Under the pieces are notes generated by a model that worked only from the letters and a program-made list of their open reading frames with translations, made no database searches and was not told where the DNA came from. Below, in pieces: positions 1 to 64,000 of a stretch of 64,000 bases of DNA (position 1 is its first letter; each line of letters begins with the position of its first letter). The translations under genes and the position numbers were made by a program. The DNA lies in the NCBI GenBank assembly GCA_015057635.1, contig SVEB01000050.1, positions 5,682 through 69,681 on the forward strand, written 5' to 3'. The stretch comes from Lachnospiraceae bacterium. GTDB lineage: Bacteria > Bacillota > Clostridia > Lachnospirales > Lachnospiraceae.

Positions 1-285
1 GTTACCAAGCATTTCAAAGAATGTACCATGTCTTGCTGTCTTACCTACGTTTTCGATATCACCTGTACGGATACATTTCTGGCAGGTTGTCACACGCTTT
101 CTTGGTGGAATTTCCTGTCCTGTAAAGTATGGTTTTAATGGTGCCATACCGGAATTGATTAATAATAAGCTCTTATCGCCCTGTGGTACTAATGAAAAGC
201 TGTTCATTTTTAAATGACCTTTGCTTTCGAAGAAGTCAAGGTACATTTTTCTTAACTCATTTACTCCATATGCTTTCACTGTCAT
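1..285 (-). CDS. alaS: Alanine--tRNA ligase, N-terminal part (runs off the window start)
   Basis: Not in the ORF track. Manual translation from ATG at 285 (GGAGG RBS upstream): [24 protein letters not shown]...[16 protein letters not shown]...[32 protein letters not shown], the AlaRS motif 1/2 signature. Confidence 0.96.
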
Positions 286-330
286 TGCCTCCTAAGTATC
301 TTCATTCTATCTTTGTGAATCATCATGATT

Positions 331-570
331 TTATCTTTTTCGTGTCTGATTCTTATACCCAAACACGCTTAACTCACAAAACTGATTCATGACCGTTGCG
401 GTTACACAAAATGCCATGATTATATAACGAAACACTAATTTTAAATTATAAGGAATGGTTCCTGATTTGTCAATGTTTCTGATACTTTCTACCAGAAACC
501 CATTCCTATTTTTATATGATGGGATGATTTTTTCGGAATCATACCTTACGGAATGACTAAATTTCTTCAT
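331..570 (-). CDS. Possible 79-aa hypothetical protein between tdk and alaS
   Basis: The ORF overlaps the tdk stop by 14 bp and fills the gap co-directionally; one hydrophobic stretch; weak RBS; no recognisable family. Confidence 0.3.
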   Translation of the reverse strand: MKKFSHSVRYDSEKIIPSYKNRNGFLVESIRNIDKSGTIPYNLKLVFRYIIMAFCVTATVMNQFCELSVFGYKNQTRKR

Positions 571-1156
571 CCTCTACCTGATTTTTTTGTTTGAAATCAA
601 TTGTGCCTCTCATATAGCACTGGTGACAGACTGAAATATATGCTTCGTCACCGCCGATATAGATCTGCTCTCCGTCATAGATGATCTTATTGTCGATATA
701 GCGGGCATTCATAATGGCTTTTCTTCCACAATAACACATCGTTACGATCTCACGAAGGCTGTCCGCGACTTCCATCAGACGCTTGGAGCCTTCAAACATA
801 AGCCCTCTGAAATCTGTCTTTAATCCGTAACACATAACAACAGTTCCCTGATCCACAATCTCACGAAGCTCGTCTACCTGCTCCTTGCTAAGGAACTGTG
901 CTTCATCAACAATGATATTATCATAGTAATCCGCACTCTTTGGAAGGACATCTCGAATCTTGCTATCCGGCTCGATCAATACCGCTTTCGCCTGCAACCC
1001 TGCTCTTGACTTCACGATTTCTGCACCGTCTCTTGTGTCGATGCTTGGTTTCATTAAGATGACTCTTTTTCCTTTATCTTCAAAGTTAAAACGAGTCATT
1101 AATGCATTCGCAGTTTTGCTGGAGCCCATCGCACCATAGTAAAAATACATCTTCAT
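557..1156 (-). CDS. tdk: Thymidine kinase
   Basis: YGAMGSSKT P-loop, IIVDEAQF, YGLKTDF and a C-terminal CYCG...CHQC zinc site. Confidence 0.96.
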   Translation of the reverse strand: MKMYFYYGAMGSSKTANALMTRFNFEDKGKRVILMKPSIDTRDGAEIVKSRAGLQAKAVLIEPDSKIRDVLPKSADYYDNIIVDEAQFLSKEQVDELREIVDQGTVVMCYGLKTDFRGLMFEGSKRLMEVADSLREIVTMCYCGRKAIMNARYIDNKIIYDGEQIYIGGDEAYISVCHQCYMRGTIDFKQKNQVEDEEI

Positions 1157-1230
1157 ATAAACATTACCCTCCCATATTATCTTGCGTACTTAACCGTACC
1201 TGACTGATCTTTTAAATTTTCGTGCATGTT

Positions 1231-1260
1231 ATTATAACATAAATAAATGTTCTGATACAA
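1231..1260 (-). promoter_or_regulatory. Putative sigma-A promoter of tdk
   Basis: Minus strand TTGTAT-N18-TATAAT with an extended -10 TG. Confidence 0.5.
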
Positions 1261-1411
1261 TAACAAAGTAGCTTCGCCACTCTAAGCTCTGCATATCTTC
1301 TCTTCCGGAGGCGATGTCACTTTCTCCCGCCGAATTGCAAGCTTCGTGCGCATCCCTCGAAGAGTTTTTTATTTTATAGCAAAGCTTTTTTACCTTTCTA
1401 TACCTATAAAT

Positions 1412-1452
1412 AAAAAAAGCTGTTATAACTATCTCTAGTTTATAACAACTTT
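1412..1452 (-). terminator. Intrinsic terminator after the small Zn-ribbon gene
   Basis: Stem aaagctgttataact / agtttataacaacttt; the A-run at 1412-1418 is a U-tract on the minus strand. Confidence 0.6.
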
Positions 1453-1463
1453 ATCGGAAATAT

Positions 1464-1664
1464 CTATCCCAACAGGCTCTTTTCATGTGTTTTTCTCCAT
1501 CTATCTCTATATTTTATCCGTTCTTCTTCATCCATGCTTGTAAACTTTGTATAATCAATGTCGCACTCGACTAACTTCTGATTGCAGTGCAGACAAACGG
1601 CATTTGGTTTTTTTGACACCATACGAATATTAAAACAATGCGGGCAAATATATATTTTTAACAT
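1464..1664 (-). CDS. Small zinc-ribbon protein (CPHC...CLHC), 66 aa
   Basis: Two CxxC pairs, strong AAGGAG RBS, own terminator. Confidence 0.75.
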   Translation of the reverse strand: MLKIYICPHCFNIRMVSKKPNAVCLHCNQKLVECDIDYTKFTSMDEEERIKYRDRWRKTHEKSLLG

Positions 1665-1833
1665 GACATTTCTCCTTTCGTATAGTCAGTAGTGTAACAC
1701 ACCTTTTTGTGAGTGTAAATATCTTTTTCCATTTAATTCCATTTTTCTGCTCCCATCAACTTCTCATATCCGTCAAAAAAAGAGTTTGCATTCTTACCGG
1801 GATGTAGTGCGAATAGGATTTCGGACGAGTCGG

Positions 1834-1902
1834 ACGGGATGGAGAGGGGGAAGCTGGAGGGAAAACTCTGCGTGGAGCGGTGCTTCCCCTCTCCTTCCCT
1901 GT
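1834..1902. repeat. GC-rich inverted repeat downstream of cobQ
   Basis: acgggatggagagggggaagc ... gcttcccctctccttccctgt; about 20-bp imperfect stem with a 27-nt loop and no U-tract. Confidence 0.6.
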
Positions 1903-2081
1903 ACTACTGATGACAGATGATGGGACTAAAAAAACAGAAAATGAAAAGCAAGAAATCAGGAATGGCAATATCCCATAGCAAAAGGGTAAGACATGCTTGA
2001 GGGAGAAGAACGCACGATTCGTATTTAATGAATGCTTACTGGATCACTTATTTATTGCTTGGTTGCTTTGAATTTACGTGG

Positions 2082-3653
2082 CTAGTTTAAGGGTGGGGTG
2101 AGGCCGAGGATTTCGTAGATGAGGGGCATGTCTAGAGATTCTCGGAGGATAGAGGCTAAATGGTCGTACTGGGATTCTTTGTAGGAATCGTAGGACTGGA
2201 TGGCGGAGGCGTCGTAAGTGAGGCCTTTTCGGGTGTATAACAGATCGAGCACAGCTTTTTGCATGGATTCGGTGTCAAAGATTCCATGGAGGTAGGTTCC
2301 GGCTATGTTGGACAAAACGCTGCCATCTGATTTAGCGGTTGCTGATTCTGTGGTGACGGTAATTTGAGTAAAGGATGGACAGGATGACGGATGTGTTTGA
2401 TCAGCGACATTGGCTGACGGAATGTCTTCTGAGGAAAGCACTGGGGTGGAGATGCCCATGTGGACTTCATAACCGGTTACCGGAATATTGGAGAGAGCCG
2501 CATATGGACCTTCTATTGTTCCGGTATGACCTGTGGCCTGGGTCATGACTTTGGAAGTTGTGAAGGTTGTTTTTATCGGGAGAAGTTCCATGCCTCGTAT
2601 ATGACGGATGCCTTCTACCATCTCACTGTCATCAATGCTCATGCCTAACATCTGATAGCCGCCACAGATTCCGAAAATTAAGGTGCCTTTGGCGGCCTCT
2701 TTTTTGATGGCGGCTTCTAAGCCGTTCTCTCTTAGCCAGATTAGATCCTGTATGGTGCTCTTGCTGCCTGGCAGGATGATCATATCCGGAGATTTTAGTT
2801 CGGATACATCGGATACATAATGAAGACCGACACCTTCTAAGTGTTCTAAACTATAAAAATCCGTAAAGTTTGAGATTCTTGGGAGTTTGATGACTGCAAT
2901 CTCTACCGGAGCGACTTCTCTTTTCTTATGGAAACGCTCGGTAAGACTGTCTTCGTCTTCGATATCTACGTTCATATAAGGAACGACACCGGCACATGGG
3001 ATATGGATTTTTTCATAAATCATATCCAGACCTGGTTTTAGAATGGTAGCGTCTCCCCGGAATTTGTTGATAATCGTTCCTTTGATGCGGGCACGTTCCT
3101 CCTCTTCTAATAGCATGACCGTTCCGTAAAGCTGGGCAAATACCCCGCCGCGGTCGATATCGCCAGCTAAAAGGACCGGAGCATCCACAAGCTTGGCCAT
3201 GCCCATATTGACGATGTCATCGGCTTTTAAGTTGATCTCTGCCGGCGATCCTGCTCCTTCTATTACAATGATGTCGTATTCTTCGGCAAGGGAATCATAG
3301 GCTTCTTTAATTTTGGGAATCAGGCTTTTTTTCATCTTAAAATAATCTCTTGCCTGCATATTGCCCTGTACTTCACCACATACAATAACCTGAGACCCCA
3401 TATCGGTGGTTGGCTTTAATAAGATGGGATTCATACGGACGCTTGGCTTGATTCCTGCTGCCTCAGCCTGCATGACCTGGGCACGTCCCATCTCAAGCCC
3501 TTCTTCCGTAATATAGGAATTCAGCGCCATATTCTGCGATTTGAACGGAGCGACTTTATAGCCGTCCTGCTTTAAAATACGCAAAAGCCCTGCCACAAGA
3601 AAACTCTTTCCTGCATTGGACATGGTGCCCTGTATCATAATTGATTTTGCCAT
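2082..3653 (-). CDS. cobQ: Cobyric acid synthase
   Basis: [54 protein letters not shown]. Confidence 0.97.
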
Positions 3654-3737
3654 ACTTCTCTTTCTCTCTTTCTCATTTTACGACTTCTTCTATTTTTACT
3701 GCTATTCTATCCGTTGCTTTAAGCAGCAATCGGTTTC

Positions 3738-4775
3738 TTATTCAAAGCCTCTGATCTGTGAAAATGCTTTCAAGAATGCTTCATTTTCTTTGCGGGTGCG
3801 CACAGCGACCCGGTAATACCCTTTGGATAATCCTTCGTAATTGCTACAGTCCCGGATTAAAATGTTCTTTTTTATCATCTTTTCCTTCAGACCTTCTTCT
3901 GACCGGAAGAAAAGATAATTTGCTTCACCATAAAATGCCTGATCTGCAAGTTTCATAAGGCCTTGATATAAAAATTCCCGTTCTGCTTTGATATACTCTT
4001 TTGTCTGTTTTACATATTCGGTTTCCTTTAAAGCGGCTATTCCTGCAAACTGAGCCGGTACGGATAAGTTCCACGGCTGCATTCCGGACTTCATTCTGCT
4101 TAATAATGATGTATTCGAGGTAATCCCATATCCAAGTCTTAATCCCGGCATGGCATAGATCTTTGTAAATGCCTTTAGAATAAATAGGTTCGGAAATTGA
4201 ACCAGATAAGGAACCATCGTAAATTCCTCTTCCTGTTCTGTGAACTCTAAAAAGCACTCATCTATTATAAGCATGCAAAAGCATTCTTTGCATTTTTCTG
4301 CTATTTTCAATAATAGCTCCCGCTTGGTCCGCTTTCCGGTCGGATTATTCGGATTGCATAAAAATACGATATCTGTGTCATGGCTGATCTGATTGATGAT
4401 ATCTTCTTTAACTTGAAAATCCTGTTCGTTCAGTTTGTAATAGGATACCTTGCACTCTTCGCTTACCAGCGCCTGTTCATATTCTGCGAAGGTTGGTGCC
4501 AATAAAAGCGCCTGCTTTGGTTGTACGGCACGGACTACAGAAAAGATCAGTTCCGCTGCTCCATTTCCACACAAAATCCATTGTGGGTCGGTCTGTTCTT
4601 TCTCAGCTATTCCCCGTATCAGTTTATCTGCTTTTACATCCGGGTAATGAATGGATGCCTCTACACCGCGCTTAGCCGCCTCCACTACGGATTCTGGCAT
4701 GCCAAGCGGATTTATGTTCGCTGAAAAATCAAGACATCCTTCGTATTCGTATATATTTCCGCCATGTACTGTCAT
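3738..4775 (-). CDS. cobD: L-threonine-O-3-phosphate decarboxylase (PLP-dependent)
   Basis: HGGN...LDFSANINPLG, FLCNPNNPTG, DECF, AFTKIYAMPGLRLGY; located in the cob operon. Confidence 0.92.
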   Translation of the reverse strand: MTVHGGNIYEYEGCLDFSANINPLGMPESVVEAAKRGVEASIHYPDVKADKLIRGIAEKEQTDPQWILCGNGAAELIFSVVRAVQPKQALLLAPTFAEYEQALVSEECKVSYYKLNEQDFQVKEDIINQISHDTDIVFLCNPNNPTGKRTKRELLLKIAEKCKECFCMLIIDECFLEFTEQEEEFTMVPYLVQFPNLFILKAFTKIYAMPGLRLGYGITSNTSLLSRMKSGMQPWNLSVPAQFAGIAALKETEYVKQTKEYIKAEREFLYQGLMKLADQAFYGEANYLFFRSEEGLKEKMIKKNILIRDCSNYEGLSKGYYRVAVRTRKENEAFLKAFSQIRGFE

Positions 4776-4867
4776 TTCTGTTCTCCAAACTACTGTTTTG
4801 TTTCTTCTATACTTTTAGGTGATTTCATACTGACTGTCCGATTAACTCTGTCTTATTCTATTTTAAT

Positions 4868-5848
4868 TTAAAATAAAGATGAGACGATCCATCCAATCAG
4901 GATCATAAAGAATACACCAAGGCTTGCCGTTCCATATAGCAGACGGTTTGCCAGACGGATATCGTCAAACGTGATCGGACGGATCGGGTCCCCGATTGTC
5001 TTCTTTTTATAAAGCTTTCCAAAATAATAGGCATCCCCTGCCAGTTCAATATCCAGTGCGCCTGCACACACAGCTTCTGTCTGAGCTGAATTCGGGCTTG
5101 CATGATTATAACGGTCACGCTTAAAGATTCGGATCGCATTTTTCATGTTCAGGCGTAAAATACCGCTTGCTAAAATCATCAGGACTGCAGATATTCTGGC
5201 CGGCACATAATTCATGACATCATCCAGTTTTGCTGCTGCCCTTCCGAAATAAAGATATTTATCATTTTTATAGCCTACCATGGAATCCATCGTATTCACC
5301 GCCTTATAAAAATAGCCGCCAACCGCTCCAAATAGCGCCATATAGAATAATGGCGCGATCTCACCGTCCGATGTATTCTCCGCAACCGTTTCCACCGCTG
5401 CCTTTGCTACCCCTTCTTTTGTAAGCTCTTTCGTATCCCTTCCTACAATCATGGATACCGCCGTTCTGGCACCCGGAAGGTCATCTTCTTTTAATTTTTC
5501 ATATACTTTCATGCTTTCTTTTTTAAGACACTTCGCCGCAAACATCTGATAACACATCATACTCTGCAAAACAGTCCCTGCGACCGGGTGAATGTGATAG
5601 GCCGTTACTAGCATAAGCACAGAAAAAAGAACCGAAAGCACCGTCACGATAACGACAAGCACGATACCGCACACAAGCTTTTGCCTGTCAGACTGCCCTT
5701 CTTCTTTTCTAAGCCTTCCATCCAGTTTGGCAATCAGGGTTCCCATCGCCCGGATCGGATGCGGCATCCAGTATGGATCCCCAAAACACAAATCTAAGAG
5801 AAATCCGATTGTCACTGCAAGGATTGTCTCCATTCCATTTACTAACAT
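4868..5848 (-). CDS. cbiB: Adenosylcobinamide-phosphate synthase
   Basis: LDLCFGDP...HPI, VGRDT, AENTSDG, YKAVNTMDSMVGY, SPNSAQTEA. Confidence 0.96.
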   Translation of the reverse strand: MLVNGMETILAVTIGFLLDLCFGDPYWMPHPIRAMGTLIAKLDGRLRKEEGQSDRQKLVCGIVLVVIVTVLSVLFSVLMLVTAYHIHPVAGTVLQSMMCYQMFAAKCLKKESMKVYEKLKEDDLPGARTAVSMIVGRDTKELTKEGVAKAAVETVAENTSDGEIAPLFYMALFGAVGGYFYKAVNTMDSMVGYKNDKYLYFGRAAAKLDDVMNYVPARISAVLMILASGILRLNMKNAIRIFKRDRYNHASPNSAQTEAVCAGALDIELAGDAYYFGKLYKKKTIGDPIRPITFDDIRLANRLLYGTASLGVFFMILIGWIVSSLF

Positions 5849-5903
5849 TTATCCTACCTCGCTTGTTTTCATTCCATTTACTATTCCATTTAAACGCTTT
5901 GCA

Positions 5904-6557
5904 TTACGTAATCCTGTTTAAAAGCGTTAATTCGTATTTTCTATCCTTCCATTTCCTTTCATCATATTCTACTCTAAATCCCCTGCCGTTTGAAACCTGC
6001 CAGGAGTAATAGTCCCCCTTTGGCACACCAAACGCTTCCATTATCGCCATAATCGTTCCGCCATGGACAACAAATGCGATTTCTCGGTATCCATTCTGTT
6101 CTGCATCATCCATTGCTTTGATAAATGCCCGGCAGACACGTGCGCAGAATGTCTTCTTATCCTCACCGCCCGGAAATCCGCATTCCCCGCCTTCGTCAAT
6201 AAATCTCTGATAATCGGGATTGCCGTTTAGCTCATGATAATTCTTATATTCAAACTCACCGAAATCACATTCCTTTAAATCTTCTATAGGATGAACCAAA
6301 ACTCCCGGATATAGAATGTCAGCCGTCATAAGACAGCGTTTTAACGGGCTTGCATAAACGTATTCCGGACTGCCAAAAATGGAAGGTGCCATTCGTTGCC
6401 CTTCTCGCTGTTTTTCTTGTTGTCCTTTTTGATGTCCTTTTAGCAGTTCTTGTAACTGTTCTTTTCCTTCTTCACAAAGCGCTTCATCCGTACATCCTAT
6501 ATAACGTCCTTCTTTATTGCCGTCTGTCATTCCGTGTCGTATCAGATACACATTCAT
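5904..6557 (-). CDS. cobC: Histidine phosphatase family, probable alpha-ribazole/adenosylcobalamin phosphatase
   Basis: YLIRHG, SPLKRC, ECDFGEFE, VVHGG. Start moved to ATG 6557 (ATGA overlap with the upstream stop). Confidence 0.85.
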   Translation of the reverse strand: MNVYLIRHGMTDGNKEGRYIGCTDEALCEEGKEQLQELLKGHQKGQQEKQREGQRMAPSIFGSPEYVYASPLKRCLMTADILYPGVLVHPIEDLKECDFGEFEYKNYHELNGNPDYQRFIDEGGECGFPGGEDKKTFCARVCRAFIKAMDDAEQNGYREIAFVVHGGTIMAIMEAFGVPKGDYYSWQVSNGRGFRVEYDERKWKDRKYELTLLNRIT

Positions 6558-6955
6558 CCTTTGATCACCGTCCCGATTCCGCATACAACCCGGATGACAC
6601 GCTTTGCTCTTTTGGCCAGATAACAGCAGATTCGTCCGGTCTGTTCCCTTACCATACGGTCCGTTTTATCCACCGGCACGATTCCATAGCCGATTTCATC
6701 AGATATTATGATCTTTTCCGGCTTTCCTTCCTCCATCCGATTAATAAGCGCTTCAAAATACGTTTGATTTCCAGCCTTTGATGGATCTGAAAGTTCTCTT
6801 GCTAAAAATAAATGAAATCGGTAAACCACATCCGCTTCTTCTAACTCTTCAAGCGTACAGGTTTCTCCATCCACAATCTTCTTTCCTGCAAGATTGTAAT
6901 GCTCTTTTGCATATGCCAGTTTTCCCTGACACATGCCGCCTATGATAAATTCCAT
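6554..6955 (-). CDS. Short CobU/CobP-like protein (133 aa)
   Basis: IIGGMCQGK degenerate P-loop; C-terminal ISDEIGYGIVP...REQTGR...VVCG typical of CobU; the central His region is missing. Confidence 0.8.
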   Translation of the reverse strand: MEFIIGGMCQGKLAYAKEHYNLAGKKIVDGETCTLEELEEADVVYRFHLFLARELSDPSKAGNQTYFEALINRMEEGKPEKIIISDEIGYGIVPVDKTDRMVREQTGRICCYLAKRAKRVIRVVCGIGTVIKG

Positions 6956-6976
6956 ATAAACTCCTTTTTCTGTTCT

Positions 6977-7738
6977 TTAAATCATGGCAGAAATCAGCTG
7001 TACCATAACGGCTGCCGCTAAGACTGCCAATTCACATAGTTCCACAAAGTATCCGGCAAGATCGCCTGTAATACCGCCAAACTTTGCATAAGACATCTTC
7101 TTATAATAGAGAAACACACCGGCTCCTGCCACCATACACGCTGCTCCTGCCACCATATCAACCATTAAAAATAATCCGGCTGACAAAAGCAGATATCCGA
7201 TCATCACAAGCTGTACCCGTTTCTTCTCCGCATTTTGTGAAAATGCTGCCAGGGTGCCATTTCCTCTTGCATTTTGAAAGCTGACTACCGAAAGCCCGCT
7301 GTATGCCCTGGAATACACATAACCGATCCCAGCTAGCAGAATGCTTTTCTCGTCTGCCTCACTAAACAAACCAAACAAAAGAAACATATAGATAAATCCA
7401 CGTATCACCGCAAATGCTCCTGCATTCGGATCTTTTAGTATCGCAAGCTTCTTTTCCCGGTCACCATATGAATTCAGCGCATCTGACGTATCCAAAAATC
7501 CATCCATATGGATGCCTCCGGTAACGAGAAGCGGAAGCACCACAAGGATTGAAGCACGAAGCCCATCCCCGGCTCCAAGCACATTAAATAGGCTATATGC
7601 CCCGTAAGAGATAAGGCCGATCACAGCTCCGATTAACGGGAAATAGCAGATCGCGTATTTCATATTCTCCTTTGTCCATTCTAGCTTTGGCATCGGAATC
7701 TTCGAATACATCGAAAACGCGATAATAAATCCTTTCAT
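6977..7738 (-). CDS. cobS: Adenosylcobinamide-GDP ribazoletransferase (cobalamin synthase)
   Basis: TGGIHMDGFLDTSD, ILKDPNAGAF, FGGITGDLAG; multi-pass membrane protein. Confidence 0.95.
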   Translation of the reverse strand: MKGFIIAFSMYSKIPMPKLEWTKENMKYAICYFPLIGAVIGLISYGAYSLFNVLGAGDGLRASILVVLPLLVTGGIHMDGFLDTSDALNSYGDREKKLAILKDPNAGAFAVIRGFIYMFLLFGLFSEADEKSILLAGIGYVYSRAYSGLSVVSFQNARGNGTLAAFSQNAEKKRVQLVMIGYLLLSAGLFLMVDMVAGAACMVAGAGVFLYYKKMSYAKFGGITGDLAGYFVELCELAVLAAAVMVQLISAMI

Positions 7739-8265
7739 TCTGCCTCCTCCTTTTTCTTATGTCTAATCGGAATTCCATACACAACTTCCGTCACTTCATC
7801 TGCAATTCCTGCCATATACTGATTGACTGTTCCTAATAAACGGATATAAGCATCCATCTCTTCGCCGTAATCACACCCATCCGAAAAGACTTCATTTGTC
7901 ACAACAATCAGATTACCACAGCTCTCACTTAATGCTTTGATTCCTTCGGTAATCGCCTCATACGCCTTTTCTTTTGCCCCATCATCCGCATACATCTCAT
8001 TTGCCGCAAGATTGGACATGCATTCTAATAAGACCGTATCCTCTTTTGTAAAGGACAGGCTTTTCATATTCACATAGCATTCTTTTGTAATAAAATTCTT
8101 TTCTTTTCTTAAATCCCGATGTCTTTTGATCTTTTTCTCACACTCGCCATCAAATGGCATCATTGTTGCAATATAAAAAAGCGGCCCTTTGGCAAGGGAG
8201 CATGCCAGATTTTCCGCATACTCCGACTTGCCGCTTCCGCTTCCGCCTGTTACGACCGCTACCAT
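7735..8265 (-). CDS. cobU: Adenosylcobinamide kinase / phosphate guanylyltransferase
   Basis: VTGGSGSGKSEYAE, YIATM, KIKRHR (catalytic His), LLECMSNL, VTNEV. Confidence 0.93.
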   Translation of the reverse strand: MVAVVTGGSGSGKSEYAENLACSLAKGPLFYIATMMPFDGECEKKIKRHRDLRKEKNFITKECYVNMKSLSFTKEDTVLLECMSNLAANEMYADDGAKEKAYEAITEGIKALSESCGNLIVVTNEVFSDGCDYGEEMDAYIRLLGTVNQYMAGIADEVTEVVYGIPIRHKKKEEAE

Positions 8266-8268
8266 CTA

Positions 8269-9381
8269 CTATTCCTCATTTCTATTGTTCTCATGGTTGA
8301 AATGTTCGTATTGCTGCACATGGATATCCTCAAAGGTCCCCATCTCATTGTATACCGCAAGTCCCATTTTAAGAAGAGGAAGCACCGCAACCGCTCCTGT
8401 TCCTTCTCCCAGACACATATCACATGTGATCATCGGTTTTAGCTTCATCGCATCCAATACCATCTGTCCTGCCGGCTCTTTGGATACATGGGACGGAAGA
8501 ATATAATCCACTGTCTTCGGCTCAATGTTTACTGCCATCAGTGCCGATACTGCTGAGATAAAACCATCTATCACGACCGGGATGCGGTAAATGGCTCCCC
8601 CTAGGAACAGACCTGCCATCCCTGCGATTTCAAAGCCGCCAAGCTGCCGTAATGCTTCTACTGCATCTTGTGGAGCGGTTCCTTCATGATTGGCACGCAG
8701 AATGGCTTTTTTTATTGCATGGATCTTTCGTTCCATTCCTTCTTTGGATAATCCGGCCCCATATCCGGTCACCGTCTCCACTTTTTCTCCTAACATAAAG
8801 GAAGCCAATGCCGAACTTGGTGTCGTATTTCCAATTCCCATCTCCCCGGTCGTGATAATCTTATATCCTGCTTCCTTTAGTTCTCTTACCATATCAATTC
8901 CGATCAGAATCGCCTCTTCGCATTCCTTTCTTGTCATGGCCGCCTCTGACGCCATATTCTTTGTCCCTCTTGCCACCTTACGGTCAATCAGGGTAAATGG
9001 CTTCACTTCCCTGCATTTGGCATGCTCACAATCCATGCCGATATCTACCGGGAATACATCTGTGCCGCTTACTCTTGCCATCGCGTTCACACTTGTCTTT
9101 CCCTCCGTAAAATTATGCGCAACAATTCTGGTAACCTTGGAATCCGTCTGGGTTACCCCTTCCTGCACTACTCCATGATCTCCGCACATAATAACAAGCG
9201 CGGAAGGCTCTATTGAAATTTGTTCGGCATTCTTCGTAATGCCGGCGATTTTTGTCACTGCCTCTTCAAGTTTGCCAAGGCTGTCAAGCGGTTTCGCGAT
9301 TTTCCTCCATCTCTCCTTTGCCGCATCCATGTGTTCCTTATCGATTGCCACAATTCTTGCTGTCATCTGATTCAAATCCAT
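8269..9381 (-). CDS. cobT: Nicotinate-nucleotide--dimethylbenzimidazole phosphoribosyltransferase
   Basis: KPLDSLGKLE, CGDHGV, GEMGIGNTT, LGGFEIAG, LGEGTGA. Confidence 0.97.
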   Translation of the reverse strand: MDLNQMTARIVAIDKEHMDAAKERWRKIAKPLDSLGKLEEAVTKIAGITKNAEQISIEPSALVIMCGDHGVVQEGVTQTDSKVTRIVAHNFTEGKTSVNAMARVSGTDVFPVDIGMDCEHAKCREVKPFTLIDRKVARGTKNMASEAAMTRKECEEAILIGIDMVRELKEAGYKIITTGEMGIGNTTPSSALASFMLGEKVETVTGYGAGLSKEGMERKIHAIKKAILRANHEGTAPQDAVEALRQLGGFEIAGMAGLFLGGAIYRIPVVIDGFISAVSALMAVNIEPKTVDYILPSHVSKEPAGQMVLDAMKLKPMITCDMCLGEGTGAVAVLPLLKMGLAVYNEMGTFEDIHVQQYEHFNHENNRNEE

Positions 9382-9651
9382 ACCTTTCCTCCTTTGGCCA
9401 ATTTATATCCATCTTACTTGTTTCTATGGATATCCAGACCTACTATAACATATAAAGGCGGTTATGAAAATATGCTCTCCCCTTTTCTTCCTCTGCTGCC
9501 ATCTTATTTTAGGTATATTGCTCCATCTAAAAATTATAGTTGAAAAGTTTTTATATATTTGATAGAATACCATTCGTGCGTCAAAAAAGTTCGAAATAAT
9601 ACAGTTTTTGTCGCTAAAAACGAAAATTAGATATATAACGGAGGAATTTAC

Positions 9652-10212
9652 ATGTCAGAAGTAAAATCAAACATTGCAAATCCAGCTCCATTAGGATTAT
9701 TAGGTTTTGGTATGACTACTTGCTTATTAAATCTTCATAATGCAGAAATCATTCCACTTTCCATCGTAATCGTAGCTATGGGCTTCGCTTTAGGCGGTGC
9801 TGCACAGATCATCGCTGGTATTATGGAATTTATTAAAGGCAATACATTCGGAGCAACTGCTTTCACAGCATACGGCTTCTTCTGGTGGTCTTTAATCTTA
9901 ATCTGGATGAACCCATTCGCTAACATCACTGCAAGTGACAGCAAGAGCATGGGCTTCTACCTTTTATTATGGGGTATCTTCACAGCTTTCATGTTCATCG
10001 GTACATTAAAGCATAACATCATCTCTATGGTGGTATTCGGTTCCCTTACTGTTTTATTCTTCTTATTAGCAATCGCAAACTTCAGTGGTTCTGTTATGGT
10101 TCACACTGTTGCTGGCTACGTTGGTATCTTCTGCGGTTTATCTGCTATCTACAATGCAGTAGGTCAGATCCTCAACGCAGAATTCAAGAAGAAAGTGTTC
10201 CCATTCTTCTAG
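9652..10212 (+). CDS. satP: GPR1/FUN34/YaaH family acetate uptake transporter
   Basis: ANPAPLGLLGFGMTT signature, GNTFGATAFTAYG, six TM segments; GGAGG RBS. Confidence 0.93.
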   Translation: MSEVKSNIANPAPLGLLGFGMTTCLLNLHNAEIIPLSIVIVAMGFALGGAAQIIAGIMEFIKGNTFGATAFTAYGFFWWSLILIWMNPFANITASDSKSMGFYLLLWGIFTAFMFIGTLKHNIISMVVFGSLTVLFFLLAIANFSGSVMVHTVAGYVGIFCGLSAIYNAVGQILNAEFKKKVFPFF

Positions 10213-10239
10213 AAGACGGATGGTACGTGCAGACGGATC

Positions 10240-10499
10240 GAAATAGCCCGAGATGTATGCGGTAATACAGCCGCATACCATGCCGACGTGCTTTGCACAA
10301 TTTCTTTTCGGATGTTCGGACACATAAGCAAATAAAAGAGCATAGGCTTCTTTGCCTATCAGACAGGAATTTACTGTCTGATAGGCGAAGAAGCCTATGC
10401 TCTTTTTGTTCGTTATAAGTCGGACACTCCGGAAAAAATCGCACAAGGCACGCCGGCATGATATGCGGCTGTATTACCTTGCGTATTCCGGCCCATTTC
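10240..10499. repeat. Long palindromic intergenic element, copy A (REPIN/MITE-like)
   Basis: Arms ggtaatacagccgcata (10261) ... tatgcggctgtattacc (10478); core ctatcagacag(10356-10366)-gaattta-ctgtctgatag(10374-10384). Confidence 0.9.
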
Positions 10500-10646
10500 C
10501 TGTATGGCGAGAATGCTGTATCCAAAAGCAAATCCAATGAACAGATACGTAAGGACAAGACGAATAATCAAACAAACAGGTATAAAATCAACATAGCTAA
10601 TCAAGTACGATACCAATATGCAAAGAAATAAAGATGAAACAAACGT

Positions 10647-13379
10647 TTAAGCGTCCTGCTGCTCGTCTAGTATAGAGATAAGGGAATCGTACTCGTAGTG
10701 GTCGAGAGCGGATGTAAGGCGGGATAGAAATGACGCCTCGGCCGAAGGATAGGTGAAACGGGCAAGATCGGTTAGATACGCCTGAAGAAGGGCGTAGTCT
10801 TTTTCCACGCAGGCTTTTTTCAGACTTAGATAGGTGACGGATGAGATATGGGATTCTTTCCTTTCAGGCAATGGACAGGTTTCTTTTAGGTAGGTTTTCA
10901 GAATTGCCTCTAATGATTCCTGGTTCACTGGCTTTAATAGATACGCACAAAAGCCGGATGCATCGGTGAGTTGCTGGGCTTCAGAACGTTCTAGCGCAGT
11001 CATTAGAATGACCGGAGTGGTTCTGTTCTTGGTCTGGGAATCCGTCTGAATCTGATTTAGGGTTTCTTCTCCATTCAATCCCGGCATTAAGTGATCCATA
11101 AATATTAAGTCATAGGCTTCCTGTCTGGCATGCTTGATGGCTTCCTCTCCGCTTTGCACCGTCTCCACTTTTAGCCCATATCGAGCTAAAAATCCGGCAG
11201 CCACATGCAGATTGAGCGGATTGTCATCTACTACCAGTATGTGCCTTTCCATGCATGCATTATGCACTTCACCCTTTTGCGAAACCTTAACGATCTCCTC
11301 TTTTGTCTTTCTGCCGTATAAGATTGAAGACAATTCCATCTGAAGATCAGGCAGATAAATTTCACGGCATGGATAACACCGATGCCCTTTCTTCTCATCA
11401 CATTCCAAGATCATATATATCTTTTCTTTAGCCGGATACAGGTTGGGATTCTCATTTTTCTGCATGAACAGTTTTCTTCTGATAAATACCTTATCATACT
11501 GTCCGTAATAATTTTCCGGAAAGGATGGAAGGATCTCGCATTCCGCATTATAAAACAGGAAAATAGCACGAATGGTTTCCGCTATTCTAGGATCGTTCTC
11601 AATTACAAGAACTGACTCCTCACATTCCTTTTTTTCTCCGTAAATTTCTGTCTTTCCCGCTGTTTTTTGTGGAAGATAGATGGTGAACTTCGTTCCGGTC
11701 CCATAGATGCTTTCTACACCGATCCTGCCTCCCATCAATTCAGTGAGATTCTTCGAGATGGAAAGTCCCAATCCGGTCCCTTTGATATGTCGGTTCTTAA
11801 CCGAATCGACCTGACTGAATACCCCAAAGATATGCTCACAGTCTTCTTTCCGAATACCGATTCCGCTATCTTCTATTTCAATCTTTAATTCTACCATTCC
11901 ATCATCTGTCTTTCCCGTAATCATCAGACTGATAAAACCCTGATTGGTAAACTTCACTGCATTTCCAAGCACATTGATCAGAATCTGGCGTATCCGCACA
12001 TCGTCTCCAATTAAAACATCCGGAATATTTCGATCTACATATACAAGAAAATGGATTGGCTTGCTGCTAAGGCGGATGCTGATCATATGAACTACATCAT
12101 TTATCAAAGTGGAGAAAGAATACTCCGCCTGTACGATTTTAAACATTCCGGCTTCAATCTTAGTGAAATCAAGAATATCATTGATGATCTCCAGCAATCC
12201 TTTTCCTGCACGATTGATACTGCTTACATCCTCTTTTGCCTCACTTGAGAGCGGACTCGTTAACAGCATCTCACTCATCCCAATTATTGCATTCATCGGA
12301 GTACGGATCTCATGACTCATATTCGCTAAGAAAGCACTCTTTGCTTCATTGGCACGTATTGCTTCCATACGGCTTTCATTCAATTCCTCAATAATCTTTA
12401 GCTTATCCGTCATATCCGTAATGATGATCATTTTTCCTAATGGCTGTTTATACCGATCATAGATTATGCTGATGCTTAAGTCACATTTTGCCCCATTGAT
12501 CTTGCATTCCGCTTCTTTTCCCCCTTGATTCTCATCAAAGTAAAATAAGTCCTCTAACTTCTTCTTTGCAATCTGATCGGATGGCATATCAAAAAACTCC
12601 GTTGCACTTGTATTGCAGATCTCAATTTCCCCTTCCTCTGTTAATAGAAGAATTGGTATCTTTACAACGGAATAAATATATTCCGATACATTTCGAACTG
12701 TAATCCTGGAAGCATAATAATGGCCTGACCCAAGATATAAAAACAAAGTGCAGCAAAATTGATCCAATCCACTCCTGCAAATTATAATACTTTCTCCCTT
12801 TACCTCCAGATAATCACCTACCATAGCAGCGATCAGCATACCGATTGCTAACAAACAAGAGATTCCCATCTGCCTTTCTCTTTTCTTTTTTGCCCGCACG
12901 ATTCCATGAATTGAAAGAATCAGCAAAATAAGAAGCATGCCGCAAAAATATATGGTGCAAACACGAAAACCAATTCCATCACGTTTTAAAAACATGGGAT
13001 TCGATGAATCACGATAAAAATAAAATCTATTTTCTGATACTACAAATGGATATGTCACCAGTCCCCCCAAAACAGCAATCCTTCTGATCAGTTTTTTTGT
13101 TCTCTCCTTTATCGGAACCCATTCTGTAAATGCAAGAGATACTGCACTCCAAAATATATAGACTCCGGTCCATAATACAGACTGAAAGAAATCACTTGAT
13201 TGATACGTACACCTTGCTAACACTATCAGCGAAAAGTTCCAAATGCTACTTGCCAGGCATAAAATACCCAAGTACCAGTTTGCTCCTATATTCTTTTCTT
13301 CACTTAAAAACATATGGATCGCGAATAGCATAGTGATCACTGCCATTCCATCCAGTACTAGCTCCTCTATCGAACTCAA
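10647..13379 (-). CDS. Hybrid sensor histidine kinase/response regulator (N-terminal multi-TM, PAS-like, HisKA, HATPase, REC)
   Basis: FLANMSHEIRTPMNAI, QILINVLGNAVKFT, EDSGIGI, GTGLGL, ILVVDDN...DLIFMDHLMP. Confidence 0.93.
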   Translation of the reverse strand: MSSIEELVLDGMAVITMLFAIHMFLSEEKNIGANWYLGILCLASSIWNFSLIVLARCTYQSSDFFQSVLWTGVYIFWSAVSLAFTEWVPIKERTKKLIRRIAVLGGLVTYPFVVSENRFYFYRDSSNPMFLKRDGIGFRVCTIYFCGMLLILLILSIHGIVRAKKKRERQMGISCLLAIGMLIAAMVGDYLEVKGESIIICRSGLDQFCCTLFLYLGSGHYYASRITVRNVSEYIYSVVKIPILLLTEEGEIEICNTSATEFFDMPSDQIAKKKLEDLFYFDENQGGKEAECKINGAKCDLSISIIYDRYKQPLGKMIIITDMTDKLKIIEELNESRMEAIRANEAKSAFLANMSHEIRTPMNAIIGMSEMLLTSPLSSEAKEDVSSINRAGKGLLEIINDILDFTKIEAGMFKIVQAEYSFSTLINDVVHMISIRLSSKPIHFLVYVDRNIPDVLIGDDVRIRQILINVLGNAVKFTNQGFISLMITGKTDDGMVELKIEIEDSGIGIRKEDCEHIFGVFSQVDSVKNRHIKGTGLGLSISKNLTELMGGRIGVESIYGTGTKFTIYLPQKTAGKTEIYGEKKECEESVLVIENDPRIAETIRAIFLFYNAECEILPSFPENYYGQYDKVFIRRKLFMQKNENPNLYPAKEKIYMILECDEKKGHRCYPCREIYLPDLQMELSSILYGRKTKEEIVKVSQKGEVHNACMERHILVVDDNPLNLHVAAGFLARYGLKVETVQSGEEAIKHARQEAYDLIFMDHLMPGLNGEETLNQIQTDSQTKNRTTPVILMTALERSEAQQLTDASGFCAYLLKPVNQESLEAILKTYLKETCPLPERKESHISSVTYLSLKKACVEKDYALLQAYLTDLARFTYPSAEASFLSRLTSALDHYEYDSLISILDEQQDA

Positions 13380-13400
13380 ATCATCACTCCCACTCTTTGC

Positions 13401-14759
13401 TTATAAATGTATGAAAACATGCACCAGCAAGTTTTCGATTGCAATCCAAAATGCTACTTTCCATCCGGGTTTCAGCTCTTCTTTTCTTCCTGCAAGCAGG
13501 TTGAGAATAATATATAGAAATATTCCATTGAGAGCACTTTTGCCTACATCATAAGATAGACCAATTGCAATAAATGTGTAGGCTGCAGAGACTGCTTCAA
13601 TCCTTTTATGCCAGTCAACCTCCCTAATAATTTTCGTAATCAGTATCCCGGAAACAACAAGTGCTGGTGCCATTACAAATGATTCACTTTTTTTAAAGAA
13701 GTCATGAAAAATCAGGCTGACACCAAAACATAATGCGGTCACAAGAGTGGACACCCCGGTTCTTCCTCCTGCTGTGGTACCCACCACACTTTCTGTATAG
13801 GCAGTCACGCTGGAGGTACCAGCACATCCACTGATGATGCTGCCAACCCCATTCACAAACACGCTTTTTTTTATACTGCTCGGATCAAAATTCATATCAT
13901 CCTGCTGTACAGGACGCAACACTGCTGTTATTGTAGCATTCGCATCAAAAAAATGAGTGACTGTCATTACAAACACCGAGATAATCAGGCTATGCACCGT
14001 CCCTATATTCTGAAACACTTCGGAAAAGTGTGGAAAATGAAATGCATTATTGCGAATCGCACCTAATGAAAACTCAGCTTTTGCAGCCATTTGCTCTAGC
14101 ATCTCTGTTGGAATATTGTGCTTTTTTAAAACAGATAACAAAATCCCCACTATCGCCGCTACAAGCAGGCTAATTGTGAGGGCACCTTTTCTATAAAACT
14201 TTCGAACAATTACATAAGCAAAAAAAGCTGTAAAAAGACCAATTGTCTGCCCAGTCAGGGAAATACCAAAAACATTATACCGCTCCAGGGATGAACTATG
14301 ATCAAATATGTAAGTAAAATGAATTCCTGATCTGAGTGCCCCCAGTCCAACCCCTGCAATAATTGCTTTCTTTATTCCATCGGGTACAATCCCCAATAAT
14401 TTTTTATACCAGCCCCCACATACAGCAGCAATAATAATAATTCCAGATAAATAGGTGGCAAGCAGTGCCATCTTCCATGAGCCGCCATACTCTAAATTTA
14501 CAATTATCACAAAGTAATAATTCATGCTAAGACCGGGTGCATATGCAATCGGAAGCTTTGTATAAAACGCACTGATTAACATTGTAAAAACAGAGGACAC
14601 TACCGTAGCGACCAGCACTCCGTCATATTCCATTCCACATCTGCTTAAAATAATTGGATTTACAACAAGAATATAGGCCATTGAAACAAATGTTGTGATT
14701 CCGGACATGATTTCTGTTTTTAAGTCTGTATTATGTAATTTCAAGTTAAAAAAATCCAT
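13401..14759 (-). CDS. NCS2/AzgA family permease (divergent)
   Basis: KTEIMSGITTFVSMAYILVVNP, YAPG, YTES...GGRTG; about 12 TM segments. Confidence 0.88.
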   Translation of the reverse strand: MDFFNLKLHNTDLKTEIMSGITTFVSMAYILVVNPIILSRCGMEYDGVLVATVVSSVFTMLISAFYTKLPIAYAPGLSMNYYFVIIVNLEYGGSWKMALLATYLSGIIIIAAVCGGWYKKLLGIVPDGIKKAIIAGVGLGALRSGIHFTYIFDHSSSLERYNVFGISLTGQTIGLFTAFFAYVIVRKFYRKGALTISLLVAAIVGILLSVLKKHNIPTEMLEQMAAKAEFSLGAIRNNAFHFPHFSEVFQNIGTVHSLIISVFVMTVTHFFDANATITAVLRPVQQDDMNFDPSSIKKSVFVNGVGSIISGCAGTSSVTAYTESVVGTTAGGRTGVSTLVTALCFGVSLIFHDFFKKSESFVMAPALVVSGILITKIIREVDWHKRIEAVSAAYTFIAIGLSYDVGKSALNGIFLYIILNLLAGRKEELKPGWKVAFWIAIENLLVHVFIHL

Positions 14760-14836
14760 AAGTCCGTTTCCTTTTCTCTTTCCCCGTAAAAGAAGAATAT
14801 AGTCTTTTCTTGCGGATAAATGTATAATTTTGGTAC

Positions 14837-14865
14837 ATTATAGCATTCTCAGGGGATTTTTTCAA
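14837..14865 (-). promoter_or_regulatory. Putative sigma-A promoter of the NCS2-kinase operon
   Basis: Minus strand TTGAAA-N17-TATAAT. Confidence 0.55.
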
Positions 14866-15198
14866 CATTAAAAGAGAGTTTTCCGACTTGCCCGCTTTCA
14901 GGCAAAACGAGGCCATTGAGCACCGGTCTGTCTTTTAATTCAGACTTCGCAGCTGATTTCCTCCCCTCAAGCTTTCCCTCCGCATTTCTCAGAGAATTTA
15001 AAATGAACAGGAAGTCAAGACTTTCCTGTTCATTAAAATCAACTACAAATTCTGAGTTAAACACTCATCACATCCTTGCAGATACAAATCAGCTTTTCTA
15101 TCGGTTCAGACATATATTTATCTTTATGATAGAAGTCCTTTGTGCAAAAACTGTTTTTCCAGCAGTCTATCCATTTCATTTAATCGCGATGACCGTTT

Positions 15199-16524
15199 CT
15201 AGCAGTTGCTTTTCTTTCCGATCAAAACTGCAACTCCTAATGTTACCGCTTCGGTAACCGGCATAACGAACCAGATTCCGGATGCTCCAAAAACTGCAGG
15301 CAGTATCATCATCAGAATAACACTTAAGATTAATCCGCGTAGCAGACAGATTGTAAGCGCCGGGATTGGCTTTACAATTGCCTGATAATAATTGCTTAAA
15401 AACATGTTAAGGGCACACCCGATAAAGGATACAAAATAAATACGGATGGCAGCCGGTGCTAATGCCATGATTTCATCGGTTGGATGGATAAAGACGCGCA
15501 CCACAGTCTCAGGCAATAAAAGACCAAGAAGTACAAAAAGCCCTCCAAGTATGGCTGCTGATACAAGCGCGATTCTCTTCACTTCCTTGACACGATCCAT
15601 CTTTTCTGCACCATAGTTCATTGTGATTAAAGGCTGTGCTGCCTGAGAAATACCATTTCCAAGAGACATCACAATAATCGCGGTATTGGCAATAATGCTG
15701 TATACCGTAACCCCAATATCCGCTAAGTAAATTAAAATCTGACGGTTGAATACAAATGTCACGATACCGTTTGCCATTTCAATTAAGAAGCTGGAAAGAC
15801 CATTCTGAAAGATTCGTCCAAGACTTCTAAAGGAAAATCCGTGTAGATCCACTTTAAGCGTATTCTGCTTGCAAAAGAAATGACTGCATAAAATCGTACA
15901 GGTAATAACAGAGCCTAACACGGTAGCAAAAGCTGCTCCTGCCATCCCCATTCTCATCGGGAATACAAAGATAAGATCCAGGATAATGTTTAAGATACCG
16001 CCTGTGATAACAGCTGTCATCGCCAGTTTCGGTGCATTATCATTACGAATAAATGCCTGCAAAAATGTAGAGAATACAAAGAACGGTGTTCCGATCATAA
16101 ACACTTTTGCATACTCCCTTAAAAGTCCCATTGTAGCATCCGTACCACCTAGAAGGGTAAGGACCTCATCAAAGTACATAATTCCCAGTCCATCATAAAT
16201 CAAAATCATCGCAATGCTTGCAAATAAAGCAGTTGTGAAGAATTCCTTTGTCTTCTTATGATCTCCTGCCCCTTTTGAGACAGCCATCATAACAGAACCG
16301 CCAACGCCAAATAACAGCCCGGTTCCAAAGAATATGGTAAATAACGGAAGAATTAAGTTTAATGCCGCAACCGCATTGGCCCCTAATCCTTTTCCTACAA
16401 TAATAGTATCTGCCAGTACATAGATTGATGTCACTAGCGTCGCACTGACAGACGGTACTAAGTACTTAAAGAACAATCCTCGTATCGGATCCTGTAATAA
16501 GTCAGGTTTTTTGCGTGTTTTCAT
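15199..16524 (-). CDS. MATE family efflux transporter
   Basis: YVLADTIIVGKGLG, AFIRNDNAP, NIILDLIFVFP...GAAFAT; about 12 TM segments. Confidence 0.93.
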   Translation of the reverse strand: MKTRKKPDLLQDPIRGLFFKYLVPSVSATLVTSIYVLADTIIVGKGLGANAVAALNLILPLFTIFFGTGLLFGVGGSVMMAVSKGAGDHKKTKEFFTTALFASIAMILIYDGLGIMYFDEVLTLLGGTDATMGLLREYAKVFMIGTPFFVFSTFLQAFIRNDNAPKLAMTAVITGGILNIILDLIFVFPMRMGMAGAAFATVLGSVITCTILCSHFFCKQNTLKVDLHGFSFRSLGRIFQNGLSSFLIEMANGIVTFVFNRQILIYLADIGVTVYSIIANTAIIVMSLGNGISQAAQPLITMNYGAEKMDRVKEVKRIALVSAAILGGLFVLLGLLLPETVVRVFIHPTDEIMALAPAAIRIYFVSFIGCALNMFLSNYYQAIVKPIPALTICLLRGLILSVILMMILPAVFGASGIWFVMPVTEAVTLGVAVLIGKKSNC

Positions 16525-16594
16525 TTTCTTTTCCTCAATCCCTTTTTATCATACTTCCCAAGATAAGTTTCTATTATTATCTCGGCTGTTGTAG

Positions 16595-16625
16595 ATTATA
16601 AACGTTAAAGTAACTTGAATGTCAA
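16595..16625 (-). promoter_or_regulatory. MerR-type promoter/operator of the MATE gene
   Basis: Minus strand TTGACA-N19-TATAAT; the 19-bp spacer holds the dyad TTAAAGT-A-ACTTGAA. Confidence 0.8.
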
Positions 16626-16669
16626 CAGTAAATGTCGTAATATAATAAAAAAAGAAGAAAGGCTTATTT

Positions 16670-17434
16670 ATGAAAGATCGTTTTAGCATACAGGAAATAT
16701 CCAAAATATTTGGTGTTCCGAAATCTACCCTCCGTTACTGGGATCAGGAAGGGCTGATTCATCTGGAACGCAATGAAGAAAATCATTACCGCGAATTCAG
16801 CATTATGACAATGTATGAAATCATCGATATAATAACTTACCGCGCTCTTCGGATGCCGATTGAAGATATCCGGAAAGTAGAAACCGGAACACCCGAATTT
16901 CTTCGTCATACTCTTGCCGAAAAAGAAAAAGAGCTGGACGATCAGATTGCCCAGCTTATTAAAACAAAAGAAAAAGTGAAACGGAAACAGGAACACTTTG
17001 AAGAATATATCTCCCTTCTTACACAACCTTACCAGATCAAAACGCCGGATACCGCTTGGCTGATGCCCTTTCATTTCCAAGATAAAAGCCACTGGGATGC
17101 CTGCATGAGTGATTCCTATCACTTCTCTTTATACTTTTCCCCTTGTTCCTACTCTCCGCTCTACGGCCTTGCCGTCATAAGGGAAGAAGATCAGAATTTA
17201 AGAAACCCAGAAGAACCATTGCTATGGAGTTCTGCTTCTTCCAAAAACGAATATCTTAGATGTCTTTTAAAGGTATCTTATGATGACCACAGCGTACATG
17301 ACCTTTCAAAGCATCATGACTATATCCGCACACAGCTTAACAAAACACCCGGCGTTACCATCGCAAGACACCTGTTTACAGCTTATGAGACCAAACGCTG
17401 TGATTATTACAAAGCATTTATAGAACTTCTATAA
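16670..17434 (+). CDS. MerR family transcriptional regulator
   Basis: SIQEISKIFGVPKSTLRYWDQEGLI...NHYREF; divergent from the MATE gene. Confidence 0.93.
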   Translation: MKDRFSIQEISKIFGVPKSTLRYWDQEGLIHLERNEENHYREFSIMTMYEIIDIITYRALRMPIEDIRKVETGTPEFLRHTLAEKEKELDDQIAQLIKTKEKVKRKQEHFEEYISLLTQPYQIKTPDTAWLMPFHFQDKSHWDACMSDSYHFSLYFSPCSYSPLYGLAVIREEDQNLRNPEEPLLWSSASSKNEYLRCLLKVSYDDHSVHDLSKHHDYIRTQLNKTPGVTIARHLFTAYETKRCDYYKAFIELL

Positions 17435-17525
17435 AACATTAACTGTCTCCAATCATTATGCTTGTTTTATAGCGTATAAGATTTACTGTCTTATCATACA
17501 AACTGCTTACTGCTTTTATGTCCCG

Positions 17526-18146
17526 TTACCGGTTCTTGTAATAAAAGATGGCAAGCTGCGTCCGGTCTCTTAAATTCAGCTTTTCTAATATGGTGCTCAG
17601 GTAATTCCGTACAGTTCCTTCACTTAAGTACATCTCTTCTGCGATTTCCTTATTGCTTAAGCCATCCGCTACCTTCTCTATGATCTCGCTTTCCTTTTCA
17701 TTAATATGAAAGCTTGCATAATCGACGGATGGCTTTTTTGCAATCATGTCCGGAAGCTTTGAAATAATCTCATCCCCGAAAACACTCTGGCCCATATTCA
17801 CCGCTCGTAGCGCAGGGATGATGCTTTCATAATCTTGTTTTAGCAGATAGCCTCTTGCCCCCATATGGAGCGCTTTTATTATGTATTCATTATCAGAAAA
17901 TGTCGTTAAGAACAAAATTTTAGCATCTTTATGCTTTTCAAATATTTTCTCCGCCGCTTCCAGCCCCGTCATATGTTTCATTCGGATATCCATCAGAAGA
18001 ATATCCGGTTTTTTCTCCTCGTAAAGCGTTACTGCATCCGCTCCATCATTTCCAATTCCTAAGACTTCTACATCCGGATCCATCTCCAGTATGATTTTTA
18101 ACGAAGTACATACAAGCCTGTCATCATCTACGATTAAAACTTTCAT
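17526..18146 (-). CDS. NarL/LuxR family response regulator
   Basis: VLIVDDD, DILLMDIRM, C-terminal GLSNKEIAEEMYLSEGTVRNYLSTILEKL. Confidence 0.95.
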   Translation of the reverse strand: MKVLIVDDDRLVCTSLKIILEMDPDVEVLGIGNDGADAVTLYEEKKPDILLMDIRMKHMTGLEAAEKIFEKHKDAKILFLTTFSDNEYIIKALHMGARGYLLKQDYESIIPALRAVNMGQSVFGDEIISKLPDMIAKKPSVDYASFHINEKESEIIEKVADGLSNKEIAEEMYLSEGTVRNYLSTILEKLNLRDRTQLAIFYYKNR

Positions 18147-18152
18147 ATTCCA

Positions 18153-19226
18153 TCACCCCTGTTCCTTCCTTTTCTTTGGTATCGAGATAAAGATACGATA
18201 CCCCTTGTCATTTGTAATATTGATCATACCGTCTAAGGCATCTACTCGTTCTCTCATATTGGAAATGCCCATCCCGCCGGATTCCGCTTTTTTAGCAGTC
18301 CCATTATCCTCTAGCAAAAGCTGATAGATTCCCGGATGTTCCCGAAGCACGATTTCCACCTTACTTGCATTGCTGTGGCGGATGATATTCGATAATCCTT
18401 CCTTTACGATAGCAAGAAAACAGTACTTCACATTGCGGTCCACATTCTTTCCCATATCATAGTCTAACGTAATCTCACAAAAGGTAAAAGACTCTGTCAG
18501 CTTTCTTACCTCCTGCTCTAAATCCACCGATTCATCATGCAGATTGTGCACGGATTTTCGTATGCTGTCCATTGCCTCATCCAGTGTATTCTTAAGCTCC
18601 GATAAGTAACCGCCCATTCCTTCCTCTTTATTCATTACTTTCAGTGCCCCTACCATCAAAATAGAACGGGAAATCATATGTCCCACATTATCATGGATCT
18701 CTCTTGCAATTCGGTTTCTCTCCTGTAAGGTTGCCGTATAGATATCATTATCCTGTTTCTCACATAATTCCTTGTTCTGGTGCTCTAACTGCATAGCAAG
18801 CTCTGCTCCGGAATCCCGTATCTGCCGGTTTTCCATTGAAAGCTTCTGTAACTTTGCAGTCTTATTTGCAAGTAATACAGAAAGAAGCAGGCCTATGACA
18901 ATCCATGCCCCTCCTGCCATGCTGCATCCATCCAGGTAAGGTATTAAGCAGGATAATGCCGCCGCCCCATAGATCCACTCCCGATAAAGCAGTGTGTCAT
19001 AAATAAGCAACGGAAGAAATGCTACGGCATCAGGCCTTAGAAACATCATGATCACACCGCCTAAAAGAGCCGCCTTCTGTCTATGGGAATGTTCAAAATA
19101 GGACTGCAGACAGGCTGAAATAAAAGCGATGCATAAAATCACAACGCCTGCTTCCATATCCCATTTGCCGGCGAACAAAAGAATGCCCACAAGCAACAGA
19201 ATCCCTTTGTCTTTTATTGCTTCCAT
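18153..19226 (-). CDS. HisKA_3 sensor histidine kinase
   Basis: ERNRIAREIHDNVGH, EGLSNIIRHS, DNG, GMGISNMRERV. Confidence 0.94.
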   Translation of the reverse strand: MEAIKDKGILLLVGILLFAGKWDMEAGVVILCIAFISACLQSYFEHSHRQKAALLGGVIMMFLRPDAVAFLPLLIYDTLLYREWIYGAAALSCLIPYLDGCSMAGGAWIVIGLLLSVLLANKTAKLQKLSMENRQIRDSGAELAMQLEHQNKELCEKQDNDIYTATLQERNRIAREIHDNVGHMISRSILMVGALKVMNKEEGMGGYLSELKNTLDEAMDSIRKSVHNLHDESVDLEQEVRKLTESFTFCEITLDYDMGKNVDRNVKYCFLAIVKEGLSNIIRHSNASKVEIVLREHPGIYQLLLEDNGTAKKAESGGMGISNMRERVDALDGMINITNDKGYRIFISIPKKRKEQG

Positions 19227-19432
19227 ACATGCCTCCTCTGCTCTGCTTCCAGAATTTTAACAATTCCTCTTTCTTTATTATAACCATTTTATCCCTGTCA
19301 TGTCCATTTCTTTTCCATATCCAAACCGGATAATCAAAGGCAAATCACTTAAAATCCTATCTTCTATTCACTCCTTCCATCTAAGCCATTGTTTCTGTCT
19401 TCACCTATATGTTGCTTCTTTCATACAAACAA

Positions 19433-19497
19433 ATGACATTTGTCATCTTGATTCATGAGCCCTGACACTTACCTGCAAAAAATGAAATGGATATAAT
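19433..19497 (+). promoter_or_regulatory. Response-regulator operator and -10 box of the ABC operon
   Basis: Perfect palindrome ATGACA-TT-TGTCAT (19433-19446), degenerate second site ATGAGC-CC-TGACAC 22 bp downstream, TATAAT at 19492-19497, no good -35. Confidence 0.65.
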
Positions 19498-19569
19498 GGC
19501 ATTAGAAAGAAACGAAAAGACATCATGGGAATGAAAAATAGAAAGAATCAGAAAGGAAGGATTTTAAGC

Positions 19570-20508
19570 ATGAGTACTGTTGTAAAAGTTGAAAACCTGG
19601 TAAAACGCTATCAGAATTTAGTTGCCCTTGATCATATGAACTTATCGATTGAGGAGGGCGAGATCTTCGGTCTGCTTGGCCCAAACGGTTCTGGCAAGAC
19701 AACTGCCATGAACTGCATCTTAGCGCTCTTAAAGTATGACAAGGGCAATATCGAAGTATTTGGAAAGCCGATGAACCCAGATAGCTATGAATTAAAAAGG
19801 AGAATCGGCGTGGTGCTTCAGAACGTAGCCGTATTCGACGAACTGACCGTTTATGAGAATATTGATTATTTCTGCGGACTCTATGTTTCGAATAAAAATA
19901 CAAGAAAACAGATGGTGGAAGATGCCATTCATTTTGTAGGTCTGGATGAATTCCGCAAGTTCTATCCAAAGAAATTATCCGGCGGCCTTTTAAGAAGACT
20001 GAACATTGCCTGCGGAATTGCTCATAAACCGGATCTGATCTTTATGGATGAACCGACGGTAGCCGTAGATCCGCAAAGCCGCAATAAAATTCTCGAAGGC
20101 ATCCAGGAACTGAATAAAAATGGCGCAACTATCATCTATACTTCCCACTACATGGAAGAAGTCGAACAGATCTGCTCTAAGATAGCAATCATCGACAAAG
20201 GGAAGAATGTAGCTTATGGAACAAAAGAGGAATTAAAGGCAATGATCAAAACCGGAGAGACCATTTCCATTGACGTGCTTTCTCTTCCGGAAGAGAATCT
20301 TGCCTGCATCAAGACACTTCCTCATGTATATCAGCTTGACTATGATCATAAACAGCTGAAGATCCGCTACAGCGGCGGAAAACATAATGTCATTCGTATC
20401 TTAGATTACTTGAAGAATCAGGATATTTCATTCGGAAGAGTCTATTCCGAGCTTCCGACATTAAACGATGTGTTCCTTGAAATTACAGGGAAAGCATTAC
20501 GGGATTAG
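19570..20508 (+). CDS. ABC-2 type exporter, ATP-binding protein
   Basis: GPNGSGKTT, LSGG, IFMDEPT. Start moved to MSTVVKVENL at 19570; 19525 is an alternative. Confidence 0.95.
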   Translation: MSTVVKVENLVKRYQNLVALDHMNLSIEEGEIFGLLGPNGSGKTTAMNCILALLKYDKGNIEVFGKPMNPDSYELKRRIGVVLQNVAVFDELTVYENIDYFCGLYVSNKNTRKQMVEDAIHFVGLDEFRKFYPKKLSGGLLRRLNIACGIAHKPDLIFMDEPTVAVDPQSRNKILEGIQELNKNGATIIYTSHYMEEVEQICSKIAIIDKGKNVAYGTKEELKAMIKTGETISIDVLSLPEENLACIKTLPHVYQLDYDHKQLKIRYSGGKHNVIRILDYLKNQDISFGRVYSELPTLNDVFLEITGKALRD

Positions 20509-20518
20509 GAGGTTAATT

Positions 20519-21655
20519 ATGATGTTTCATTTATTCAGATATCGGCTCAAAGCACTGCTTGGAGATAAAAAGCTTTTATTCTGGCTTCTTCTCTTCCCAC
20601 TTTCCTTAGCAACCTTATTTAAGTTAACTCTTGGTGACGGAACAGATGTTACGGATCAGTTTTCCACCATCCCCATCGCTGTCGTGGTGGAACAGGAAGA
20701 AGGATCTGATACCTTTCTTTCTACCGTGGAAAAGATTCAAAATGGAGAGAACCCTCTTTTTTTAGTGAAAAATGTGTCAAAGGAGGAGGCATTCTCCTTA
20801 CTCGATGATAAAAGCATAAACGGAATTATTACTTATGGTTCTTCCATTGAGCTTACGGTAGGCAAAAGCGGACTGGAAGAAAGCATTGTAAAATCCTTTG
20901 TAGAACAGTATAAGCGAAGCAACGCAATCCTTACCGATATTGCCATTCATCATCCTGAAAAACTGGAAAATGCGATGAGCATGCTGACAGACGGAAACAG
21001 CTATTTAAATTCCGTATCCCTTGGCGGCGAATCCATTTCCTCAAACTATCAGTATTATTACGCATTGATTGCCATGACCTGTATCTACGGCTGTTTTCTT
21101 GGCACCAAGAACAGCACGGATGTCTTAGCAAACTTATCCCCTCTTGCAGCCAGAAGAACCATCACACCGACTCATAAGATGAAACTGATTCTCTCCGATT
21201 TAGCCGCTGCCCTGGTGATTCATTTTGCAGAGATCCTGTTAGTTGTATGCTATATCCGATTTATCCTCGGCGTTAACATTGCAGTGAAGCCGGCCCTATT
21301 CTTCCTGGCATGCTTCTTCGGAAGCCTGATTGGCATCTGCATCGGACAGTTTATCGGTGCCATCTCAAAAGGAAGCGAAAACTTAAAGATGTCAATCAGC
21401 GTTGCCGTTTCCATGCTGCTAAGTTTTCTAAGCGGCCTGATGGTAGCAGAGATCAAAGATATGATTGCACAAAAAGCACCTATTATCAATTCGATCAATC
21501 CCAATGCGCTGATTACGGATATGTTCTACAGTCTGACTGTGTATGATGATTATACCCGCTATATAAAAAGCCTGATTTCCCTTATCATCCTGGCAGCCAT
21601 CCTGTTAATCGGAAACTTTCTTGTTATTAGGAGGGAACGTTATGCAAGTATTTAA
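20519..21655 (+). CDS. ABC-2 type exporter permease
   Basis: N-terminal TM, large extracellular loop, five C-terminal TMs; AGGAGG RBS before ATG 20519. Confidence 0.9.
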   Translation: MMFHLFRYRLKALLGDKKLLFWLLLFPLSLATLFKLTLGDGTDVTDQFSTIPIAVVVEQEEGSDTFLSTVEKIQNGENPLFLVKNVSKEEAFSLLDDKSINGIITYGSSIELTVGKSGLEESIVKSFVEQYKRSNAILTDIAIHHPEKLENAMSMLTDGNSYLNSVSLGGESISSNYQYYYALIAMTCIYGCFLGTKNSTDVLANLSPLAARRTITPTHKMKLILSDLAAALVIHFAEILLVVCYIRFILGVNIAVKPALFFLACFFGSLIGICIGQFIGAISKGSENLKMSISVAVSMLLSFLSGLMVAEIKDMIAQKAPIINSINPNALITDMFYSLTVYDDYTRYIKSLISLIILAAILLIGNFLVIRRERYASI

Positions 21656-22805
21656 AGCATTTTTTCGAATTACCAAACGTGAGATCACAACGTGCCTTAT
21701 TAATCTCGGCGTATTCGTTGCACTGGCCGTTATGATCATGAACAGCAATACAAGTGCAGTGGAAGATTCCTTTCAGGAGGCGGATATTCCAATCGCCATT
21801 GTAGACCGTGATCATAGTGCAGAGAGTGAAGCAGTTGAAGAGTACCTGAATTCTACTTATCATACAGTTTCTGTAAATGATTCCAAAGACGACCTTCAGG
21901 ATGCCCTGTTCTTCCGTGATATCACATATCTTGTCATCCTCCCGGAAGGCTTTTCGGAATCTCTTTATAAAGAAGATGTTTCCCTCGCTGACACGGTTAA
22001 GGTTCCGGATTCCTATACTTCCATCTATACGGATATTGATCTAGAACAGTTTTTCTCCACTTTAAAACTTTATGTAAATAGCGGCTACACCGTTTCAGAA
22101 GCATTAGACTCCATTGATCAGGCCTCAAAAGTATCGGAAACATCCGTCACCTTACGGCTGAGGGAACATGCAACCGAAAATCATTCCAAGACTTATTACT
22201 ACTTCCGCCTTCTGCCATATCCACTTTTGGCACTGGTCATCAGCTGCATCAGTCTCCTGCTTTTAAACTTTAATAAAACAGATATCAAACGCCGTTCGCT
22301 CTGTTCTTCCCTAACGCTTTACAGCCGGAATGCGCAGCTGACCATCGCAAGCCTTATCCTTTCCCTTATATTCTTTACAGTTACAATGGGAATCGGATAT
22401 ATCTTAACAAAAGGAACGCTCTTTGAATCCTCTATCTGGATTTATTACATGATAAACGGACTGATCATGACATTCACCAGCCTTTCTATCGCTTATCTGA
22501 TCGGCATCAGCATTAGCTCCGCAGAGCAGGTCAGCATGATTGGCAATATCGTTTCCCTGTCCTTATGTTTCCTGGGCGGCATCTTTGTTCCGCTTTCCAT
22601 GATCAGCACGAAGGTACAGTATTTCGCAAGAATCCTTCCGACTTACTGGTATACGAAGATCAATCAGACACTCGGCGGATATACCGTTCTTCCTTCTGCA
22701 TTAAGAAAAGATATATTCGGCCAATATCTGCTTCAGCTTCTGACCGGCTTCTGTATCTTCTGTATCGCTCTTTTGATCAGTAAGCAGAAAACCCAGAGAG
22801 CCTAA
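21642..22805 (+). CDS. ABC-2 type exporter permease
   Basis: IAIVDRDHS, FLGGIFVP...ARILPTYW; GGAGG RBS before ATG 21642. Confidence 0.9.
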   Translation: MQVFKAFFRITKREITTCLINLGVFVALAVMIMNSNTSAVEDSFQEADIPIAIVDRDHSAESEAVEEYLNSTYHTVSVNDSKDDLQDALFFRDITYLVILPEGFSESLYKEDVSLADTVKVPDSYTSIYTDIDLEQFFSTLKLYVNSGYTVSEALDSIDQASKVSETSVTLRLREHATENHSKTYYYFRLLPYPLLALVISCISLLLLNFNKTDIKRRSLCSSLTLYSRNAQLTIASLILSLIFFTVTMGIGYILTKGTLFESSIWIYYMINGLIMTFTSLSIAYLIGISISSAEQVSMIGNIVSLSLCFLGGIFVPLSMISTKVQYFARILPTYWYTKINQTLGGYTVLPSALRKDIFGQYLLQLLTGFCIFCIALLISKQKTQRA

Positions 22806-22865
22806 CTCATATCATTCTGACAATATCATAAATTAAGCACTTCTTTTCAATCCGTGCAAATAATC

Positions 22866-22911
22866 AATCGGCTGCCACACTTTGATACGCTTCTAAGTGT
22901 GGCAGCCGATT
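22866..22911 (+). terminator. Terminator-like hairpin of the ABC operon
   Basis: 17-bp perfect stem aatcggctgccacactt / aagtgtggcagccgatt followed by T-rich sequence. Confidence 0.7.
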
Positions 22912-23328
22912 TGTTTCTATTACTCTTGTTTCGCAACCTTGCTCCAAACACATTTTAAGCTATTTCAAAATGTGAATACCTTATAAACTATTTTTAATAA
23001 GAATACCTTATGAACTATTTCAGCCCTTAATCCTAACGTATGCTAGGAAATAGGTACTAAAATTTTTACTTTTTCTAAATTTATTTTCCATTATTTGTAT
23101 TTTGTGGTATAATATATTACAAATTCAGATATAAATTTTATTCTTTCGTGTTTTCGGTGTATAAAAAATGGGGGCCGGAATATTCTAAAAGAGTAATTAT
23201 TTTAAGCTGAAGAAACCATCGTAAGCATGGATCTTGATTTTATTATCTTGCCTACAGATACATAACTACAGATTATAAGATTTTACCTGCCTGAAGATGA
23301 CTATTAATAATAGTAAAGGAGAATGCAT

Positions 23329-23724
23329 ATGATATCCAATAAAAGAGTAATCAATCTATTTATAGAAGAAGGTTACAATGATAAGAATTTCAGCGCTGTA
23401 ATGCAATTGCTTTCTGCGGACTATATCGATCACAGCCCGGCCGGCAGTTCCTCTCCCGAAGCGGCTATTGACACTTTAAAGCAGGTTACCGCTGCCTTTC
23501 CTGATCTGCACGCCGAGATTCTTGATCTTGTAGAAGAAAACAACAAGGTAGTGGGAAGATTTCTGTTCACCGGAACACATAAAGGTGACTATATGGGCAT
23601 CCCCGCCAGCGGAAACACCATTTCATTCGAATCGATTGAGATGTTTTTCCTTGAAGATTCTAAAATCATAGAGTCCTGGGGATATTGGCCAGACAGCTCT
23701 ATTCTAAAACAGCTCACAAAATAG
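23329..23724 (+). CDS. SnoaL-like (NTF2 fold) ester cyclase family protein
   Basis: AFPDLHAEILDL, GTHKGDYMGIPASG. ATG 23329 is better spaced from the AGGAG RBS than ATG 23323. Confidence 0.88.
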   Translation: MISNKRVINLFIEEGYNDKNFSAVMQLLSADYIDHSPAGSSSPEAAIDTLKQVTAAFPDLHAEILDLVEENNKVVGRFLFTGTHKGDYMGIPASGNTISFESIEMFFLEDSKIIESWGYWPDSSILKQLTK

Positions 23725-23740
23725 ATCATAATAAGAAGCC

Positions 23741-23785
23741 AAAAGGTGCTGCCACATTTTTCGTGTGGCGGCACCTTTTGTTTTT
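23741..23785. terminator. Bidirectional intrinsic terminator
   Basis: aaaaggtgctgccaca / tgtggcggcacctttt between convergent genes. Confidence 0.8.
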
Positions 23786-23894
23786 GAAACCTAACTTTGT
23801 CTAAGCCTAGTTCTGTTAGAAATTAATTTTTCCGGAATCAGATTTTGTTAAAATCTCGTTTTATTAAAACCTGATTTTATTGCGCGCTGATATT

Positions 23895-24521
23895 CTATTG
23901 CATGACTGCAGTCTCCGGCTTGGTGTTAGCAATAATCCCTTCAATCTGTTTTACAAGCTCCGGGTAATCTACACCTGTAAAATCTGTAGTATCGACCAAA
24001 ACAGTCTTTCCTAATGAGAACTCTGAAATTCCCATGGAATGAATCCATTCCCGGAACTCTTCTAACGGTATCGGCGGCGGACAGCTGTCATTCCTGTCAT
24101 TCTGTGAATCGTAGCCTACGGCTGCATGTCCTCTGTGTCTTTCCGGGGACATCTCTCTCTCCATATAACGCTGATATACGGCGTCCATCTGTCCCTGAAA
24201 CAAAACAGTCAGAATTTCATAAGAATATTTCTTTGCCAGTGCATTCAGCTCTTCTTTCTCTCTGTCATGAAATACATTCTCCAAGATGATATTTCCGCCA
24301 GTACGCATCTGGGCTTCTGCCATATAATACAAAAGATGATTGCTTGCAATGCCAAGCTTCCGTTTCTCCACAGAGGACCGAAAGCCAACTTGATCAAATA
24401 AGATTTCTTTCACTTGATCCTTGCATGCTCTTGGAACCCCTATTTTTTTGCTCAGATACTCTGCAAATGTAGCTTTCCCGGTTGCAGGCATTCCGGCAAT
24501 TAAAATCAGATATCTTCCCAT
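23895..24521 (-). CDS. P-loop nucleotide/sugar kinase-like protein (AAA_33 type)
   Basis: LILIAGMPATGKAT, KDQVKEILFD, ILENVF, RHRGH. Confidence 0.75.
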   Translation of the reverse strand: MGRYLILIAGMPATGKATFAEYLSKKIGVPRACKDQVKEILFDQVGFRSSVEKRKLGIASNHLLYYMAEAQMRTGGNIILENVFHDREKEELNALAKKYSYEILTVLFQGQMDAVYQRYMEREMSPERHRGHAAVGYDSQNDRNDSCPPPIPLEEFREWIHSMGISEFSLGKTVLVDTTDFTGVDYPELVKQIEGIIANTKPETAVMQ

Positions 24522-24614
24522 AGCCGCCTCCCCTTATATTTACCATAATTTTAGTGGAAATTAAAGTAAGTATAGCACAGCATTTTTGGATCCTCAAGAA
24601 AACATTTGTAAAAT

Positions 24615-25991
24615 TTAACTAAAGAAATTCTGTGTACAGTAATTACCGTAAGAGCCGCCTAATGCATAACCGGCACCCAAGTTTGTAAAGGAAGTATTCA
24701 GCATATTGCTTCTGTGTCCGCTTGAATTCACCCAGCCATTTACAGAATATAATGCATTGCCATATCCTCCGATGATATTCTCACCGGCTGCACGATAGGA
24801 AATTCCTTCTGCTGCCATTCTATCATAGGGACTTCTGCCATCCAATGATGTATGAGAGAAATAGCCTTTTGACGCCATATCCTGGCTGTGTTTTCTGGAA
24901 GAAGAAGCTGCCTCATCAGACCAGGATAATACAGACCGTCCGTTTCTTGCACGAAATGAGTTTGTAAGATCTAATACTTCCTTTTCCCATGCTTTTAATA
25001 CTGCATCCGTTTTACCGGAACTTGTAACATTGGAAGACTCCACGTAAATGCCGTCAATCGTACCGTTTCCAAGGATATCCATAAAGAATGTGATCTTCTG
25101 TCCGTTTGCGCTTACGGTGATTGTCTTAGACAGAGATTTGGATGTATCAAATACGGCATTAATATTGGAAACTGTGGAATTGGTTGTCAGACCACAGTAA
25201 GAAAAATCGTTAGAATCGGTATACCATCCCACTACCTTATCATTTGCGACTGCAATCATCGCAAACTTCGTATAGCTGGAATTATAAACATAATAATTAT
25301 AATTAAATTCTGTCACGTCAGTACGGTTCGGAGAACCTAACTTCGATACGAGAGAACTTTTGGACTCGCCAATAGAAATGGTCTGTCCTTTTATCTGAAT
25401 GGATGCTTCCGAAGACTGATTTTCATTGGAATTCGTATTATCTGATGGTTTCTGAGTCGGTACAGCAGTTGGCTTTACAGTTGCTGTTGGAGCCTTCGTT
25501 GGTACTGCGGTCGGTTTAACCGTTGATACCGGCACTTTCGTTGGCACGGCTGTTGGCTTAACAGCTGATGTCGGTACTTTCGTTGGCGTCGCTGTCTGAT
25601 TCTCAACTACAATCTGATCCATTATGGGTGAGTTTTCTGTCTTGTCAGATTCTGAGATAATTGTAGTATCCACTTGTTCTGATACAGATGTATCAGCAGA
25701 CATAGCCGATGTCATCTCATCTTTTGCAGATGCGAAATCTGCCTCGTCGCTCTGTATGTCCTCTTTTGATGACACTATATTTTCTGTATCTTCCGTATTT
25801 TCCATAGCAGCAGGCTTCTCTTTCGGGTCTGTACTCTCTACTGTCTGATTCACTTTAGTGTCTTGTGATGATGCCAGGGTAGTCTCTGTTTCTGCATCTG
25901 CAGGGTTTGCCAGCAGATCAACACTCTTATTACTGCAAGCAGTCAGTAAGAATGCGGTACAGATGGCAGCCATACATAGTTTTCGTTTCAT
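24615..25991 (-). CDS. Lipoprotein with Pro/Thr linker, CAP-associated N domain and CAP (SCP) domain
   Basis: Lipobox LLTAC after start 25991; C-terminal TNSFRA...HSQDMASKGYFSH...GENI...WVNSSGHRSNML. Confidence 0.88.
   Translation of the reverse strand: MKRKLCMAAICTAFLLTACSNKSVDLLANPADAETETTLASSQDTKVNQTVESTDPKEKPAAMENTEDTENIVSSKEDIQSDEADFASAKDEMTSAMSADTSVSEQVDTTIISESDKTENSPIMDQIVVENQTATPTKVPTSAVKPTAVPTKVPVSTVKPTAVPTKAPTATVKPTAVPTQKPSDNTNSNENQSSEASIQIKGQTISIGESKSSLVSKLGSPNRTDVTEFNYNYYVYNSSYTKFAMIAVANDKVVGWYTDSNDFSYCGLTTNSTVSNINAVFDTSKSLSKTITVSANGQKITFFMDILGNGTIDGIYVESSNVTSSGKTDAVLKAWEKEVLDLTNSFRARNGRSVLSWSDEAASSSRKHSQDMASKGYFSHTSLDGRSPYDRMAAEGISYRAAGENIIGGYGNALYSVNGWVNSSGHRSNMLNTSFTNLGAGYALGGSYGNYCTQNFFS
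25448..25588 (-). repeat. 42-bp coding tandem repeat (PTKVPTSAVKPTAV, about 3.3 copies)
   Basis: ttcgttgg recurs at 25495, 25537 and 25579. Confidence 0.85.
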
Positions 25992-26135
25992 AATAAATCC
26001 TCTTTCTATCCCTTTTCTCTTGTCACATTTCAACATTTTTCTGTCTTTAAATATGTCAATTTTCGACACGTGACATAGATTTATTATAAAGGGGCTGCCC
26101 CTTGATTACAACCTTTCCCATTAGTTCCCTGTTTT

Positions 26136-26909
26136 TTACTCAAAAAGATATTGTGATTCCTGCTCAATCATTTCCAGTATTTCTTCATTTGCTTCGCTGT
26201 TCTTTTCAAATGCAAGTTCACTCTGGCTTACTTGCTCAAACTCCCTTATTTCCCCGCATATATCCACACCAAGGATTTTATGTTTCTCACAGATATGTTC
26301 GTATATTTTTTTTAATTGCCGAACAGTAAGACTTCCCTGATCCCAGTTTGTCTTCACTTCTGACTCATCCAATACATCTTTGTCAATTGAGATATAAACC
26401 GGATACAAGAGCCCCGACTCAGAAAACAGCTCTACGCTCTGTTCCATATCCATGCTGCTTTCACTAAAGCTAATTACTTTTTCCTGATATTCTTTTGGAA
26501 TCTGTCTGATCAGTTCTTCCTTCGCTCCGATCAGAATTACTTTCTGTATGTACACATTTTCGTCTAATACCCGCTTCACCCAGCTTCCGCATGAAAGCAG
26601 CTCCGCAAACATAGATGGCTGAAGGTCGGTATGATGATCGAATAAAACAAGCATAAATGGAACATGAATCTGTTCCAGATATAAATAAGTAACATAATGA
26701 TAATTTCCGGAATCAATATAATGCACATCTGTCTTTTCTGCTTTTTTAAGCCGTTCCCTTATAATCGTTACGGCCTCTTCATCACAATATCCATCTGCGC
26801 CGGAGAGCGTCGTAAAGTCAATCCAGTCATAAGGCATCTTCCTATAAAAATGCTGATGCTTATATGCATTGTCAAAGTTTAAGATTGTCATCTTCCGTTT
26901 CAAATCCAT
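26136..26909 (-). CDS. Arginase/ureohydrolase-fold protein
   Basis: DSGNYHY, LFDHHTD, YISIDKDVLD metal ligands; AAGGAGG RBS before ATG 26909. Confidence 0.8.
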   Translation of the reverse strand: MDLKRKMTILNFDNAYKHQHFYRKMPYDWIDFTTLSGADGYCDEEAVTIIRERLKKAEKTDVHYIDSGNYHYVTYLYLEQIHVPFMLVLFDHHTDLQPSMFAELLSCGSWVKRVLDENVYIQKVILIGAKEELIRQIPKEYQEKVISFSESSMDMEQSVELFSESGLLYPVYISIDKDVLDESEVKTNWDQGSLTVRQLKKIYEHICEKHKILGVDICGEIREFEQVSQSELAFEKNSEANEEILEMIEQESQYLFE

Positions 26910-26990
26910 TCCTCCTTCTATGCTGTTCATTTGATTGTTTTTATGTATTCCTTCTCCGGCGGATGTCCGTCCTAAGACAAGTTCTTTCTT

Positions 26991-27974
26991 TTATGCGATT
27001 CTTAAAGAACAGTCACCTTTCTTTTCGCATTCCCATAAGTTCTCAACACCGCATCGAACCATGCTTTCCACCGCTTCTTTTGTATAAAACGCCATATGCT
27101 GTGTCATCGTCACATTTGGAAACTGGCGCAGATAGGCGATATCACGGTTACTGATAATATCCGAGCGTAAATCTCTGTGATAAAGTCCCTCTTCATATTC
27201 TATCACATCTAAGCCTAACGCTCCAATCTTCTTCGTTTCAATTCCCTTAATCAAAGTAGACAGTTCCATCAGACTTCCTCTTGCTGTATTGATTAAAATA
27301 ACGCCATCTTTCATCTTTGCGAGTGTCTCTTCATTCACCATATGATAGGTATCTTTTGTAAGTGGTGCATGGAAACTGATAATATCGCATCGTTCATAGA
27401 TCTCATCCATAGATGCAAACGTACACATTCCTTCCAGCTCCTTTTTCGGATGTCCTGCATACGCTAAGACCTCACATCCAAATCCCTGCAGATTCCGGAT
27501 AACCGCAGCTCCAATACTTCCTGCACCTACAATACCGATGGTCATATTACGCATCTCTCTTCCCTGAAGTCCTGCCAGCGAATAATCATTCACATTTCCT
27601 CGGAATAAAGCCTGTTTATAATTTCGCATCGCCATCAAAATCAGCATAATCGTATAATCCGCCACCCCGTTCGGTGCATAATTCGCATTGCTGATTACAA
27701 TGCCTGCCTTCGTCGCATAGTCTACATCAATATGATTATAGCCAATCGTACGGGTAGAAACCGCCTTCACTCCATATACCTTCATCCGATCAATCAGATC
27801 CTTATCAAGCTTGCTAAATCCAAGAATGCTTACATACTCAAATCCTTCCAGCAAATGCGCATTCTCCTTAGTCAGCGCATCGCATACGTATGTAATCTCC
27901 ACCTGATATTCCATCTCCGTCTTCTTAAAGCTTTCCAGCTCATCATTTCTCACTTCGAACGCAATGATCTTCAT
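26991..27974 (-). CDS. ldhA: D-lactate dehydrogenase / D-2-hydroxyacid dehydrogenase
   Basis: RTIGYNHID, IGIVGAGSIG, LINTARG, LDVIEYE, TQHMAFYT. Exact substrate not established. Confidence 0.85.
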   Translation of the reverse strand: MKIIAFEVRNDELESFKKTEMEYQVEITYVCDALTKENAHLLEGFEYVSILGFSKLDKDLIDRMKVYGVKAVSTRTIGYNHIDVDYATKAGIVISNANYAPNGVADYTIMLILMAMRNYKQALFRGNVNDYSLAGLQGREMRNMTIGIVGAGSIGAAVIRNLQGFGCEVLAYAGHPKKELEGMCTFASMDEIYERCDIISFHAPLTKDTYHMVNEETLAKMKDGVILINTARGSLMELSTLIKGIETKKIGALGLDVIEYEEGLYHRDLRSDIISNRDIAYLRQFPNVTMTQHMAFYTKEAVESMVRCGVENLWECEKKGDCSLRIA

Positions 27975-28297
27975 CTTAATCCCTCCCGCAGAACTTGTAT
28001 ACATGAATACTTTCTATAATAAATACCATGTATTCCAAAATTAATCAAATACTTACTTTAAATCAATACCACGTCACAGCGTCACATTGCTTTCTCGCTC
28101 CATCTCGACTGCCTTTATTTATACTGTCTTCCACTCCTCTATCCTGCGCTCAATGCCTCCCCTCATCAATCCCACTCCCTGTTCCTTTGCATCCATCCCC
28201 TACCTTCAAAATCCTTCCCCCCGCTCCAAAGTCCTTCCAACTCTCTTTAAAATCCTCCCCAAACCCTTCCTCCGGTATTCTCAGTAAACAAGCGAGC

Positions 28298-28512
28298 GAA
28301 TCGGCCAAGGAAAGAAGAAGAACCTGTATGCGTGGTCGCCTAGTTCCAAATGTCCGGCTCATAACGAACAAAAGACTCTGCTTCCTTTGACTATCAGACA
28401 GTGTATTTTACTGTCCGATAGTCAAAGGAAGCAGAGTCTTTTATTCATGTGTCCGAACATTTGGAACTAGGCGGTCGTGCCTACAGGCTGTCCCTCTTTC
28501 CTTGTCCGATTC
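28298..28512. repeat. Long palindromic intergenic element, copy B
   Basis: Core ctatcagacag(28391-28401)-tgtatttta-ctgtccgatag(28411-28421); perfect 17-bp stem gactctgcttcctttga / tcaaaggaagcagagtc; outer arms reach gaatcggccaagg / ccttgtccgattc. Confidence 0.9.
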
Positions 28513-28526
28513 CCTATTCCGTATTT

Positions 28527-30200
28527 CTAGAACATCTTCTTTGAAAGCTTCTCCACGATGTCGGCAACACAGCCGGATTCGAATGGAGTTTTAAGGCCTA
28601 CTGCCGGAAGCATATTTACGAAGAAATCGCTTGCGGAAAGTTCGCAAAGTTTTAAATAGCTAGCCCATGCTGCCTTATAATCCTCATCCATCCATACCTT
28701 GTACTGGAATGCACATGTCTGTGCAAGGCAGTAATCAATATAGTAGAATGGCACCTGATAGATATGGGATTGTTTCTGCCAGAAACCGCCATTTGCCATA
28801 AACGAATCATCACCGTAGTCAAGATGTGGTTTATATTCCTTCTCTAATTCCACCCATGCTGCTTTTCTTTCGGCTGGTGTCATCTCCGGATTTTCATATA
28901 CAACATGCTGGAATTCATCTACTGTACAGCCATAAGGAATAAATGCTACTGCATCTTCAATATGCATCTCAACATAATCCTTCGTTCTGTCACCGAAGAA
29001 TAACTTCATCCAAGGCTCTGTAAAGAATTCCATAGACATGGAATGGATTTCTGCTGTCTCCATTGTAATTTCGGCATGTTCACGAATTGGATCCTTGCCG
29101 GAGATATAGCCCTGGAATGCATGACCGCATTCATGTGTGATAACATCAATATCACCGCTGGTTCCATTAAAGTTTGCGAAAATAAATGGAGAATTATATT
29201 TTGGAAGGTAGGTCATATAGCCGCCGGCTCTCTTGGTCTTTCTTCCTAATACATCAAATAATTCATTCTCTGTCATGAAATCAAAGAATTCCTTTGTTTC
29301 CGGTGACAGTTCTGAATACATCTGCTGTCCATCTTTCATAATCTCTTCCGGTGTTCCGGTTGGTTCCGGATTACCATTTTTAAAATAAACGCTTTCATCA
29401 ATTGCAGAAAGCTTATCGAGTCCAAGACGTTCTCTTCTCATATCATGAAGTTTTTCTGCAAATGGAACCCAGTACTTCTTGACCTGGTCACGGAAGTTTT
29501 TAACCATTTCCCTATCATAGCAGTTACGTCCTATACGATAGTATCCAAGTTCCACATAGTCCTTGAATCCTAACTCTTTTGCCTGTTTGTCACGGTTCTT
29601 TACAAGGCTGTCATAAATACGGTCAAGCGCTTCACCATTTTCCGCCATCCACGCGGAACGTTTTGCATGTGCCTTTTTACGAACTTCACGATCAGAGTTA
29701 TTTAAGTACTTTCCTAATAAGGATAAGTTAAGAGTCTCACCTTCCCAGTCAATCTTAGCACTTGCGATCAGCTTTGTATATTCGGTTGTTAAAGCATTCT
29801 CTTCCTGCATTAATGGGATTAATTTTTCATCAAAGGACTTAATTCTCAATTCCATATTCTTAAATGCAACTTTGCCAATCACGCCTTCTAAATAATCACG
29901 GTATGGTGAGTTATAAAGAAGCATCATATAATTAACATTTAAGCTGTCAATCTTTGGTCCAATTTCATCATAGTAATCATTCTCTGCGGAATAGAACTCA
30001 TCCTGAGTATCGATATCGTAACGGATATGAGCAATCGTCATCAATGTATCGATTTCAGAGGTCAGCGCATAATATTTCTTATGCACTTCGAACTGCTCTT
30101 CCCCACTTTTCGCCGCTTTGAATTCTTCCATTAATTCATTCATCTTTGTCTCCACGTCCTCAAACTGGACGCGTTTGTATGGCATATCTTTAAATTTCAT
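28527..30200 (-). CDS. M3B family oligoendopeptidase (PepF-like)
   Basis: HECGH zinc motif, ETAEIHSMSME, FYYIDY. Confidence 0.93.
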   Translation of the reverse strand: MKFKDMPYKRVQFEDVETKMNELMEEFKAAKSGEEQFEVHKKYYALTSEIDTLMTIAHIRYDIDTQDEFYSAENDYYDEIGPKIDSLNVNYMMLLYNSPYRDYLEGVIGKVAFKNMELRIKSFDEKLIPLMQEENALTTEYTKLIASAKIDWEGETLNLSLLGKYLNNSDREVRKKAHAKRSAWMAENGEALDRIYDSLVKNRDKQAKELGFKDYVELGYYRIGRNCYDREMVKNFRDQVKKYWVPFAEKLHDMRRERLGLDKLSAIDESVYFKNGNPEPTGTPEEIMKDGQQMYSELSPETKEFFDFMTENELFDVLGRKTKRAGGYMTYLPKYNSPFIFANFNGTSGDIDVITHECGHAFQGYISGKDPIREHAEITMETAEIHSMSMEFFTEPWMKLFFGDRTKDYVEMHIEDAVAFIPYGCTVDEFQHVVYENPEMTPAERKAAWVELEKEYKPHLDYGDDSFMANGGFWQKQSHIYQVPFYYIDYCLAQTCAFQYKVWMDEDYKAAWASYLKLCELSASDFFVNMLPAVGLKTPFESGCVADIVEKLSKKMF

Positions 30201-30411
30201 CCTTTTCCCTCCTGATAGTGATTTACTGATTATCTTAACGCGATTTCAATAAAATGGCAATACATATAGTTCCGATTCTACTATTTTCATCATCTATTAT
30301 GATTTTATTTTATAAAAAATACACATTTGTTCTGTAAATTCCCAAATCAGGTGACATTCCACACTAAGCAGAATACACTATTAATAAGATTGTTTTTTGG
30401 GAGTGAGACAG

Positions 30412-31710
30412 TTGGAATACCGAAAAGAAACTTGCACAGGGAAGCGTTATTATCCTACCTCCTCTTCCCCTTCTGATAGTACCATTCCGGAAGCCTATGC
30501 CGGCAACTATCCGGCAAATGGGATTTTTCCGGCAAAACCATTTCATGGAATGCAGATTTTCTACTCCATCAGCCATGCCGCAATCCACAAACAGGATGAC
30601 TTTATTGGAAAGGATGCCGAGCGTGTATTAATCGGACACAGCCTAAGTTCTCATCTCGAGCTGAATGGCTATGTGGAAATATGCTCAGCCGGAGGCTGTC
30701 TGCGAGCAACAATCCAGGTATCCTTAACCGATATTGCCAATCCTGAAAACACCGAAATCTCTTATCTCATCCTTTCTCCTTCTGAGACAGCCAAGCAGCC
30801 ATTTCATATTTGTCTGGATCTCTCCCCAGCCATTTCGGAAGCTTATGCAAGCGTCGTAATTGTGGCAGAATTTGAATCCTGCACTCGTTATCTAAAACTC
30901 AGTGGGAAACTAAAAAATGAGCACTCCTGTCCGGTTCCTCCATGGGTACCGCCCATACCGGAGGCAAAGCCTGTGCTCCCTCCCTGCTTTTTATCTGATG
31001 ATACCAGAATTGACGAGCATGGCACACTTCTTTGGAAATGCGCCACACTGACGGATGGTCCTGGAGGTTTTCCGACCGGTTCCTATCAAATATCCGAAGA
31101 AGGCTTTATTCTCCTTGAAAAAGTGTCCGGCTCTTCCATATACGGAACTTATTTTGGTATACCGGAACTCTATGGAAGCGGAAGCTTTTTGGGGGTGATT
31201 CGAGAAGAGGAATGTGTCAAACAGATTATAATCGAAGCCAACTGGCATGGAAATCCGCCTTATTACTGCAAAGAAACATTTGAACCTGGAAAATTAAGAA
31301 TCGCTTTTACGGAAGATGGAAATCGTTTTCATATGAACTACTCCCAGTGTGGGGAACCAGCCACACTCTCGGGTCCTCCGCGTATTGGCTATCTTGTCTA
31401 TCCGAACTTCTATCCGCTTGACGGTATGTACTGGGAATACAATGAAATGCCGGGGCAGCAGATTCCAAAAGAAGGTATTCTTCGTACCCTCCTGAATCCG
31501 ATCTCTCCCGGCCTTTTATCCAATTCAATTCTTGGTTTTTATGATCATAACAAAGGAAGCCTGAATGGAAAAATAGTCGGCAATGTCCTTCTTTGTTACT
31601 TTTTCTATAGTTTAAAAGATGATAGCATCTGCTATGGTGAAGCTTGCTTTCTATTTGATCCGTATTCCCAGTGTTTTATCGCGACCTGGAACCCGGCAGG
31701 ATCCATCTGA
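30412..31710 (+). CDS. Hypothetical Cys/Pro/Gly-rich protein (about 430 aa)
   Basis: Long ORF filling a 1.3-kb gap; GGGAG RBS before TTG 30412; no recognised family. Confidence 0.7.
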   Translation: MEYRKETCTGKRYYPTSSSPSDSTIPEAYAGNYPANGIFPAKPFHGMQIFYSISHAAIHKQDDFIGKDAERVLIGHSLSSHLELNGYVEICSAGGCLRATIQVSLTDIANPENTEISYLILSPSETAKQPFHICLDLSPAISEAYASVVIVAEFESCTRYLKLSGKLKNEHSCPVPPWVPPIPEAKPVLPPCFLSDDTRIDEHGTLLWKCATLTDGPGGFPTGSYQISEEGFILLEKVSGSSIYGTYFGIPELYGSGSFLGVIREEECVKQIIIEANWHGNPPYYCKETFEPGKLRIAFTEDGNRFHMNYSQCGEPATLSGPPRIGYLVYPNFYPLDGMYWEYNEMPGQQIPKEGILRTLLNPISPGLLSNSILGFYDHNKGSLNGKIVGNVLLCYFFYSLKDDSICYGEACFLFDPYSQCFIATWNPAGSI

Positions 31711-31809
31711 CCCTTGGTTAAACAGTATCCCTTCTTCCTCTCTTATCAGTCTTGTTACCATTTCCTGATCTCTTTTTTGACTGCTAAAAGAGAGGAAGAA
31801 ATTACAGCC

Positions 31810-31992
31810 TTACATCTGTTTACGCACAATCCTATATTCATCACCAAACTGAAAATAAGGACAGGCATCGAATGTATCGGTTAAAAACTTGCCCATCTCA
31901 TCTTCATCTAAGTTCATTAAGCACACATAACATTCATATTCTTCATCATAATCATAATTCATGCAGCATTCACAGTTTGTTCTCTTGCTCAT
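31810..31992 (-). CDS. DUF6472-like small Cys-containing protein
   Basis: NCECC...C...LDEDEM...CPYFQFGDEYRIVRKQM pattern recognised from memory; AAGGA RBS. Confidence 0.8.
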   Translation of the reverse strand: MSKRTNCECCMNYDYDEEYECYVCLMNLDEDEMGKFLTDTFDACPYFQFGDEYRIVRKQM

Positions 31993-32141
31993 CTTATATT
32001 CCTTCCTTTTCTGTCTTTCCTTTTCTTCTGTCTTCTCTTACTTTTCCCTTGGTAAGCTGTTGCTTTTAGTGTAGCAAATTTCCCTTCACAAATCTAGTAG
32101 GCTGCTAAAATTCTTGCCCTTGGCTGTTTGTCTAATCCTTA

Positions 32142-32170
32142 TTGACACAAAATGCTTTTCCATTTATAGT
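32142..32170 (+). promoter_or_regulatory. Putative sigma-A promoter of the TraX-family gene
   Basis: TTGACA-N17-TATAGT. Confidence 0.65.
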
Positions 32171-32221
32171 AATTATAAACCTAAAATAGGCATTAAGTCT
32201 AAATGATAAGGAGATATCTAT

Positions 32222-33016
32222 ATGACCACTACATCTTTAAAGCTGCTTGCCCTGATTCTGATGTTTCTTGACCACATAGGAGAATTCATCCCTGGCATGC
32301 CAGTCTACCTTCGATGGATCGGAAGGCTGTCTGCCCCACTATTCATGTTCTGTATGGTATGGGGACTGCATTACACCAGAAACCGGATGCATTATCTGAA
32401 ACGGATGTACTTCTTCGGCGTCTTTATGGCAGCTGTTAATCTGCTTCTTAACAATATCCTTTCCGAACCATATCACTACATAAGCAATAACATCTTTGTT
32501 ACCTTACTGCTTGTCGGCATTATCGTAACCATTTCTGAAAAAGCAAAAGAGAGACCGGACAAACGCATCTTTATGTGGACCTGCTTCTTTGCATTTGAAT
32601 TCTTCTCTACCATCATCTGCATCCTGCTTGGTTCCTTTGCCCCTTTATATGGAATATCATCCTTTGTCGGCGCCATCCTTCCTAATCTTATCTTCAGCGA
32701 AGGCAGTTTTATCTTTGTGGCACTCGGTGTACTGATGTATCATCAGAAAGAATCCAAACGTGGACTCATTACCGTCTATGTGGCTTTCATCGTGATCTAT
32801 ACATTCATCACTACCTTTGCCATGAGCCAGGCATACGGAATTACCGATTATGTCCATTTCTTTCTTCATGAAAACTATCAGTGGATGATGATATTCTCAC
32901 TTCCTCTGATGCTTGGATACAATAATCAAAAAGGTGCCGGGTTAAAATACTTCTTCTATATCTTTTATCCAGCTCATATCATCCTTTTATATCTGGCTGG
33001 AAACCTTTTATTTTAA
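32222..33016 (+). CDS. TraX family membrane protein (putative acyltransferase)
   Basis: LKLLALILMFLDHIG...IGRLSAPLF, YNNQKG...KYFFYIFYPAH. Confidence 0.88.
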   Translation: MTTTSLKLLALILMFLDHIGEFIPGMPVYLRWIGRLSAPLFMFCMVWGLHYTRNRMHYLKRMYFFGVFMAAVNLLLNNILSEPYHYISNNIFVTLLLVGIIVTISEKAKERPDKRIFMWTCFFAFEFFSTIICILLGSFAPLYGISSFVGAILPNLIFSEGSFIFVALGVLMYHQKESKRGLITVYVAFIVIYTFITTFAMSQAYGITDYVHFFLHENYQWMMIFSLPLMLGYNNQKGAGLKYFFYIFYPAHIILLYLAGNLLF

Positions 33017-33079
33017 CAGCGGTTTCTCTAAAAATAAAAAATTCTATTTAATTGGGTTCTCTAAAGAACTTCTATATAC

Positions 33080-33131
33080 AATAAAAAGTCAGGATAAGGC
33101 CAAGAAAGCGGCTTTATTCTGACTTTTTATT
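33080..33131. terminator. Bidirectional intrinsic terminator
   Basis: aataaaaagtcaggataaggcc / ggctttattctgactttttatt between convergent genes. Confidence 0.8.
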
Positions 33132-33260
33132 ATAATTTTATCTTCGTTCTTTATCTAAACTTTCCCCTCGTCTACTGGCACATTGATTTTTCTCCCATGA
33201 GATCTATCATAATGCACCTCATGATATTTCTCTATTGTATATCCTACGTTTTCTACTTTT

Positions 33261-36200
33261 TTACTGAAGTTTAATAATATCATCAAACAGATCTTTATGC
33301 TGTTCAATGTATTCCGGAGATGCCACCACTACATAATTAGATTCCTCAATCAGTTTCGTTAACATCTCAACATAAGTCCCATAATCAGATGCTTTTGCCG
33401 TCTTGATCTGCTCTAACATTTCTTTTAATTCATTAATATCATAATGACTGATGGTACGGATTGCAGATGTGAATGCACCGGTCAGTTCTCCGGACGGAAC
33501 GGAATATCCTGCATAGGTTGAAAGGATATAGCTTTCCAGATCTTTATCTGTTAGTTTGGATGCAATGGATTTTATATATTTATCCATGCTATCGATCACT
33601 TCAATCGAGTTTGCCGCATTGGCATCCCGGTACGTATACACCAGGAAGATACTTTCATCCAGTGATGCACCTGCTCCATATGCGCCTCCGTTAAATCGGA
33701 TCTCCGGAATCAGATAACCATCATTTAACATCGTACACATATTGACCATGCCGCCGTCAAACTCCACACCGGACTTTGTAAAATCCGAACTCCATACCAC
33801 ATACTGCACATCGGAGCTTGTGGTATAAGCCTGATGTCTTGCACAAGTTGGAAGCTCATATTCCGCATCTTTTACGGTCATAAACGGGAACTGTTTTACA
33901 AAGTCTGCTTTTACTTTATTGAATGCATTCAGTGACCATTCGTCTCCTGCGATTGCAATTGACATGCCATTGCGGATAAATGTCTTCTGACGTACTTCTT
34001 CCAGCTTCTCGATTACTTTCTGTGGATCTTTTTGCATCTGCTCTTCAATATCCTGAATAAACTCATAAAAACTTAATCCGCCCCAATAATCCTGATAACG
34101 CATTGCCAGATTAGAATACCCTGCTGCACTATACATCGCAACGGTTAACGGATCTGCAAGTACCGATACATAGGCTGCATTGATCGCATCAATCGCTCTC
34201 TTGATATAAGTCTCAGCGTTTTCTAATTTTGTCTTTAACAGCACATCGGTAAGGAAATCAGCCGCTTCCTTATATTCATCTCGCATTGCATAGAAGCTGA
34301 TATAGTAAGAAGGTGCGATCTCATTCGTCCTGTAATCCTGTTTCACGGTCAGTGCCATCTGCATGCCGTAAGTCAGATTCATCATATTGGCAATCACCTG
34401 ATTCTCGGTCCAGTCACCAGCCGGCATGCCAAGAGAAAGCATATTGTTATAAAGCTGCAGATATAATAACTCTTCCTTATCCAGATGAGACAGATCAAAA
34501 TAAATGCCGGTCTCGCTTATATTGGCGATTTCCGCCTTGCTCGTCACAACTCTGGCACCATATACATCCTGATCGGTTGTATCATATTCATCTATTTCCA
34601 CCGGAAGTTCATCCACCGATACTGCCTTCATGGAATCGATCAGTTCCTCACTTGTCTCCTGGCTATTCCATTCATTGAATTCCTTTGTATGCTCCACCAT
34701 CTTCTGAATCTCTTTTGCAGATAAAGATGCTTTATAATCAGCAAGTTTTTTTGCCTGTGCCGCATTATTCTTCTCTAAAAGTCCTGCAACCGGTGTAGTC
34801 GTAATCAGCGACTGACGCTTATTTTGCAGAAGGTACTTTGATATACACTGTTCCAGATATTTGTCATTCAGCTTCTGCTCAATGCTGTAATAGTAGTCCG
34901 TTACATTAGCAGTAGCATCTTCATACTCACAGTCCATAACAGCCGCCTGAAGCATCGCGCTAAGTCCGGCTGACCCTTCATTGCTTAATACATCGCTAAA
35001 ACGAAGGGATTTAATTAAAGACGTCACAAGATTCTTATCAAGCCCGTTTTTAACGGTCTTCTGAAGCTCTGTTTTGGCCAGGGTACAAAACTCATCTGCT
35101 TTTGTCTCATCTGCATTATTGGCAATGACCATAAAGACTGGCTGGTACGTATTCGTGCCAAATGAAATGCTGTAACTTTCCGCAATACCGCTTGCCTTTA
35201 ATGCCTGCATAAAGCTTCCGTTCTCCAGATTCAAAAGGCTTGCCGCAATACTTAATGCTGCAAATTCCCCTTTCTCAATGCTTAATAAATCGGGCAGTGT
35301 CATACAGTACTCAATAATGGATTTATTAACGGTATCGCTTCCATTTGCTGCCGGGAATGTATAACTTTTCTTTACTAACTCATCTGTTTCTTTTGTTTCG
35401 GTACGATCTGTTACAACCTCTTTCTTTACATAATTTGAGAAATAGTCCTCATCAATCAATTTTAAGAACTTGTCACAGTCGATATCACCGTAAAGAATGA
35501 CAAGGCTGTTCGAAGGGTGATAATTCTTCTTGTAGGTAGCAATCAGTTCCTCATAACTTAAATTCAGGATTTCTCCCGGAACCCCTCCCGAAACCGTTCC
35601 TTCTGCTGTTCCTTCAAATATTGTCTTCATGGCATTATAATATGCCATTGTCGTGATGTCCGACAGACTGCCTTTCATTTCGTTATATACCGTACCATTC
35701 TGTACGATTTCGGAAGATGCATCGCTTAGTTCATAACGCCATGCCTCTCTTTCGAATATCTTTTCTTCTGTAAGAAGGGTTGGATTAAACACGCAGTCTA
35801 AGTAAATATCGGTCAGTTTGTAAAGCTGTTCCTCACTACAGGATGTAACCGGATACATCGTCATATTCTGTGATGTCATCGCGTTAATAAAAGAAGTGTA
35901 CGTATTGTTGGATACCGAGAAAAATAAGTTGCGATCCGGATATTTCTCGCTTCCTGCAATTGTCGAATGTTCAATGATATGACTGATTCCTTTGTCATTC
36001 TCTGCTGGGGTACGAAAACTGATGGTAAAACCGCGGTTTATATCATCATTTTCGAACCAAAGCAGTTTCGCACCTGTTTTTTCGTGCTCAAATGTGTACA
36101 CATTCGACTGATACGTACTGCTATATGACTGGTTCGTCACTTTAAATCCATTTATGACATCGCCAACCATATATGCTTCTTTCGTACTGTCCTCTGTTTG

Positions 36201-36284
36201 TGCTGCATTTACGAAAATCGGACAGCTTGTCCATGCCACCATGACGGCGGCAAGTAACGCAGCCAGCACTCGCTTAAACTTCAT
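33261..36284 (-). CDS. M16C (PreP/insulinase) metallopeptidase with signal peptide
   Basis: HIIEH inverted zinc motif, FINAMT...TMYP, GTVYNEMKG, IRFNGGAYGA, YRDA; N-terminal signal peptide. Confidence 0.92.
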   Translation of the reverse strand: MKFKRVLAALLAAVMVAWTSCPIFVNAAQTEDSTKEAYMVGDVINGFKVTNQSYSSTYQSNVYTFEHEKTGAKLLWFENDDINRGFTISFRTPAENDKGISHIIEHSTIAGSEKYPDRNLFFSVSNNTYTSFINAMTSQNMTMYPVTSCSEEQLYKLTDIYLDCVFNPTLLTEEKIFEREAWRYELSDASSEIVQNGTVYNEMKGSLSDITTMAYYNAMKTIFEGTAEGTVSGGVPGEILNLSYEELIATYKKNYHPSNSLVILYGDIDCDKFLKLIDEDYFSNYVKKEVVTDRTETKETDELVKKSYTFPAANGSDTVNKSIIEYCMTLPDLLSIEKGEFAALSIAASLLNLENGSFMQALKASGIAESYSISFGTNTYQPVFMVIANNADETKADEFCTLAKTELQKTVKNGLDKNLVTSLIKSLRFSDVLSNEGSAGLSAMLQAAVMDCEYEDATANVTDYYYSIEQKLNDKYLEQCISKYLLQNKRQSLITTTPVAGLLEKNNAAQAKKLADYKASLSAKEIQKMVEHTKEFNEWNSQETSEELIDSMKAVSVDELPVEIDEYDTTDQDVYGARVVTSKAEIANISETGIYFDLSHLDKEELLYLQLYNNMLSLGMPAGDWTENQVIANMMNLTYGMQMALTVKQDYRTNEIAPSYYISFYAMRDEYKEAADFLTDVLLKTKLENAETYIKRAIDAINAAYVSVLADPLTVAMYSAAGYSNLAMRYQDYWGGLSFYEFIQDIEEQMQKDPQKVIEKLEEVRQKTFIRNGMSIAIAGDEWSLNAFNKVKADFVKQFPFMTVKDAEYELPTCARHQAYTTSSDVQYVVWSSDFTKSGVEFDGGMVNMCTMLNDGYLIPEIRFNGGAYGAGASLDESIFLVYTYRDANAANSIEVIDSMDKYIKSIASKLTDKDLESYILSTYAGYSVPSGELTGAFTSAIRTISHYDINELKEMLEQIKTAKASDYGTYVEMLTKLIEESNYVVVASPEYIEQHKDLFDDIIKLQ

Positions 36285-36333
36285 CCCTTATACGCCTCTC
36301 TCCTAAGAAATTTGGTTATATTTCACAATTTTT

Positions 36334-36362
36334 ATTATAGAGATTCCATAAACGGGCGTCAA
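36334..36362 (-). promoter_or_regulatory. Putative sigma-A promoter of the M16C gene
   Basis: Minus strand TTGACG-N17-TATAAT. Confidence 0.7.
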
Positions 36363-36474
36363 ATACGAAATCGTTTTTGTACGAATTTTCGGTTGATTTA
36401 ATTCACTCATTTCTACTCTTTTTCTGCTTCATTTTTGAAAAAGTACGTCCAGTTTTCATGAATCACTATGTACC

Positions 36475-37824
36475 TTAACGAAGATGCTCCGTTACTTTCT
36501 TTTCGTTATAGCATAACAGGACGACTCCACCAAGCAGACAGAATACGGATGCAGTTCCTGCAATCTGCCGATACGCCAATGCTCCATTTCCGCTAGAAGC
36601 TGCAATCGCAGTAAACAATAACATGGCAACGCTCTGACCTAACTTAAATGCGAATGTTCTAGCCGCATAAAACATACCTTCCCGATTCTCGCCTGTCTGA
36701 TACGCATCGCTCTCGGCCACATCGGCTACCATTGCCTGCGGAAGGATTCCAAAAACCGCCATTGGAATGGCCGCTGCTACAACTAAAACAAATCCCTGAA
36801 CCACAGGACTGATTGGAATGGCATTTCCAAGAAATGAGGTATACAGATAAGAAAGAGCAAACAGTAAAAAGGCCGTGAACACAATCTTCTTCTTTCCAAT
36901 CTTTCTGGCTAGCATATTGATCGGCACATAAAATACAAGTGATAACGCCGTCATTGCAACAAAATAAACAGTAGACATGCTTTCTTTCAGACAAAGCAGA
37001 GAGGTAACAAAGAATGGAAGACCGGTCTGAAACATAGTAAGCGCGATCCAGTATAAGATATCTGATCCTACGAAAACACGAAAATCCCGATTTCGAAATG
37101 TCTTAATCAAAGAGGATAAGGCAGTTCCTTTCGCCGGTGTCGAATTCACATAATCTTTCTCCCGTATCGCAAAAACCGGCACCATCATACAGATAAATGC
37201 AACTGCTGCGAATATCGCAAACGTAAGTCTCATGGCCGCCATACGTCCAAGACTGTCTTCGAAAAGCCCCCACACTACCGGTGCTGCATATGCGAATGCA
37301 GTTCCTACGATAAATGTCAGGGAAATCGCCGTTGAGATATTAAGGCGTTCCTTCTGATCATGTCCAAGTTCCGGAATCAACGCCGCATATGGAGTACAAT
37401 AAGCGGTAATGCAAAGATAGTATAGCATTACAAACACAAATACCCATACCGCATTTAGACTGCTGACCTTTGGAACCGGTGCACAGAATACAAGGACCGT
37501 TGCAATCGCTAACGGAAGGGACGCCCATTTTAAAAAGGGGATTCTTCGCCCATTCTTTGACGTACACTTATCTGATAACGAAGCGATCCACGGATCCGTC
37601 ACTGCATCAAACACCCTTCCTAGTGCAGTAACCCCGCCAATTACCGTAAATATGCCTAAAATAACAAGTCCCTGCGGAAGCAGAAGCTTCTGTCCTGCTG
37701 CAACCGCTGTTTCATCTGGCTGATAAAAATAAACTAGCCAGTTTGATATCAAACCGGACAGAATTGCCCATCCAAGCTGTCCTACTGCAAATAACCACAT
37801 CTTCCCTTTTTGTAATGACTTCAT
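36475..37824 (-). CDS. MFS transporter, GPH/MFS_2 (glycoside-pentoside-hexuronide) family
   Basis: GRVFDAVTDPWIASLSD...GRRIPF, PYAALIPEL, ADVAESD...REGMFY. Confidence 0.92.
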   Translation of the reverse strand: MKSLQKGKMWLFAVGQLGWAILSGLISNWLVYFYQPDETAVAAGQKLLLPQGLVILGIFTVIGGVTALGRVFDAVTDPWIASLSDKCTSKNGRRIPFLKWASLPLAIATVLVFCAPVPKVSSLNAVWVFVFVMLYYLCITAYCTPYAALIPELGHDQKERLNISTAISLTFIVGTAFAYAAPVVWGLFEDSLGRMAAMRLTFAIFAAVAFICMMVPVFAIREKDYVNSTPAKGTALSSLIKTFRNRDFRVFVGSDILYWIALTMFQTGLPFFVTSLLCLKESMSTVYFVAMTALSLVFYVPINMLARKIGKKKIVFTAFLLFALSYLYTSFLGNAIPISPVVQGFVLVVAAAIPMAVFGILPQAMVADVAESDAYQTGENREGMFYAARTFAFKLGQSVAMLLFTAIAASSGNGALAYRQIAGTASVFCLLGGVVLLCYNEKKVTEHLR

Positions 37825-37859
37825 ATAAACCCTCCATGTTATAGTCCGTTTACCTTCTG

Positions 37860-38140
37860 ATTGATTGTCTGTATTACTTGTATTCTTTACTGGTTATTTC
37901 TTTACTCATTATTTCTATTCTGTTTTCATCTTGTATGATTGCTTTACTTCGTTTTGATGCTTTTACTTTGCTTTGATGCTTTTACTTTGCTTTGATGCTT
38001 TTACTTCTTTTACTTCTTTTGTTACCTGTTCTTCTTGTGTGTTGTTCTGTTGTTGTCCTGTTGTTGTTCTGCCCTTGTACTATGTTTTACTATGTTTTGC
38101 TTTGTTTTACTTTGTCTTATTTTGTTTTACTTTGCTTTTA
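37860..38140. repeat. T-rich low-complexity tract with 19-bp and 10-bp tandem repeats
   Basis: tttgatgcttttactttgc about 2.8 times (37953-38006); about six 10-bp units like tttgttttac (38081-38140). Confidence 0.8.
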
Positions 38141-39607
38141 TCTCCCCTTACCGCTTTGAGAAACCGCTAGTTTTACAGCTTTATAAGCGCCATCATAAAT
38201 ACCCATCTGCTTATTCTGTAGGATATTATCACACATGGATTCTAATAAGTAGCGATCCTCTAAAAACAGATGGAGCATCTGAAGTGTATGCGGAATATCC
38301 CGACATTCTAACGTTCCGTCTCCAATCTCGGATGAATGGATGGCTCCCCATCTCTCATGTCCGCCAACTCTCTTAATAAAGAGTTTTGGTATCGGGTAAA
38401 ATGAAAGCTCACTTGGTTTTGTCACAAGCACATCCGTACTACGCATTAAAAGATTGGTAGTATACACCGCCTGGAAGATATCCGCATGATAAAAGACATG
38501 AATCCCTGTAACTTCTCCTTGAATTGCATCGGCTGCAAACTGACATGTTTCCTTCCAGTCATCAAAATGAATTGTCGCTTTTTCCAGTGCTTTAATTTCA
38601 CTCTTTAGCTCTTCCCAGACATTTTTATAATCTCCTACATTCACATAAAGAGCAGCCTGTCTTTTCTTAATAAATGGAAGAAGCTCCTTAATGATCGCAG
38701 CAAAGATTTCTTTTTGTGCTCCCGCTCCTCCGATCGTCAGAAGAAAACGCATCGGTTTCTTCTCCTGCTGCCGTTTTACACGCAGCATACAATCATGCTC
38801 AATATTCGAAACAAGCTCATGATCCACATAATGTCCTGCATACTGAATTGCTTCCTTGGGCATCGGTTTCAATACTTTCTTTTTATCCATTCCATTCAAA
38901 ACTCGATAGCCAAGATAAGAAGAATGGGTCTGCACGGTATGAAGACTTCCTTCTGCCAGATGAAGCGCCATCGGCCAGTTATCCGGTATTGCATTCACCA
39001 CATGTTTCATACCTGCATGAACAGCTGCCTGTGCCGGCCACACATGAGTAGCCACATACGGCATATCCTTTGGCACTTCCTTAAATACTGCCGTCATAAG
39101 CTCGGCATTCTTTTGATCAGCTGCATTATAGCTTAATTTTCGGAAACCTTCATAATTCATCGGCTCCCATATAAAGTGGTTGAACAGCCTGCTCTTTCCG
39201 GATATTCGAGACCCAAGTGAATACAGGTCATTCTGTGCCCGGATTACCTTTCCTCCGGTTGTCTCACTATAGGAGTTTAAATCCATCCAGTATGGCACAT
39301 ATCCAAGCGCATTAGCTGCGGATGCAATCGCCATGGAAATTCGGTAATGTCCGAATCCCATTCGGATATTTCCCACAATCACCCCCTTCTCGCAATCCGG
39401 TGAAAATGTCTTAGCATTATTTTGCTCAATCACAATATTCTTTACTCCAAAAAACGGACCAATGCTTGTATTTTCCTGTTCTGCAAGATGATAGACAACG
39501 TTCCTGTCATCTCCAAACTTCCTTACATAGCTTTGCTGCTTTTTCCCTGCCTGCTTAATAACACGTTTCTTCATCTGGTTTCCAAATATGGACTCTGTAC
39601 GACTCAT
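38138..39607 (-). CDS. DUF6938-like protein, probable GT-B glycosyltransferase (GT28/UgtP-like)
   Basis: Ordered motifs GFGH, ATHVWP, IPD, TIGGAG, DVLVTKPSE, GGHE; see findings. Confidence 0.75.
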   Translation of the reverse strand: MSRTESIFGNQMKKRVIKQAGKKQQSYVRKFGDDRNVVYHLAEQENTSIGPFFGVKNIVIEQNNAKTFSPDCEKGVIVGNIRMGFGHYRISMAIASAANALGYVPYWMDLNSYSETTGGKVIRAQNDLYSLGSRISGKSRLFNHFIWEPMNYEGFRKLSYNAADQKNAELMTAVFKEVPKDMPYVATHVWPAQAAVHAGMKHVVNAIPDNWPMALHLAEGSLHTVQTHSSYLGYRVLNGMDKKKVLKPMPKEAIQYAGHYVDHELVSNIEHDCMLRVKRQQEKKPMRFLLTIGGAGAQKEIFAAIIKELLPFIKKRQAALYVNVGDYKNVWEELKSEIKALEKATIHFDDWKETCQFAADAIQGEVTGIHVFYHADIFQAVYTTNLLMRSTDVLVTKPSELSFYPIPKLFIKRVGGHERWGAIHSSEIGDGTLECRDIPHTLQMLHLFLEDRYLLESMCDNILQNKQMGIYDGAYKAVKLAVSQSGKGR

Positions 39608-40176
39608 TTTGCTTCCTCCTTCTCTCTTGTTAGAATCCCTTCTAATATGATACCAATCATCTCTTTTAATGCATGTTCATAAGAAATCTCATTCTGAATC
39701 AGTATTGTTCCATTTAAAAGCTGCTCAAAGATCTCGCATAACAGCATCTTTAGCACAACCAGATTACAAGAGCGGATCACGCCCTCCTGCATTCCCTGTT
39801 CTAACAGTCGGATGGTCGGCTCCCAGTCGCTTTCGATATGCACCAAAATACTTTCATGCATCTTCGGATAGCTCTTTTTTATATCACTGATTCTTCGATA
39901 ATCCAAAACATCCACATAAGCCGGCACCACATTAAACAGCTCTCTTAGCTTTTCGGCAGTGGATAAGCTCGAATCTTCTAAGATTGCCTGCTGTTTCTCC
40001 TTAACATCTGCAAATACATGCTCAATCACAAGTCCTATGACATCTTCCTTGGATGATACCGTCTCATATAACGTCCGCTTGCTGATTCCAAGCCGCTTTG
40101 CCAGAGAATCCATGGTGAATTTAACCCCATTTTCCTTTAACTCCTCAATACTTGCCTGTAAAATACGCAAAAGCAT
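39604..40176 (-). CDS. TetR/AcrR family regulator
   Basis: FTMDSLAKRLGISKRTLYETVSSKED; stop overlaps the next start (ATGA). Confidence 0.92.
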   Translation of the reverse strand: MLLRILQASIEELKENGVKFTMDSLAKRLGISKRTLYETVSSKEDVIGLVIEHVFADVKEKQQAILEDSSLSTAEKLRELFNVVPAYVDVLDYRRISDIKKSYPKMHESILVHIESDWEPTIRLLEQGMQEGVIRSCNLVVLKMLLCEIFEQLLNGTILIQNEISYEHALKEMIGIILEGILTREKEEAK

Positions 40177-40391
40177 TCTATACTCCCCTCTGTTCTGTGT
40201 GAAAACTGTGAAAACTCGTTTTGTTTTTCTAGTTTTATTTTAACATTTTTTACAATTATGTCAATGTTTTACTATATTGTTTTATATATTTTTACCTTTT
40301 ATTTTTTAGTTTTTTTGTCATCCATTGTGAAATTCTTTTTTCTATTTCTAATTCTATTTTATTGCGAATTCAGGTTCATTCGGTCACATAC

Positions 40392-40432
40392 AAAAAAAGA
40401 GGGACTGACCATTCTGCCTGGCCAGTCTCTCT
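40392..40432 (-). terminator. Intrinsic terminator of the P-type ATPase gene
   Basis: agagggactgacca / tggccagtctctct; the A7 run is a U-tract on the minus strand. Confidence 0.7.
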
Positions 40433-40447
40433 CCGTCTTTTTTCTAA

Positions 40448-43198
40448 TTATTTTTCTCTTATTTTCTTTGCAATCTGTATGAAAACAAAGCTCATTACAG
40501 ATAAACCATATATCCATCCAACTAACGCAATACTTAGTTTGGTTACCTGAAAAACACCCCATAATCCCGGAATAAACAGAACTGCATTTAGAAAGATAAG
40601 ACCGATTAAAAATGCACCAATTAAAAACCGGTTATTTAACATTTCCCTGCCAAACAGAAGAAACTTTTGGGATTTACAACTGAATCCATGCAAAAGTCTG
40701 GACAAACAAAGCACGGAAAATGCCATCGTTGATGCCGCCCCTGCACCACCCTGTTCCAGTCCAATATAATAGGCGGTCATTGTCATCACAGCTATGATCG
40801 CACCTTCGGTCACGATATCTAATAAAAGACGTTTTGTCAGCACTGACTCCGTTTTGCTTCTTGGCTTCTTTTCCATTACATCCTTTGTATGAGGATCTAA
40901 CCCTAACGCAATTGCCGGAAGGGAATCTGTAAGAAGATTGATAAATAAAAGATGAACCGGTGCAAACGGTACTGCCAGCCCCGCTAAGGAAGCATATACA
41001 ACTGCCATGATTCCTGCCATATTTCCGGATAACAGGAACTGAATGGATTTCTTAATATTTTGGTACACGTTGCGGCCGTTCTCCACTGCTTTTACGATTG
41101 TAGCAAAATTATCGTCGGTCAGAATCATGGATGCCGCATCCTTTGCAACCTCCGTTCCGGTTATGCCCATTGCCACCCCTACATCCGCCTGTTTTAGAGC
41201 TGGTGCATCATTCACACCGTCTCCTGTCATCGCTACGATTTTTCCTTTCTGCTGCCATGCCCGGACAATCCGGATCTTATGCTCCGGTGTGACTCTTGCA
41301 TAAACCGAAACATTCTCCACAAAGTCTTTCAGTTCTTCATCCGATAATGATTCCATTTCCGCTCCTTCTACTGCAAGATATCCGTCTTTCAGAATCCCGA
41401 TCTGTTTTGCGATTGCTGCTGCTGTAATCTTATGATCACCGGTGATCATAATCGGCCGGATTCCTGCCCGCATACATTCCGCTACCGCTTCTATTGATTC
41501 TGGTCTCGGTGGATCGATCATCGACATCATGCCAAGGAACACCAGGTCATTCTCATCTTCCAGAGTGATTGCCCCTTCTTGAATCTCCTTATAGGCAAAT
41601 CCAAGGACACGCAACCCCTCTTTGGAATAGCACTCATTCTGCTCACGGATTTCTTGTTTGCCCTCTTTGGTAAACGGTATGACACCATCCTGCTGCTCCA
41701 TACGCTCCGAACGTTCCAACAGTACATCGACTGCACCTTTTGTTATTAGAATTCTTTTTCCTCCAATCCGATGAACCGTTGACATCAGCTTACGGTCCGA
41801 ATCAAATGGGAGTTCCTCTTCTCTTGGATACTTCTTTCGGATTTCTTCTGTTATAGAGCATTCTATCGCTATTTCCTGTTTCAGGCCGGCACTTACTTTT
41901 TTCTCTTTCCTCTTTACGCCAGCGCTGTTTTTCTTTTCCTTGGCTTTCTTTTGATCTGCACTATATTTTTTATCTTTCTCATTCTTCAGACATGCACTTG
42001 TTTTCACCTTATCGTCTCTCTTCATGCCATCTGCCAGGCTGACAAATGCAATTTCCGTTGGATCTCCGGTCTGTGCTTCTTTTGTAATCGTAGCATCATT
42101 GCATAATACAGAGCTTGTTATCAGCTTTTCTGTCAGTGCATCCGATGGGATGCCATCCGTTGCTTTTCGACTGTTTCTGTTATAATACAGATCGATTACT
42201 GTCATCTTATTCTGTGTCAGGGTCCCTGTCTTATCGGAACAAATGATGGATACACTGCCTAAGCCTTCCACAGCCTGAAGCTTTCTAATAATCGCATTTT
42301 CCTTTGCCATCTTCTGCGTTCCAAATGCAAGCACGATCGTGACAATAGAGCTTAATGCTTCCGGTATTGCCGCTACAGCAAGTGCTACTGCGAATAAAAA
42401 GGAACGGATTAAAGACTCTCCCTGTATCATATTTAACAGAAAAACGCCTGCACATATTGCTAAGATAATAAAAGAAAGTTTCTTTCCAAAGGAATCCAGG
42501 CTGATCTGAAGAGGCGTCTTATGTTCTGCCGTATTCTTAAGAAGAGATGCGATCTTGCCGATCTCCGTATTCATTCCGGTCTCCGTAACTAAAACTTTTG
42601 CTCTTCCGTACGTTACAAAGCTGCCCGAATAAACCATATTGACCCGATCCCCTAATGGCACATCCTCTAAGATCTCACAGTCCTTTTTCTCTGCTGGAAG
42701 ACTCTCTCCCGTCAGAGCGCTTTCATTTACCTTTAAACCTGCATTCTCAACAATCTGTCCATCCGCACAGATATAATCCCCTGCTTCTAGGATTAGAATA
42801 TCCCCCGGCACAACCTCTCTTGACGGAATCACCTGAAGTATGCTGCTTCTAAGCACCTTTGCGTTTGGTGCCGACATCTTCTTAAGGCTATCTAATGACT
42901 TCTCAGCCTTCTGATGCTGGATGGTGCCGAGTATCGCATTGATGGTAATGACCACAAAGATTACAGCCGCGCTTTCTCCATCTCCTAAACAAGCCGATAT
43001 TACGGCCGCTATCATCAGAATGATAACTAAAAAGTCCTGAAACTGTGACAAAAACAGTAACGCCAAACTCTTTTTCTTGCCTTCTGCAATCTCATTATAC
43101 CCTTCCGTCCTAAGACGATCCATTGCCTCCTTCGTACCAATCCCGCTCTCACTCGAGCCAAGCGCTTTCATCTTTTCTGCTTTGCTTATTGCTTTCAT
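40448..43198 (-). CDS. P-type IIA cation-transporting ATPase (Ca2+/Mn2+, YoaB-like)
   Basis: LTGES, AIPEAL, DKTGTLT, KGA, MITGD, TGDGVNDAP, NLLTD. Confidence 0.95.
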   Translation of the reverse strand: MKAISKAEKMKALGSSESGIGTKEAMDRLRTEGYNEIAEGKKKSLALLFLSQFQDFLVIILMIAAVISACLGDGESAAVIFVVITINAILGTIQHQKAEKSLDSLKKMSAPNAKVLRSSILQVIPSREVVPGDILILEAGDYICADGQIVENAGLKVNESALTGESLPAEKKDCEILEDVPLGDRVNMVYSGSFVTYGRAKVLVTETGMNTEIGKIASLLKNTAEHKTPLQISLDSFGKKLSFIILAICAGVFLLNMIQGESLIRSFLFAVALAVAAIPEALSSIVTIVLAFGTQKMAKENAIIRKLQAVEGLGSVSIICSDKTGTLTQNKMTVIDLYYNRNSRKATDGIPSDALTEKLITSSVLCNDATITKEAQTGDPTEIAFVSLADGMKRDDKVKTSACLKNEKDKKYSADQKKAKEKKNSAGVKRKEKKVSAGLKQEIAIECSITEEIRKKYPREEELPFDSDRKLMSTVHRIGGKRILITKGAVDVLLERSERMEQQDGVIPFTKEGKQEIREQNECYSKEGLRVLGFAYKEIQEGAITLEDENDLVFLGMMSMIDPPRPESIEAVAECMRAGIRPIMITGDHKITAAAIAKQIGILKDGYLAVEGAEMESLSDEELKDFVENVSVYARVTPEHKIRIVRAWQQKGKIVAMTGDGVNDAPALKQADVGVAMGITGTEVAKDAASMILTDDNFATIVKAVENGRNVYQNIKKSIQFLLSGNMAGIMAVVYASLAGLAVPFAPVHLLFINLLTDSLPAIALGLDPHTKDVMEKKPRSKTESVLTKRLLLDIVTEGAIIAVMTMTAYYIGLEQGGAGAASTMAFSVLCLSRLLHGFSCKSQKFLLFGREMLNNRFLIGAFLIGLIFLNAVLFIPGLWGVFQVTKLSIALVGWIYGLSVMSFVFIQIAKKIREK

Positions 43199-43338
43199 AG
43201 TAAGCCTCCTGCATTTTCTTATTTACGCAGAATAAAGCGGCTTGATCATAGATATTTTGGCTGACAACATTCATCTTACAAACAGCCAGAAACCAACGAT
43301 CTCCCTTTTTACGACAGAAAATATTTATTTTTCTGCAA

Positions 43339-43515
43339 TAAAAAAGCAAGCCCTTTATTGCACGCATTCACATAACAATAAAAGTCTTGCTACTTAGTTA
43401 CGATCCGGATTCTTCCCATAGATGACAATACATAAATCTATACTGTCTTCCAAAATGGTTCTTCGTACTGACGTCATCGTACACATCTTCGTTAAGATGC
43501 CAGCTACTCCCTTTT
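43339..43515 (-). ncRNA. yybP-ykoY (Mn2+) riboswitch with intrinsic terminator
   Basis: Minus strand AAAAGGGAGTAGC ... TTGTCATC ... CCGG ... AGCAAGACTTTT. Its 3' strand is the 5' arm of terminator GCAAGACTTTTATTG / CAATAAAGGGCTTGC-T7. It lies upstream of a P-type ATPase. Confidence 0.85.
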
Positions 43516-43523
43516 GTAATTTT

Positions 43524-43552
43524 ATGTTAACAGAGTGAGAGAACTCTGTCAA
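43524..43552 (-). promoter_or_regulatory. Promoter of the riboswitch-ATPase transcript
   Basis: TTGACA-N17-TAACAT with an extended -10 TG, about 9 nt before the aptamer. Confidence 0.7.
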
Positions 43553-43567
43553 TCCATTTTTTTAAAT

Positions 43568-44227
43568 CTAGCTGTCCTTTAAAACAACCTGAACCGTATA
43601 GCCTTCTTCATAAGTATCATCTTCTACCACTCTTCCAATCAGTAACTTTAATGTACTCATGGCATTCTGCCTTGCAGTATCAAGGATTCCATTATTCATG
43701 GCTTTTTCCTCGATCAATATGTTCTGTTTATTTAAAAAACTTGTCACATCCTCTGTTGAAAGCCCATTGAAGATGCTGCTCTTCTCATCATAAACCACAA
43801 CGGATTCCATATCAATATCATTCGAAACTATCGTTGCTTGCGGTATCTCTATTATAATCTCATTGCCTGCTACCGACACGCCCACCTCGGATAACTTCAC
43901 ACCTGCTTTGATCACTCCGTCATAAGAAATGGTGAAGGATTTTTTGGTGAGCGGCACATCCCGGTCAAACAGCTGAAGCGCATCCTCAAATTTGCCCATA
44001 TTAGTATAAAAATAACTGACTGTAGCAAGTTCGCCAATCTGTTCCATCTGCTGATGGAGGATATCGGAAGTGATAGCTTGTCTATGATTGCTCTCATCCG
44101 CCTTCTTCTGCTGATAATCCATTCCCAGTTTCGCTCCGAATATCGCAGCGATCAGAACTAAAAAGACCAGTACAATGACCGTCGTTTTCATACTGTGGCG
44201 ACTTCCATTCGAATTGTTCTTTCCCAT
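43568..44227 (-). CDS. DUF4230 domain membrane-anchored protein
   Basis: N-terminal TM, ELATV.Y.Y, YDGVIKAGV.L, AxxxGILDxARxNA. Confidence 0.85.
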   Translation of the reverse strand: MGKNNSNGSRHSMKTTVIVLVFLVLIAAIFGAKLGMDYQQKKADESNHRQAITSDILHQQMEQIGELATVSYFYTNMGKFEDALQLFDRDVPLTKKSFTISYDGVIKAGVKLSEVGVSVAGNEIIIEIPQATIVSNDIDMESVVVYDEKSSIFNGLSTEDVTSFLNKQNILIEEKAMNNGILDTARQNAMSTLKLLIGRVVEDDTYEEGYTVQVVLKDS

Positions 44228-44400
44228 TTTCTTTTCGATTCCTTTCTCCGTCCAATCATCCGGCCTATTGCCAGATTCCTGTTTTCTTTCTCATCCCCAG
44301 ACTATTCCATATTCCTTCTTCGCCTGGGATTATGTATTACTATACCATATTTTTTTTAAATCGAACAGAAAATAGTTTTATTGACATAAAAATTTAAGAA

Positions 44401-45693
44401 TTACTCTCCCTTTTCACTATAAATCATCGTAATTTTCTTATTGTTATTCCATTGCTCTTCCCAGTTCTGATAAACCGTCTCATCCGGTTTAATCACAACC
44501 GTCTGTCCTTCTTCCCATCCATTAAACTGAGGTGCCTCCATCATCTGAACCGTCTTTGGTATCGCCAGTCTCTCCACCCCCTTCAGCTGCACGAATGCAT
44601 CCTCACATATGTACTCAACACTATCCGGCATTATAATGCCTGTAATGTCATAATTATCTTCTATACCATATCCGTCTTCTGTCCACTGGACAAAAGCCTG
44701 ACCTCCGATCACGGTCACGGTATCCGGCACCACAATCTCTCCCTCAAAATGACGTACGGTAAGAAGGGTTCCATTTACAACGATAAACTCCTCCTCCGCT
44801 TCCCACTGCTTATCCATCCAGTCCGTTCCTGCGAAATCATATCCCCCAGTCAAAAGACGTGTACTGTTAAACTCAATATTCGACAGATTCTTGCACTTAT
44901 AAAATACAAATCCCTGTAACGAAAGTTCCGATCCAGGCAGTGCCACATTCTTTAGTCTCGGACAATTTTCAAACGCATGATAACCAATGATTTTAAGACT
45001 ATCCGGGAATGTCACATTCCTCATGTTCGTTTCGGCAAAGGCATATGATCCGATTTCAGCAAGCCCCTCATGAAACACGGTATTTTCCAGACCGCTTTTT
45101 GCAAACGCGTTTGCCTGAATCTCACGCACGCTTGGTGGAATCTCAATTTCAATCAGCTTGTCACATCCGGAAAATGCCTCCTCTCCGATTTCTGTCACAC
45201 CATCCGGAATCACAACTTTTTTAAGACTCGTATCCATCGAAAAACACGCGCTGCTGATCTGTGTCAAATTATCGGGCAACACCACTTCCTCTAACGATGG
45301 AAGAGAAGCAAATGCAAGGGCGCCAATAGTCGTGACGCTGTCGGGAACTACAATTTTTGTGATATTGTCGGCATTCTCACATTCATAGAAAGCCATCTGA
45401 TAAATCTCGGTTACCGGATAACCTTCCATGTCGCTCGGGATGCTCACTTCCGCCTTATCTCCACGATATGCCAAGATCACCGCATGTTCTCCATCAATTT
45501 CATACTCCCATCCCGCGTCTATTCCTTTCTCCTCTTCCATCTCCTCAAGAATAGAAGTCCCAGACAGCTGAATCGGTACTTCCTGATCCTGCTGCCTGAT
45601 ATTTGCCGCTTCCGATACCGCTCCTGGTCTTGCCTTGCACGCACATAACAGCATGGAAAGCATACAGATTCCAAGTCCAAGCTGTTTCTTCAT
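44401..45693 (-). CDS. BspA-type leucine-rich repeat lipoprotein
   Basis: Lipobox LLCAC after start 45693; repeats such as IPDGVTEIGEEAFSGC and IPPSVREIQANAF. Confidence 0.9.
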   Translation of the reverse strand: MKKQLGLGICMLSMLLCACKARPGAVSEAANIRQQDQEVPIQLSGTSILEEMEEEKGIDAGWEYEIDGEHAVILAYRGDKAEVSIPSDMEGYPVTEIYQMAFYECENADNITKIVVPDSVTTIGALAFASLPSLEEVVLPDNLTQISSACFSMDTSLKKVVIPDGVTEIGEEAFSGCDKLIEIEIPPSVREIQANAFAKSGLENTVFHEGLAEIGSYAFAETNMRNVTFPDSLKIIGYHAFENCPRLKNVALPGSELSLQGFVFYKCKNLSNIEFNSTRLLTGGYDFAGTDWMDKQWEAEEEFIVVNGTLLTVRHFEGEIVVPDTVTVIGGQAFVQWTEDGYGIEDNYDITGIIMPDSVEYICEDAFVQLKGVERLAIPKTVQMMEAPQFNGWEEGQTVVIKPDETVYQNWEEQWNNNKKITMIYSEKGE

Positions 45694-45842
45694 ATTATTT
45701 CCTTCTTTCGTATTAAGTTTTTCTTTAGTATAAAGGAAATCAAAAACATTGTCAATAAATGTAATATATCTGTACTTTTTGTTTTTACCTTGTGTGCTAT
45801 CCCCCTTATCCTGCATTGGCCTTTTTATCCTGTCTTATTCGT

Positions 45843-46865
45843 TTAATCCTGTTTTATTCGTCTAAAATATGACTTCGCTGTCTGATACATTTCTTCCAAA
45901 AGACTGTATTCCTCTTCTTCGCTGTCCTGTAAGACTTCCCATATCATAATTCCAGACAGATTCTCACATGCCCACTCTGTTTTCTTCCTAATGGTATTGA
46001 GTCCATTGTAATAAACGGTCACTCCTTCATATACGGTCTGATCTTTGTTGGAGTCTTCCGGATTTTTCTCTACAATATGTCGGTAAGAATACCCATCCGG
46101 TCTTGCATAAAATGGGACACCGATTACCACCTTGCCTGGATCTGCTTTTCTTGTTTTCGTCCAGTATGCTGCAAAGGAAATCATATCCTCATAGTTTGCA
46201 TGATCCCCTTCCATATCCATATCATATGCCATTATATTGATCCAATCCAACTTCTTCACAACTGAATCCGGCTGATACTTCGCACTTTCGCTAAAACCGG
46301 TTGTTGCGGCTGTAAACAACTTTTCCTCTTTCCGCAAGGCATCTCCTAGTACTTTCATAAAATAAGCATACTGATTCATAGTCTCTTCATTGGGATATTC
46401 CCAATCAACATCTGCTCCATCAAAATTATACTCCGTCACCGTTTTTACAATATTAAACGCTAAATACTCTGCCTTTTCCTTTGTTAAGGTTGCTTCCTTA
46501 AAGACATCGCTTAATACTGCCCCCTGATAGGACCAGCCGCCTATGGAAAGCAGGATCTTCACTTGATTTCGATGTGCCTTCCGAACTAGATTCTTTACCT
46601 GTTCCGGATCCTTAAATTTCAGGATAGTCCCTTCTCTTGTCGGAATCGCAAACGCATAATTAATATGGGTCAGACGGTCATAGGGAACGTCCTTATAGCA
46701 ATCTTCATACCAGTCTGGCAAATATCCGATAATCTTAAAATCCTTCAGTTTCTTTGATGGGACCTCCTTTGCAAGCTTTGTGACTATTACTGCCGTCACT
46801 GCTAACAACAAAAAAACGATGCTAAAAATCAGCATCGTCCTTTTCCTTTTTCCCGTCATATGCAA
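45843..46865 (-). CDS. GH18 glycoside hydrolase (chitinase-like), N-terminal membrane anchor
   Basis: LTHINYAF, ILLSIGGW, FDGADVDWEYP (intact DxxDxDxE), IMAYD, GIMIWE. Confidence 0.92.
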   Translation of the reverse strand: MHMTGKRKRTMLIFSIVFLLLAVTAVIVTKLAKEVPSKKLKDFKIIGYLPDWYEDCYKDVPYDRLTHINYAFAIPTREGTILKFKDPEQVKNLVRKAHRNQVKILLSIGGWSYQGAVLSDVFKEATLTKEKAEYLAFNIVKTVTEYNFDGADVDWEYPNEETMNQYAYFMKVLGDALRKEEKLFTAATTGFSESAKYQPDSVVKKLDWINIMAYDMDMEGDHANYEDMISFAAYWTKTRKADPGKVVIGVPFYARPDGYSYRHIVEKNPEDSNKDQTVYEGVTVYYNGLNTIRKKTEWACENLSGIMIWEVLQDSEEEEYSLLEEMYQTAKSYFRRIKQD

Positions 46866-46951
46866 TACCCCTTCTCTGATTTCCTATTACAGAGTATTAT
46901 CGAACAGTCTATTATTATGTAACTTTTTTAATCCGTTTTTTGAAATTTGTC

Positions 46952-47176
46952 CTATCTTTTCTTCCAGAAACAAAGCTTATCCTTTTTCCACTGACGCATG
47001 CGTGTCAAACGGCAGTCCATTGAAAAAAAGTAAAGCAGATATCCCGTCAGAGAAAGGCCCATAAACACTCCTTTCAAAAACTCAGGCATACTATCTAAAT
47101 CCTTTGTCAATGCAAAAACAGCATAAAATCCAACTCCCATTAAAAAATAAGGGTTTCGATTGAGTTCTCGTTTCAT
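46952..47176 (-). CDS. Small two-TM membrane protein
   Basis: Starts 1 bp after the upstream stop; GGAAG RBS; two hydrophobic helices. Confidence 0.65.
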   Translation of the reverse strand: MKRELNRNPYFLMGVGFYAVFALTKDLDSMPEFLKGVFMGLSLTGYLLYFFSMDCRLTRMRQWKKDKLCFWKKR

Positions 47177-47177
47177 A

Positions 47178-47624
47178 TTAAAACTTCCTTCCATAATAGA
47201 TTTTCAATACTTTCCTGGTTCCAAGTAAAAATACACTACAGCAAATCAGCGTTATGAATACTGTCATTTCAAAAAATCCTGCCACAATTGCTGCCACAAG
47301 GACTGCCAGTGCACAGCCGTACAAAGCGTTTCCGCCTGCCTTCTCATAGATCATGCGGGTTCTCTCGTCATTTTCCTCATAGTATTCGCGTTTTAACAGA
47401 TCTTCTTTTCCTAAAATCTTTCCATAATGAACGATTCTTGTAATTCCATACACTTCCATAAGAATGACAAGTCCTATAAAAAAGCCCTGCATAAAATCTG
47501 AATAGTGCTCATTTCCTGTCTGTACATACTGTGGAATCCGAAACATGATCCCGATTAAAAACAGAATGCAGATGCCTGCAGATATGCTCATCCTTCCTAT
47601 AATCTGCTTTCTATACTCTTCCAT
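47178..47624 (-). CDS. Four-TM membrane protein (DUF2178-like, DER motif)
   Basis: ENDERTRMI..KAG flanked by TM helices; coupled to the XRE gene. Confidence 0.75.
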   Translation of the reverse strand: MEEYRKQIIGRMSISAGICILFLIGIMFRIPQYVQTGNEHYSDFMQGFFIGLVILMEVYGITRIVHYGKILGKEDLLKREYYEENDERTRMIYEKAGGNALYGCALAVLVAAIVAGFFEMTVFITLICCSVFLLGTRKVLKIYYGRKF

Positions 47625-47853
47625 TTTCTCCTCCTTTTACGGAAAACTTATCATCCTCCGCTTCTGTAAAATCAAACACTTCTTCGATTGTCAAATGAAA
47701 ATACTTTGCTATCTTATACGCCAGGACAAGTGAGGCTGTATATTTCCCGCACTCTATGGATGTAATGGTCTGCCTTGTCGTGCCTACTGCAAAGGCCAAT
47801 TCCTCCTGCGATAGCTTCTGAGCCTTTCTAAGCTCTTTAATCTTATTTTTCAA
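47611..47853 (-). CDS. XRE/Cro-C1 helix-turn-helix regulator
   Basis: NKIKELRKAQKLSQEELAFAVGTTRQTITSIECGKY..SLVLAYKIA. Confidence 0.93.
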   Translation of the reverse strand: MKNKIKELRKAQKLSQEELAFAVGTTRQTITSIECGKYTASLVLAYKIAKYFHLTIEEVFDFTEAEDDKFSVKGGENGRV

Positions 47854-47895
47854 GGGATGCCTCCTTTGATCTGTAACTTACGTTAAAACATTATT

Positions 47896-47980
47896 GCTAA
47901 GTTCACTTTGCACTTTTAGTATAGTGCGCTTTGCATTTTTTGTCAAGTCTACTTTGCATGTTTTGTAAAGTTAACTTTGC
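47896..47980 (-). promoter_or_regulatory. Four dyad operators at 23-bp spacing overlapping the XRE operon promoter
   Basis: 16-mers gctaagttcactttgc, gtatagtgcgctttgc, gtcaagtctactttgc and gtaaagttaactttgc start at 47896, 47919, 47942 and 47965; minus strand TTGACA-N17-TATACT at 47946-47918. Confidence 0.85.
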
Positions 47981-48076
47981 TTTTTTGTAGCATCAAGCTC
48001 AATTTATCATTTCACAGCCACTCTTATTTCTTACTTCTTATCTGTCCGTTCATCCCGCTATCCCCATCACCATTCA

Positions 48077-48287
48077 GGTCCCCTGAACGCCAATAGGCCG
48101 CGGGACTTGGAGCATCGGATGTTCGAAATGTCCGGCTCATGACGCACAAAAACAGCAATATTCTTTGAATAGCAGACAATTTATTGTCTGATAGGCAAAG
48201 AATATTGCTGTTTTTGTCCGCTCATGCGTCCGAACATTTGAACATCCGATGCTCCAAGTCCCGCGGCCTATTGGCGTCCAGGGGACC
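48077..48287. repeat. Long palindromic intergenic element, copy C
   Basis: Core atagcagacaa-ttta-ttgtctgatag (48169-48194); near-perfect outer arms of about 50 bp, ggtcccctgaacgcc...gttcgaaa / tttgaac...caggggacc. Confidence 0.92.
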
Positions 48288-48317
48288 GTCCGTCTGCCCA
48301 ATTCCGTGATGCGCTAC

Positions 48318-48968
48318 CTATTTAGCAGCTCTTGCAGCAGCAACAGCAGCTACGAATTCCTGTGCAGTAGCTGTGATCTTAGCGTAATCGCCAGTCTTAG
48401 CACCTGCTGTTAAGTTGCTGCCTGTACCGATAGCGAAAGCACCAGCCTTTAACCATTCACCCACGTTGTCGATAGAAACACCGCCGGATGGCATGAACTG
48501 ACCCTGTGGAAGTGGGCCTCTGAAAGAGCTGATTGCAGATGGTCCAACAAGGTTACCTGGGAAGATCTTGATAACGTCGCAGCCAAGTTCAAGAGCCTGA
48601 ACAGCTTCGGTTGGAGTCATAACGCCTGGTAATACAGGTACTCTGTAACGGTTACATAATTTAATTGTTTCTGGGTTTAAGCTTGGAGCAACAACATAAG
48701 CAGCACCTGCTAAGATTACGGCTCTAGCTGTTTCTGGATCTAATACTGTACCAGCACCGATCACAACTTCCTTATTGTCTTTATATTTTTCAACCATAGC
48801 TTTGATGATTTCAACAGCGCCTGGAACTGTCATTGTGATTTCAATATAATTGATACCACCAGCGATGATAGCGTCGATGATCTTTTCGCCCTGTTCTTTG
48901 TTTTCAGCACGAACTACAGCTACTAAACAGTCTTTGTTCATTTTGGAAATAATCTGTTCTTTTGTCAT
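48318..48968 (-). CDS. eda: KHG/KDPG aldolase
   Basis: AVVRA, IEITMT, IGAGTVLD, IKIFP, FMPSGGVS. Start at MTKEQII (48968). Confidence 0.92.
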   Translation of the reverse strand: MTKEQIISKMNKDCLVAVVRAENKEQGEKIIDAIIAGGINYIEITMTVPGAVEIIKAMVEKYKDNKEVVIGAGTVLDPETARAVILAGAAYVVAPSLNPETIKLCNRYRVPVLPGVMTPTEAVQALELGCDVIKIFPGNLVGPSAISSFRGPLPQGQFMPSGGVSIDNVGEWLKAGAFAIGTGSNLTAGAKTGDYAKITATAQEFVAAVAAARAAK

Positions 48969-49032
48969 TTCTAAATTCTCCTTTATCATATACACTGATC
49001 CGCGATATAAATCATATGGCGGCTACTCCATT

Positions 49033-49062
49033 ATTGTAAACGCTTACATCCCCGTATGTCAA
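49033..49062 (-). promoter_or_regulatory. Putative sigma-A promoter of eda
   Basis: TTGACA-N18-TACAAT. Confidence 0.55.
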
Positions 49063-49108
49063 TGCAAAACTGACTAATTATACTAATTTTCTTACTATCA
49101 TTATCCAT

Positions 49109-49498
49109 TTACTTACCGATCTGCTTATCACATTCTAAGATATGCTCTACAAGCCAGTTCCCAAGGAAGGTTAAAAGCTCTTCTATCGATTCTTCCTGGT
49201 GCACATCCACCTCTTCCAGATTCAGTTCCTCTAATCTCTCAATAAAGTTCATATGCTGGATTTTCTGTGTAAACATTTTCTTATATCCGATGCTTTCCAT
49301 ATACTCTTCTTCATGTGCGAAATGGAACCTGGTGTAATCCTTCAGCTCGTTGATAATAGTTACGATATTATCATACTTATCCACAACATACTCTTCTTTT
49401 AGCAGCTGATACGCCTCTTCTGCAATTTCAAATAATCTGGCATGCTCCTCATCAATCTGCTTAATTCCTGTTAAATATTCATCTTTCATCTCAAACAT
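49109..49498 (-). CDS. Bacteriohemerythrin
   Basis: TGIKQIDEEH, HFAHEEEYM, QH, WLVEHILECDK di-iron ligands. Confidence 0.93.
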   Translation of the reverse strand: MFEMKDEYLTGIKQIDEEHARLFEIAEEAYQLLKEEYVVDKYDNIVTIINELKDYTRFHFAHEEEYMESIGYKKMFTQKIQHMNFIERLEELNLEEVDVHQEESIEELLTFLGNWLVEHILECDKQIGK

Positions 49499-49680
49499 AA
49501 GTATCTTCTCCTTTTTTGCTTTCGTTGTACCGGTATTATATCATACCTTTTTTAGCAGAACAAGGCTACTTCTCCTTGCGGAATTCATCCTGCCTCTATA
49601 GCATTTTTCACCTTCCTTAACAAAAGAAACGTCAGCTCTTGTGTGCCCTCATGTCTTCAAATCTTTATACCAATAAGACT

Positions 49681-49733
49681 AAAAAGAGGCTAAAGCCCGT
49701 ACTCTATTAGCACGACAGCCCCAGCCTCTTTTT
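49681..49733. terminator. Intrinsic terminator after the GH13 gene
   Basis: aaaaagaggct ... agcctcttttt. Confidence 0.65.
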
Positions 49734-49745
49734 ATAGTTCTACGT

Positions 49746-52700
49746 TTAATTCGTATAAGAAAGCCTGTCTTCCGTTATTAACTCTGTCTGATATACAAAG
49801 CATCTGCTGCCCTGTACAATCTTAATGGTCAAAACAGTAGTTCCTTTTCCTGTTACTTTTAGCGTTCCATCCTTTTCTACTACCGCTACATCCGGGTTAT
49901 CGGACTCATAATAGATCCGCTCCCCGCCGATCAGATTCTGGATCTTATCTGCTATATTGATCTGCTCACCTTTTAATACAGACAGATATTTTCCAATAAA
50001 CGGACGTACTGGGTTTGCATTGGTAATCAGATAAGTTCCTCCCTGGCTGATTGCAAATGTAACAGCATCGTTCTCTCTTACCTGCCCATAAGAAACCGGT
50101 GTAAGCTTATAAGATGCGGAATCAAATAACGTAGCATATAAGTAATGATATCTCCATTCTTTATCGGTCTTCACACTCAGATAAGCGCGGAACGGGAAAG
50201 CACTTCCATTTCCAATTATAAAACTTTCAATTCCTTTTACGGAATAATTCTTTTGAATTAACATTGCATCTAACTTCTCTGCAAGCTTCTGATCCTCAAA
50301 CAGGCCTTCTATTACAGTGATGGATAGATCAATGTTCGATATGCCATCCGTAAGTTCTTTCCACTGATCAGAATCAATATCCATTCCGTCAATCTTCCAG
50401 ATGTAATTTCCCATTACCAGTACAAGTCTGATATTCTTTCCGGACATATTCACCAATACGTCTTTTGGTACTTTTGTTTCATTCTTCATATCAACCCGGA
50501 TTTCTTCCGGCTGCTGCTGTTCTACGAGACCTGCTTTATTAGCGACTGCCGTAATCTGATCCTTTACTGCCGCCCAGTCAGCAGACGTTAAGGAAACGCT
50601 CTCCGATACACTGCTGCCAGATCCACTATTATTACCACTGTCTTCATTCGCATTCTTTTGATAAACAAACACTGCTGTTCCGCCTTCCTCAATCGATGGG
50701 ATGGTTACCGTGATCTTTCCGTCTGCTGCCGGTGCATAGGTACTATCATTATAGATATCATGCAGAACATATCCAGTAATTCCATTTGGACTAAAGGTAA
50801 CCTTTGCTGCCTCTTTCTGGTCATTGAATCCAAGAAGCACTCTCTGTCCTTCATAGGTACGTTCTGCTACAAGATATCCTGCCTCATCATTTCCTGCAAG
50901 CTGCATTCTGCTGCCCTTTGCAAATACATCTGTATAGGAATTACGAATTGCTAACAGCTTCTTATAATGAACATACATCTCGTTCGTCTCATTTACAAGA
51001 CTCCAGTCAAAATCATAACGATTTGTCTGATATGGCCAGTTATTGAGTCCGGTCAGACCGATTTCTTCTCCATAATAAATAACAGGCTGTCCTTTCGCAG
51101 TAAGCTGCAGGGAAGCCGCTAGCTTCATCTTATTATAAGCATCCTCCTTATTTTCTGTCTTAAGAAGAGTTGCTAACAGGCCATCCTCATCATGAGAGCT
51201 TAAAAAATTTCCAACCGTCGCGGCACTGTTTAACGTTGGATCCGTTGCCTCAAGGGATGCCTCCACTTCTTCTAGCTCACCTGACACAAATCGTCCTGCC
51301 AGATCGTTAAAGTCGAAGTTTAATAAAGAATCCATTCTTCCGGTAAACAGATAATTAAAGTCATTGCTTGCACCGGCACCGGAATATTCCCCAATCAGTT
51401 TAAATTCCGAATTAACCTTTGTTAAAGCATTCTTGAATGCCGCCCATGTAGTTGGCTCCACATGTTTTACGGTATCCACACGGAAATAATCAATATTATA
51501 TTCCGTCATCCATGCAGTCTGCCATTCAATCAGCTTATTCCGTACTGCCGGAATCTCGGTTGCAAAGTCCGGCATACCGGATAAGGAATCTAAAATCGTG
51601 TTTCCCGGCACGTTATGATCACGGAACATGCCTGCAAATGTATCTTCCGTTCCATATCCGGCATGATTGATCACGACATCGACCATAATCTTGATTCCAC
51701 GCTTATGTGCCTCTTCAATTAAGGTCCGAAGTTCTTCTTCCGTACCGAAATGTGCATTCAGCGCCTCAAAATTTCTAGCCCAGTATCCATGATAGCCATA
51801 TGTCTGCATTCCTGTATTGCTATCCGTCTGGCTCTCCAGCACATTCTCTACAATTGGGGAAATCCAGATTGTATTGATTCCAAGATCTTTCAGATAATCA
51901 AGTTTTGCTGTCACACCGGCAAAGTCCCCGCCATGATAGCTCGAGCATCCGGTCTCGCTGTCAGTATTGTAGTCGCCTACACCGTAAGCATCGTTATTGG
52001 CAGCATTTCCATCAAAGAAACGGTCTGTCACGATAAAATAAATCACGGCTTCATCAAAGCCTAAGTCTGTCGTCTTTGTATCGCTTACCGTAACCTCTGC
52101 TATTGTCTCGAATGCCTGTCCATACTGATCTACTACCGTTACCGGTATTACTTTCTTACCAGTTTCTACTGTATCCGCTACGCAAATCGTGAACTCCATC
52201 AACTCTGTCTCGACTGCTACTTTTTCATCTCCGCCTAAACTTGTTAAGTCCACGTACACAGCAGATGGGTTGAATTCCTGTTCCATATTCTCATAAGATG
52301 CCTCAATGGATAATATCGCATTCTGGGTATACGAAATGGAAGCCGGGCTTACGAAAGCTTTCACTGCCGCATTAAGCTTATAATATTCCATCACGGAAAG
52401 TCCATTTTCGATATTTTCATTAAATATATCTAAAATCTGTACTTCATTCGCACCGACTGTTTCTGTTACATAATAACAGTAAGTGTGCGTACCATTTTCC
52501 GGGTTCTGATAGTCATATTCATAACGTTCTTCCTTCTCATCGTACACCATAGCATAACGGGTACCGTCTACGCTTAGCTGTACCTGATACAGGTCTGCAA
52601 GCGTACCATCTTTAAACTTCTCATCATTCCGATAGTAGAAATGAATCACGTTATCGTTGACATTTGCTTCGTATCCGGTATTGTAAGGAATCAGCTCCAT

Positions 52701-54095
52701 ATTCGATGTATTTCCGCTTGTGATCACAGCTTTTACAATTGTTTGATTAAGTGGTATCTGAATCGCCAGGTCTCCGCCGTCTTTCACCCATGTCTCCCCA
52801 TCCTGCGGATAACCTTTGCGAATCAGAAAATCTAACTGGGTGGTGGCTTCTGCTACTGTCACATATGCAAAGCCATTTTCATCAAAATCAACCGTTCTCG
52901 TCCCATCGGTCCATGTATAGATGTTCCAGTCTGTGTAAGCCTTATCGTCTCTGACATACTGAACAAGGATTCCCCTTTGAAGAGTCTCTTCGCTTGGTCC
53001 CGGCATCTGTGTATATACCGAAGAATCCCCGGAAACAATCCAGATATCCGATTCGGTCACGCCTTCCGGCATGCTAAAGCTGCGATTTGCTTCCTGACCA
53101 TTCCACACACCTGGATCATGGCTTGCATTGGTCGTTCTAGCTATAATGCTGATGGAAGAAAGAGAATATACAAGCGTTCCTTCTGCCCATGTCCGTCCAT
53201 AAGAATCGGTAAAGGTATCAGTGAACAGATTGGCACTCCCGTTAATGCCATCTCCCCAGATCCACAAATCCTTATCCGCATAAGATTCATCGCTTCGATA
53301 GTAATAATAATGATAGGTATAAAGCTGATTCTGTACCGATACAGTAAGGATGCAGCTTGCGCCTTTTGTATAGGCAATGAGCTTAACTGTGCTTTCCTCA
53401 TAATCGGATGCGACCGTCAATGTATAATCCTGAATCGTAAGCTTTTGATTCTCGTCTGCTGTCTCATAATAGAGAATCTGTGCCCTTGACGCCTCTCCAT
53501 CCTGATAGAAAACACCGGTCTGTGGAAGGTTAACCAGGCTTCCTCTTGCTACTTCTACCCTGTCTGAAATGGTAAGTCCGTTTACATAAAAATAGCTGTT
53601 TCCATTTTTCTCATTCGGATTCTTCTCATCCTTCAGCCAGTTGCCGTCTGCAATAAACTTATACTCATAATTGCCCGGTGCTAAGGTAACAAGAAGGGAC
53701 CAGATACCATCTTCCCCTTTTGTCATTGCTAACGCACCATTCTGCCATTCCGTAAAGCTTCCTGCTACCATCACATTGTCTGCTTCCGGCCCATAATAGA
53801 AAAATGTCACCGCGCTTCCGGATACGACCGGACTTTGAATTGCACTGCCTGTTACTGCTTCTGTTAGCACTTCAGGAGCAACGGTCTCTCCGTTCTCAAC
53901 CTGTTCTGCTACCCTTTCCTCTTCTACGTTCTGTTCGTCTGCCCTTGTCTCTTCTTCGGTTGTGAAATTGCCTGATTGATAAGCCTGTCCTGTGGTGTCA
54001 GCAAAGACTGTTACCGCACCTGCACACTCTAATACAAAGAGGCAGCACGCAGCTAACAGACTGATGAGTTTCATGCCAAACTTGCCTTTTTTCAT
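49746..54095 (-). CDS. Secreted multimodular GH13 alpha-amylase/amylopullulanase with CBM48-like, CBM41-like and Ig-like modules
   Basis: Signal peptide; VAGSFTEW...GNYEYKF (CBM48-like); YYRSDESYADKDLWIW and YVRDDKAYTDWNIYTW (CBM41-like); DVVINH, FRVDTVKH, IGEY, SSHD (GH13 regions I-IV); C-terminal Ig-like (Big_2). Confidence 0.92.
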   Translation of the reverse strand: MKKGKFGMKLISLLAACCLFVLECAGAVTVFADTTGQAYQSGNFTTEEETRADEQNVEEERVAEQVENGETVAPEVLTEAVTGSAIQSPVVSGSAVTFFYYGPEADNVMVAGSFTEWQNGALAMTKGEDGIWSLLVTLAPGNYEYKFIADGNWLKDEKNPNEKNGNSYFYVNGLTISDRVEVARGSLVNLPQTGVFYQDGEASRAQILYYETADENQKLTIQDYTLTVASDYEESTVKLIAYTKGASCILTVSVQNQLYTYHYYYYRSDESYADKDLWIWGDGINGSANLFTDTFTDSYGRTWAEGTLVYSLSSISIIARTTNASHDPGVWNGQEANRSFSMPEGVTESDIWIVSGDSSVYTQMPGPSEETLQRGILVQYVRDDKAYTDWNIYTWTDGTRTVDFDENGFAYVTVAEATTQLDFLIRKGYPQDGETWVKDGGDLAIQIPLNQTIVKAVITSGNTSNMELIPYNTGYEANVNDNVIHFYYRNDEKFKDGTLADLYQVQLSVDGTRYAMVYDEKEERYEYDYQNPENGTHTYCYYVTETVGANEVQILDIFNENIENGLSVMEYYKLNAAVKAFVSPASISYTQNAILSIEASYENMEQEFNPSAVYVDLTSLGGDEKVAVETELMEFTICVADTVETGKKVIPVTVVDQYGQAFETIAEVTVSDTKTTDLGFDEAVIYFIVTDRFFDGNAANNDAYGVGDYNTDSETGCSSYHGGDFAGVTAKLDYLKDLGINTIWISPIVENVLESQTDSNTGMQTYGYHGYWARNFEALNAHFGTEEELRTLIEEAHKRGIKIMVDVVINHAGYGTEDTFAGMFRDHNVPGNTILDSLSGMPDFATEIPAVRNKLIEWQTAWMTEYNIDYFRVDTVKHVEPTTWAAFKNALTKVNSEFKLIGEYSGAGASNDFNYLFTGRMDSLLNFDFNDLAGRFVSGELEEVEASLEATDPTLNSAATVGNFLSSHDEDGLLATLLKTENKEDAYNKMKLAASLQLTAKGQPVIYYGEEIGLTGLNNWPYQTNRYDFDWSLVNETNEMYVHYKKLLAIRNSYTDVFAKGSRMQLAGNDEAGYLVAERTYEGQRVLLGFNDQKEAAKVTFSPNGITGYVLHDIYNDSTYAPAADGKITVTIPSIEEGGTAVFVYQKNANEDSGNNSGSGSSVSESVSLTSADWAAVKDQITAVANKAGLVEQQQPEEIRVDMKNETKVPKDVLVNMSGKNIRLVLVMGNYIWKIDGMDIDSDQWKELTDGISNIDLSITVIEGLFEDQKLAEKLDAMLIQKNYSVKGIESFIIGNGSAFPFRAYLSVKTDKEWRYHYLYATLFDSASYKLTPVSYGQVRENDAVTFAISQGGTYLITNANPVRPFIGKYLSVLKGEQINIADKIQNLIGGERIYYESDNPDVAVVEKDGTLKVTGKGTTVLTIKIVQGSRCFVYQTELITEDRLSYTN

Positions 54096-54201
54096 GAACT
54101 TCACACCTTCTCTTTCCATATTTTGTATACACTATAGTAATATCACAATATGGAAGGAAAGTCCACGTGAATTTTCGTATTTTTTCGTAAATTATAAAAT
54201 G

Positions 54202-54229
54202 AAAAAAGTCCCATTGACATGGGACTTCT
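54202..54229 (-). terminator. Intrinsic terminator after the antiporter
   Basis: aagtcccat-tgac-atgggactt with an A6 run. Confidence 0.7.
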
Positions 54230-54270
54230 TCAAACTCTCTTTTACTTATCTTCTTCTGATTAATCTAACA

Positions 54271-55452
54271 TTACGAGCGCTTCGTAAGCAGCTTCTGATA
54301 GGTCTTATCCACAAGAATCGCTCCAAACGGCGCGGTGATTAAAATAGCTAAAACCGCCACAGTAAGCACCTGATTCCCGCAGGCAAGCCCCATCGATAGC
54401 GGTATCGCACCGATTGCCGCCTGTACGGTCGCTTTAGGCATATAAGCAAACATGCAGAACATTCTCTCCCTGCCGCTTAACTCTGTCTTTAACAAGCACA
54501 CATAAACACCTGCCATTCGCACCAGCAAGGCAAATGCTACAATCAGAACTGCTGCCAGACCGGACTGAAGTGCATAATTTAAATCTACGGTTGCTCCGAC
54601 TAATACGAAAAGAAGCACCTCTGCCGCTCCCCATAAAGCGTTATACTGCCCTGCAAGGCTTTCCGCCATCTTCTTTTCCTTTTGACGGATTAAAATTCCC
54701 ATGCTCATAATGGCAAGCAGACCGGACATCGGAATGATTCCTTCTAACCTTGTCTCACATTCCAATAACAGGAAAGAAATACTTAATACAACTAAAAGCT
54801 TTGCTGTATCCCGCATTGGAAGTCTTTTTAAAAGAGAAGATACCACCAGCCCGGAAACAATACCTGCTAAAATTCCTAATACGATCGACACCGGTATGGT
54901 AAGAAAGCTCATCACATTAAGCTTTCCCGTCTGTGCAAGTCCGGTAAATGCGGTAAACACCACAATAACAAATACATCATCCACAGATGCTCCTGCTAAA
55001 ATCAGCTGTGGGATGCTTTTATCTGTCCCATATCCATCTTCCATAAGCTTAATCATACGCGGCACGATAACTGCCGGTGATACCGCTGCAATGACACTTC
55101 CCATAATCGCCGCATCTAATGTGCTCATCGGCAGCACTTTGGGTGCAATAAAGATGACAGCAAGCATCTCAAAACATGCCGGCACAAAGCACATGAGCAC
55201 AGCCGGACGCCCTACTTTCTTTAAATCTGCAACATTTAAAGATAATCCCGCTCTTGTGAGGATGATGACCAGCGCAAGCCTTCTTAAGTCCCCTGCAATA
55301 GACAGAATGGATGCGTCGAGCAGATTGAATGCATAAGGGCTTACTGCCATCCCCACTAAAATCATTCCAAGCAGGCTTGGAAGCTTTAACTTTTGAAAAA
55401 TCAGGCCTGCCAGCAAACCAAGTAAAAATATTAGTGCAAGACTTGTTAACAT
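54271..55452 (-). CDS. Cation:proton antiporter (CPA1, NhaP/NHA2-like)
   Basis: LRRLALVIILTRAGL, AAVSPAVIVP, GASVDD, PKATVQAAIG. Confidence 0.92.
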   Translation of the reverse strand: MLTSLALIFLLGLLAGLIFQKLKLPSLLGMILVGMAVSPYAFNLLDASILSIAGDLRRLALVIILTRAGLSLNVADLKKVGRPAVLMCFVPACFEMLAVIFIAPKVLPMSTLDAAIMGSVIAAVSPAVIVPRMIKLMEDGYGTDKSIPQLILAGASVDDVFVIVVFTAFTGLAQTGKLNVMSFLTIPVSIVLGILAGIVSGLVVSSLLKRLPMRDTAKLLVVLSISFLLLECETRLEGIIPMSGLLAIMSMGILIRQKEKKMAESLAGQYNALWGAAEVLLFVLVGATVDLNYALQSGLAAVLIVAFALLVRMAGVYVCLLKTELSGRERMFCMFAYMPKATVQAAIGAIPLSMGLACGNQVLTVAVLAILITAPFGAILVDKTYQKLLTKRS

Positions 55453-55522
55453 ATTCTCCTCTTTCTACAATCTTTGTATTTCATCACTGTATTTTTATCA
55501 TTGTGCATCTATTCAAAACAAA

Positions 55523-55858
55523 TCATTCAGGACCATTTCCCGTCAGATAGACAATCAGATCCTTTTCGTTAAAATCAGGTATGTATCTCTTTTTCATATA
55601 ATCTAACTGACGCGGAGTCGCTATCTTATAATCTTTTCTCCCTATTTTCCCTGTAATATCGTATAACTCATTTTGAAATTCAATCGCACAGTGTTCTCTT
55701 TCTTTATTAAACATAATAAAGGAATTCTTCATATGGGAATGCAAATAGGAAGCAAAGAAATAACAGCCTCCATGAAGAAATAATTCATTCACTGCATCTT
55801 TCCCGAAATACCGCTGCAATGCTTGCACGGTTGAAGCATAAATCTCATAATCACACAA
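55523..55858 (-). CDS. Hypothetical 111-aa protein with a possible Cys-His-Asp triad
   Basis: FLHGGCYFFASYL...EHCAI...LYDITG. Confidence 0.7.
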   Translation of the reverse strand: MCDYEIYASTVQALQRYFGKDAVNELFLHGGCYFFASYLHSHMKNSFIMFNKEREHCAIEFQNELYDITGKIGRKDYKIATPRQLDYMKKRYIPDFNEKDLIVYLTGNGPE

Positions 55859-56003
55859 TCAACTCATTCCTTTCATCACAACCTGCCAACAATCAGCCCA
55901 ATCATTTGGATTCTTTTATTTTGTTTAAACAAAGATATAAAGGAAAAAGATGCTATGTCGTTCACATGCATCTTTTCCCACTCTATTTTGAAGATACGAC
56001 TGT

Positions 56004-56420
56004 TTATTCAGCCTCCATCTCAAACATCTCTTTCGCAATCTGAGCCGCATCATAAATGCAGCCTGAACAAGTGCGAAGAATCTTCTTTGTTTCAATCCCT
56101 TTCAACTCCTTACAGATAATGGACTGATTCATCTCTTTAAAACGTTCTAAAATTTCTTTGGATTCTAAATAAGTCTTTCCTTTTGAATTCGGACTTTCCA
56201 GATTGCAGGTGCTTGTTTTTAATCCTGCAAGCATAACAGCACCTGAGATAGCACCACATACGCCTTCGAGCCCTCCCATGCCGGCGCCGAATCCTTCTGC
56301 TATCCGGAACATGGTCTCTTCATCCACTCCTACTAAATCCGCATAGGCACATGCCACTGCCTGGCAGCAGTTATACCCTTTCTTATGGTTCTCCATCGCC
56401 TTTTGTACTCTTTCTTCCAT
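56004..56420 (-). CDS. C-GCAxxG-C-C family putative redox protein
   Basis: YNCCQAV, GVCGAISGA, ICKEL...CSGC. Start at MEERVQ (56420). Confidence 0.9.
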   Translation of the reverse strand: MEERVQKAMENHKKGYNCCQAVACAYADLVGVDEETMFRIAEGFGAGMGGLEGVCGAISGAVMLAGLKTSTCNLESPNSKGKTYLESKEILERFKEMNQSIICKELKGIETKKILRTCSGCIYDAAQIAKEMFEMEAE

Positions 56421-56621
56421 CTTTCTCTCCTTTATCGTATAACAATCTCTCCTCTGCATTTGGTTCTATACAGATTCAATCCTGTCAATCATCTTTTCAT
56501 TTTAAGCTGTTTTCTTTCTTACATCCTATAATATTATATTTTTTATTTTAACACTTTTTCCGCTGTATGTGTACTTCCATTTTCAAGTTACATTCCTTCC
56601 GACATTCGATTGTCTTTTCCC

Positions 56622-56930
56622 CTATCCGATCATATCCGCAATTTCCTTTTTCGGAACAAATCCAATGGACCGTTTCACTTCTTCTCCGCCCTTTACCACT
56701 AAAACAGTCGGAATGCTTAATACACGGTACTGTCTTGCCAAATCCGGCGCCTCATCCACATCGATCTTGCATACCTTTACCGTATCATTCATTTCATCGG
56801 ATATCTCCTCAATAATTGGTGAAATCATTCTGCATGGCATGCACCATTTTGCAAAGAAATCAAGCACAACTGTCTTGCTCTCCTTTAATACCTCCTCTTT
56901 AAAATTCTCACTGGAAATGTGAACTACCAT
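56622..56930 (-). CDS. trxA: Thioredoxin
   Basis: LDFFAKWCMPC, KIDVDE, SIPT. Confidence 0.92.
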   Translation of the reverse strand: MVVHISSENFKEEVLKESKTVVLDFFAKWCMPCRMISPIIEEISDEMNDTVKVCKIDVDEAPDLARQYRVLSIPTVLVVKGGEEVKRSIGFVPKKEIADMIG

Positions 56931-57114
56931 AACAAAACTCCCTTCAATCTGTTTCTAATTTATGATATGAGTATATCTGATTTTTTTGACAGCTTCGGTG
57001 ACTTAATCACACAATAAAGCCTGTTTCTTTGTTTTCCCTCCACCATTCTTGCCCTTTTACAAAAAAGGATGGTCATCATGAATTTAAGAGTGCATCCTTT
57101 CAAAACGCCGCTAA

Positions 57115-57186
57115 ATAAAAAATACCCTGGATGTGTGCTTCTCTGTCTCTTGATAAAGCTTAGAGCACATCCAAGGTATTTTTTAT
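57115..57186. terminator. Long terminator-like hairpin downstream of the MCP gene
   Basis: ataaaaaataccctggatgtg ... cacatccaaggtattttttat. Confidence 0.65.
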
Positions 57187-57294
57187 AATCTGCTAAAATA
57201 AAGAAGTCTTGCTTTCTTCCGGTTCCATTTTTGTAACTGTTTCATCAGACAAGATCCCATCCATAGCAGCATATTTCATAATTTATATGATTTT

Positions 57295-58743
57295 TTATTT
57301 TACGATTTCCTTTACTAAAACTTCCATGTTATCCACCTGGTTTGCCATTTTGGCAACCGCTGAATTCTGATTTTCCATGGACTTCGCCACTTCTTCAATC
57401 ATAGATGAATTTTCTTCCGATATCTGCGCCAGATCACTTACTTCTGACAGCACAACATCCATTCCCTTCTTCACATCCGTGATCAGTGAGAATTCCTCTA
57501 CAATCATACGGTTTGATGCTTCAATTGAATCCGAGATTTTTGCGAATCTGGAGTAAAGTACTCCTAACTCCTTGCTTCCGTCTTCCACTGTCATACTTTC
57601 GCTCTCTACGCGTTCATGCACCTCTTCAATGGCAGTAACAAGTTTCTCTAAAATACTTCGGATTGTAGAAGATGCATTCTTGCTCTGTTCAGACAGATCA
57701 CGAATCTGATCCGCAACAACCGCAAATCCTTTTCCTGCCTCTCCTGCTCTTGCCGCCTCAATAGACGCATTTAGGGATAACAGGTTTGTCTGCTTGGCAA
57801 TCGCATCAATCTCAGCTAAAATGTTCTGAATCTTACTGGCATCCTCTAACAGGATTTCTGTCGCATTTGCGGTCTGCGTTACCGTTTCCGTAATCTTGTT
57901 CATAGACTGCATAACCTGGTCAGCTTCTTTGTTTCCGCTGGTTACATTCTCAAGAACTGCTTCATAACCTTCTTTTAATTCCTTTGCAATACTAAGATTC
58001 TGATCAATCTTATCGCTTGCATCGTGAATCTGCATCGTCACCTTATTCATGGACTCGGATGTCTTTTCCACTAAACCAGTCATTTCTTTTGCAGATTCCG
58101 TAACCATATTCGCCTCATTGGAAAATTCATTCATATTTGTGACACTGACTGCGATTACCTCATTCAGCTGTCCTGCAAGCTTCATTGCAGTTTCCGTATG
58201 TTCTTCTACCAGGGCTTTCTGCTTTTCGGCTTCTTCTGTCTTTGCCTCACTTAACAGTATAATTTTCTTTCCTCTTAAAATTGAAACATATAAAAATGCT
58301 GCAAGGGCACCATAAATAAATATCTGAAATAATACATTTTTTATGTCACAGTCAGGGCCGCCGATGATCTCAGGGTTCACACACACTGCAACAATAGCTG
58401 CCGTCATATAGATAGCAGTATGCACGATTAATATGATCGGTTCAAAATAATAAGTAACAAACCCAAGCACCACAAACACCGCAAATGATGCACGCTGATT
58501 TCCTCCCTGTACCATGGAAACCACTAGAGTTGCAAGCGCTATCGTGGTTGGCATTAAAATTCCCTTTACCATATCTGAAATCTTTAAACGATACAAAATA
58601 GTGGCAACTACAGATGACCCAACAATAGCAGCGCAACCATAATAACTGCTGGCTGACATTCCATAATTCAGGAAACTGATAACACTCAGTACTACACAGC
58701 AAATCCAAATGAAAATCAGATTTATCTTATGTATTCTCTTCAT
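57295..58743 (-). CDS. Methyl-accepting chemotaxis protein with multi-TM N-terminus
   Basis: [34 protein letters not shown] signalling hairpin. Confidence 0.95.
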
Positions 58744-59038
58744 TTTTTACTCCTTTATATAAAAGTGATTTTCTTTGTTTATAATAGTCCATTCCATAAC
58801 ATATGCCTTATAGCTCATACGTACTATATTTCAATGAACAATATAAAACAGTTTAAATTAATTCCATTATACAACACTAATTCCATTATTTCAATATTTT
58901 ATATCAATATAGTGCATTTTTATCTCGTTTATGGCAGATTGCAACTATGCTGCTTTACTGCTAAAAAACTGTCTTGGAAGGCTTTTTCACTTCTCTGCTT
59001 CTTCACATCTTTCACTTGCCGTCTTAAAAATAAACAAA

Positions 59039-59080
59039 AAAATACCTAAGGTCCATACGTATATGGAACTTAGGTATTTT
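59039..59080 (-). terminator. Terminator of tRNA copy 1
   Basis: aaaatacctaaggtccata-cgta-tatggaacttaggtatttt. Confidence 0.75.
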
Positions 59081-59116
59081 CTCGGGTTGGGCTGTTCGTA
59101 AATCACGATCAATCAA

Positions 59117-59188
59117 CAGCTCGTAGGGGAATCGAACCCCTGATTCCGCCGTGAGAGGGCGGCGTCTTAACCGCTTGACCAACGAGCC
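59117..59188 (-). tRNA. tRNA-Glu(CTC), copy 1, CCA not encoded
   Basis: GGCTCGTTGGTCAAGCGGTTAAGACGCCGCC-CT-CTC-AC-GGCGGAATCAGGGGTTCGATTCCCCTACGAGCTG cloverleaf. Confidence 0.96.
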
Positions 59189-59201
59189 TCGCTACTCCTT
59201 T

Positions 59202-59230
59202 ATGATATACTATTTAAAAGGAAATTGCAA
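59202..59230 (-). promoter_or_regulatory. Promoter of tRNA copy 1
   Basis: TTGCAA-N17-TATCAT. Confidence 0.7.
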
Positions 59231-59267
59231 GCACTTTTTTAATTTTTTTCTATTTTTTGAAAAATAA

Positions 59268-59309
59268 AAAATACCAAAGATCCATACGTATATGGAGCTT
59301 AGGTATTTT
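59268..59309 (-). terminator. Terminator of tRNA copy 2
   Basis: aaaataccaaagatccata-cgta-tatggagcttaggtatttt. Confidence 0.7.
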
Positions 59310-59345
59310 CTCGGGTTGGGCTGTTCGTAAATCACGATCAGTCAG

Positions 59346-59417
59346 CAGCTCGTAGGGGAATCGAACCCCTGTTTCCGCCGTGAGAGGGCGGCGTCTTAAC
59401 CGCTTGACCAACGAGCC
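59346..59417 (-). tRNA. tRNA-Glu(CTC), copy 2, CCA not encoded
   Basis: Identical to copy 1 except one variable-loop base (GGAAACAG vs GGAATCAG). Confidence 0.96.
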
Positions 59418-59430
59418 TTGCTACTTCTTT

Positions 59431-59459
59431 ATAATATACTATTCAAAAGGAAATTGCAA
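59431..59459 (-). promoter_or_regulatory. Promoter of tRNA copy 2
   Basis: TTGCAA-N17-TATTAT. Confidence 0.7.
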
Positions 59460-59569
59460 GTACTTTTTTGATGTTTTTTGTATTTTTTTGAATAAGTGAG
59501 GGAAAGTTTAGAAGAAAGCCCCCCACTTTTTTCTATAATATATGGAAAGTTCGTATTATTGTGATATGA

Positions 59570-60193
59570 TTGTATTATCCGTTAACTCATTATAAATGGA
59601 AGGAGAATCAATATGCAAGTACCGAAAAGTTTAAGGGTTCGCTTACAAAGTTTCATGTAGATGAAGATGTGATTTCACAGATTAACGAAGGTTTTGAAGA
59701 TGTTACGGACAAAGCTCCGAAAAAGAAGAAGGCAGCTTATTTTAAACATGCCGTCGATGTCATGAACGAACAGATGGATCTGGATAAATTCCAGGAAATC
59801 TTTGAATGGAATTCCTGTTGTAAGAGCGGAGCAAGAGAAAAGGCATCCAAAGCCTTTGCCAAAGAAAATGCGAACGCTACTCTCGATGAAAAATTAGAAA
59901 AGATCAAATCTGTCCCTTATATGGGACAGCCTGTCTATAATCATAACGGGACAATCACTACATATGCTGTCAGCTGGTTCGATGGTGAGAAATACCAATG
60001 CGCCTGCTCAAACTTCAGCCACCTCAAACGGGATTACGACATATCCAAAAACTACTGCTTCTGCTGTGCCGGCCACTTTAAATATCACTACGAAATCATG
60101 CTGGGCCTCAAACTAAAAACACTAGAAATCGTCTCCTCCCCTTTAGACAGCAACGGCAAAAACCCTTGCGTCATCCGCTACCAGATCCTCTAG
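59570..60193 (+). CDS. DUF6144-like Cys-rich protein; 5' end uncertain, possibly frameshifted
   Basis: SCCK, CACS, CFCCAGH, P.DS....C pattern. The TTG start at 59570 has no RBS; the ATG with a strong RBS (59613) is out of frame. Confidence 0.7.
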   Translation: MYYPLTHYKWKENQYASTEKFKGSLTKFHVDEDVISQINEGFEDVTDKAPKKKKAAYFKHAVDVMNEQMDLDKFQEIFEWNSCCKSGAREKASKAFAKENANATLDEKLEKIKSVPYMGQPVYNHNGTITTYAVSWFDGEKYQCACSNFSHLKRDYDISKNYCFCCAGHFKYHYEIMLGLKLKTLEIVSSPLDSNGKNPCVIRYQIL

Positions 60194-60216
60194 GATAAAA
60201 ATAAGAAAGCCGGCTA

Positions 60217-60407
60217 AAAAAGCAGCTGTGGGCGGCAGGGGATATATTTTTTCAGCTGTACGGCATCAAGGCGGACAAAAAGCAGGAGAATCTCTGAATA
60301 GCAGACAGTGCTTTCCTGTCTGATAGTCGGAGATTCTCCTGCTTTTTGTCCGAGCTTGTGACGAACAGCGAAAAATATATATCCTCCACCGCCCACAGCT
60401 GCTTTTT
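60217..60407. repeat. Long palindromic intergenic element, copy D
   Basis: Core atagcagacag-tgctttc-ctgtctgatag (60298-60326); stem gcaggagaatctctga / tcggagattctcctgc; outer arms aaaaagcagctgtgggcgg / ccgcccacagctgcttttt. Confidence 0.92.
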
Positions 60408-60480
60408 CCAGGCGGCACGCTCACCGCTCACACGCACATAAATGTGGGGGCAGGGGCGGGGGGTGCGACACCCTCCCTAG

Positions 60481-63400
60481 CTACGAAAAGAAGTCCATCA
60501 GCGACATCTGGTTGCTGAGTGGGAGGTCGCCCATGAGGCCTAGGTCGCCCATTAAGTCTACGACGGTCTGGGAGATCTTACATCGCGTCTTAAAGTCATC
60601 ACGGGATAAGAACTTGCCATCCTTAACCGCTTCCACTACCTGGTCGGCCGCCTTGTCACCAAGACCTTCGATTGAGTCTAAGGATGCCATCAGCTTGCCG
60701 TCCACGATCTGGAAGTGATGCGCTTTCGCGGTATAAATATCGATTGGAACGAATTCAAAACCTCTCGCATACATTTCCTGAACGATCTTCATATCCTTCA
60801 CCACATCTTCTTCCTTCTTTGAAAGCTTCTGAGCTGGATCATTGGATGCCATTCTTCTCTTAAACTCTGCCATATGATATTCCAAACGTTCCCTGCCTAA
60901 GCACATCAGCTCATAGTTGAATGCAGTAGCACGGATACTGAAATAAGCACAGTAATAGGCGAGCGGATAATAAACCTTAAAGTAAGCAATTCGAAATGCC
61001 ATCATAACGTATGCGCAAGCATGTGCCTTCGGGAACATGTACTTGATACGCTTACAGGACCAGATATACCAGTCCGGCACGCCATTCGCAAGCATCTCCT
61101 CTTCCATTTCCGGAGTAAGACCTTTACCCTTACGAACGGATTCCATGATTTTGAATGCATGACCGTTCTCAACGCCCATATGAATCAGATAAACCATGAT
61201 ATCATCTCGGGTACAGATTGCAGTAGACAGGGTACATTTTTCTTCCGCGATCAGCGTCTGGGTATTGTTAAGCCATACGTCCGTACCGTGGGAAAGACCC
61301 GAGATACGGATCATATCGGAAAAGCTCTTTGGCTTTGTATCACGAAGCATCTGCATAACGAAGTCCGTACCAAGTTCAGGAAGTCCTAAGGAACCAAGAT
61401 CACAGCCGCCGATATCTTCCGGCTTGATGCCAAGCGCCTCTGTGGATTCAAAGAGGGAAATAACCTTCTTATCATCCATTCGGATTTCTTTCGCATCAAG
61501 GCCCGTCAGATCTTCTAACATTCGGATCATGGTCGGATCATCGTGTCCCAGAATATCGAGCTTTAGTAAGTTATGATCGATGGAATGGTAATCGAAATGA
61601 GTCGTTACCGTTTTGGTTGTCATATCGTTTGCAGGACGCTGTACCGGTGTGAAGGAATAGATCTCCTCACCGTGAGGAAGTACGATAATACCACCCGGAT
61701 GCTGTCCGGTTGTACGTCTTACCCCTACACATCCGCCTACAAGACGGTTTACCTCGGCAGTTCTTTTATGAGTGCCGCGTTCTTCATAATACTTCATAAC
61801 CATACCGAATGCGGTTTTATCCGCAAGTGTACCGATGGTTCCAGCACGGAAGGTATGGCCCTTTCCGAAGATAACCTCCGTGTAATCATGGGCTTTTGCC
61901 TGATATTCACCGGAGAAGTTAAGATCGATATCGGGTTCCTTATCACCGTTGAATCCAAGGAAAGTTTCGAACGGAATGTTGTGTCCGTCTTTCTTTAGCA
62001 TCTTTCCACATACCGGACATACCTTATCGGGCATATCGCAGCCGGAGCTCTGAGAGTAGCTCTGTACTTCTTCTGAATCAAAGTCAGAATAGAAGCAGCT
62101 ATCACAGTAATAATGTGCCGGGAGCGGATTAACTTCGGTAATACCGGACATAGTCGCAACGAAAGAAGAACCGACCGAACCACGGGAACCTACTAAGTAT
62201 CCATCTTCATTTGACTTCCACACCAGCTTCTGTGCAATGATATACATTACGGCGAAACCATTTGTAATAATGGAATGAAGCTCATGCTCCAGTCTTTCTT
62301 CTACCGGCTTCGGCAGGTTCGGACCATACATGGAATGCGCCTTGTCGTAACAGATATTTCGAAGTGTCTTATCGGAATCCTCGATGACCGGAGGACATTT
62401 ATCCGGACGTACCGGTGAAATCTTCTCAATCATATCGGCAATCTTATTCGGATTGGTGATAACTACTTCTTCCGCTAACTCTTTGCCAAGATAAGAGAAT
62501 TCACTTAACATATCAAGCGTTGTTCTAAAATAAAGAGGCGCCTGCTTATCCGCATCACTAAACCCTTTGCTTGCCATAATGATACGGCGGTATACTTCAT
62601 CTTCCGGATTTAGGAAATGAACGTCACCGGTCGCAACGGTAAGCTTTCCAAACTCACGTCCTAAGTTGATGATCCGCTTATTGATATCCTTAAGTTCATC
62701 CATGGAACTAATATCATATTTCGGACTTTCAATCATAAACTCATTGTTGCCAAGAGGCTGAATCTCAAAATAATCATAGAACTTCGCAAGTCTTGTGATT
62801 TCTTCTTCCGGCTGGTTTCTAAGAATCGCCTGATACAGTTCTCCCGCTTCACAGGCGGATCCAATTAAAAGACCTTCCCTGTATTTCGCTAAAAGTGACT
62901 TTGGAATACGAGGACGTCTAGCAAAATAATCAATATGAGAAAGGGAAACCATACGGTACAGATTTACTCGTCCAATATCATTCTGGCATAAGATAATGGC
63001 ATGGTAAGTCGGCATCTTCTTAATAACCGCAGGATCGATCTCATCGAATCCATTTACATCGGCTAGCGTATACGCTCCCTTTTCCTTTAGCATCTCAATA
63101 AATTTCACATAAATTTCTGCGGTACATCCTGCATCATCTACCGCACGGTGATGGCTTTCTAACACTACGCCGAGCGCTTTTGCTACGGTATCCAGCTTAA
63201 AGTTATGAAGATCCGATAATAGGACACGCGCAAGCGCTACCGTATCCACAACCGTGAAGTCGGTCTCAATTCCCATAAACTCTGCTTTCTTCGTGATAAA
63301 TCCAACGTCAAAGGAAGCGTTATGAGCTACCAGCACACAGCCTTTACAGAACTCTAAGAATTCGGGCAGAATCTTTTCAATGGTCGGATATCCCATAACC

Positions 63401-64000
63401 ATATCATCGGTAATGCTAGTCAGCTTCTCGATTTCAAATGGAATCGGTATTTCCGGATTGATAAAGGTAGAATACTTATCGGTAATCTTTCCATTTACTA
63501 CCTTTACCGCACCAATTTCAATAATCTTATCTTTAATTGGTCCAAAACCGGTTGTCTCGATATCAAATACAACGCAAGGATCATCTAATGTCTGCCCTTT
63601 ATCTCCGACTACCAGTTCCTTCATGTCATCCACTAAGTATGCTTCCATACCGTAAATGATCTTGAAGTTCTTGCAGCGTTCCATCTTCTCCGGATCATCC
63701 TTATAATCCTTTGGATTTAAAGCATGGTTTGCTTCCGGGAATGACTGCACCACACCATGATCGGTGATCGCCACAGCCGGATGCCCCCATTCAAATGCAG
63801 TCTTTACAAGTTCCTTTGTATCCACAACCGCATCCATATCGCTCATCATCGTATGGGCATGAAGCTCTACTCTCTTCTGATCGTAAGAATCCACTCTCTT
63901 CGTTGTGAAGTCTGGAATCTTCTTAATACCAACAACAGATGTGATCGCGATTTCTCTGTCATACTTATCAAGAAGCGCCATACCCTTCATACGGATAAAT
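60481..64000 (-). CDS. polC: DNA polymerase III, PolC-type (5' end outside the window)
   Basis: RVELHAHT.MS.MD PHP domain with inserted DEDDh exonuclease (VFDIETTG), GSRGSVGSS, PDIDLNFSG, YMFPKAHA. The frame stays open past 63990 (...FIRM). Confidence 0.98.
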   Translation of the reverse strand, partial: FIRMKGMALLDKYDREIAITSVVGIKKIPDFTTKRVDSYDQKRVELHAHTMMSDMDAVVDTKELVKTAFEWGHPAVAITDHGVVQSFPEANHALNPKDYKDDPEKMERCKNFKIIYGMEAYLVDDMKELVVGDKGQTLDDPCVVFDIETTGFGPIKDKIIEIGAVKVVNGKITDKYSTFINPEIPIPFEIEKLTSITDDMVMGYPTIEKILPEFLEFCKGCVLVAHNASFDVGFITKKAEFMGIETDFTVVDTVALARVLLSDLHNFKLDTVAKALGVVLESHHRAVDDAGCTAEIYVKFIEMLKEKGAYTLADVNGFDEIDPAVIKKMPTYHAIILCQNDIGRVNLYRMVSLSHIDYFARRPRIPKSLLAKYREGLLIGSACEAGELYQAILRNQPEEEITRLAKFYDYFEIQPLGNNEFMIESPKYDISSMDELKDINKRIINLGREFGKLTVATGDVHFLNPEDEVYRRIIMASKGFSDADKQAPLYFRTTLDMLSEFSYLGKELAEEVVITNPNKIADMIEKISPVRPDKCPPVIEDSDKTLRNICYDKAHSMYGPNLPKPVEERLEHELHSIITNGFAVMYIIAQKLVWKSNEDGYLVGSRGSVGSSFVATMSGITEVNPLPAHYYCDSCFYSDFDSEEVQSYSQSSGCDMPDKVCPVCGKMLKKDGHNIPFETFLGFNGDKEPDIDLNFSGEYQAKAHDYTEVIFGKGHTFRAGTIGTLADKTAFGMVMKYYEERGTHKRTAEVNRLVGGCVGVRRTTGQHPGGIIVLPHGEEIYSFTPVQRPANDMTTKTVTTHFDYHSIDHNLLKLDILGHDDPTMIRMLEDLTGLDAKEIRMDDKKVISLFESTEALGIKPEDIGGCDLGSLGLPELGTDFVMQMLRDTKPKSFSDMIRISGLSHGTDVWLNNTQTLIAEEKCTLSTAICTRDDIMVYLIHMGVENGHAFKIMESVRKGKGLTPEMEEEMLANGVPDWYIWSCKRIKYMFPKAHACAYVMMAFRIAYFKVYYPLAYYCAYFSIRATAFNYELMCLGRERLEYHMAEFKRRMASNDPAQKLSKKEEDVVKDMKIVQEMYARGFEFVPIDIYTAKAHHFQIVDGKLMASLDSIEGLGDKAADQVVEAVKDGKFLSRDDFKTRCKISQTVVDLMGDLGLMGDLPLSNQMSLMDFFS

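Follow-up and report, generated by a model that had tools for sequence, protein, structure and literature searches.

REPIN-like compound palindromes at gene ends in two sister Lachnospiraceae species

Introduction

Hairpin MITEs such as Correia/NEMIS in Neisseria, ERIC/IRU in enterobacteria, bcr1 in the Bacillus cereus group and RUP/BOX in the pneumococcus are small, non-coding elements dispersed between genes, where they form long RNA hairpins, frequently share a transcript with the 3' end of a gene, and are able to stop transcription or make transcripts more stable; Correia elements are reported to be RNase III substrates. MITEs have conserved inverted repeats at their termini, duplicate their target site and are related to a full-length IS. 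REP/BIME sequences of E. coli are reported to bind polymerase or topoisomerase, and ordinary terminators are mutually unrelated sequences with stems of 5-15 bp. REPINs are built of conserved REPs and a less conserved spacer in which compensatory changes are common, and they can take up an alternative clover fold (PMC3116915).

Here we analysed a 64,000-nucleotide stretch of a Lachnospiraceae genome (hereafter the window), in which a sequence-only reading had recognised four intergenic palindromes, A to D, together with the genome it comes from (G000), that of a sister species (G001) and those of other relatives.

Results

All four palindromes lie where the sequence-only reading had placed them, except that A is shorter than the 10240-10499 claimed (Table 1), and arm identity across the four ranges from 0.83 to 0.91 by gapped arm alignment. 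The element is asymmetric and thus has an orientation, its + strand being the window + strand in A and the window - strand in B, C and D. Upstream of A, a co-oriented gene of the Gpr1/Fun34/YaaH family (9652-10212) stops 49 nt short of the element, while the - strand genes 28527-30200, 48318-48995 and polC (60481-63990) terminate 12, 31 and 74 nt from the 5' edges of B, C and D, respectively. Both strands of element C fold as a single long hairpin (-175 and -166 kcal/mol; z -21 and -23), and the only genomic match of its outer arm is that arm's own partner.

Table 1. Features of elements A to D and of flanking tracts (positions in the window; for whole palindromes, strand is that of the element + strand)
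Feature	Position	Strand	Remarks
Element A, whole palindrome	10261-10478 (218 bp)	+	gapped arm alignment; core CAGACAG-N7-CTGTCTG at 10360-10380
Element B, whole palindrome	28295-28515 (221 bp)	-	gapped arm alignment; core at 28395-28417
Element C, whole palindrome	48077-48287 (211 bp)	-	arm identity 0.91
Element D, whole palindrome	60217-60407 (191 bp)	-	gapped arm alignment; member of the 'TGTTCGTCACAAGCTCGGACA / TGTACGGCATCAAGGCGGACA' module subfamily
Element C, copy-specific outer arm	48077-48127		pairs with 48238-48287
Element C, conserved module and A/T tract ATGTCCGGCTCATGACGCACAAAAA	48128-48152		mini-dyad TGTCCG...CGCACA; on the element + strand, the 3' module after the T tract
Element C, variable stem, left half cagcaatat	48153-48161		pairs with 48202-48210; ~0 bits of information across the family
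Element C, conserved tip stem TCTTTGAATAG ... ATAGGCAAAGA flanking the core	48162-48201
Element C, central hairpin tip CAGACA-loop-TGTCTG	48173-48190
Element C, variable stem, right half atattgctg	48202-48210		copy-specific
Element C, second conserved module and tract TTTTTGTCCGCTCATGCGTCCGAACAT	48211-48237		reverse complement of the 5' module ATGTTCGGACGCATGAGCGGACAAAAA
Element C, partner outer arm	48238-48287
Non-coding tract on the 3' side of element B	28081-28294		example of the 3'-side halo
3' end of polC	60481-60705	-	in the 5'-side compositional halo of element D

Across the family, the unit is a compound palindrome with a median length of 216 bp and a peaked length distribution (interquartile range 205-251 bp), in which conserved blocks alternate with blocks that are variable but paired. 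Read inward on the + strand, it runs from a short boundary motif, 7-8 nt beyond the palindrome edge, through a variable outer arm (~45 nt), the module TGTTCG-loop-CGGACA, an A tract and a variable stem (~10 nt) to a conserved tip stem and loop, after which the complements follow in reverse, an order of motifs that had been read correctly from the sequence. The tip is TCTTTGACTAT-CAGACAG-GAAAGCA-CTGTCTG-CTATTCAAAGA on the + strand, with the family consensus CTAT-CAGACAG-GAAAGCA-CTGTCTG-CTATTC, in which stem positions 1 and 4 are conserved non-pairs. The small dyad noticed earlier in the arm motif is real and corresponds to the module (TGTYCG-loop-CRGACA), whose mini-hairpin is closed by a G.U pair on the + strand and by an A.C mismatch on the opposite one. 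Family copies have ~70 conserved positions in common. The outer arm is copy-specific, as had been proposed, but is not target DNA; it is an internal block of fairly constant length, and 110 of 190 outer arms match nothing in the genome beyond themselves and their own partner.

That the stems pair though largely unrelated between copies was borne out: stem positions 12-21 carry only 0.02-0.4 bits of information with 88-97% Watson-Crick pairs, and the 190 copies hold 189 distinct 10-mers. Watson-Crick pairing of the variable stems is 93.3% overall (about 93% family-wide), compared with 31.8 +/- 1.1% (maximum 34.9%; 1000 shuffles) when the partner arm is drawn from another copy and 25-33% when the partner is slid by 1-2 columns.

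Far beyond the four places in the window, the motif TATCAGACAG-N5-10-CTGTCTG matches the 4.2 Mb genome 162 times on both strands (0 for the backwards-read control), and relaxing the core yields 197 sites embedded in a palindrome. Approximately 190 copies with an intact core and ~20 with a mutated core bring the family to ~210 copies, or ~1% of the genome, at a genome-wide density of ~1 per 20 kb rather than the ~1 per 15 kb given earlier for this stretch. The sister species (MAG CALZIE01) also has the family, with 73 motif matches. The core motif had 0 matches in 12 congeners and 27 other relatives, and ~400 other Lachnospiraceae genera gave a single match that we judged to be chance; in a search of GTDB species genomes, the arm module was repeated only in the CALZIE01 Lachnospiraceae MAG. 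Long palindromes numbered 0 in 400 kb of the congener G007 vs 12 in 434 kb of G000, and the family was absent from the metagenome contigs and the phage and plasmid collections searched. It is restricted to the two sister species, in keeping with the dispersed, non-coding and non-autonomous lineage family that had been proposed, and a search of Rfam returned no match, in agreement with the earlier failure to recognise a described family.

The elements are strongly polar with respect to genes. In 153 of 185 copies (83%) the 5' flank holds the end of a gene, whose stop codon lies a median of 19 nt from the palindrome edge (<=40 nt in 119 of the 153), and in 83% of copies the neighbouring upstream gene has the + strand as its sense strand. 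Of all element contexts, 42% are convergent gene pairs, compared with 12% in the background, and 77% of tandem contexts are co-oriented. One orthologous site has an ordinary intrinsic terminator in G000 and an element in G001. This polarity to stop codons and terminator-equivalent position are additional to what had been observed earlier. From position and shape, the element probably serves as a two-way terminator; a simple terminator scan flagged none of the elements, possibly because it takes short uninterrupted stems only. Because the outer arms are situated past the T tract, a terminated RNA could not use them, and their pairing calls for a cause at the DNA level or for a function in read-through RNA.

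Paralogues at unlinked loci are ~85% identical in conserved and variable blocks alike, with likeness ending at the palindrome edges, and this identity spanning the variable blocks indicates that whole units were copied to unlinked loci. Comparing orthologous loci, as had been proposed, showed ~90% of copies to have an orthologue in the other species (sites shared for 9 of 11 G000 copies and ~12 of 17 G001 copies) but yielded no empty site clean enough to reveal a target or target-site duplication, the sole close relative being ~15% diverged. Element B and its G001 orthologue agree in their conserved blocks but not in their variable ones. Across 8 orthologous pairs, the arms show 149 concerted substitutions and 6 concerted indel columns vs 141 single-arm changes, and a compensated 1-nt insertion is present at one locus (L062/C32). 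Identity between the species is 0.57 in the variable stem and 0.59 in the outer arms vs 0.68 at codon position 3, and in the conserved blocks it is 0.94 (A/T tract), 0.85 (modules) and 0.82 (tip); the arms diverge at roughly the synonymous rate. Concerted changes, compensated indels and this rate fit arm-to-arm templated correction, template switching having been described as both maker and keeper of stems (PMC8794818, PMC7202029), such that the structure-only selection envisaged earlier would be at best half of the explanation. Wobble counts in + strand outer arms (G.T 182 vs A.C 325) give no sign of RNA-fold selection, with no excess of G.U over A.C on that strand in variable stems or outer arms. 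Some of the constraint seen in the conserved blocks could stem from gene conversion among copies rather than from function. Decay is seen as collapsed single-module remnants in both species and as one orthologous site that retains the central A-stem-T hairpin alone.

A strand-specific compositional halo flanks the elements genome-wide and tracks element polarity, not gene strand or local baseline skew. GC skew on the 3' side is ~+0.23 above baseline whether that baseline is +0.18 or -0.17 (77% of elements), and genes starting on this side have G3 of 0.30-0.33 and C3 of 0.10-0.14, while opposite-strand genes ending there have C3 of 0.37-0.41. In two-fold codons the shift is mainly A>G and weakly C>T on the strand running 5'->3' away from the element, with C/(C+T) of 0.52-0.59 in genes reading toward it vs 0.28 genome-wide, and G/(A+G) of 0.61 in genes reading away vs 0.51. 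At element D, the last 25 codons of polC have a third-position C of 0.52 vs 0.00-0.20 in 11 congeners without the element, which argues that the halo state is derived, and the derived changes are mostly sense-strand T>C; the tract beside element B is C-rich and G-poor on the window + strand, that is, purine-rich on the element + strand. Divergence between the species in the halo is 0.165 vs 0.15-0.16, and composition there is the same in both, pointing to a halo that is old or maintained rather than an active hypermutation zone. Its correlation with palindrome length is weak (r=0.19). Strong purine skew is also common across the genome (668 tracts).

Discussion

We lean, with slightly better than even confidence, towards lineage-restricted, non-autonomous REPIN-like palindromes that spread ancestrally as whole units, form putative terminators, carry templated arms and are now essentially immobile. 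The family would have spread by whole-unit copying in the common ancestor of the two sister species and would since have been inherited almost wholly vertically. Its central A-tract/long-stem/T-tract hairpin would act as a bidirectional intrinsic terminator and as the 3'-end structure of the gene ending ~19 nt upstream, while the three C(G/A)GACA dyads are putative sites for a host factor or a lost mobilising enzyme; protein binding may be why they stay conserved as the intervening sequence drifts. What mainly keeps the variable blocks complementary would be template switching inside the palindrome during replication (quasipalindrome correction), and selection on the hairpin would come second. 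Presumably essentially immobile today, the family may erode by deletion between the two directly repeated modules, by arm loss and by reduction to a plain terminator hairpin. The halo lies outside what this REPIN-like terminator account explains.

The sequence-only reading had raised mobilisation by RAYT/HUH enzymes, and a true REPIN/RAYT system would have REP doublets moved in trans by a single-copy HUH (Y1) tyrosine transposase recognising module or tip hairpins in single-stranded DNA. The likeness to REP doublets is apt, given the parallel inverted mini-palindromes, variable hairpin spacer, compensatory changes and clover-vs-hairpin fold (PMC3116915), and it extends to vertical inheritance and slow decay (PMC3116915; 10.1101/2021.07.10.451892); the conserved non-pairs and the asymmetry would suit strand-specific single-stranded recognition, and at 94.6% (G000) and 78% (G001) completeness a single-copy gene could be missed. 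However, a six-frame search of G000 found two Y1_Tnp genes only, both in ordinary IS200/IS605 units (TnpA+TnpB) whose ends, including end hairpins, are unrelated to the element modules or core, and Y1_Tnp was undetected in element-bearing G001 yet present in the element-free congener G011. No RAYT-like gene lies among the genes bracketed by element pairs, no module pair brackets a transposase-sized gene, and no Y1_Tnp HUH gene flanked by the motif was detected; a REP/RAYT survey makes no mention of Firmicutes (PMC3733652). With no linked RAYT or Y1 transposase detected, we do not place the family among REPINs proper and consider such a system very unlikely. No binding protein or mobilising enzyme was identified for the elements, a point against the account favoured above. 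A second alternative is that the palindrome is primarily a DNA-level site, a polar entry point for recurrent DNA processing (nick or hairpin cleavage with outward 5'->3' repair or strand-displacement synthesis, or polymerase or topoisomerase binding), with termination a by-product and the halo a mutational footprint. A halo that follows element polarity, its codon-level strand bias away from the element, its derived state at polC and the concerted, DNA-level evolution of the outer arms all speak for such a site; it is nonetheless unlikely, as halo divergence is not raised and halo composition is the same in both species, palindrome length correlates weakly, purine skew is widespread anyway, no enzyme was identified for it, and selection, for instance for C-rich, G-poor RNA before the hairpin, may act on transcripts entering the element.

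Alternatively, the conserved blocks could function as RNA motifs within the upstream gene's 3' UTR, with palindromy secondary; examples would be a stabiliser that binds protein, a regulatory element or a fail-safe RNase III site for read-through or convergent transcripts. The sense orientation just after stop codons, the + strand G.U closing pair and the retention of conserved blocks in both species agree with this, and a ~100 bp perfect duplex would make read-through RNA a clear target for RNase III. We find it quite unlikely, however, since the paired blocks lack a G.U excess, efficient termination at the central T tract would leave half of the structure untranscribed, both strands are read in the 42% of copies between convergent genes, compensated indels and neutral-rate arms better fit DNA templating, and Rfam has no match. 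Lastly, the variable blocks could have been made at insertion, as fold-back copies of the target or as guide-like spacers from foreign DNA, a reading to which the uniqueness of many outer arms and of the variable stems would lend itself. Its probability is close to nil: the blocks are common to unlinked paralogues and to orthologues, in which they diverge gradually, and this contradicts it; block lengths are fixed, beyond the outer arm there is a conserved boundary motif, and searches of genome, phages and plasmids gave no support to a guide-like origin.

Compared with described systems, the family resembles REPINs with RAYTs (Pseudomonas, Enterobacteria, Neisseria): extragenic copies number in the hundreds, each has two inverted REP-like mini-palindromes around a hairpin that is less conserved and rich in compensatory changes, and a clover fold is the alternative to the long hairpin (PMC3116915). 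Like REPINs, it is inherited vertically over long periods, breaks down into singlets or remnants, and is proposed to act in termination and mRNA stability (PMC3116915; 10.1101/2021.07.10.451892). It differs in its Firmicute host with no cognate RAYT found, in conserved blocks that sit mid-arm and at the hairpin tip instead of at the element ends, in a second variable paired block outside the modules, and in its tight polarity to stop codons and its compositional halo. The CGTC-tagged and untagged REP families are likewise palindromic, 'seem lacking a dedicated transposase' and are often head-to-head dimers able to form large hairpins or cruciforms, but their units are 20-40 bp stem-loops, tagged ones bearing CGTC or GTAG at one end (PMC3733652), whereas here CGTC occurs only inside one module loop and the unit is the 216-bp compound palindrome. 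Like hairpin MITEs, the elements are small, non-coding, dispersed, intergenic and hairpin-forming, although their termini are weakly conserved, with no parent IS found and no target-site duplication visible. With bidirectional intrinsic (Rho-independent) terminators they share an A tract, a long GC-containing stem and a T tract directly after stop codons, together with enrichment between convergent genes and the orthologous site that an ordinary terminator fills instead; unlike these, the copies share their ~70 conserved positions inside a 200-bp palindrome.

Genome-wide distribution of the palindromes

Inspecting the window sequence, we found all four palindromes (A to D) that a sequence-only reading had reported at their places, and motif searches of the whole genome (G000, a draft of 4.23 Mb in 125 contigs at 40.9% GC, whose C35:5682-69681 is the window) placed them, as that reading had expected, in a family extending well beyond these four copies. 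The strict pattern TATCAGACAG-N5-10-CTGTCTG had 162 sites on both strands (reversed-pattern control, 0), and the looser core C[AG]GACA-N2-14-TGTC[CT]G had 209, with a palindrome around 197 of them. About 20 further copies are module pairs (the module being the conserved mini-dyad of each arm) that have no recognisable core, and some 30 modules stand alone. The 190 units that we analysed amount to 43.7 kb, or 1.0% of the genome, at a GC content of their own of 53%. Several contigs start or stop within an element (C82:39, C86:84, C92:120, C105:61, C110:127), suggesting that the copies break short-read assemblies of these genomes, which matters for metagenome assembly as well.

Locations of elements and associated features in the window and on contig C34 of the same genome (window coordinates unless a contig is named)
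Feature	Location	Description
Element A	10261-10478	gapped arm alignment
Element B	28295-28515	gapped arm alignment
Element C	48077-48287	gapped arm alignment
Element D	60217-60407	gapped arm alignment; 'GTCACAAGCTC' module-loop type
Compositional halo	59570-60193 and 60481-60705	beside element D
Candidate collapsed element remnant	1810-1840	cobQ 3' end; ggatttcggacgagtcggacgggatgg with two CGGAC words
IS200/IS605-type unit (L001)	C34:2849-4629	intact; TnpA 142 aa and TnpB 443 aa; single copy in the assembly

Outside this genome the family was confined to a sister species, the metagenome-assembled CALZIE01 (G001, 'uncultured Lachnospiraceae bacterium'; 78% complete, genes about 85% identical), where we counted 73 motif hits. 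The strict motif was absent from 12 other congeners and 27 further relatives, and across 400 other genera of Lachnospiraceae it matched once, which we take as chance. The arm module likewise recurred among GTDB species genomes only in CALZIE01, with isolated single matches in a few unrelated genomes, and neither two metagenome scans (0 matches) nor phage and plasmid collections contained an element. No analogous family was seen in 400 kb of the congener G007, where long palindromes numbered 0 versus 12 in 434 kb of G000; GC content over those 400 kb (L066-L085) is 34.4%, against 40.9% in G000. At gathering threshold Rfam returned two tRNAs only for the window, and by E-value the best matches to element C were generic hairpins of 17-34 bits (thresholds 48-92), so that no known RNA family was matched, in agreement with the earlier remark that this was not recognised as a described one.

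Anatomy of the element

Because the element is asymmetric, every copy can be oriented. Its + strand opens with a G-rich, copy-specific outer arm of about 45 nt, followed by ATGTTCGGACGCATGAGCGGAC-AAAA and a variable stem of about 10 nt, reaches a conserved tip, TCTTYGRCTAT-CAGACAG-GAAARCA-CTGTCTG-CTATTCAAAGA, and then runs through the variable stem's partner, TTTTGTTCGTCATGAGCCGGACAT and the partner outer arm. Length is peaked (median 216 bp, IQR 205-251, maximum 469). Beside the core, stem positions 1 and 4 are conserved as non-pairs, with 28-31% pairing. The modules are mini-dyads, TGTTCG...CGGACA, whose closing G.U pair is found on the + strand only, so that C(G/A)GACA and its complement form three dyads per unit; these are probably protein-binding sites, and so clear a layout invites a search for the protein. 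Folded computationally, each strand of element C forms a single hairpin of -175 and -166 kcal/mol (z about -21 and -23).

Module loops define subfamilies of CATGAG, CGAGAG and 'GTCACAAGCTC' type, and one subfamily carries additional conserved sequence beyond the palindrome. On its 5' side this is GATTTAGGGG; 3' of it lies a small hairpin, ACAATGCGTTTC-n-GAAACGCATTGTGA, which is found next to 43 of the 190 elements and in every case immediately 3'. Outside the left edge, at a distance of 7-8 nt, a boundary motif (GACGGAC or TTTAGGRG) is retained in about 20% of copies.

Smaller repeats were also seen in the neighbourhood. The small hairpin has 59 loci in total (e.g., C14:~8560, C28:~12680 and C84:~28180), 17 of them with no element nearby, and at C11:89053 it is kept in G001, where the big palindrome is missing. 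A second repeat of about 38 bp, dispersed or tandem, surfaced as additional BLAST hits of outer flanks and adjoins some elements (C8:29245, C8:49123, C84:28226, C118:40-180, C14:8190-8340). At one G001 locus (L047 on C32, locus position ~855-1000) a small palindrome, gaactgtaccccataatctaaac...gattatgggatacagttc, is nested at the element's T tract and may be a different small hairpin element that targets such tracts.

Pairing, covariation and evolution of the arms

The sequence-only reading had described stems that are copy-specific yet self-complementary, and covariation across the 190 copies bears this out. Stem positions 12-21 carry 0.02-0.4 bits of sequence information, yet are 88-97% Watson-Crick paired, with all four pair types seen at nearly every stem position and a mutual information of 1.15-1.73 bits. 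Overall pairing is 93.3%. Matching an arm with another copy's partner lowers it to 31.8 +/- 1.1% (1000 shuffles, none above 34.9%), and a shift of the partner by 1-2 columns lowers it to 25-33%. The variable stem takes 189 distinct 10-mers in 190 copies, and beyond +/-45 nt of the centre the arms align with a median score of 46 versus 8 at random genomic positions. In BLAST against the genome, 110 of 190 outer arms had no match apart from themselves and their own partners, and phages and plasmids gave no match, so the suggestion that variable blocks derive from guides or other foreign DNA was not upheld.

To follow the arms through time, we built four-way alignments for eight orthologous pairs, comprising the left arm and the reverse-complemented right arm of both species, revealing 149 columns of concerted substitution and 6 concerted indels versus 141 single-arm changes. 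One orthologous pair (L062/C32) differs by one base change and one 1-nt insertion, each on both arms. Orthologue identity is 0.57 in the variable stem and 0.59 in the outer arms, values that alignment error may depress, compared with 0.68 at codon position 3 and 0.92 at positions 1+2 of flanking genes in the same species pair; the constrained blocks stand higher (A/T tracts 0.94, modules 0.85, tip stem 0.82). By these alignments the variable blocks still evolve at about the neutral rate yet stay more than 90% paired.

Independent compensatory mutations kept by selection are expected to accumulate more slowly than neutral ones and to leave no matched indels. Template switching during replication (quasipalindrome correction), by which one arm would be copied from the other and the stems kept complementary, would explain both the near-neutral rate with retained pairing and the matched indels. 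Published work documents such switching both creating and maintaining stems (PMC8794818; PMC7202029), and arms that change jointly at about the neutral rate, indels included, support it over slow compensatory selection as the stem keeper (PMC8794818). Selection on folding of the + strand RNA found no support in a wobble test, in that arm mismatches are mostly transitions and + strand G.U is not in excess (outer arms, G.T 182 vs A.C 325). Covariation in elements of this kind should not count as proof of a functional RNA.

Copying, age and decay

Unlinked paralogues can be about 85% identical over the entire palindrome, variable blocks included, with similarity ending at the palindrome ends and unrelated sequence beyond them (C34:2513 vs C65:173514; C81:58635 vs C120:6996); in a CGAGAG-subfamily pair (C86:47315 vs C102:8996) it ends at the boundary motif and the small hairpin. 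What was copied is thus the whole unit, with variable blocks that are internal rather than target-derived. Block lengths that are fixed, the presence of a boundary motif, and variable blocks common to paralogues and orthologues likewise rule out arms copied from the target. No direct repeat (target-site duplication) is visible at the ends of related paralogues, and no clean empty site occurred among the loci compared.

Where both flanks of a G001 copy were mapped, G000 mostly carries an orthologue; the remaining sites comprise two with a collapsed or decayed remnant, one with a minimal central hairpin and one at which G000 has an ordinary intrinsic terminator. Reciprocally, 9 of 11 G000 copies are common to G001, one being collapsed there and one having no counterpart. 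Because most copies are orthologous, most insertions are older than the split of the two species, with little movement afterwards, and with 90% of copies orthologous the family offers a natural experiment on the evolution of long hairpins. A search for strain-level variants by neighbour proteins gave no matching contig for one protein and an identical contig for the other. Decay takes several routes, namely deletion between the directly repeated modules, which leaves an outer stem capped by a single module (C25:90054, C34:~9750, G001 L047), loss of one outer arm (C32), core mutation, and shrinkage to the central hairpin (C65:5449).

Elements at gene ends

Using crude but cleaned gene calls, we found a gene end 5' of the element for 153 of 185 copies, a rule that all four window copies obey, with a median of 19 nt (IQR 9-31) between stop codon and palindrome and 40 nt or less in 119 of the 153. 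Distances on the other, 3' side are larger, with medians of 138 nt to a gene end and 336 nt to a gene start. Convergent gene pairs make up 42% of element contexts versus 12% of all intergenic regions, divergent contexts are rare, and 74 of 96 elements in tandem contexts are co-oriented with their genes.

The element also has the makings of an intrinsic terminator, with a stable stem-loop followed by a T-rich tract (T frequency 0.75-0.92 at stem positions 22-25 of the 3' arm, mirrored by an A tract on the 5' arm) located 3' of a stop codon. From this A/T-flanked hairpin, its position, an orthologous site occupied by an ordinary terminator and decay products that look like plain terminator hairpins, we infer a role of the units as bidirectional intrinsic terminators and 3'-end structures. 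A simple terminator scan, which cannot see such long stems, did not flag the elements. At 10% or more of operon ends the elements seem to stand in for ordinary terminators, a point to consider when annotating Lachnospiraceae genomes.

A polar compositional halo

Besides the templated-looking evolution of the arms, the feature that we single out is a strand-specific compositional bias, or halo, seen throughout the genome around the copies. With copies oriented, the top strand shows C down to 0.12 and G up to 0.30 over several hundred nt of the 3' side, where GC skew reaches +0.44 against a baseline of +0.10, and C up to 0.24-0.26 over about 150 nt of the 5' side. On either side, the strand read 5'->3' outward from the element carries surplus G, over at least 1 kb of the 3' flank and about 150-200 nt of the 5' flank. 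Genes follow suit, with third-position C (C3) at 0.33 in the last 40 codons of those ending at the 5' side and at 0.37-0.41 in the last 60 codons of those ending at the 3' side (0.19 in all genes), and with the mirror image in same-strand genes that start on the 3' side (G3 0.30-0.33, C3 0.10-0.14). The halo is shown by 77% of elements tested and is absent at element-free gene ends.

At two-fold degenerate codons, A>G predominates on the strand leading 5'->3' away from the element, with a weak C>T component. The last 25 codons of polC have a C3 of 0.52 versus 0.00-0.20 in 11 congeners, with changes mostly T>C in the sense strand, so the composition there is derived relative to those congeners; polarised changes in enolase run in the predicted direction, in numbers too small to count. 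The polarised changes of both genes also record T>C and A>G drift of a general kind along the lineage of G000 and G001, over and above the local halo. Strong purine skew is common in G000, so non-coding purine tracts alone prove little. The 3' flanks are often purine-rich, nearly C-free and low-complexity or tandem, with (GAAGA)n, (GATAA)n and GGAGAGGCGAGGGAGGAAGTG repeats (e.g., C25:~152,950-153,100; C58:~12,700-13,000; C43:~5,100-5,400), and the orthologous G001 flanks are purine-rich with a different sequence.

Several origins can be weighed. An artefact of replication strand or gene strand is ruled out, as the pattern follows the DNA strand and adds about +0.23 of skew at a local baseline of +0.18 or -0.17 alike. 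Selection on RNAs reading into the element is one idea and outward transcription another. The mirror-image composition of downstream co-oriented genes places the halo on the DNA strand rather than the mRNA, arguing against an mRNA-specific (rut-like) signal. Active hypermutation is excluded as well, since G000 and G001 have equal composition at shared sites and divergence there is not raised, from which it follows that the halo is old or maintained. A further idea is outward repair or strand-displacement synthesis after a nick or hairpin cleavage. Extending it, each element might be a polar cis-site of recurrent outward DNA synthesis or processing, spanning the same unequal distances on its two sides, whose bias rewrote the neighbours' synonymous sites, a proposal that we put forward as improbable on balance.

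Under that proposal, one candidate process would be error-prone synthesis, of Pol I type or other, that starts from a nick or a cleaved hairpin, its mainly A>G changes on the outward 5'->3' strand would have rewritten synonymous sites of flanking genes including polC, a local origin-like switch of GC skew would arise at about 200 places in the genome, and arm complementarity would be preserved by the same replication-linked template switching. Were this true, these elements would be the first bacterial dispersed repeats known to leave a directional mutational footprint on their neighbourhood; the halo, if mutational, would be a rare in vivo readout of the fate of DNA beside a hairpin.

Candidate mobilising enzymes

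Proteobacteria supply the best-known dispersed palindromic repeats (REP/REPIN, Correia, ERIC), and there the spread is tied to RAYT or IS transposases; here a Firmicute family is equally abundant but shows no such enzyme. Mobilisation by a RAYT/HUH transposase, as the sequence-only reading had proposed, found no counterpart in a PF01797 (Y1_Tnp, including RAYTs) search of G000, G001, G002, G007 and G011. G000 (94.6% complete) has two loci, both IS200/IS605 units with TnpB, neither module-flanked and both with subterminal hairpins that, on alignment of the ends, are unrelated to modules or core; the 78% complete G001 has none, and the element-free G011 has three hits. One of the two G000 units (L001), with LE and RE hairpins equally unrelated to the element, happens to sit 370 bp downstream of the copy at pckA. 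All genes listed between element pairs are housekeeping (serS, lepA, eno, hsp20, trk) and none is RAYT-like, and no module pair, orphans included, brackets a transposase-sized gene.

Comparison with known repeat systems

As in mobile repeats generally, the unit is found at unlinked loci with unrelated flanks. The likeness to REPINs that had been proposed holds for the layout, given that inverted TGTYCG-loop-CRGACA modules on both arms flank a central hairpin, just as two inverted mini-palindromes form a hairpin with their spacer in REPINs. The cognate single-copy Y1 (RAYT) gene flanked by the same REPs is not found, however, and where REPINs have conserved ends and a most variable centre, the element has variable outer arms and a tip among its most conserved parts. 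REPIN membership thus fails on the defining RAYT link, though the element is REPIN-like in several respects (PMC3116915), and REP-like families that have no dedicated transposase have precedent (PMC3733652). GTAG/CGTC-tagged REPs are 20-40-bp stem-loops ending in GTAG or CGTC, whereas the modules here end in TGTYCG and CRGACA, with CGTC only inside one module's loop. MITEs possess conserved TIRs matching a full-length IS, whereas these termini are copy-specific except for the one-sided boundary motif (~20% of copies). Integron attC sites are no match either, as they form arrays beside an integrase, at gene-cassette ends, and these copies are dispersed at about one per 20 kb beside housekeeping genes (polC, pckA, eno, serS and lepA among them).

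Ranking these systems, REPINs and REP/BIMEs come closest, with a common logic, a RAYT link that was not found and a different layout. RAYT-less REP families and hairpin MITEs follow, the element having no conserved TIRs, visible duplication or parent IS, and ordinary bidirectional terminators come last, alike in position and core shape with no shared sequence. We interpret the family as a REPIN-like, apparently enzyme-orphaned compound palindrome that is now part of the gene-end architecture of one small lineage.

Follow-up and report, generated by a model that had tools for sequence, protein, structure and literature searches.

A strand-polar shift in base composition surrounds every well-preserved copy of a family of long palindromes in the genome of a gut Lachnospiraceae bacterium. 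The family comprises 251 oriented palindromes located just 3′ of stop codons, and one of them, element D, lies beside polC in the window, the stretch of 64,000 nucleotides (contig SVEB01000050.1 of assembly GCA_015057635.1) that was analysed. On the element-sense strand, the fourfold sites of the pooled copies form a sharp C-rich, G-poor patch of about 120-150 nt upstream of the element (skew −0.65) and a G-rich, C-poor arm downstream of it (fourfold skew about +0.5), which falls monotonically to the baseline over about 2-2.5 kb, through genes of both strands. The cause would best be sought at the level of DNA, since fourfold sites on either strand and non-coding DNA are affected without motif or conservation. 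Judged from the sequence comparisons described below, a local, element-anchored, polar bias of mutation or repair has about an even chance of being the right explanation.

The palindrome family

Elements A (10261..10478, plus strand), B (28295..28515, minus strand) and C (48077..48287, minus strand), delimited by nhmmer matches and palindrome limits, belong to the same family as element D (60217..60407, minus strand), which is an imperfect palindrome with 92-nt arms, 83% complementary, and a 7-nt centre. The palindromes of the family span 212 nt in the median and 450 nt at most; their arms of about 100 nt enclose a centre of 4-9 nt, and they consist of a conserved core of about 146 nt and copy-specific complementary arms. 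The family consensus carries TATATATTTTCC...GGAAAAATATAG close to the core ends, and the outer stem of element D, AAAAAGCAGCTGTGGGCGG...CCGCCCACAGCTGCTTTTT, is copy-specific. The median distance from the stop codon of the upstream gene to the copy is about 20 nt. Copies occupy 70 of the 298 convergent gaps as against 6 of the 285 divergent ones, and in co-directional cases the element is oriented as the upstream gene in 82%. About 7% of the genome is situated within 600 nt of an element centre.

Copies are present at orthologous sites in a sister species separated by a fourfold K of about 0.85, and these comparisons indicate that the family is ancient and vertically persistent across species. 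The identity of the core between species is 0.77 versus 0.57-0.60 at fourfold sites; such conservation above the neutral level suggests that the palindromes are probably functional. Between species the arms have changed at roughly the neutral pace, yet within each species they are complementary, as would be expected if a hairpin forms in DNA and template switching occurs. G·U pairs in the stems show a modest sense-strand excess (884 vs 716), which does not separate an RNA-level hairpin from a DNA-level one. The search of Rfam with the element hairpin gave only spurious miRNA-like matches, all under the gathering scores.

The locus of element D

The sense strand of element D is the minus strand, as for polC, and the 3′ end of polC abuts the element in the sense orientation. 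The polC gene (60481..63990, minus strand) was recognised by the Pfam domains DNA_pol3_finger and HHH_6, and its 5′ end extends past the start listed for the open reading frame. Its last 28 codons (60484..60567, minus strand) make up a short C-rich, G-poor patch on the upstream side of element D, and the spacer between the polC stop and the palindrome (60408..60480, minus strand), with its C-rich runs on the polC strand (caccccccgcccctgccccca), is the non-coding portion of the same patch. The DUF6144-like gene (59570..60193, plus strand) is located on the downstream side, antisense to the element-sense strand, and its last 64 codons (59999..60190, plus strand) show, read in antisense, the long downstream halo of element D, which is G-rich and C-poor. 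That both flanking genes are rich in third-position C (C3) follows from their places: polC falls in the short upstream patch, and the downstream arm covers the DUF6144-like gene in antisense.

The original prediction of a halo started from hand counts at these two genes, and the counts proved exact. In the DUF6144-like gene, the final 64 sense codons have C at the third position in 40 cases, A in 14, T in 6 and G in 4, which places the gene third among 2965 genes by C3 (binomial tail 1.8e-15); the genome-wide third-position C is 0.176, and the last 64 codons contain 11.9 C on average. The last 28 codons of polC end in C 15 times, in G 8 times, in A 4 times and in T once (binomial tail 1.8e-5). 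At least 15 C in the last 28 codons occur in 53 of 3110 genes, and this stretch is the gene-wide maximum of polC, other stretches of the gene having at most 12. It had also been claimed that the plus strand switches from C-rich to G-rich at the hairpin. The GC skew of this strand does change from −0.34 (60000-60199) to about 0 (60400-60699) and, on the left of element D, is back at the baseline by about 59850; thus the switch is real, but only relative to a regional baseline of −0.1 to −0.25.

Shape and composition of the halo

The predicted strand-specific halo anchored on the palindrome accompanies practically every well-preserved copy. Genome-wide, it is the strand reading towards the element that is C-rich on both sides, and the decay of the halo with distance is clear when the 251 copies are pooled. 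In the 257 genes that have a copy within 300 nt downstream, C3 amounts to 0.32, 0.40 and 0.28 in the last three 16-codon bins, compared with 0.21 further upstream in the same genes and 0.16-0.18 in other genes, and genes without a nearby element do not show the 3′-end rise. Gaps without an element have a flat skew and no halo. Ordinary hairpins (arms up to 28 nt) and terminators were rejected as the cause, as no halo was found around them.

The shift is seen at fourfold sites in either gene orientation, is weak at codon positions 1 and 2 and is strongest in non-coding DNA, where the tracts are of biased composition without motif or sequence conservation. SD-like, GGA and G-run/G4 motifs in the G-rich tract are all near expectation, with geometric G-run lengths, and orthologous tracts of the two species are identical at 0.56 of positions versus 0.55 by chance. 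The search for homology of flanking tracts between copies found none, which rejects the idea that the flank is carried along by the element, and the halos lie in the flanks of approximately 250 unrelated genes. An outer degenerate palindrome or pairing between flank and arm was likewise rejected, the RNA duplex energies being equal for matched and mismatched flanks.

The sign of the skew across the element follows the pattern −, +, −, +, flipping at both stem bases and at the centre, so that the arms of the element have the sign opposite to that of the flanks. Longer and better-preserved palindromes have a stronger halo (rho 0.24-0.27, p ~1e-4). The long arm follows the orientation of the element in both replication contexts, and not the neighbouring transcription, and does so even where the element runs against its flanking genes (27 copies); replication direction was rejected as its determinant. 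A similar reach of a few hundred bp on both sides had been expected, and this part of the prediction fails: the halo extends about 150 nt upstream and about 1-2 kb downstream, as set by element orientation. On the G-rich strand reading away from the element, G is up, T and C are down and A is flat.

Comparison with related genomes

Orthologues without the element lack the codon bias of the window genome. Four DUF6144-like orthologues have 14, 5, 4 and 4 C at the third positions of the last 64 codons, and 89 polC orthologues have a mean of 5.2 and a maximum of 12 C in the last 28 codons. The difference is repeated in 28 orthologue pairs with a relative genome without the element, G011 (Wilcoxon p = 7.5e-6). 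In the sister species the same halo appears, often around orthologous copies, and it holds when only orthologue-anchored codons are used; the composition of the upstream patch is also kept there (skew −0.67 and −0.69). Close strains have both the element and the codons in common with the window genome. Relatives at about 98% exist for the DUF6144-like locus only, on contigs of about 1 kb, and the gene has few differences from them, 4 in the 5′ half and 10 in the 3′ half. The metagenome scan yielded no close strain, and the clusters other than that of the DUF6144-like locus were singletons.

These comparisons bear on whether any special process is needed, since the pattern might in principle result from chance, expression-linked codon usage, a recombinant or horizontally transferred mosaic, a preference of the element for inserting where the skew already switches, or sequence that the element brings along. 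The extreme ranks and binomial tails, the confinement of the patches to parts of genes, the within-gene gradients on both strands, the flat element-free orthologues, the non-homologous tracts and the sharing of element and codons by close strains make this extremely improbable, even though genes upstream of elements have a higher overall C3 (0.21 vs 0.175) and 177 of the 279 extreme-skew tracts in the genome are away from any detected copy. At seven loci where a copy is detectable only in the sister species the skew is, moreover, largely shared (all-site skew 0.17 in the sister species vs 0.12 in the window genome), which leaves the causal order at short evolutionary range without support. Nevertheless, the comparisons of orthologues, gradients and element-free gaps have already largely refuted an explanation without a special process. 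Expression-linked codon usage in particular was rejected because of the within-gene patches, the antisense gradients and the absence of a clear correlation of halo strength with expression proxies of the upstream gene.

Substitution rate and spectrum

The fourfold divergence K between the window genome and the sister species is 0.70-1.08 in the halo bins and 0.80-0.87 in the background, a rise of at most about 1.25-fold. As the halo K matches the background, it seems that the equilibrium composition has been shifted at an approximately normal substitution rate. The original prediction was different: a dedicated enzyme, e.g. an HUH nickase, would nick the hairpin, and outward error-prone synthesis would cause hypermutation, with an A>G and C>T signature, over a few hundred bp to either side. 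The C-rich strand reading towards the element on both sides genome-wide agrees with that, the flips of skew at the stem bases and the centre look as if synthesis began at the stem bases, and the intrinsic polarity of the element would suit a strand-specific nick. With the divergence of the halo at the background level, there is no sign of hypermutation, and no fast process is needed, since the copies are ancient. The asymmetric reach (about 150 nt vs about 2 kb) is likewise at odds with this scheme, and the spectrum is not transition-like, the net change being a gain of G and a loss of T and C with A flat, which differs from the result of transitions alone or of cytosine deamination in single-stranded DNA. 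Such deamination should leave the exposed strand with less C and more T, but on the G-rich strand T falls together with C, and G rises.

The only HUH candidates in the genome are two Y1-transposase genes, both IS200/IS605-type tnpA; neither is flanked by an element pair, and they are not RAYT-like partners of the family. Taken together, these results make the nickase scheme very unlikely. What stands of the original interpretation is a DNA-level, strand-specific, palindrome-anchored halo; hypermutation, the proposed spectrum, symmetry and the HUH enzyme do not.

Transcription or selection on RNA as possible causes

The polarity of the long arm, which extends with the element in the sense direction only and has a decay length typical of read-through, could point to transcription. 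A sense transcript leaving the element, by read-through or from an element promoter, might form R-loops or leave the non-template strand exposed along 1-2 kb and so skew mutation or repair on that strand. Positive GC skew favours R-loops, as established for eukaryotic terminators, and the effect might therefore be self-reinforcing. Genes upstream of the elements are, however, transcribed at least as much and have an ordinary skew of +0.1 to +0.2, and the halo does not clearly correlate with the expression proxies of these genes. Deamination of the non-template strand should increase T, and no such increase is seen; a consensus scan of element D found no sigma-70-like promoter, and the baseline fourfold skew of the genome (about +0.2) tracks the replication strand, not the transcription strand. 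We regard a transcription-linked asymmetry as quite unlikely.

The short upstream patch allows another explanation, in which the composition of the RNA is under selection. On this view the element would act as a Rho-assisted, bidirectional terminator or as a 3′-UTR module, and transcripts arriving from either side would need a C-rich, G-poor, rut-like tract before a pausing hairpin. The patch of about 120 nt starts right at the G-rich arm of the palindrome, contains 0.395 C and 0.083 G at the fourfold sites 60-119 nt upstream of the palindrome edge in the pooled copies, and keeps its composition in the sister species. The position of the element directly after stop codons, its orientation with the upstream gene in most co-directional cases, the presence of a rho gene and the conservation of the core above the neutral level are also in agreement with a terminator. 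The downstream arm fits such selection poorly: it is graded and 1-2 kb long, and co-directional downstream genes, whose sense RNA is G-rich, are affected as much as convergent ones, which a need for rut does not explain. In addition, the non-coding tracts have no motif structure, the two sides of convergent pairs differ by element orientation, and a clear correlation with expression proxies is lacking. Selection on RNA appears unlikely.

A proposed polar bias at the DNA level

A mutation or repair bias at the DNA level is argued for by the distance decay, the flat controls, the element-free orthologues, the repetition in the sister species, the motif-free tracts, the dependence on the palindrome and the polarity, and also by the divergent yet complementary arms, the presence of sbcCD and the absence of a clear correlation with expression proxies. 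The bias would depend on the polarity of the element itself and on how intact its palindrome is. Its most plausible form would be recurrent processing of an extruded hairpin or cruciform at the stem base, where a nick or break would be followed by resection and by re-synthesis of the strand reading away from the element. If this re-synthesis were carried out by a polymerase or pathway that over-inserts G, a shifted equilibrium could be reached over a long time at an approximately normal rate, not by hypermutation. The palindromes, with their arms of about 100 nt, are long enough to extrude, and among hairpin nuclease genes the genome contains sbcD and an adjacent sbcC-like gene, the sbcC match being below the curated cut-off.

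Some observations stand against this DNA-level bias. The substitution rate in the halo is not raised, which fits a modest bias but is just as compatible with composition being under weak selection or a fixation bias, and the net change, G rising while T and C fall, is unlike any textbook bacterial spectrum. Break repair predicts an approximately two-sided effect with some dependence on replication direction, while the halo is polar with the element. The sharp upstream patch of about 120 nt, its rut-like placement and the presence of Rho also weigh against it, as does the skew that the window genome largely retains at the seven loci where a copy is detectable only in the sister species.

A more specific and rather speculative version, which we think improbable, is that the palindromes are sites of a programmed strand-specific DNA transaction. 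Nicking, priming or restart at the stem base would lead to one-way re-synthesis of about 1-2 kb of one strand, frequently enough to set the local base composition; the palindromes would be comparable to a plasmid single-strand origin or primosome assembly hairpin, but on the chromosome. Were it true, a repeat family would be constantly altering silent sites, and to a slight extent proteins, in hundreds of neighbouring genes, essential ones among them.

Comparison with known systems

In yeast, genes lying as far as 8 kb from a fragile inverted repeat mutate more when the repeat breaks (Saini et al. 2013, PMC3681665), and in E. coli the mutation that accompanies double-strand breaks is highest within 2 kb and arises by resection and the filling of gaps (Shee et al. 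2012, PMC3607216). The halo is similar in that a palindrome alters its flanks over kilobases with distance decay, on a scale matching the 2 kb of E. coli, and the proposed route is also resection with error-prone gap filling. The difference is that these are laboratory increases in rate, two-sided and independent of orientation, whereas here there is an evolutionary footprint at an approximately normal rate, polar and with a net gain of G. Quasipalindrome template-switch mutation (Lovett laboratory; e.g. PMC7202029) would explain arms that change at a neutral-like pace yet are complementary in each species, but it acts inside the repeat and does not by itself explain the skew of the flanks.

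The downstream arm resembles an exaggerated leading-strand skew (+0.5 vs the genomic +0.2), and the change from C-rich to G-rich across the element is similar to that of replication GC skew. Unlike the switch at a replication origin, it has a kilobase scale, occurs at about 250 repeats and is set by element orientation, not by fork direction. The upstream patch resembles the C-rich, G-poor tract of about 80 nt of a Rho-dependent terminator, being rut-like in size, position and composition in a genome with rho, but we know of no rut sites mirrored by a G-rich gradient of 1-2 kb downstream that ignores gene orientation. DGR-like systems are characterised by a reverse transcriptase, a template/variable repeat pair and adenine-specific changes, as opposed to a compositional halo flanking about 250 unrelated genes.

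As a high-copy palindrome 3′ of genes, enriched in convergent gaps and vertically persistent, the family is similar to REP/REPIN-RAYT, BIME, ERIC, Correia and RUP-type MITEs. REPs and REPINs are hairpins of 20-40 nt in inverted pairs; here a single long palindrome of about 210 nt has a conserved core and co-varying copy-specific arms. Our search of the literature on REPs and REPINs found no report of a compositional halo around them. A single-copy RAYT-like partner was not found, the PF01797 search of the genome matching only two genes. One (C34:2906-3265) is followed by a tnpB-like ORF of 443 aa, forming a tnpA-tnpB unit of the IS200/IS605 type, and has one element copy about 290 nt upstream, in the usual post-gene position; the other (C115:365-727) has no element nearby.

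With a mutational halo, the whole genome would serve as a natural record of how non-B DNA sets a bias of mutation or repair locally in bacteria, a bias that has both a strand and a direction. The codon usage, the GC skew and even the amino-acid content beside the repeats would be by-products of DNA mechanics, not of selection, with a bearing on codon-bias analyses, skew-based origin analyses and analyses of horizontal gene transfer. If it is selective, gut Clostridia possess a composite terminator architecture comprising a rut-like tract, a giant hairpin, a second hairpin and a G-rich tract. Either reading lends itself to experiment, since a copy can be relocated or turned round and the genome offers 250 internal replicates.

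The DUF6144-like gene was delimited from the ORF list and its homologues, which show a conserved Cys-rich protein of 193 aa with identity of up to 74% across the full length. The Pfam search of this protein gave no DUF6144 match and no Pfam domain. The normal start of the gene is the ATG at 59614. In the window genome, a 1-nt deletion in codon 2 (close strains ATGCCAAGT, window ATGCAAGT) leaves only a TTG-started frame of 207 aa open.

Codon composition at element D and across the repeat family

Two genes converge on element D, an imperfect palindrome of 191 nt (window 60217-60407; arms of 92 nt, 83% complementary) oriented with polC: a DUF6144-like ORF on the plus strand (59570-60193) and polC itself on the minus strand (60481-63990). 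The original prediction held that the codons of both genes had been rewritten by a hypermutation system anchored at the hairpin, and a recount reproduced its hand counts exactly. Third positions sum to C40 A14 T6 G4 over the final 64 codons of the DUF6144-like gene and to C15 G8 A4 T1 over the final 28 of polC, the whole-genome third-position C content (C3) being 0.176. By C3 of the last 64 codons, the DUF6144-like gene ranks 3rd among 2965 genes (binomial tail 1.8e-15). At least 15 C in the final 28 codons, as in polC, occur in 1.7% of genes, and the C3 maximum over polC falls in its last 28-codon window. Close strains from pig-gut metagenomes (~98% identity) have these codons together with the element.

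A Pfam search with the DUF6144-like protein returned no match. The 193-aa protein is nevertheless conserved, and alignments with homologues extend through the C-terminus at identities of up to 74%. Codon 2 of the gene has lost one base (window 59614-59620; ATGCAAGT vs ATGCCAAGT in close strains), reading ATG CAAGT in the window and ATG CCA AGT in four close metagenomic strains. This puts the normal, RBS-linked start out of frame and leaves open only a TTG-started frame of 207 aa that has no RBS. The deletion, also found in one other contig (L018), marks the gene as a recent pseudogene unless it is a homopolymer error.

The codon shift at this locus is a genome-wide rule rather than a local oddity. 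Across the 4.23-Mb draft genome the palindrome family has 251 copies, occupying 70 of 298 convergent, 151 of 2578 co-directional and 6 of 285 divergent gaps. The median distance from the stop codon of the upstream gene is 74 nt to the HMM match and ~20 nt to the edge of the full palindrome. In co-directional contexts, 82% of copies share one orientation relative to the upstream gene, whose strand in this majority orientation defines the element-sense strand. The 257 genes with a copy within 300 nt downstream show C3 of 0.316, 0.398 and 0.284 in their last three 16-codon bins and 0.21 farther upstream, compared with 0.16-0.18 in all other genes; third-position G falls to a minimum of 0.137 in genes so placed. 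Most of the top 25 genes by 3′-end C3 have a copy directly downstream. Gene calls came from an ORF-based set made for the analysis, and the main gradients were recomputed from codons anchored on orthologues.

Genes and orthologues without the element

Profiles were flat in co-directional and convergent gaps with no element within 3 kb, and ordinary hairpins, their arms no longer than 28 nt, had no halo, as the strand-specific shift in base composition flanking the copies is called here. The same-genus genome G011 contains no copy in the 1.2 Mb examined, and its 28 reciprocal-best orthologues of element-adjacent genes lack the 3′-end rise (delta C3 -0.017 vs +0.124 in the element-adjacent genes; Wilcoxon p = 7.5e-6). 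Among 89 polC orthologues of other species, all of them element-free, the last 28 codons contain on average 5.2 C and at most 12. C counts in the final 64 codons of four element-free orthologues of the DUF6144-like gene are 14, 5, 4 and 4. At short evolutionary range, the presence/absence comparison comprised 7 loci only.

Structure and polarity of the halo

On the upstream side the halo is a sharp patch, with C 0.395, G 0.083 and a GC skew of -0.65 at fourfold sites 60-119 nt from the palindrome edge, and baseline is regained by 180-240 nt. Downstream, the fourfold skew of the element-sense strand is ~+0.5 and decays monotonically to baseline over ~2-2.5 kb, so the decay with distance expected from the original prediction is present when copies are pooled. 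The gradient is similar in genes of the same strand (+0.54 to +0.17) and of the opposite strand (+0.50 to -0.02), and therefore the downstream arm belongs to the DNA strand and not to the gene reading direction. The short upstream patch of element D falls in polC, and the DUF6144-like gene lies antisense within the long downstream arm, which explains the larger effect in the latter.

On balance, downstream fourfold sites gain G (+0.10 to +0.18) and lose C and T, with A flat. Non-coding tracts by elements display the same change on a larger scale (A 0.37, C 0.10, G 0.30, T 0.22, vs A 0.35, C 0.14, G 0.21, T 0.30 in element-free gaps), and a slight shift of the same kind is seen at codon positions 1 and 2. 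The palindrome itself has the opposite sign, with a G-rich 5′ arm and a C-rich 3′ arm, so that the skew along the sense strand runs -,+,-,+ and flips at each stem base and in the centre. No motifs were found in the G-rich tracts, no homology of tracts between copies, and no specific pairing of the flanks with each other or with the arms.

Replication direction was deduced from the regional bias in gene strand. In both replication contexts, with the downstream arm replicated after the element or before it, this arm stands ~+0.3 above baseline at 250-900 nt, and the element-upstream side has no long arm in either. The baseline fourfold skew is ~+0.2 on the majority-gene strand in genes of either orientation, tracking the presumed replication strand and not the transcription strand. 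Halo strength increases with palindrome preservation and length (rho 0.24-0.27). Expression proxies of the upstream gene do not predict halo strength. In the 27 copies opposing both flanking genes the long arm is again element-downstream.

A second small hairpin without a U-tract (tCRCAATGCGTTTc - loop - GAAACGCATTGYGa) lies ~6 nt past the palindrome in 51 of 233 copies, always element-downstream and never upstream (e.g., contig C58:142093-142125 and C89:6640-6675). It has ~73 genomic sites, ~70% of them adjoining an element, and is kept in the sister species and absent at element D. Halo strength does not track its presence.

Age of the family and substitution rate

The family is also present in the sister species G001 (an uncultured Lachnospiraceae MAG), with a downstream skew of +0.39 at 200-400 nt, and 16 of its 23 copies with syntenic flanks have a copy at the orthologous site in the window's genome. 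The fourfold identity of the two genomes is only ~0.57-0.60; the family therefore arose before a deep divergence, and its halos are equilibria of long standing. Core identity between the species is 0.77, above the neutral level. The downstream non-coding tracts are 0.56 identical vs 0.55 by chance, their composition being kept and their sequence not conserved.

The outer arms diverge at an approximately neutral level (0.58-0.60 identical vs 0.52 by chance), and in the examples inspected by eye they are still complementary within each species. Compensatory change, or template switching in a DNA hairpin, would account for this. It suggests that the arms evolve in concert at a pace close to neutral, which is what template switching at a hairpin would produce. 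Both the copy-specific outer arms and the variable inner stems differ between the species and, by eye, change jointly on both arms, e.g., tgga/tcca against gggg/cccc; one orthologous pair of this kind is C119:38913-39030 and L202.

The rate was estimated only from codons with the first two bases conserved in alignments of the two species. Fourfold divergence K is 0.70-1.08 in halo bins vs 0.80-0.87 in the background, which is incompatible with hypermutation by orders of magnitude. By our estimate, a doubled flux into G raises K by only about one quarter, compatible with the measured values.

Possible origin of the halo

The data point to a DNA-level, element-anchored mutation or repair bias rather than to a selected RNA or protein-binding signal, because the graded, strand-specific shift extends over kilobases irrespective of gene orientation, the tracts lack motifs and sequence conservation, the halo depends on an intact long palindrome, and arm co-evolution is typical of hairpin template switching. 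A selective component at the upstream patch is a serious rival, since the patch is sharp and resembles a rut site, and the genome contains a rho gene. Transcription or R-loops would offer a third explanation.

Under a DNA-level bias, the closest experimental parallels are fragile inverted repeats in yeast (PMC3681665) and E. coli double-strand breaks (PMC3607216), where break-linked mutagenesis fades over kilobases. For the hairpin nuclease SbcCD, the genome has sbcD and an adjacent sbcC-like gene whose match to sbcC falls short of the curated cut-off. However, the halo was not assigned to this class because its substitution rate is near normal, it is polar and not two-sided, and its net change is a gain of G, unlike deamination-type or known polymerase spectra. 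A search of the literature on local skew or mutation halos at REP, REPIN or palindromic repeats found no bacterial description. The dedicated HUH nickase proposed as an example left no sign, both Y1 transposase genes being IS200/IS605-type tnpA. One belongs to an AT-rich IS200/IS605-type unit (C34:2906-4629; tnpA followed by a 443-aa tnpB-like ORF) inserted ~290 nt past an element copy, and the other is located at C115:365-727.

Other observations

At the site of a weak copy (C11:112730-113002), a relative with ~82% identity (L206:11006-11222) has only a short, bidirectional terminator-like hairpin with a purine-rich tract alongside. Its loop retains half of the core apex (GATCAGACAGTG), and it may be a collapsed element. 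Among the matches listed, the core-apex pattern has a single exact match outside the genus, in a Ruminiclostridium sp. MAG (L187; JAZNST010000006.1:257-292), and the remaining genome-collection matches all lie in one Lachnospiraceae MAG.

The gene originally labelled cobQ (window 2082-3653; C35:7763-9334, minus strand) is among the top 25 by 3′-end C3 (36/64), and nhmmer found no adjoining element copy; either the halo has outlived a decayed copy or another structure is the cause. Two minus-strand tRNA genes (59117-59188 and 59346-59417) lie within a direct duplication (window 59040-59420) with a period of ~229 nt that includes the flanks of both.
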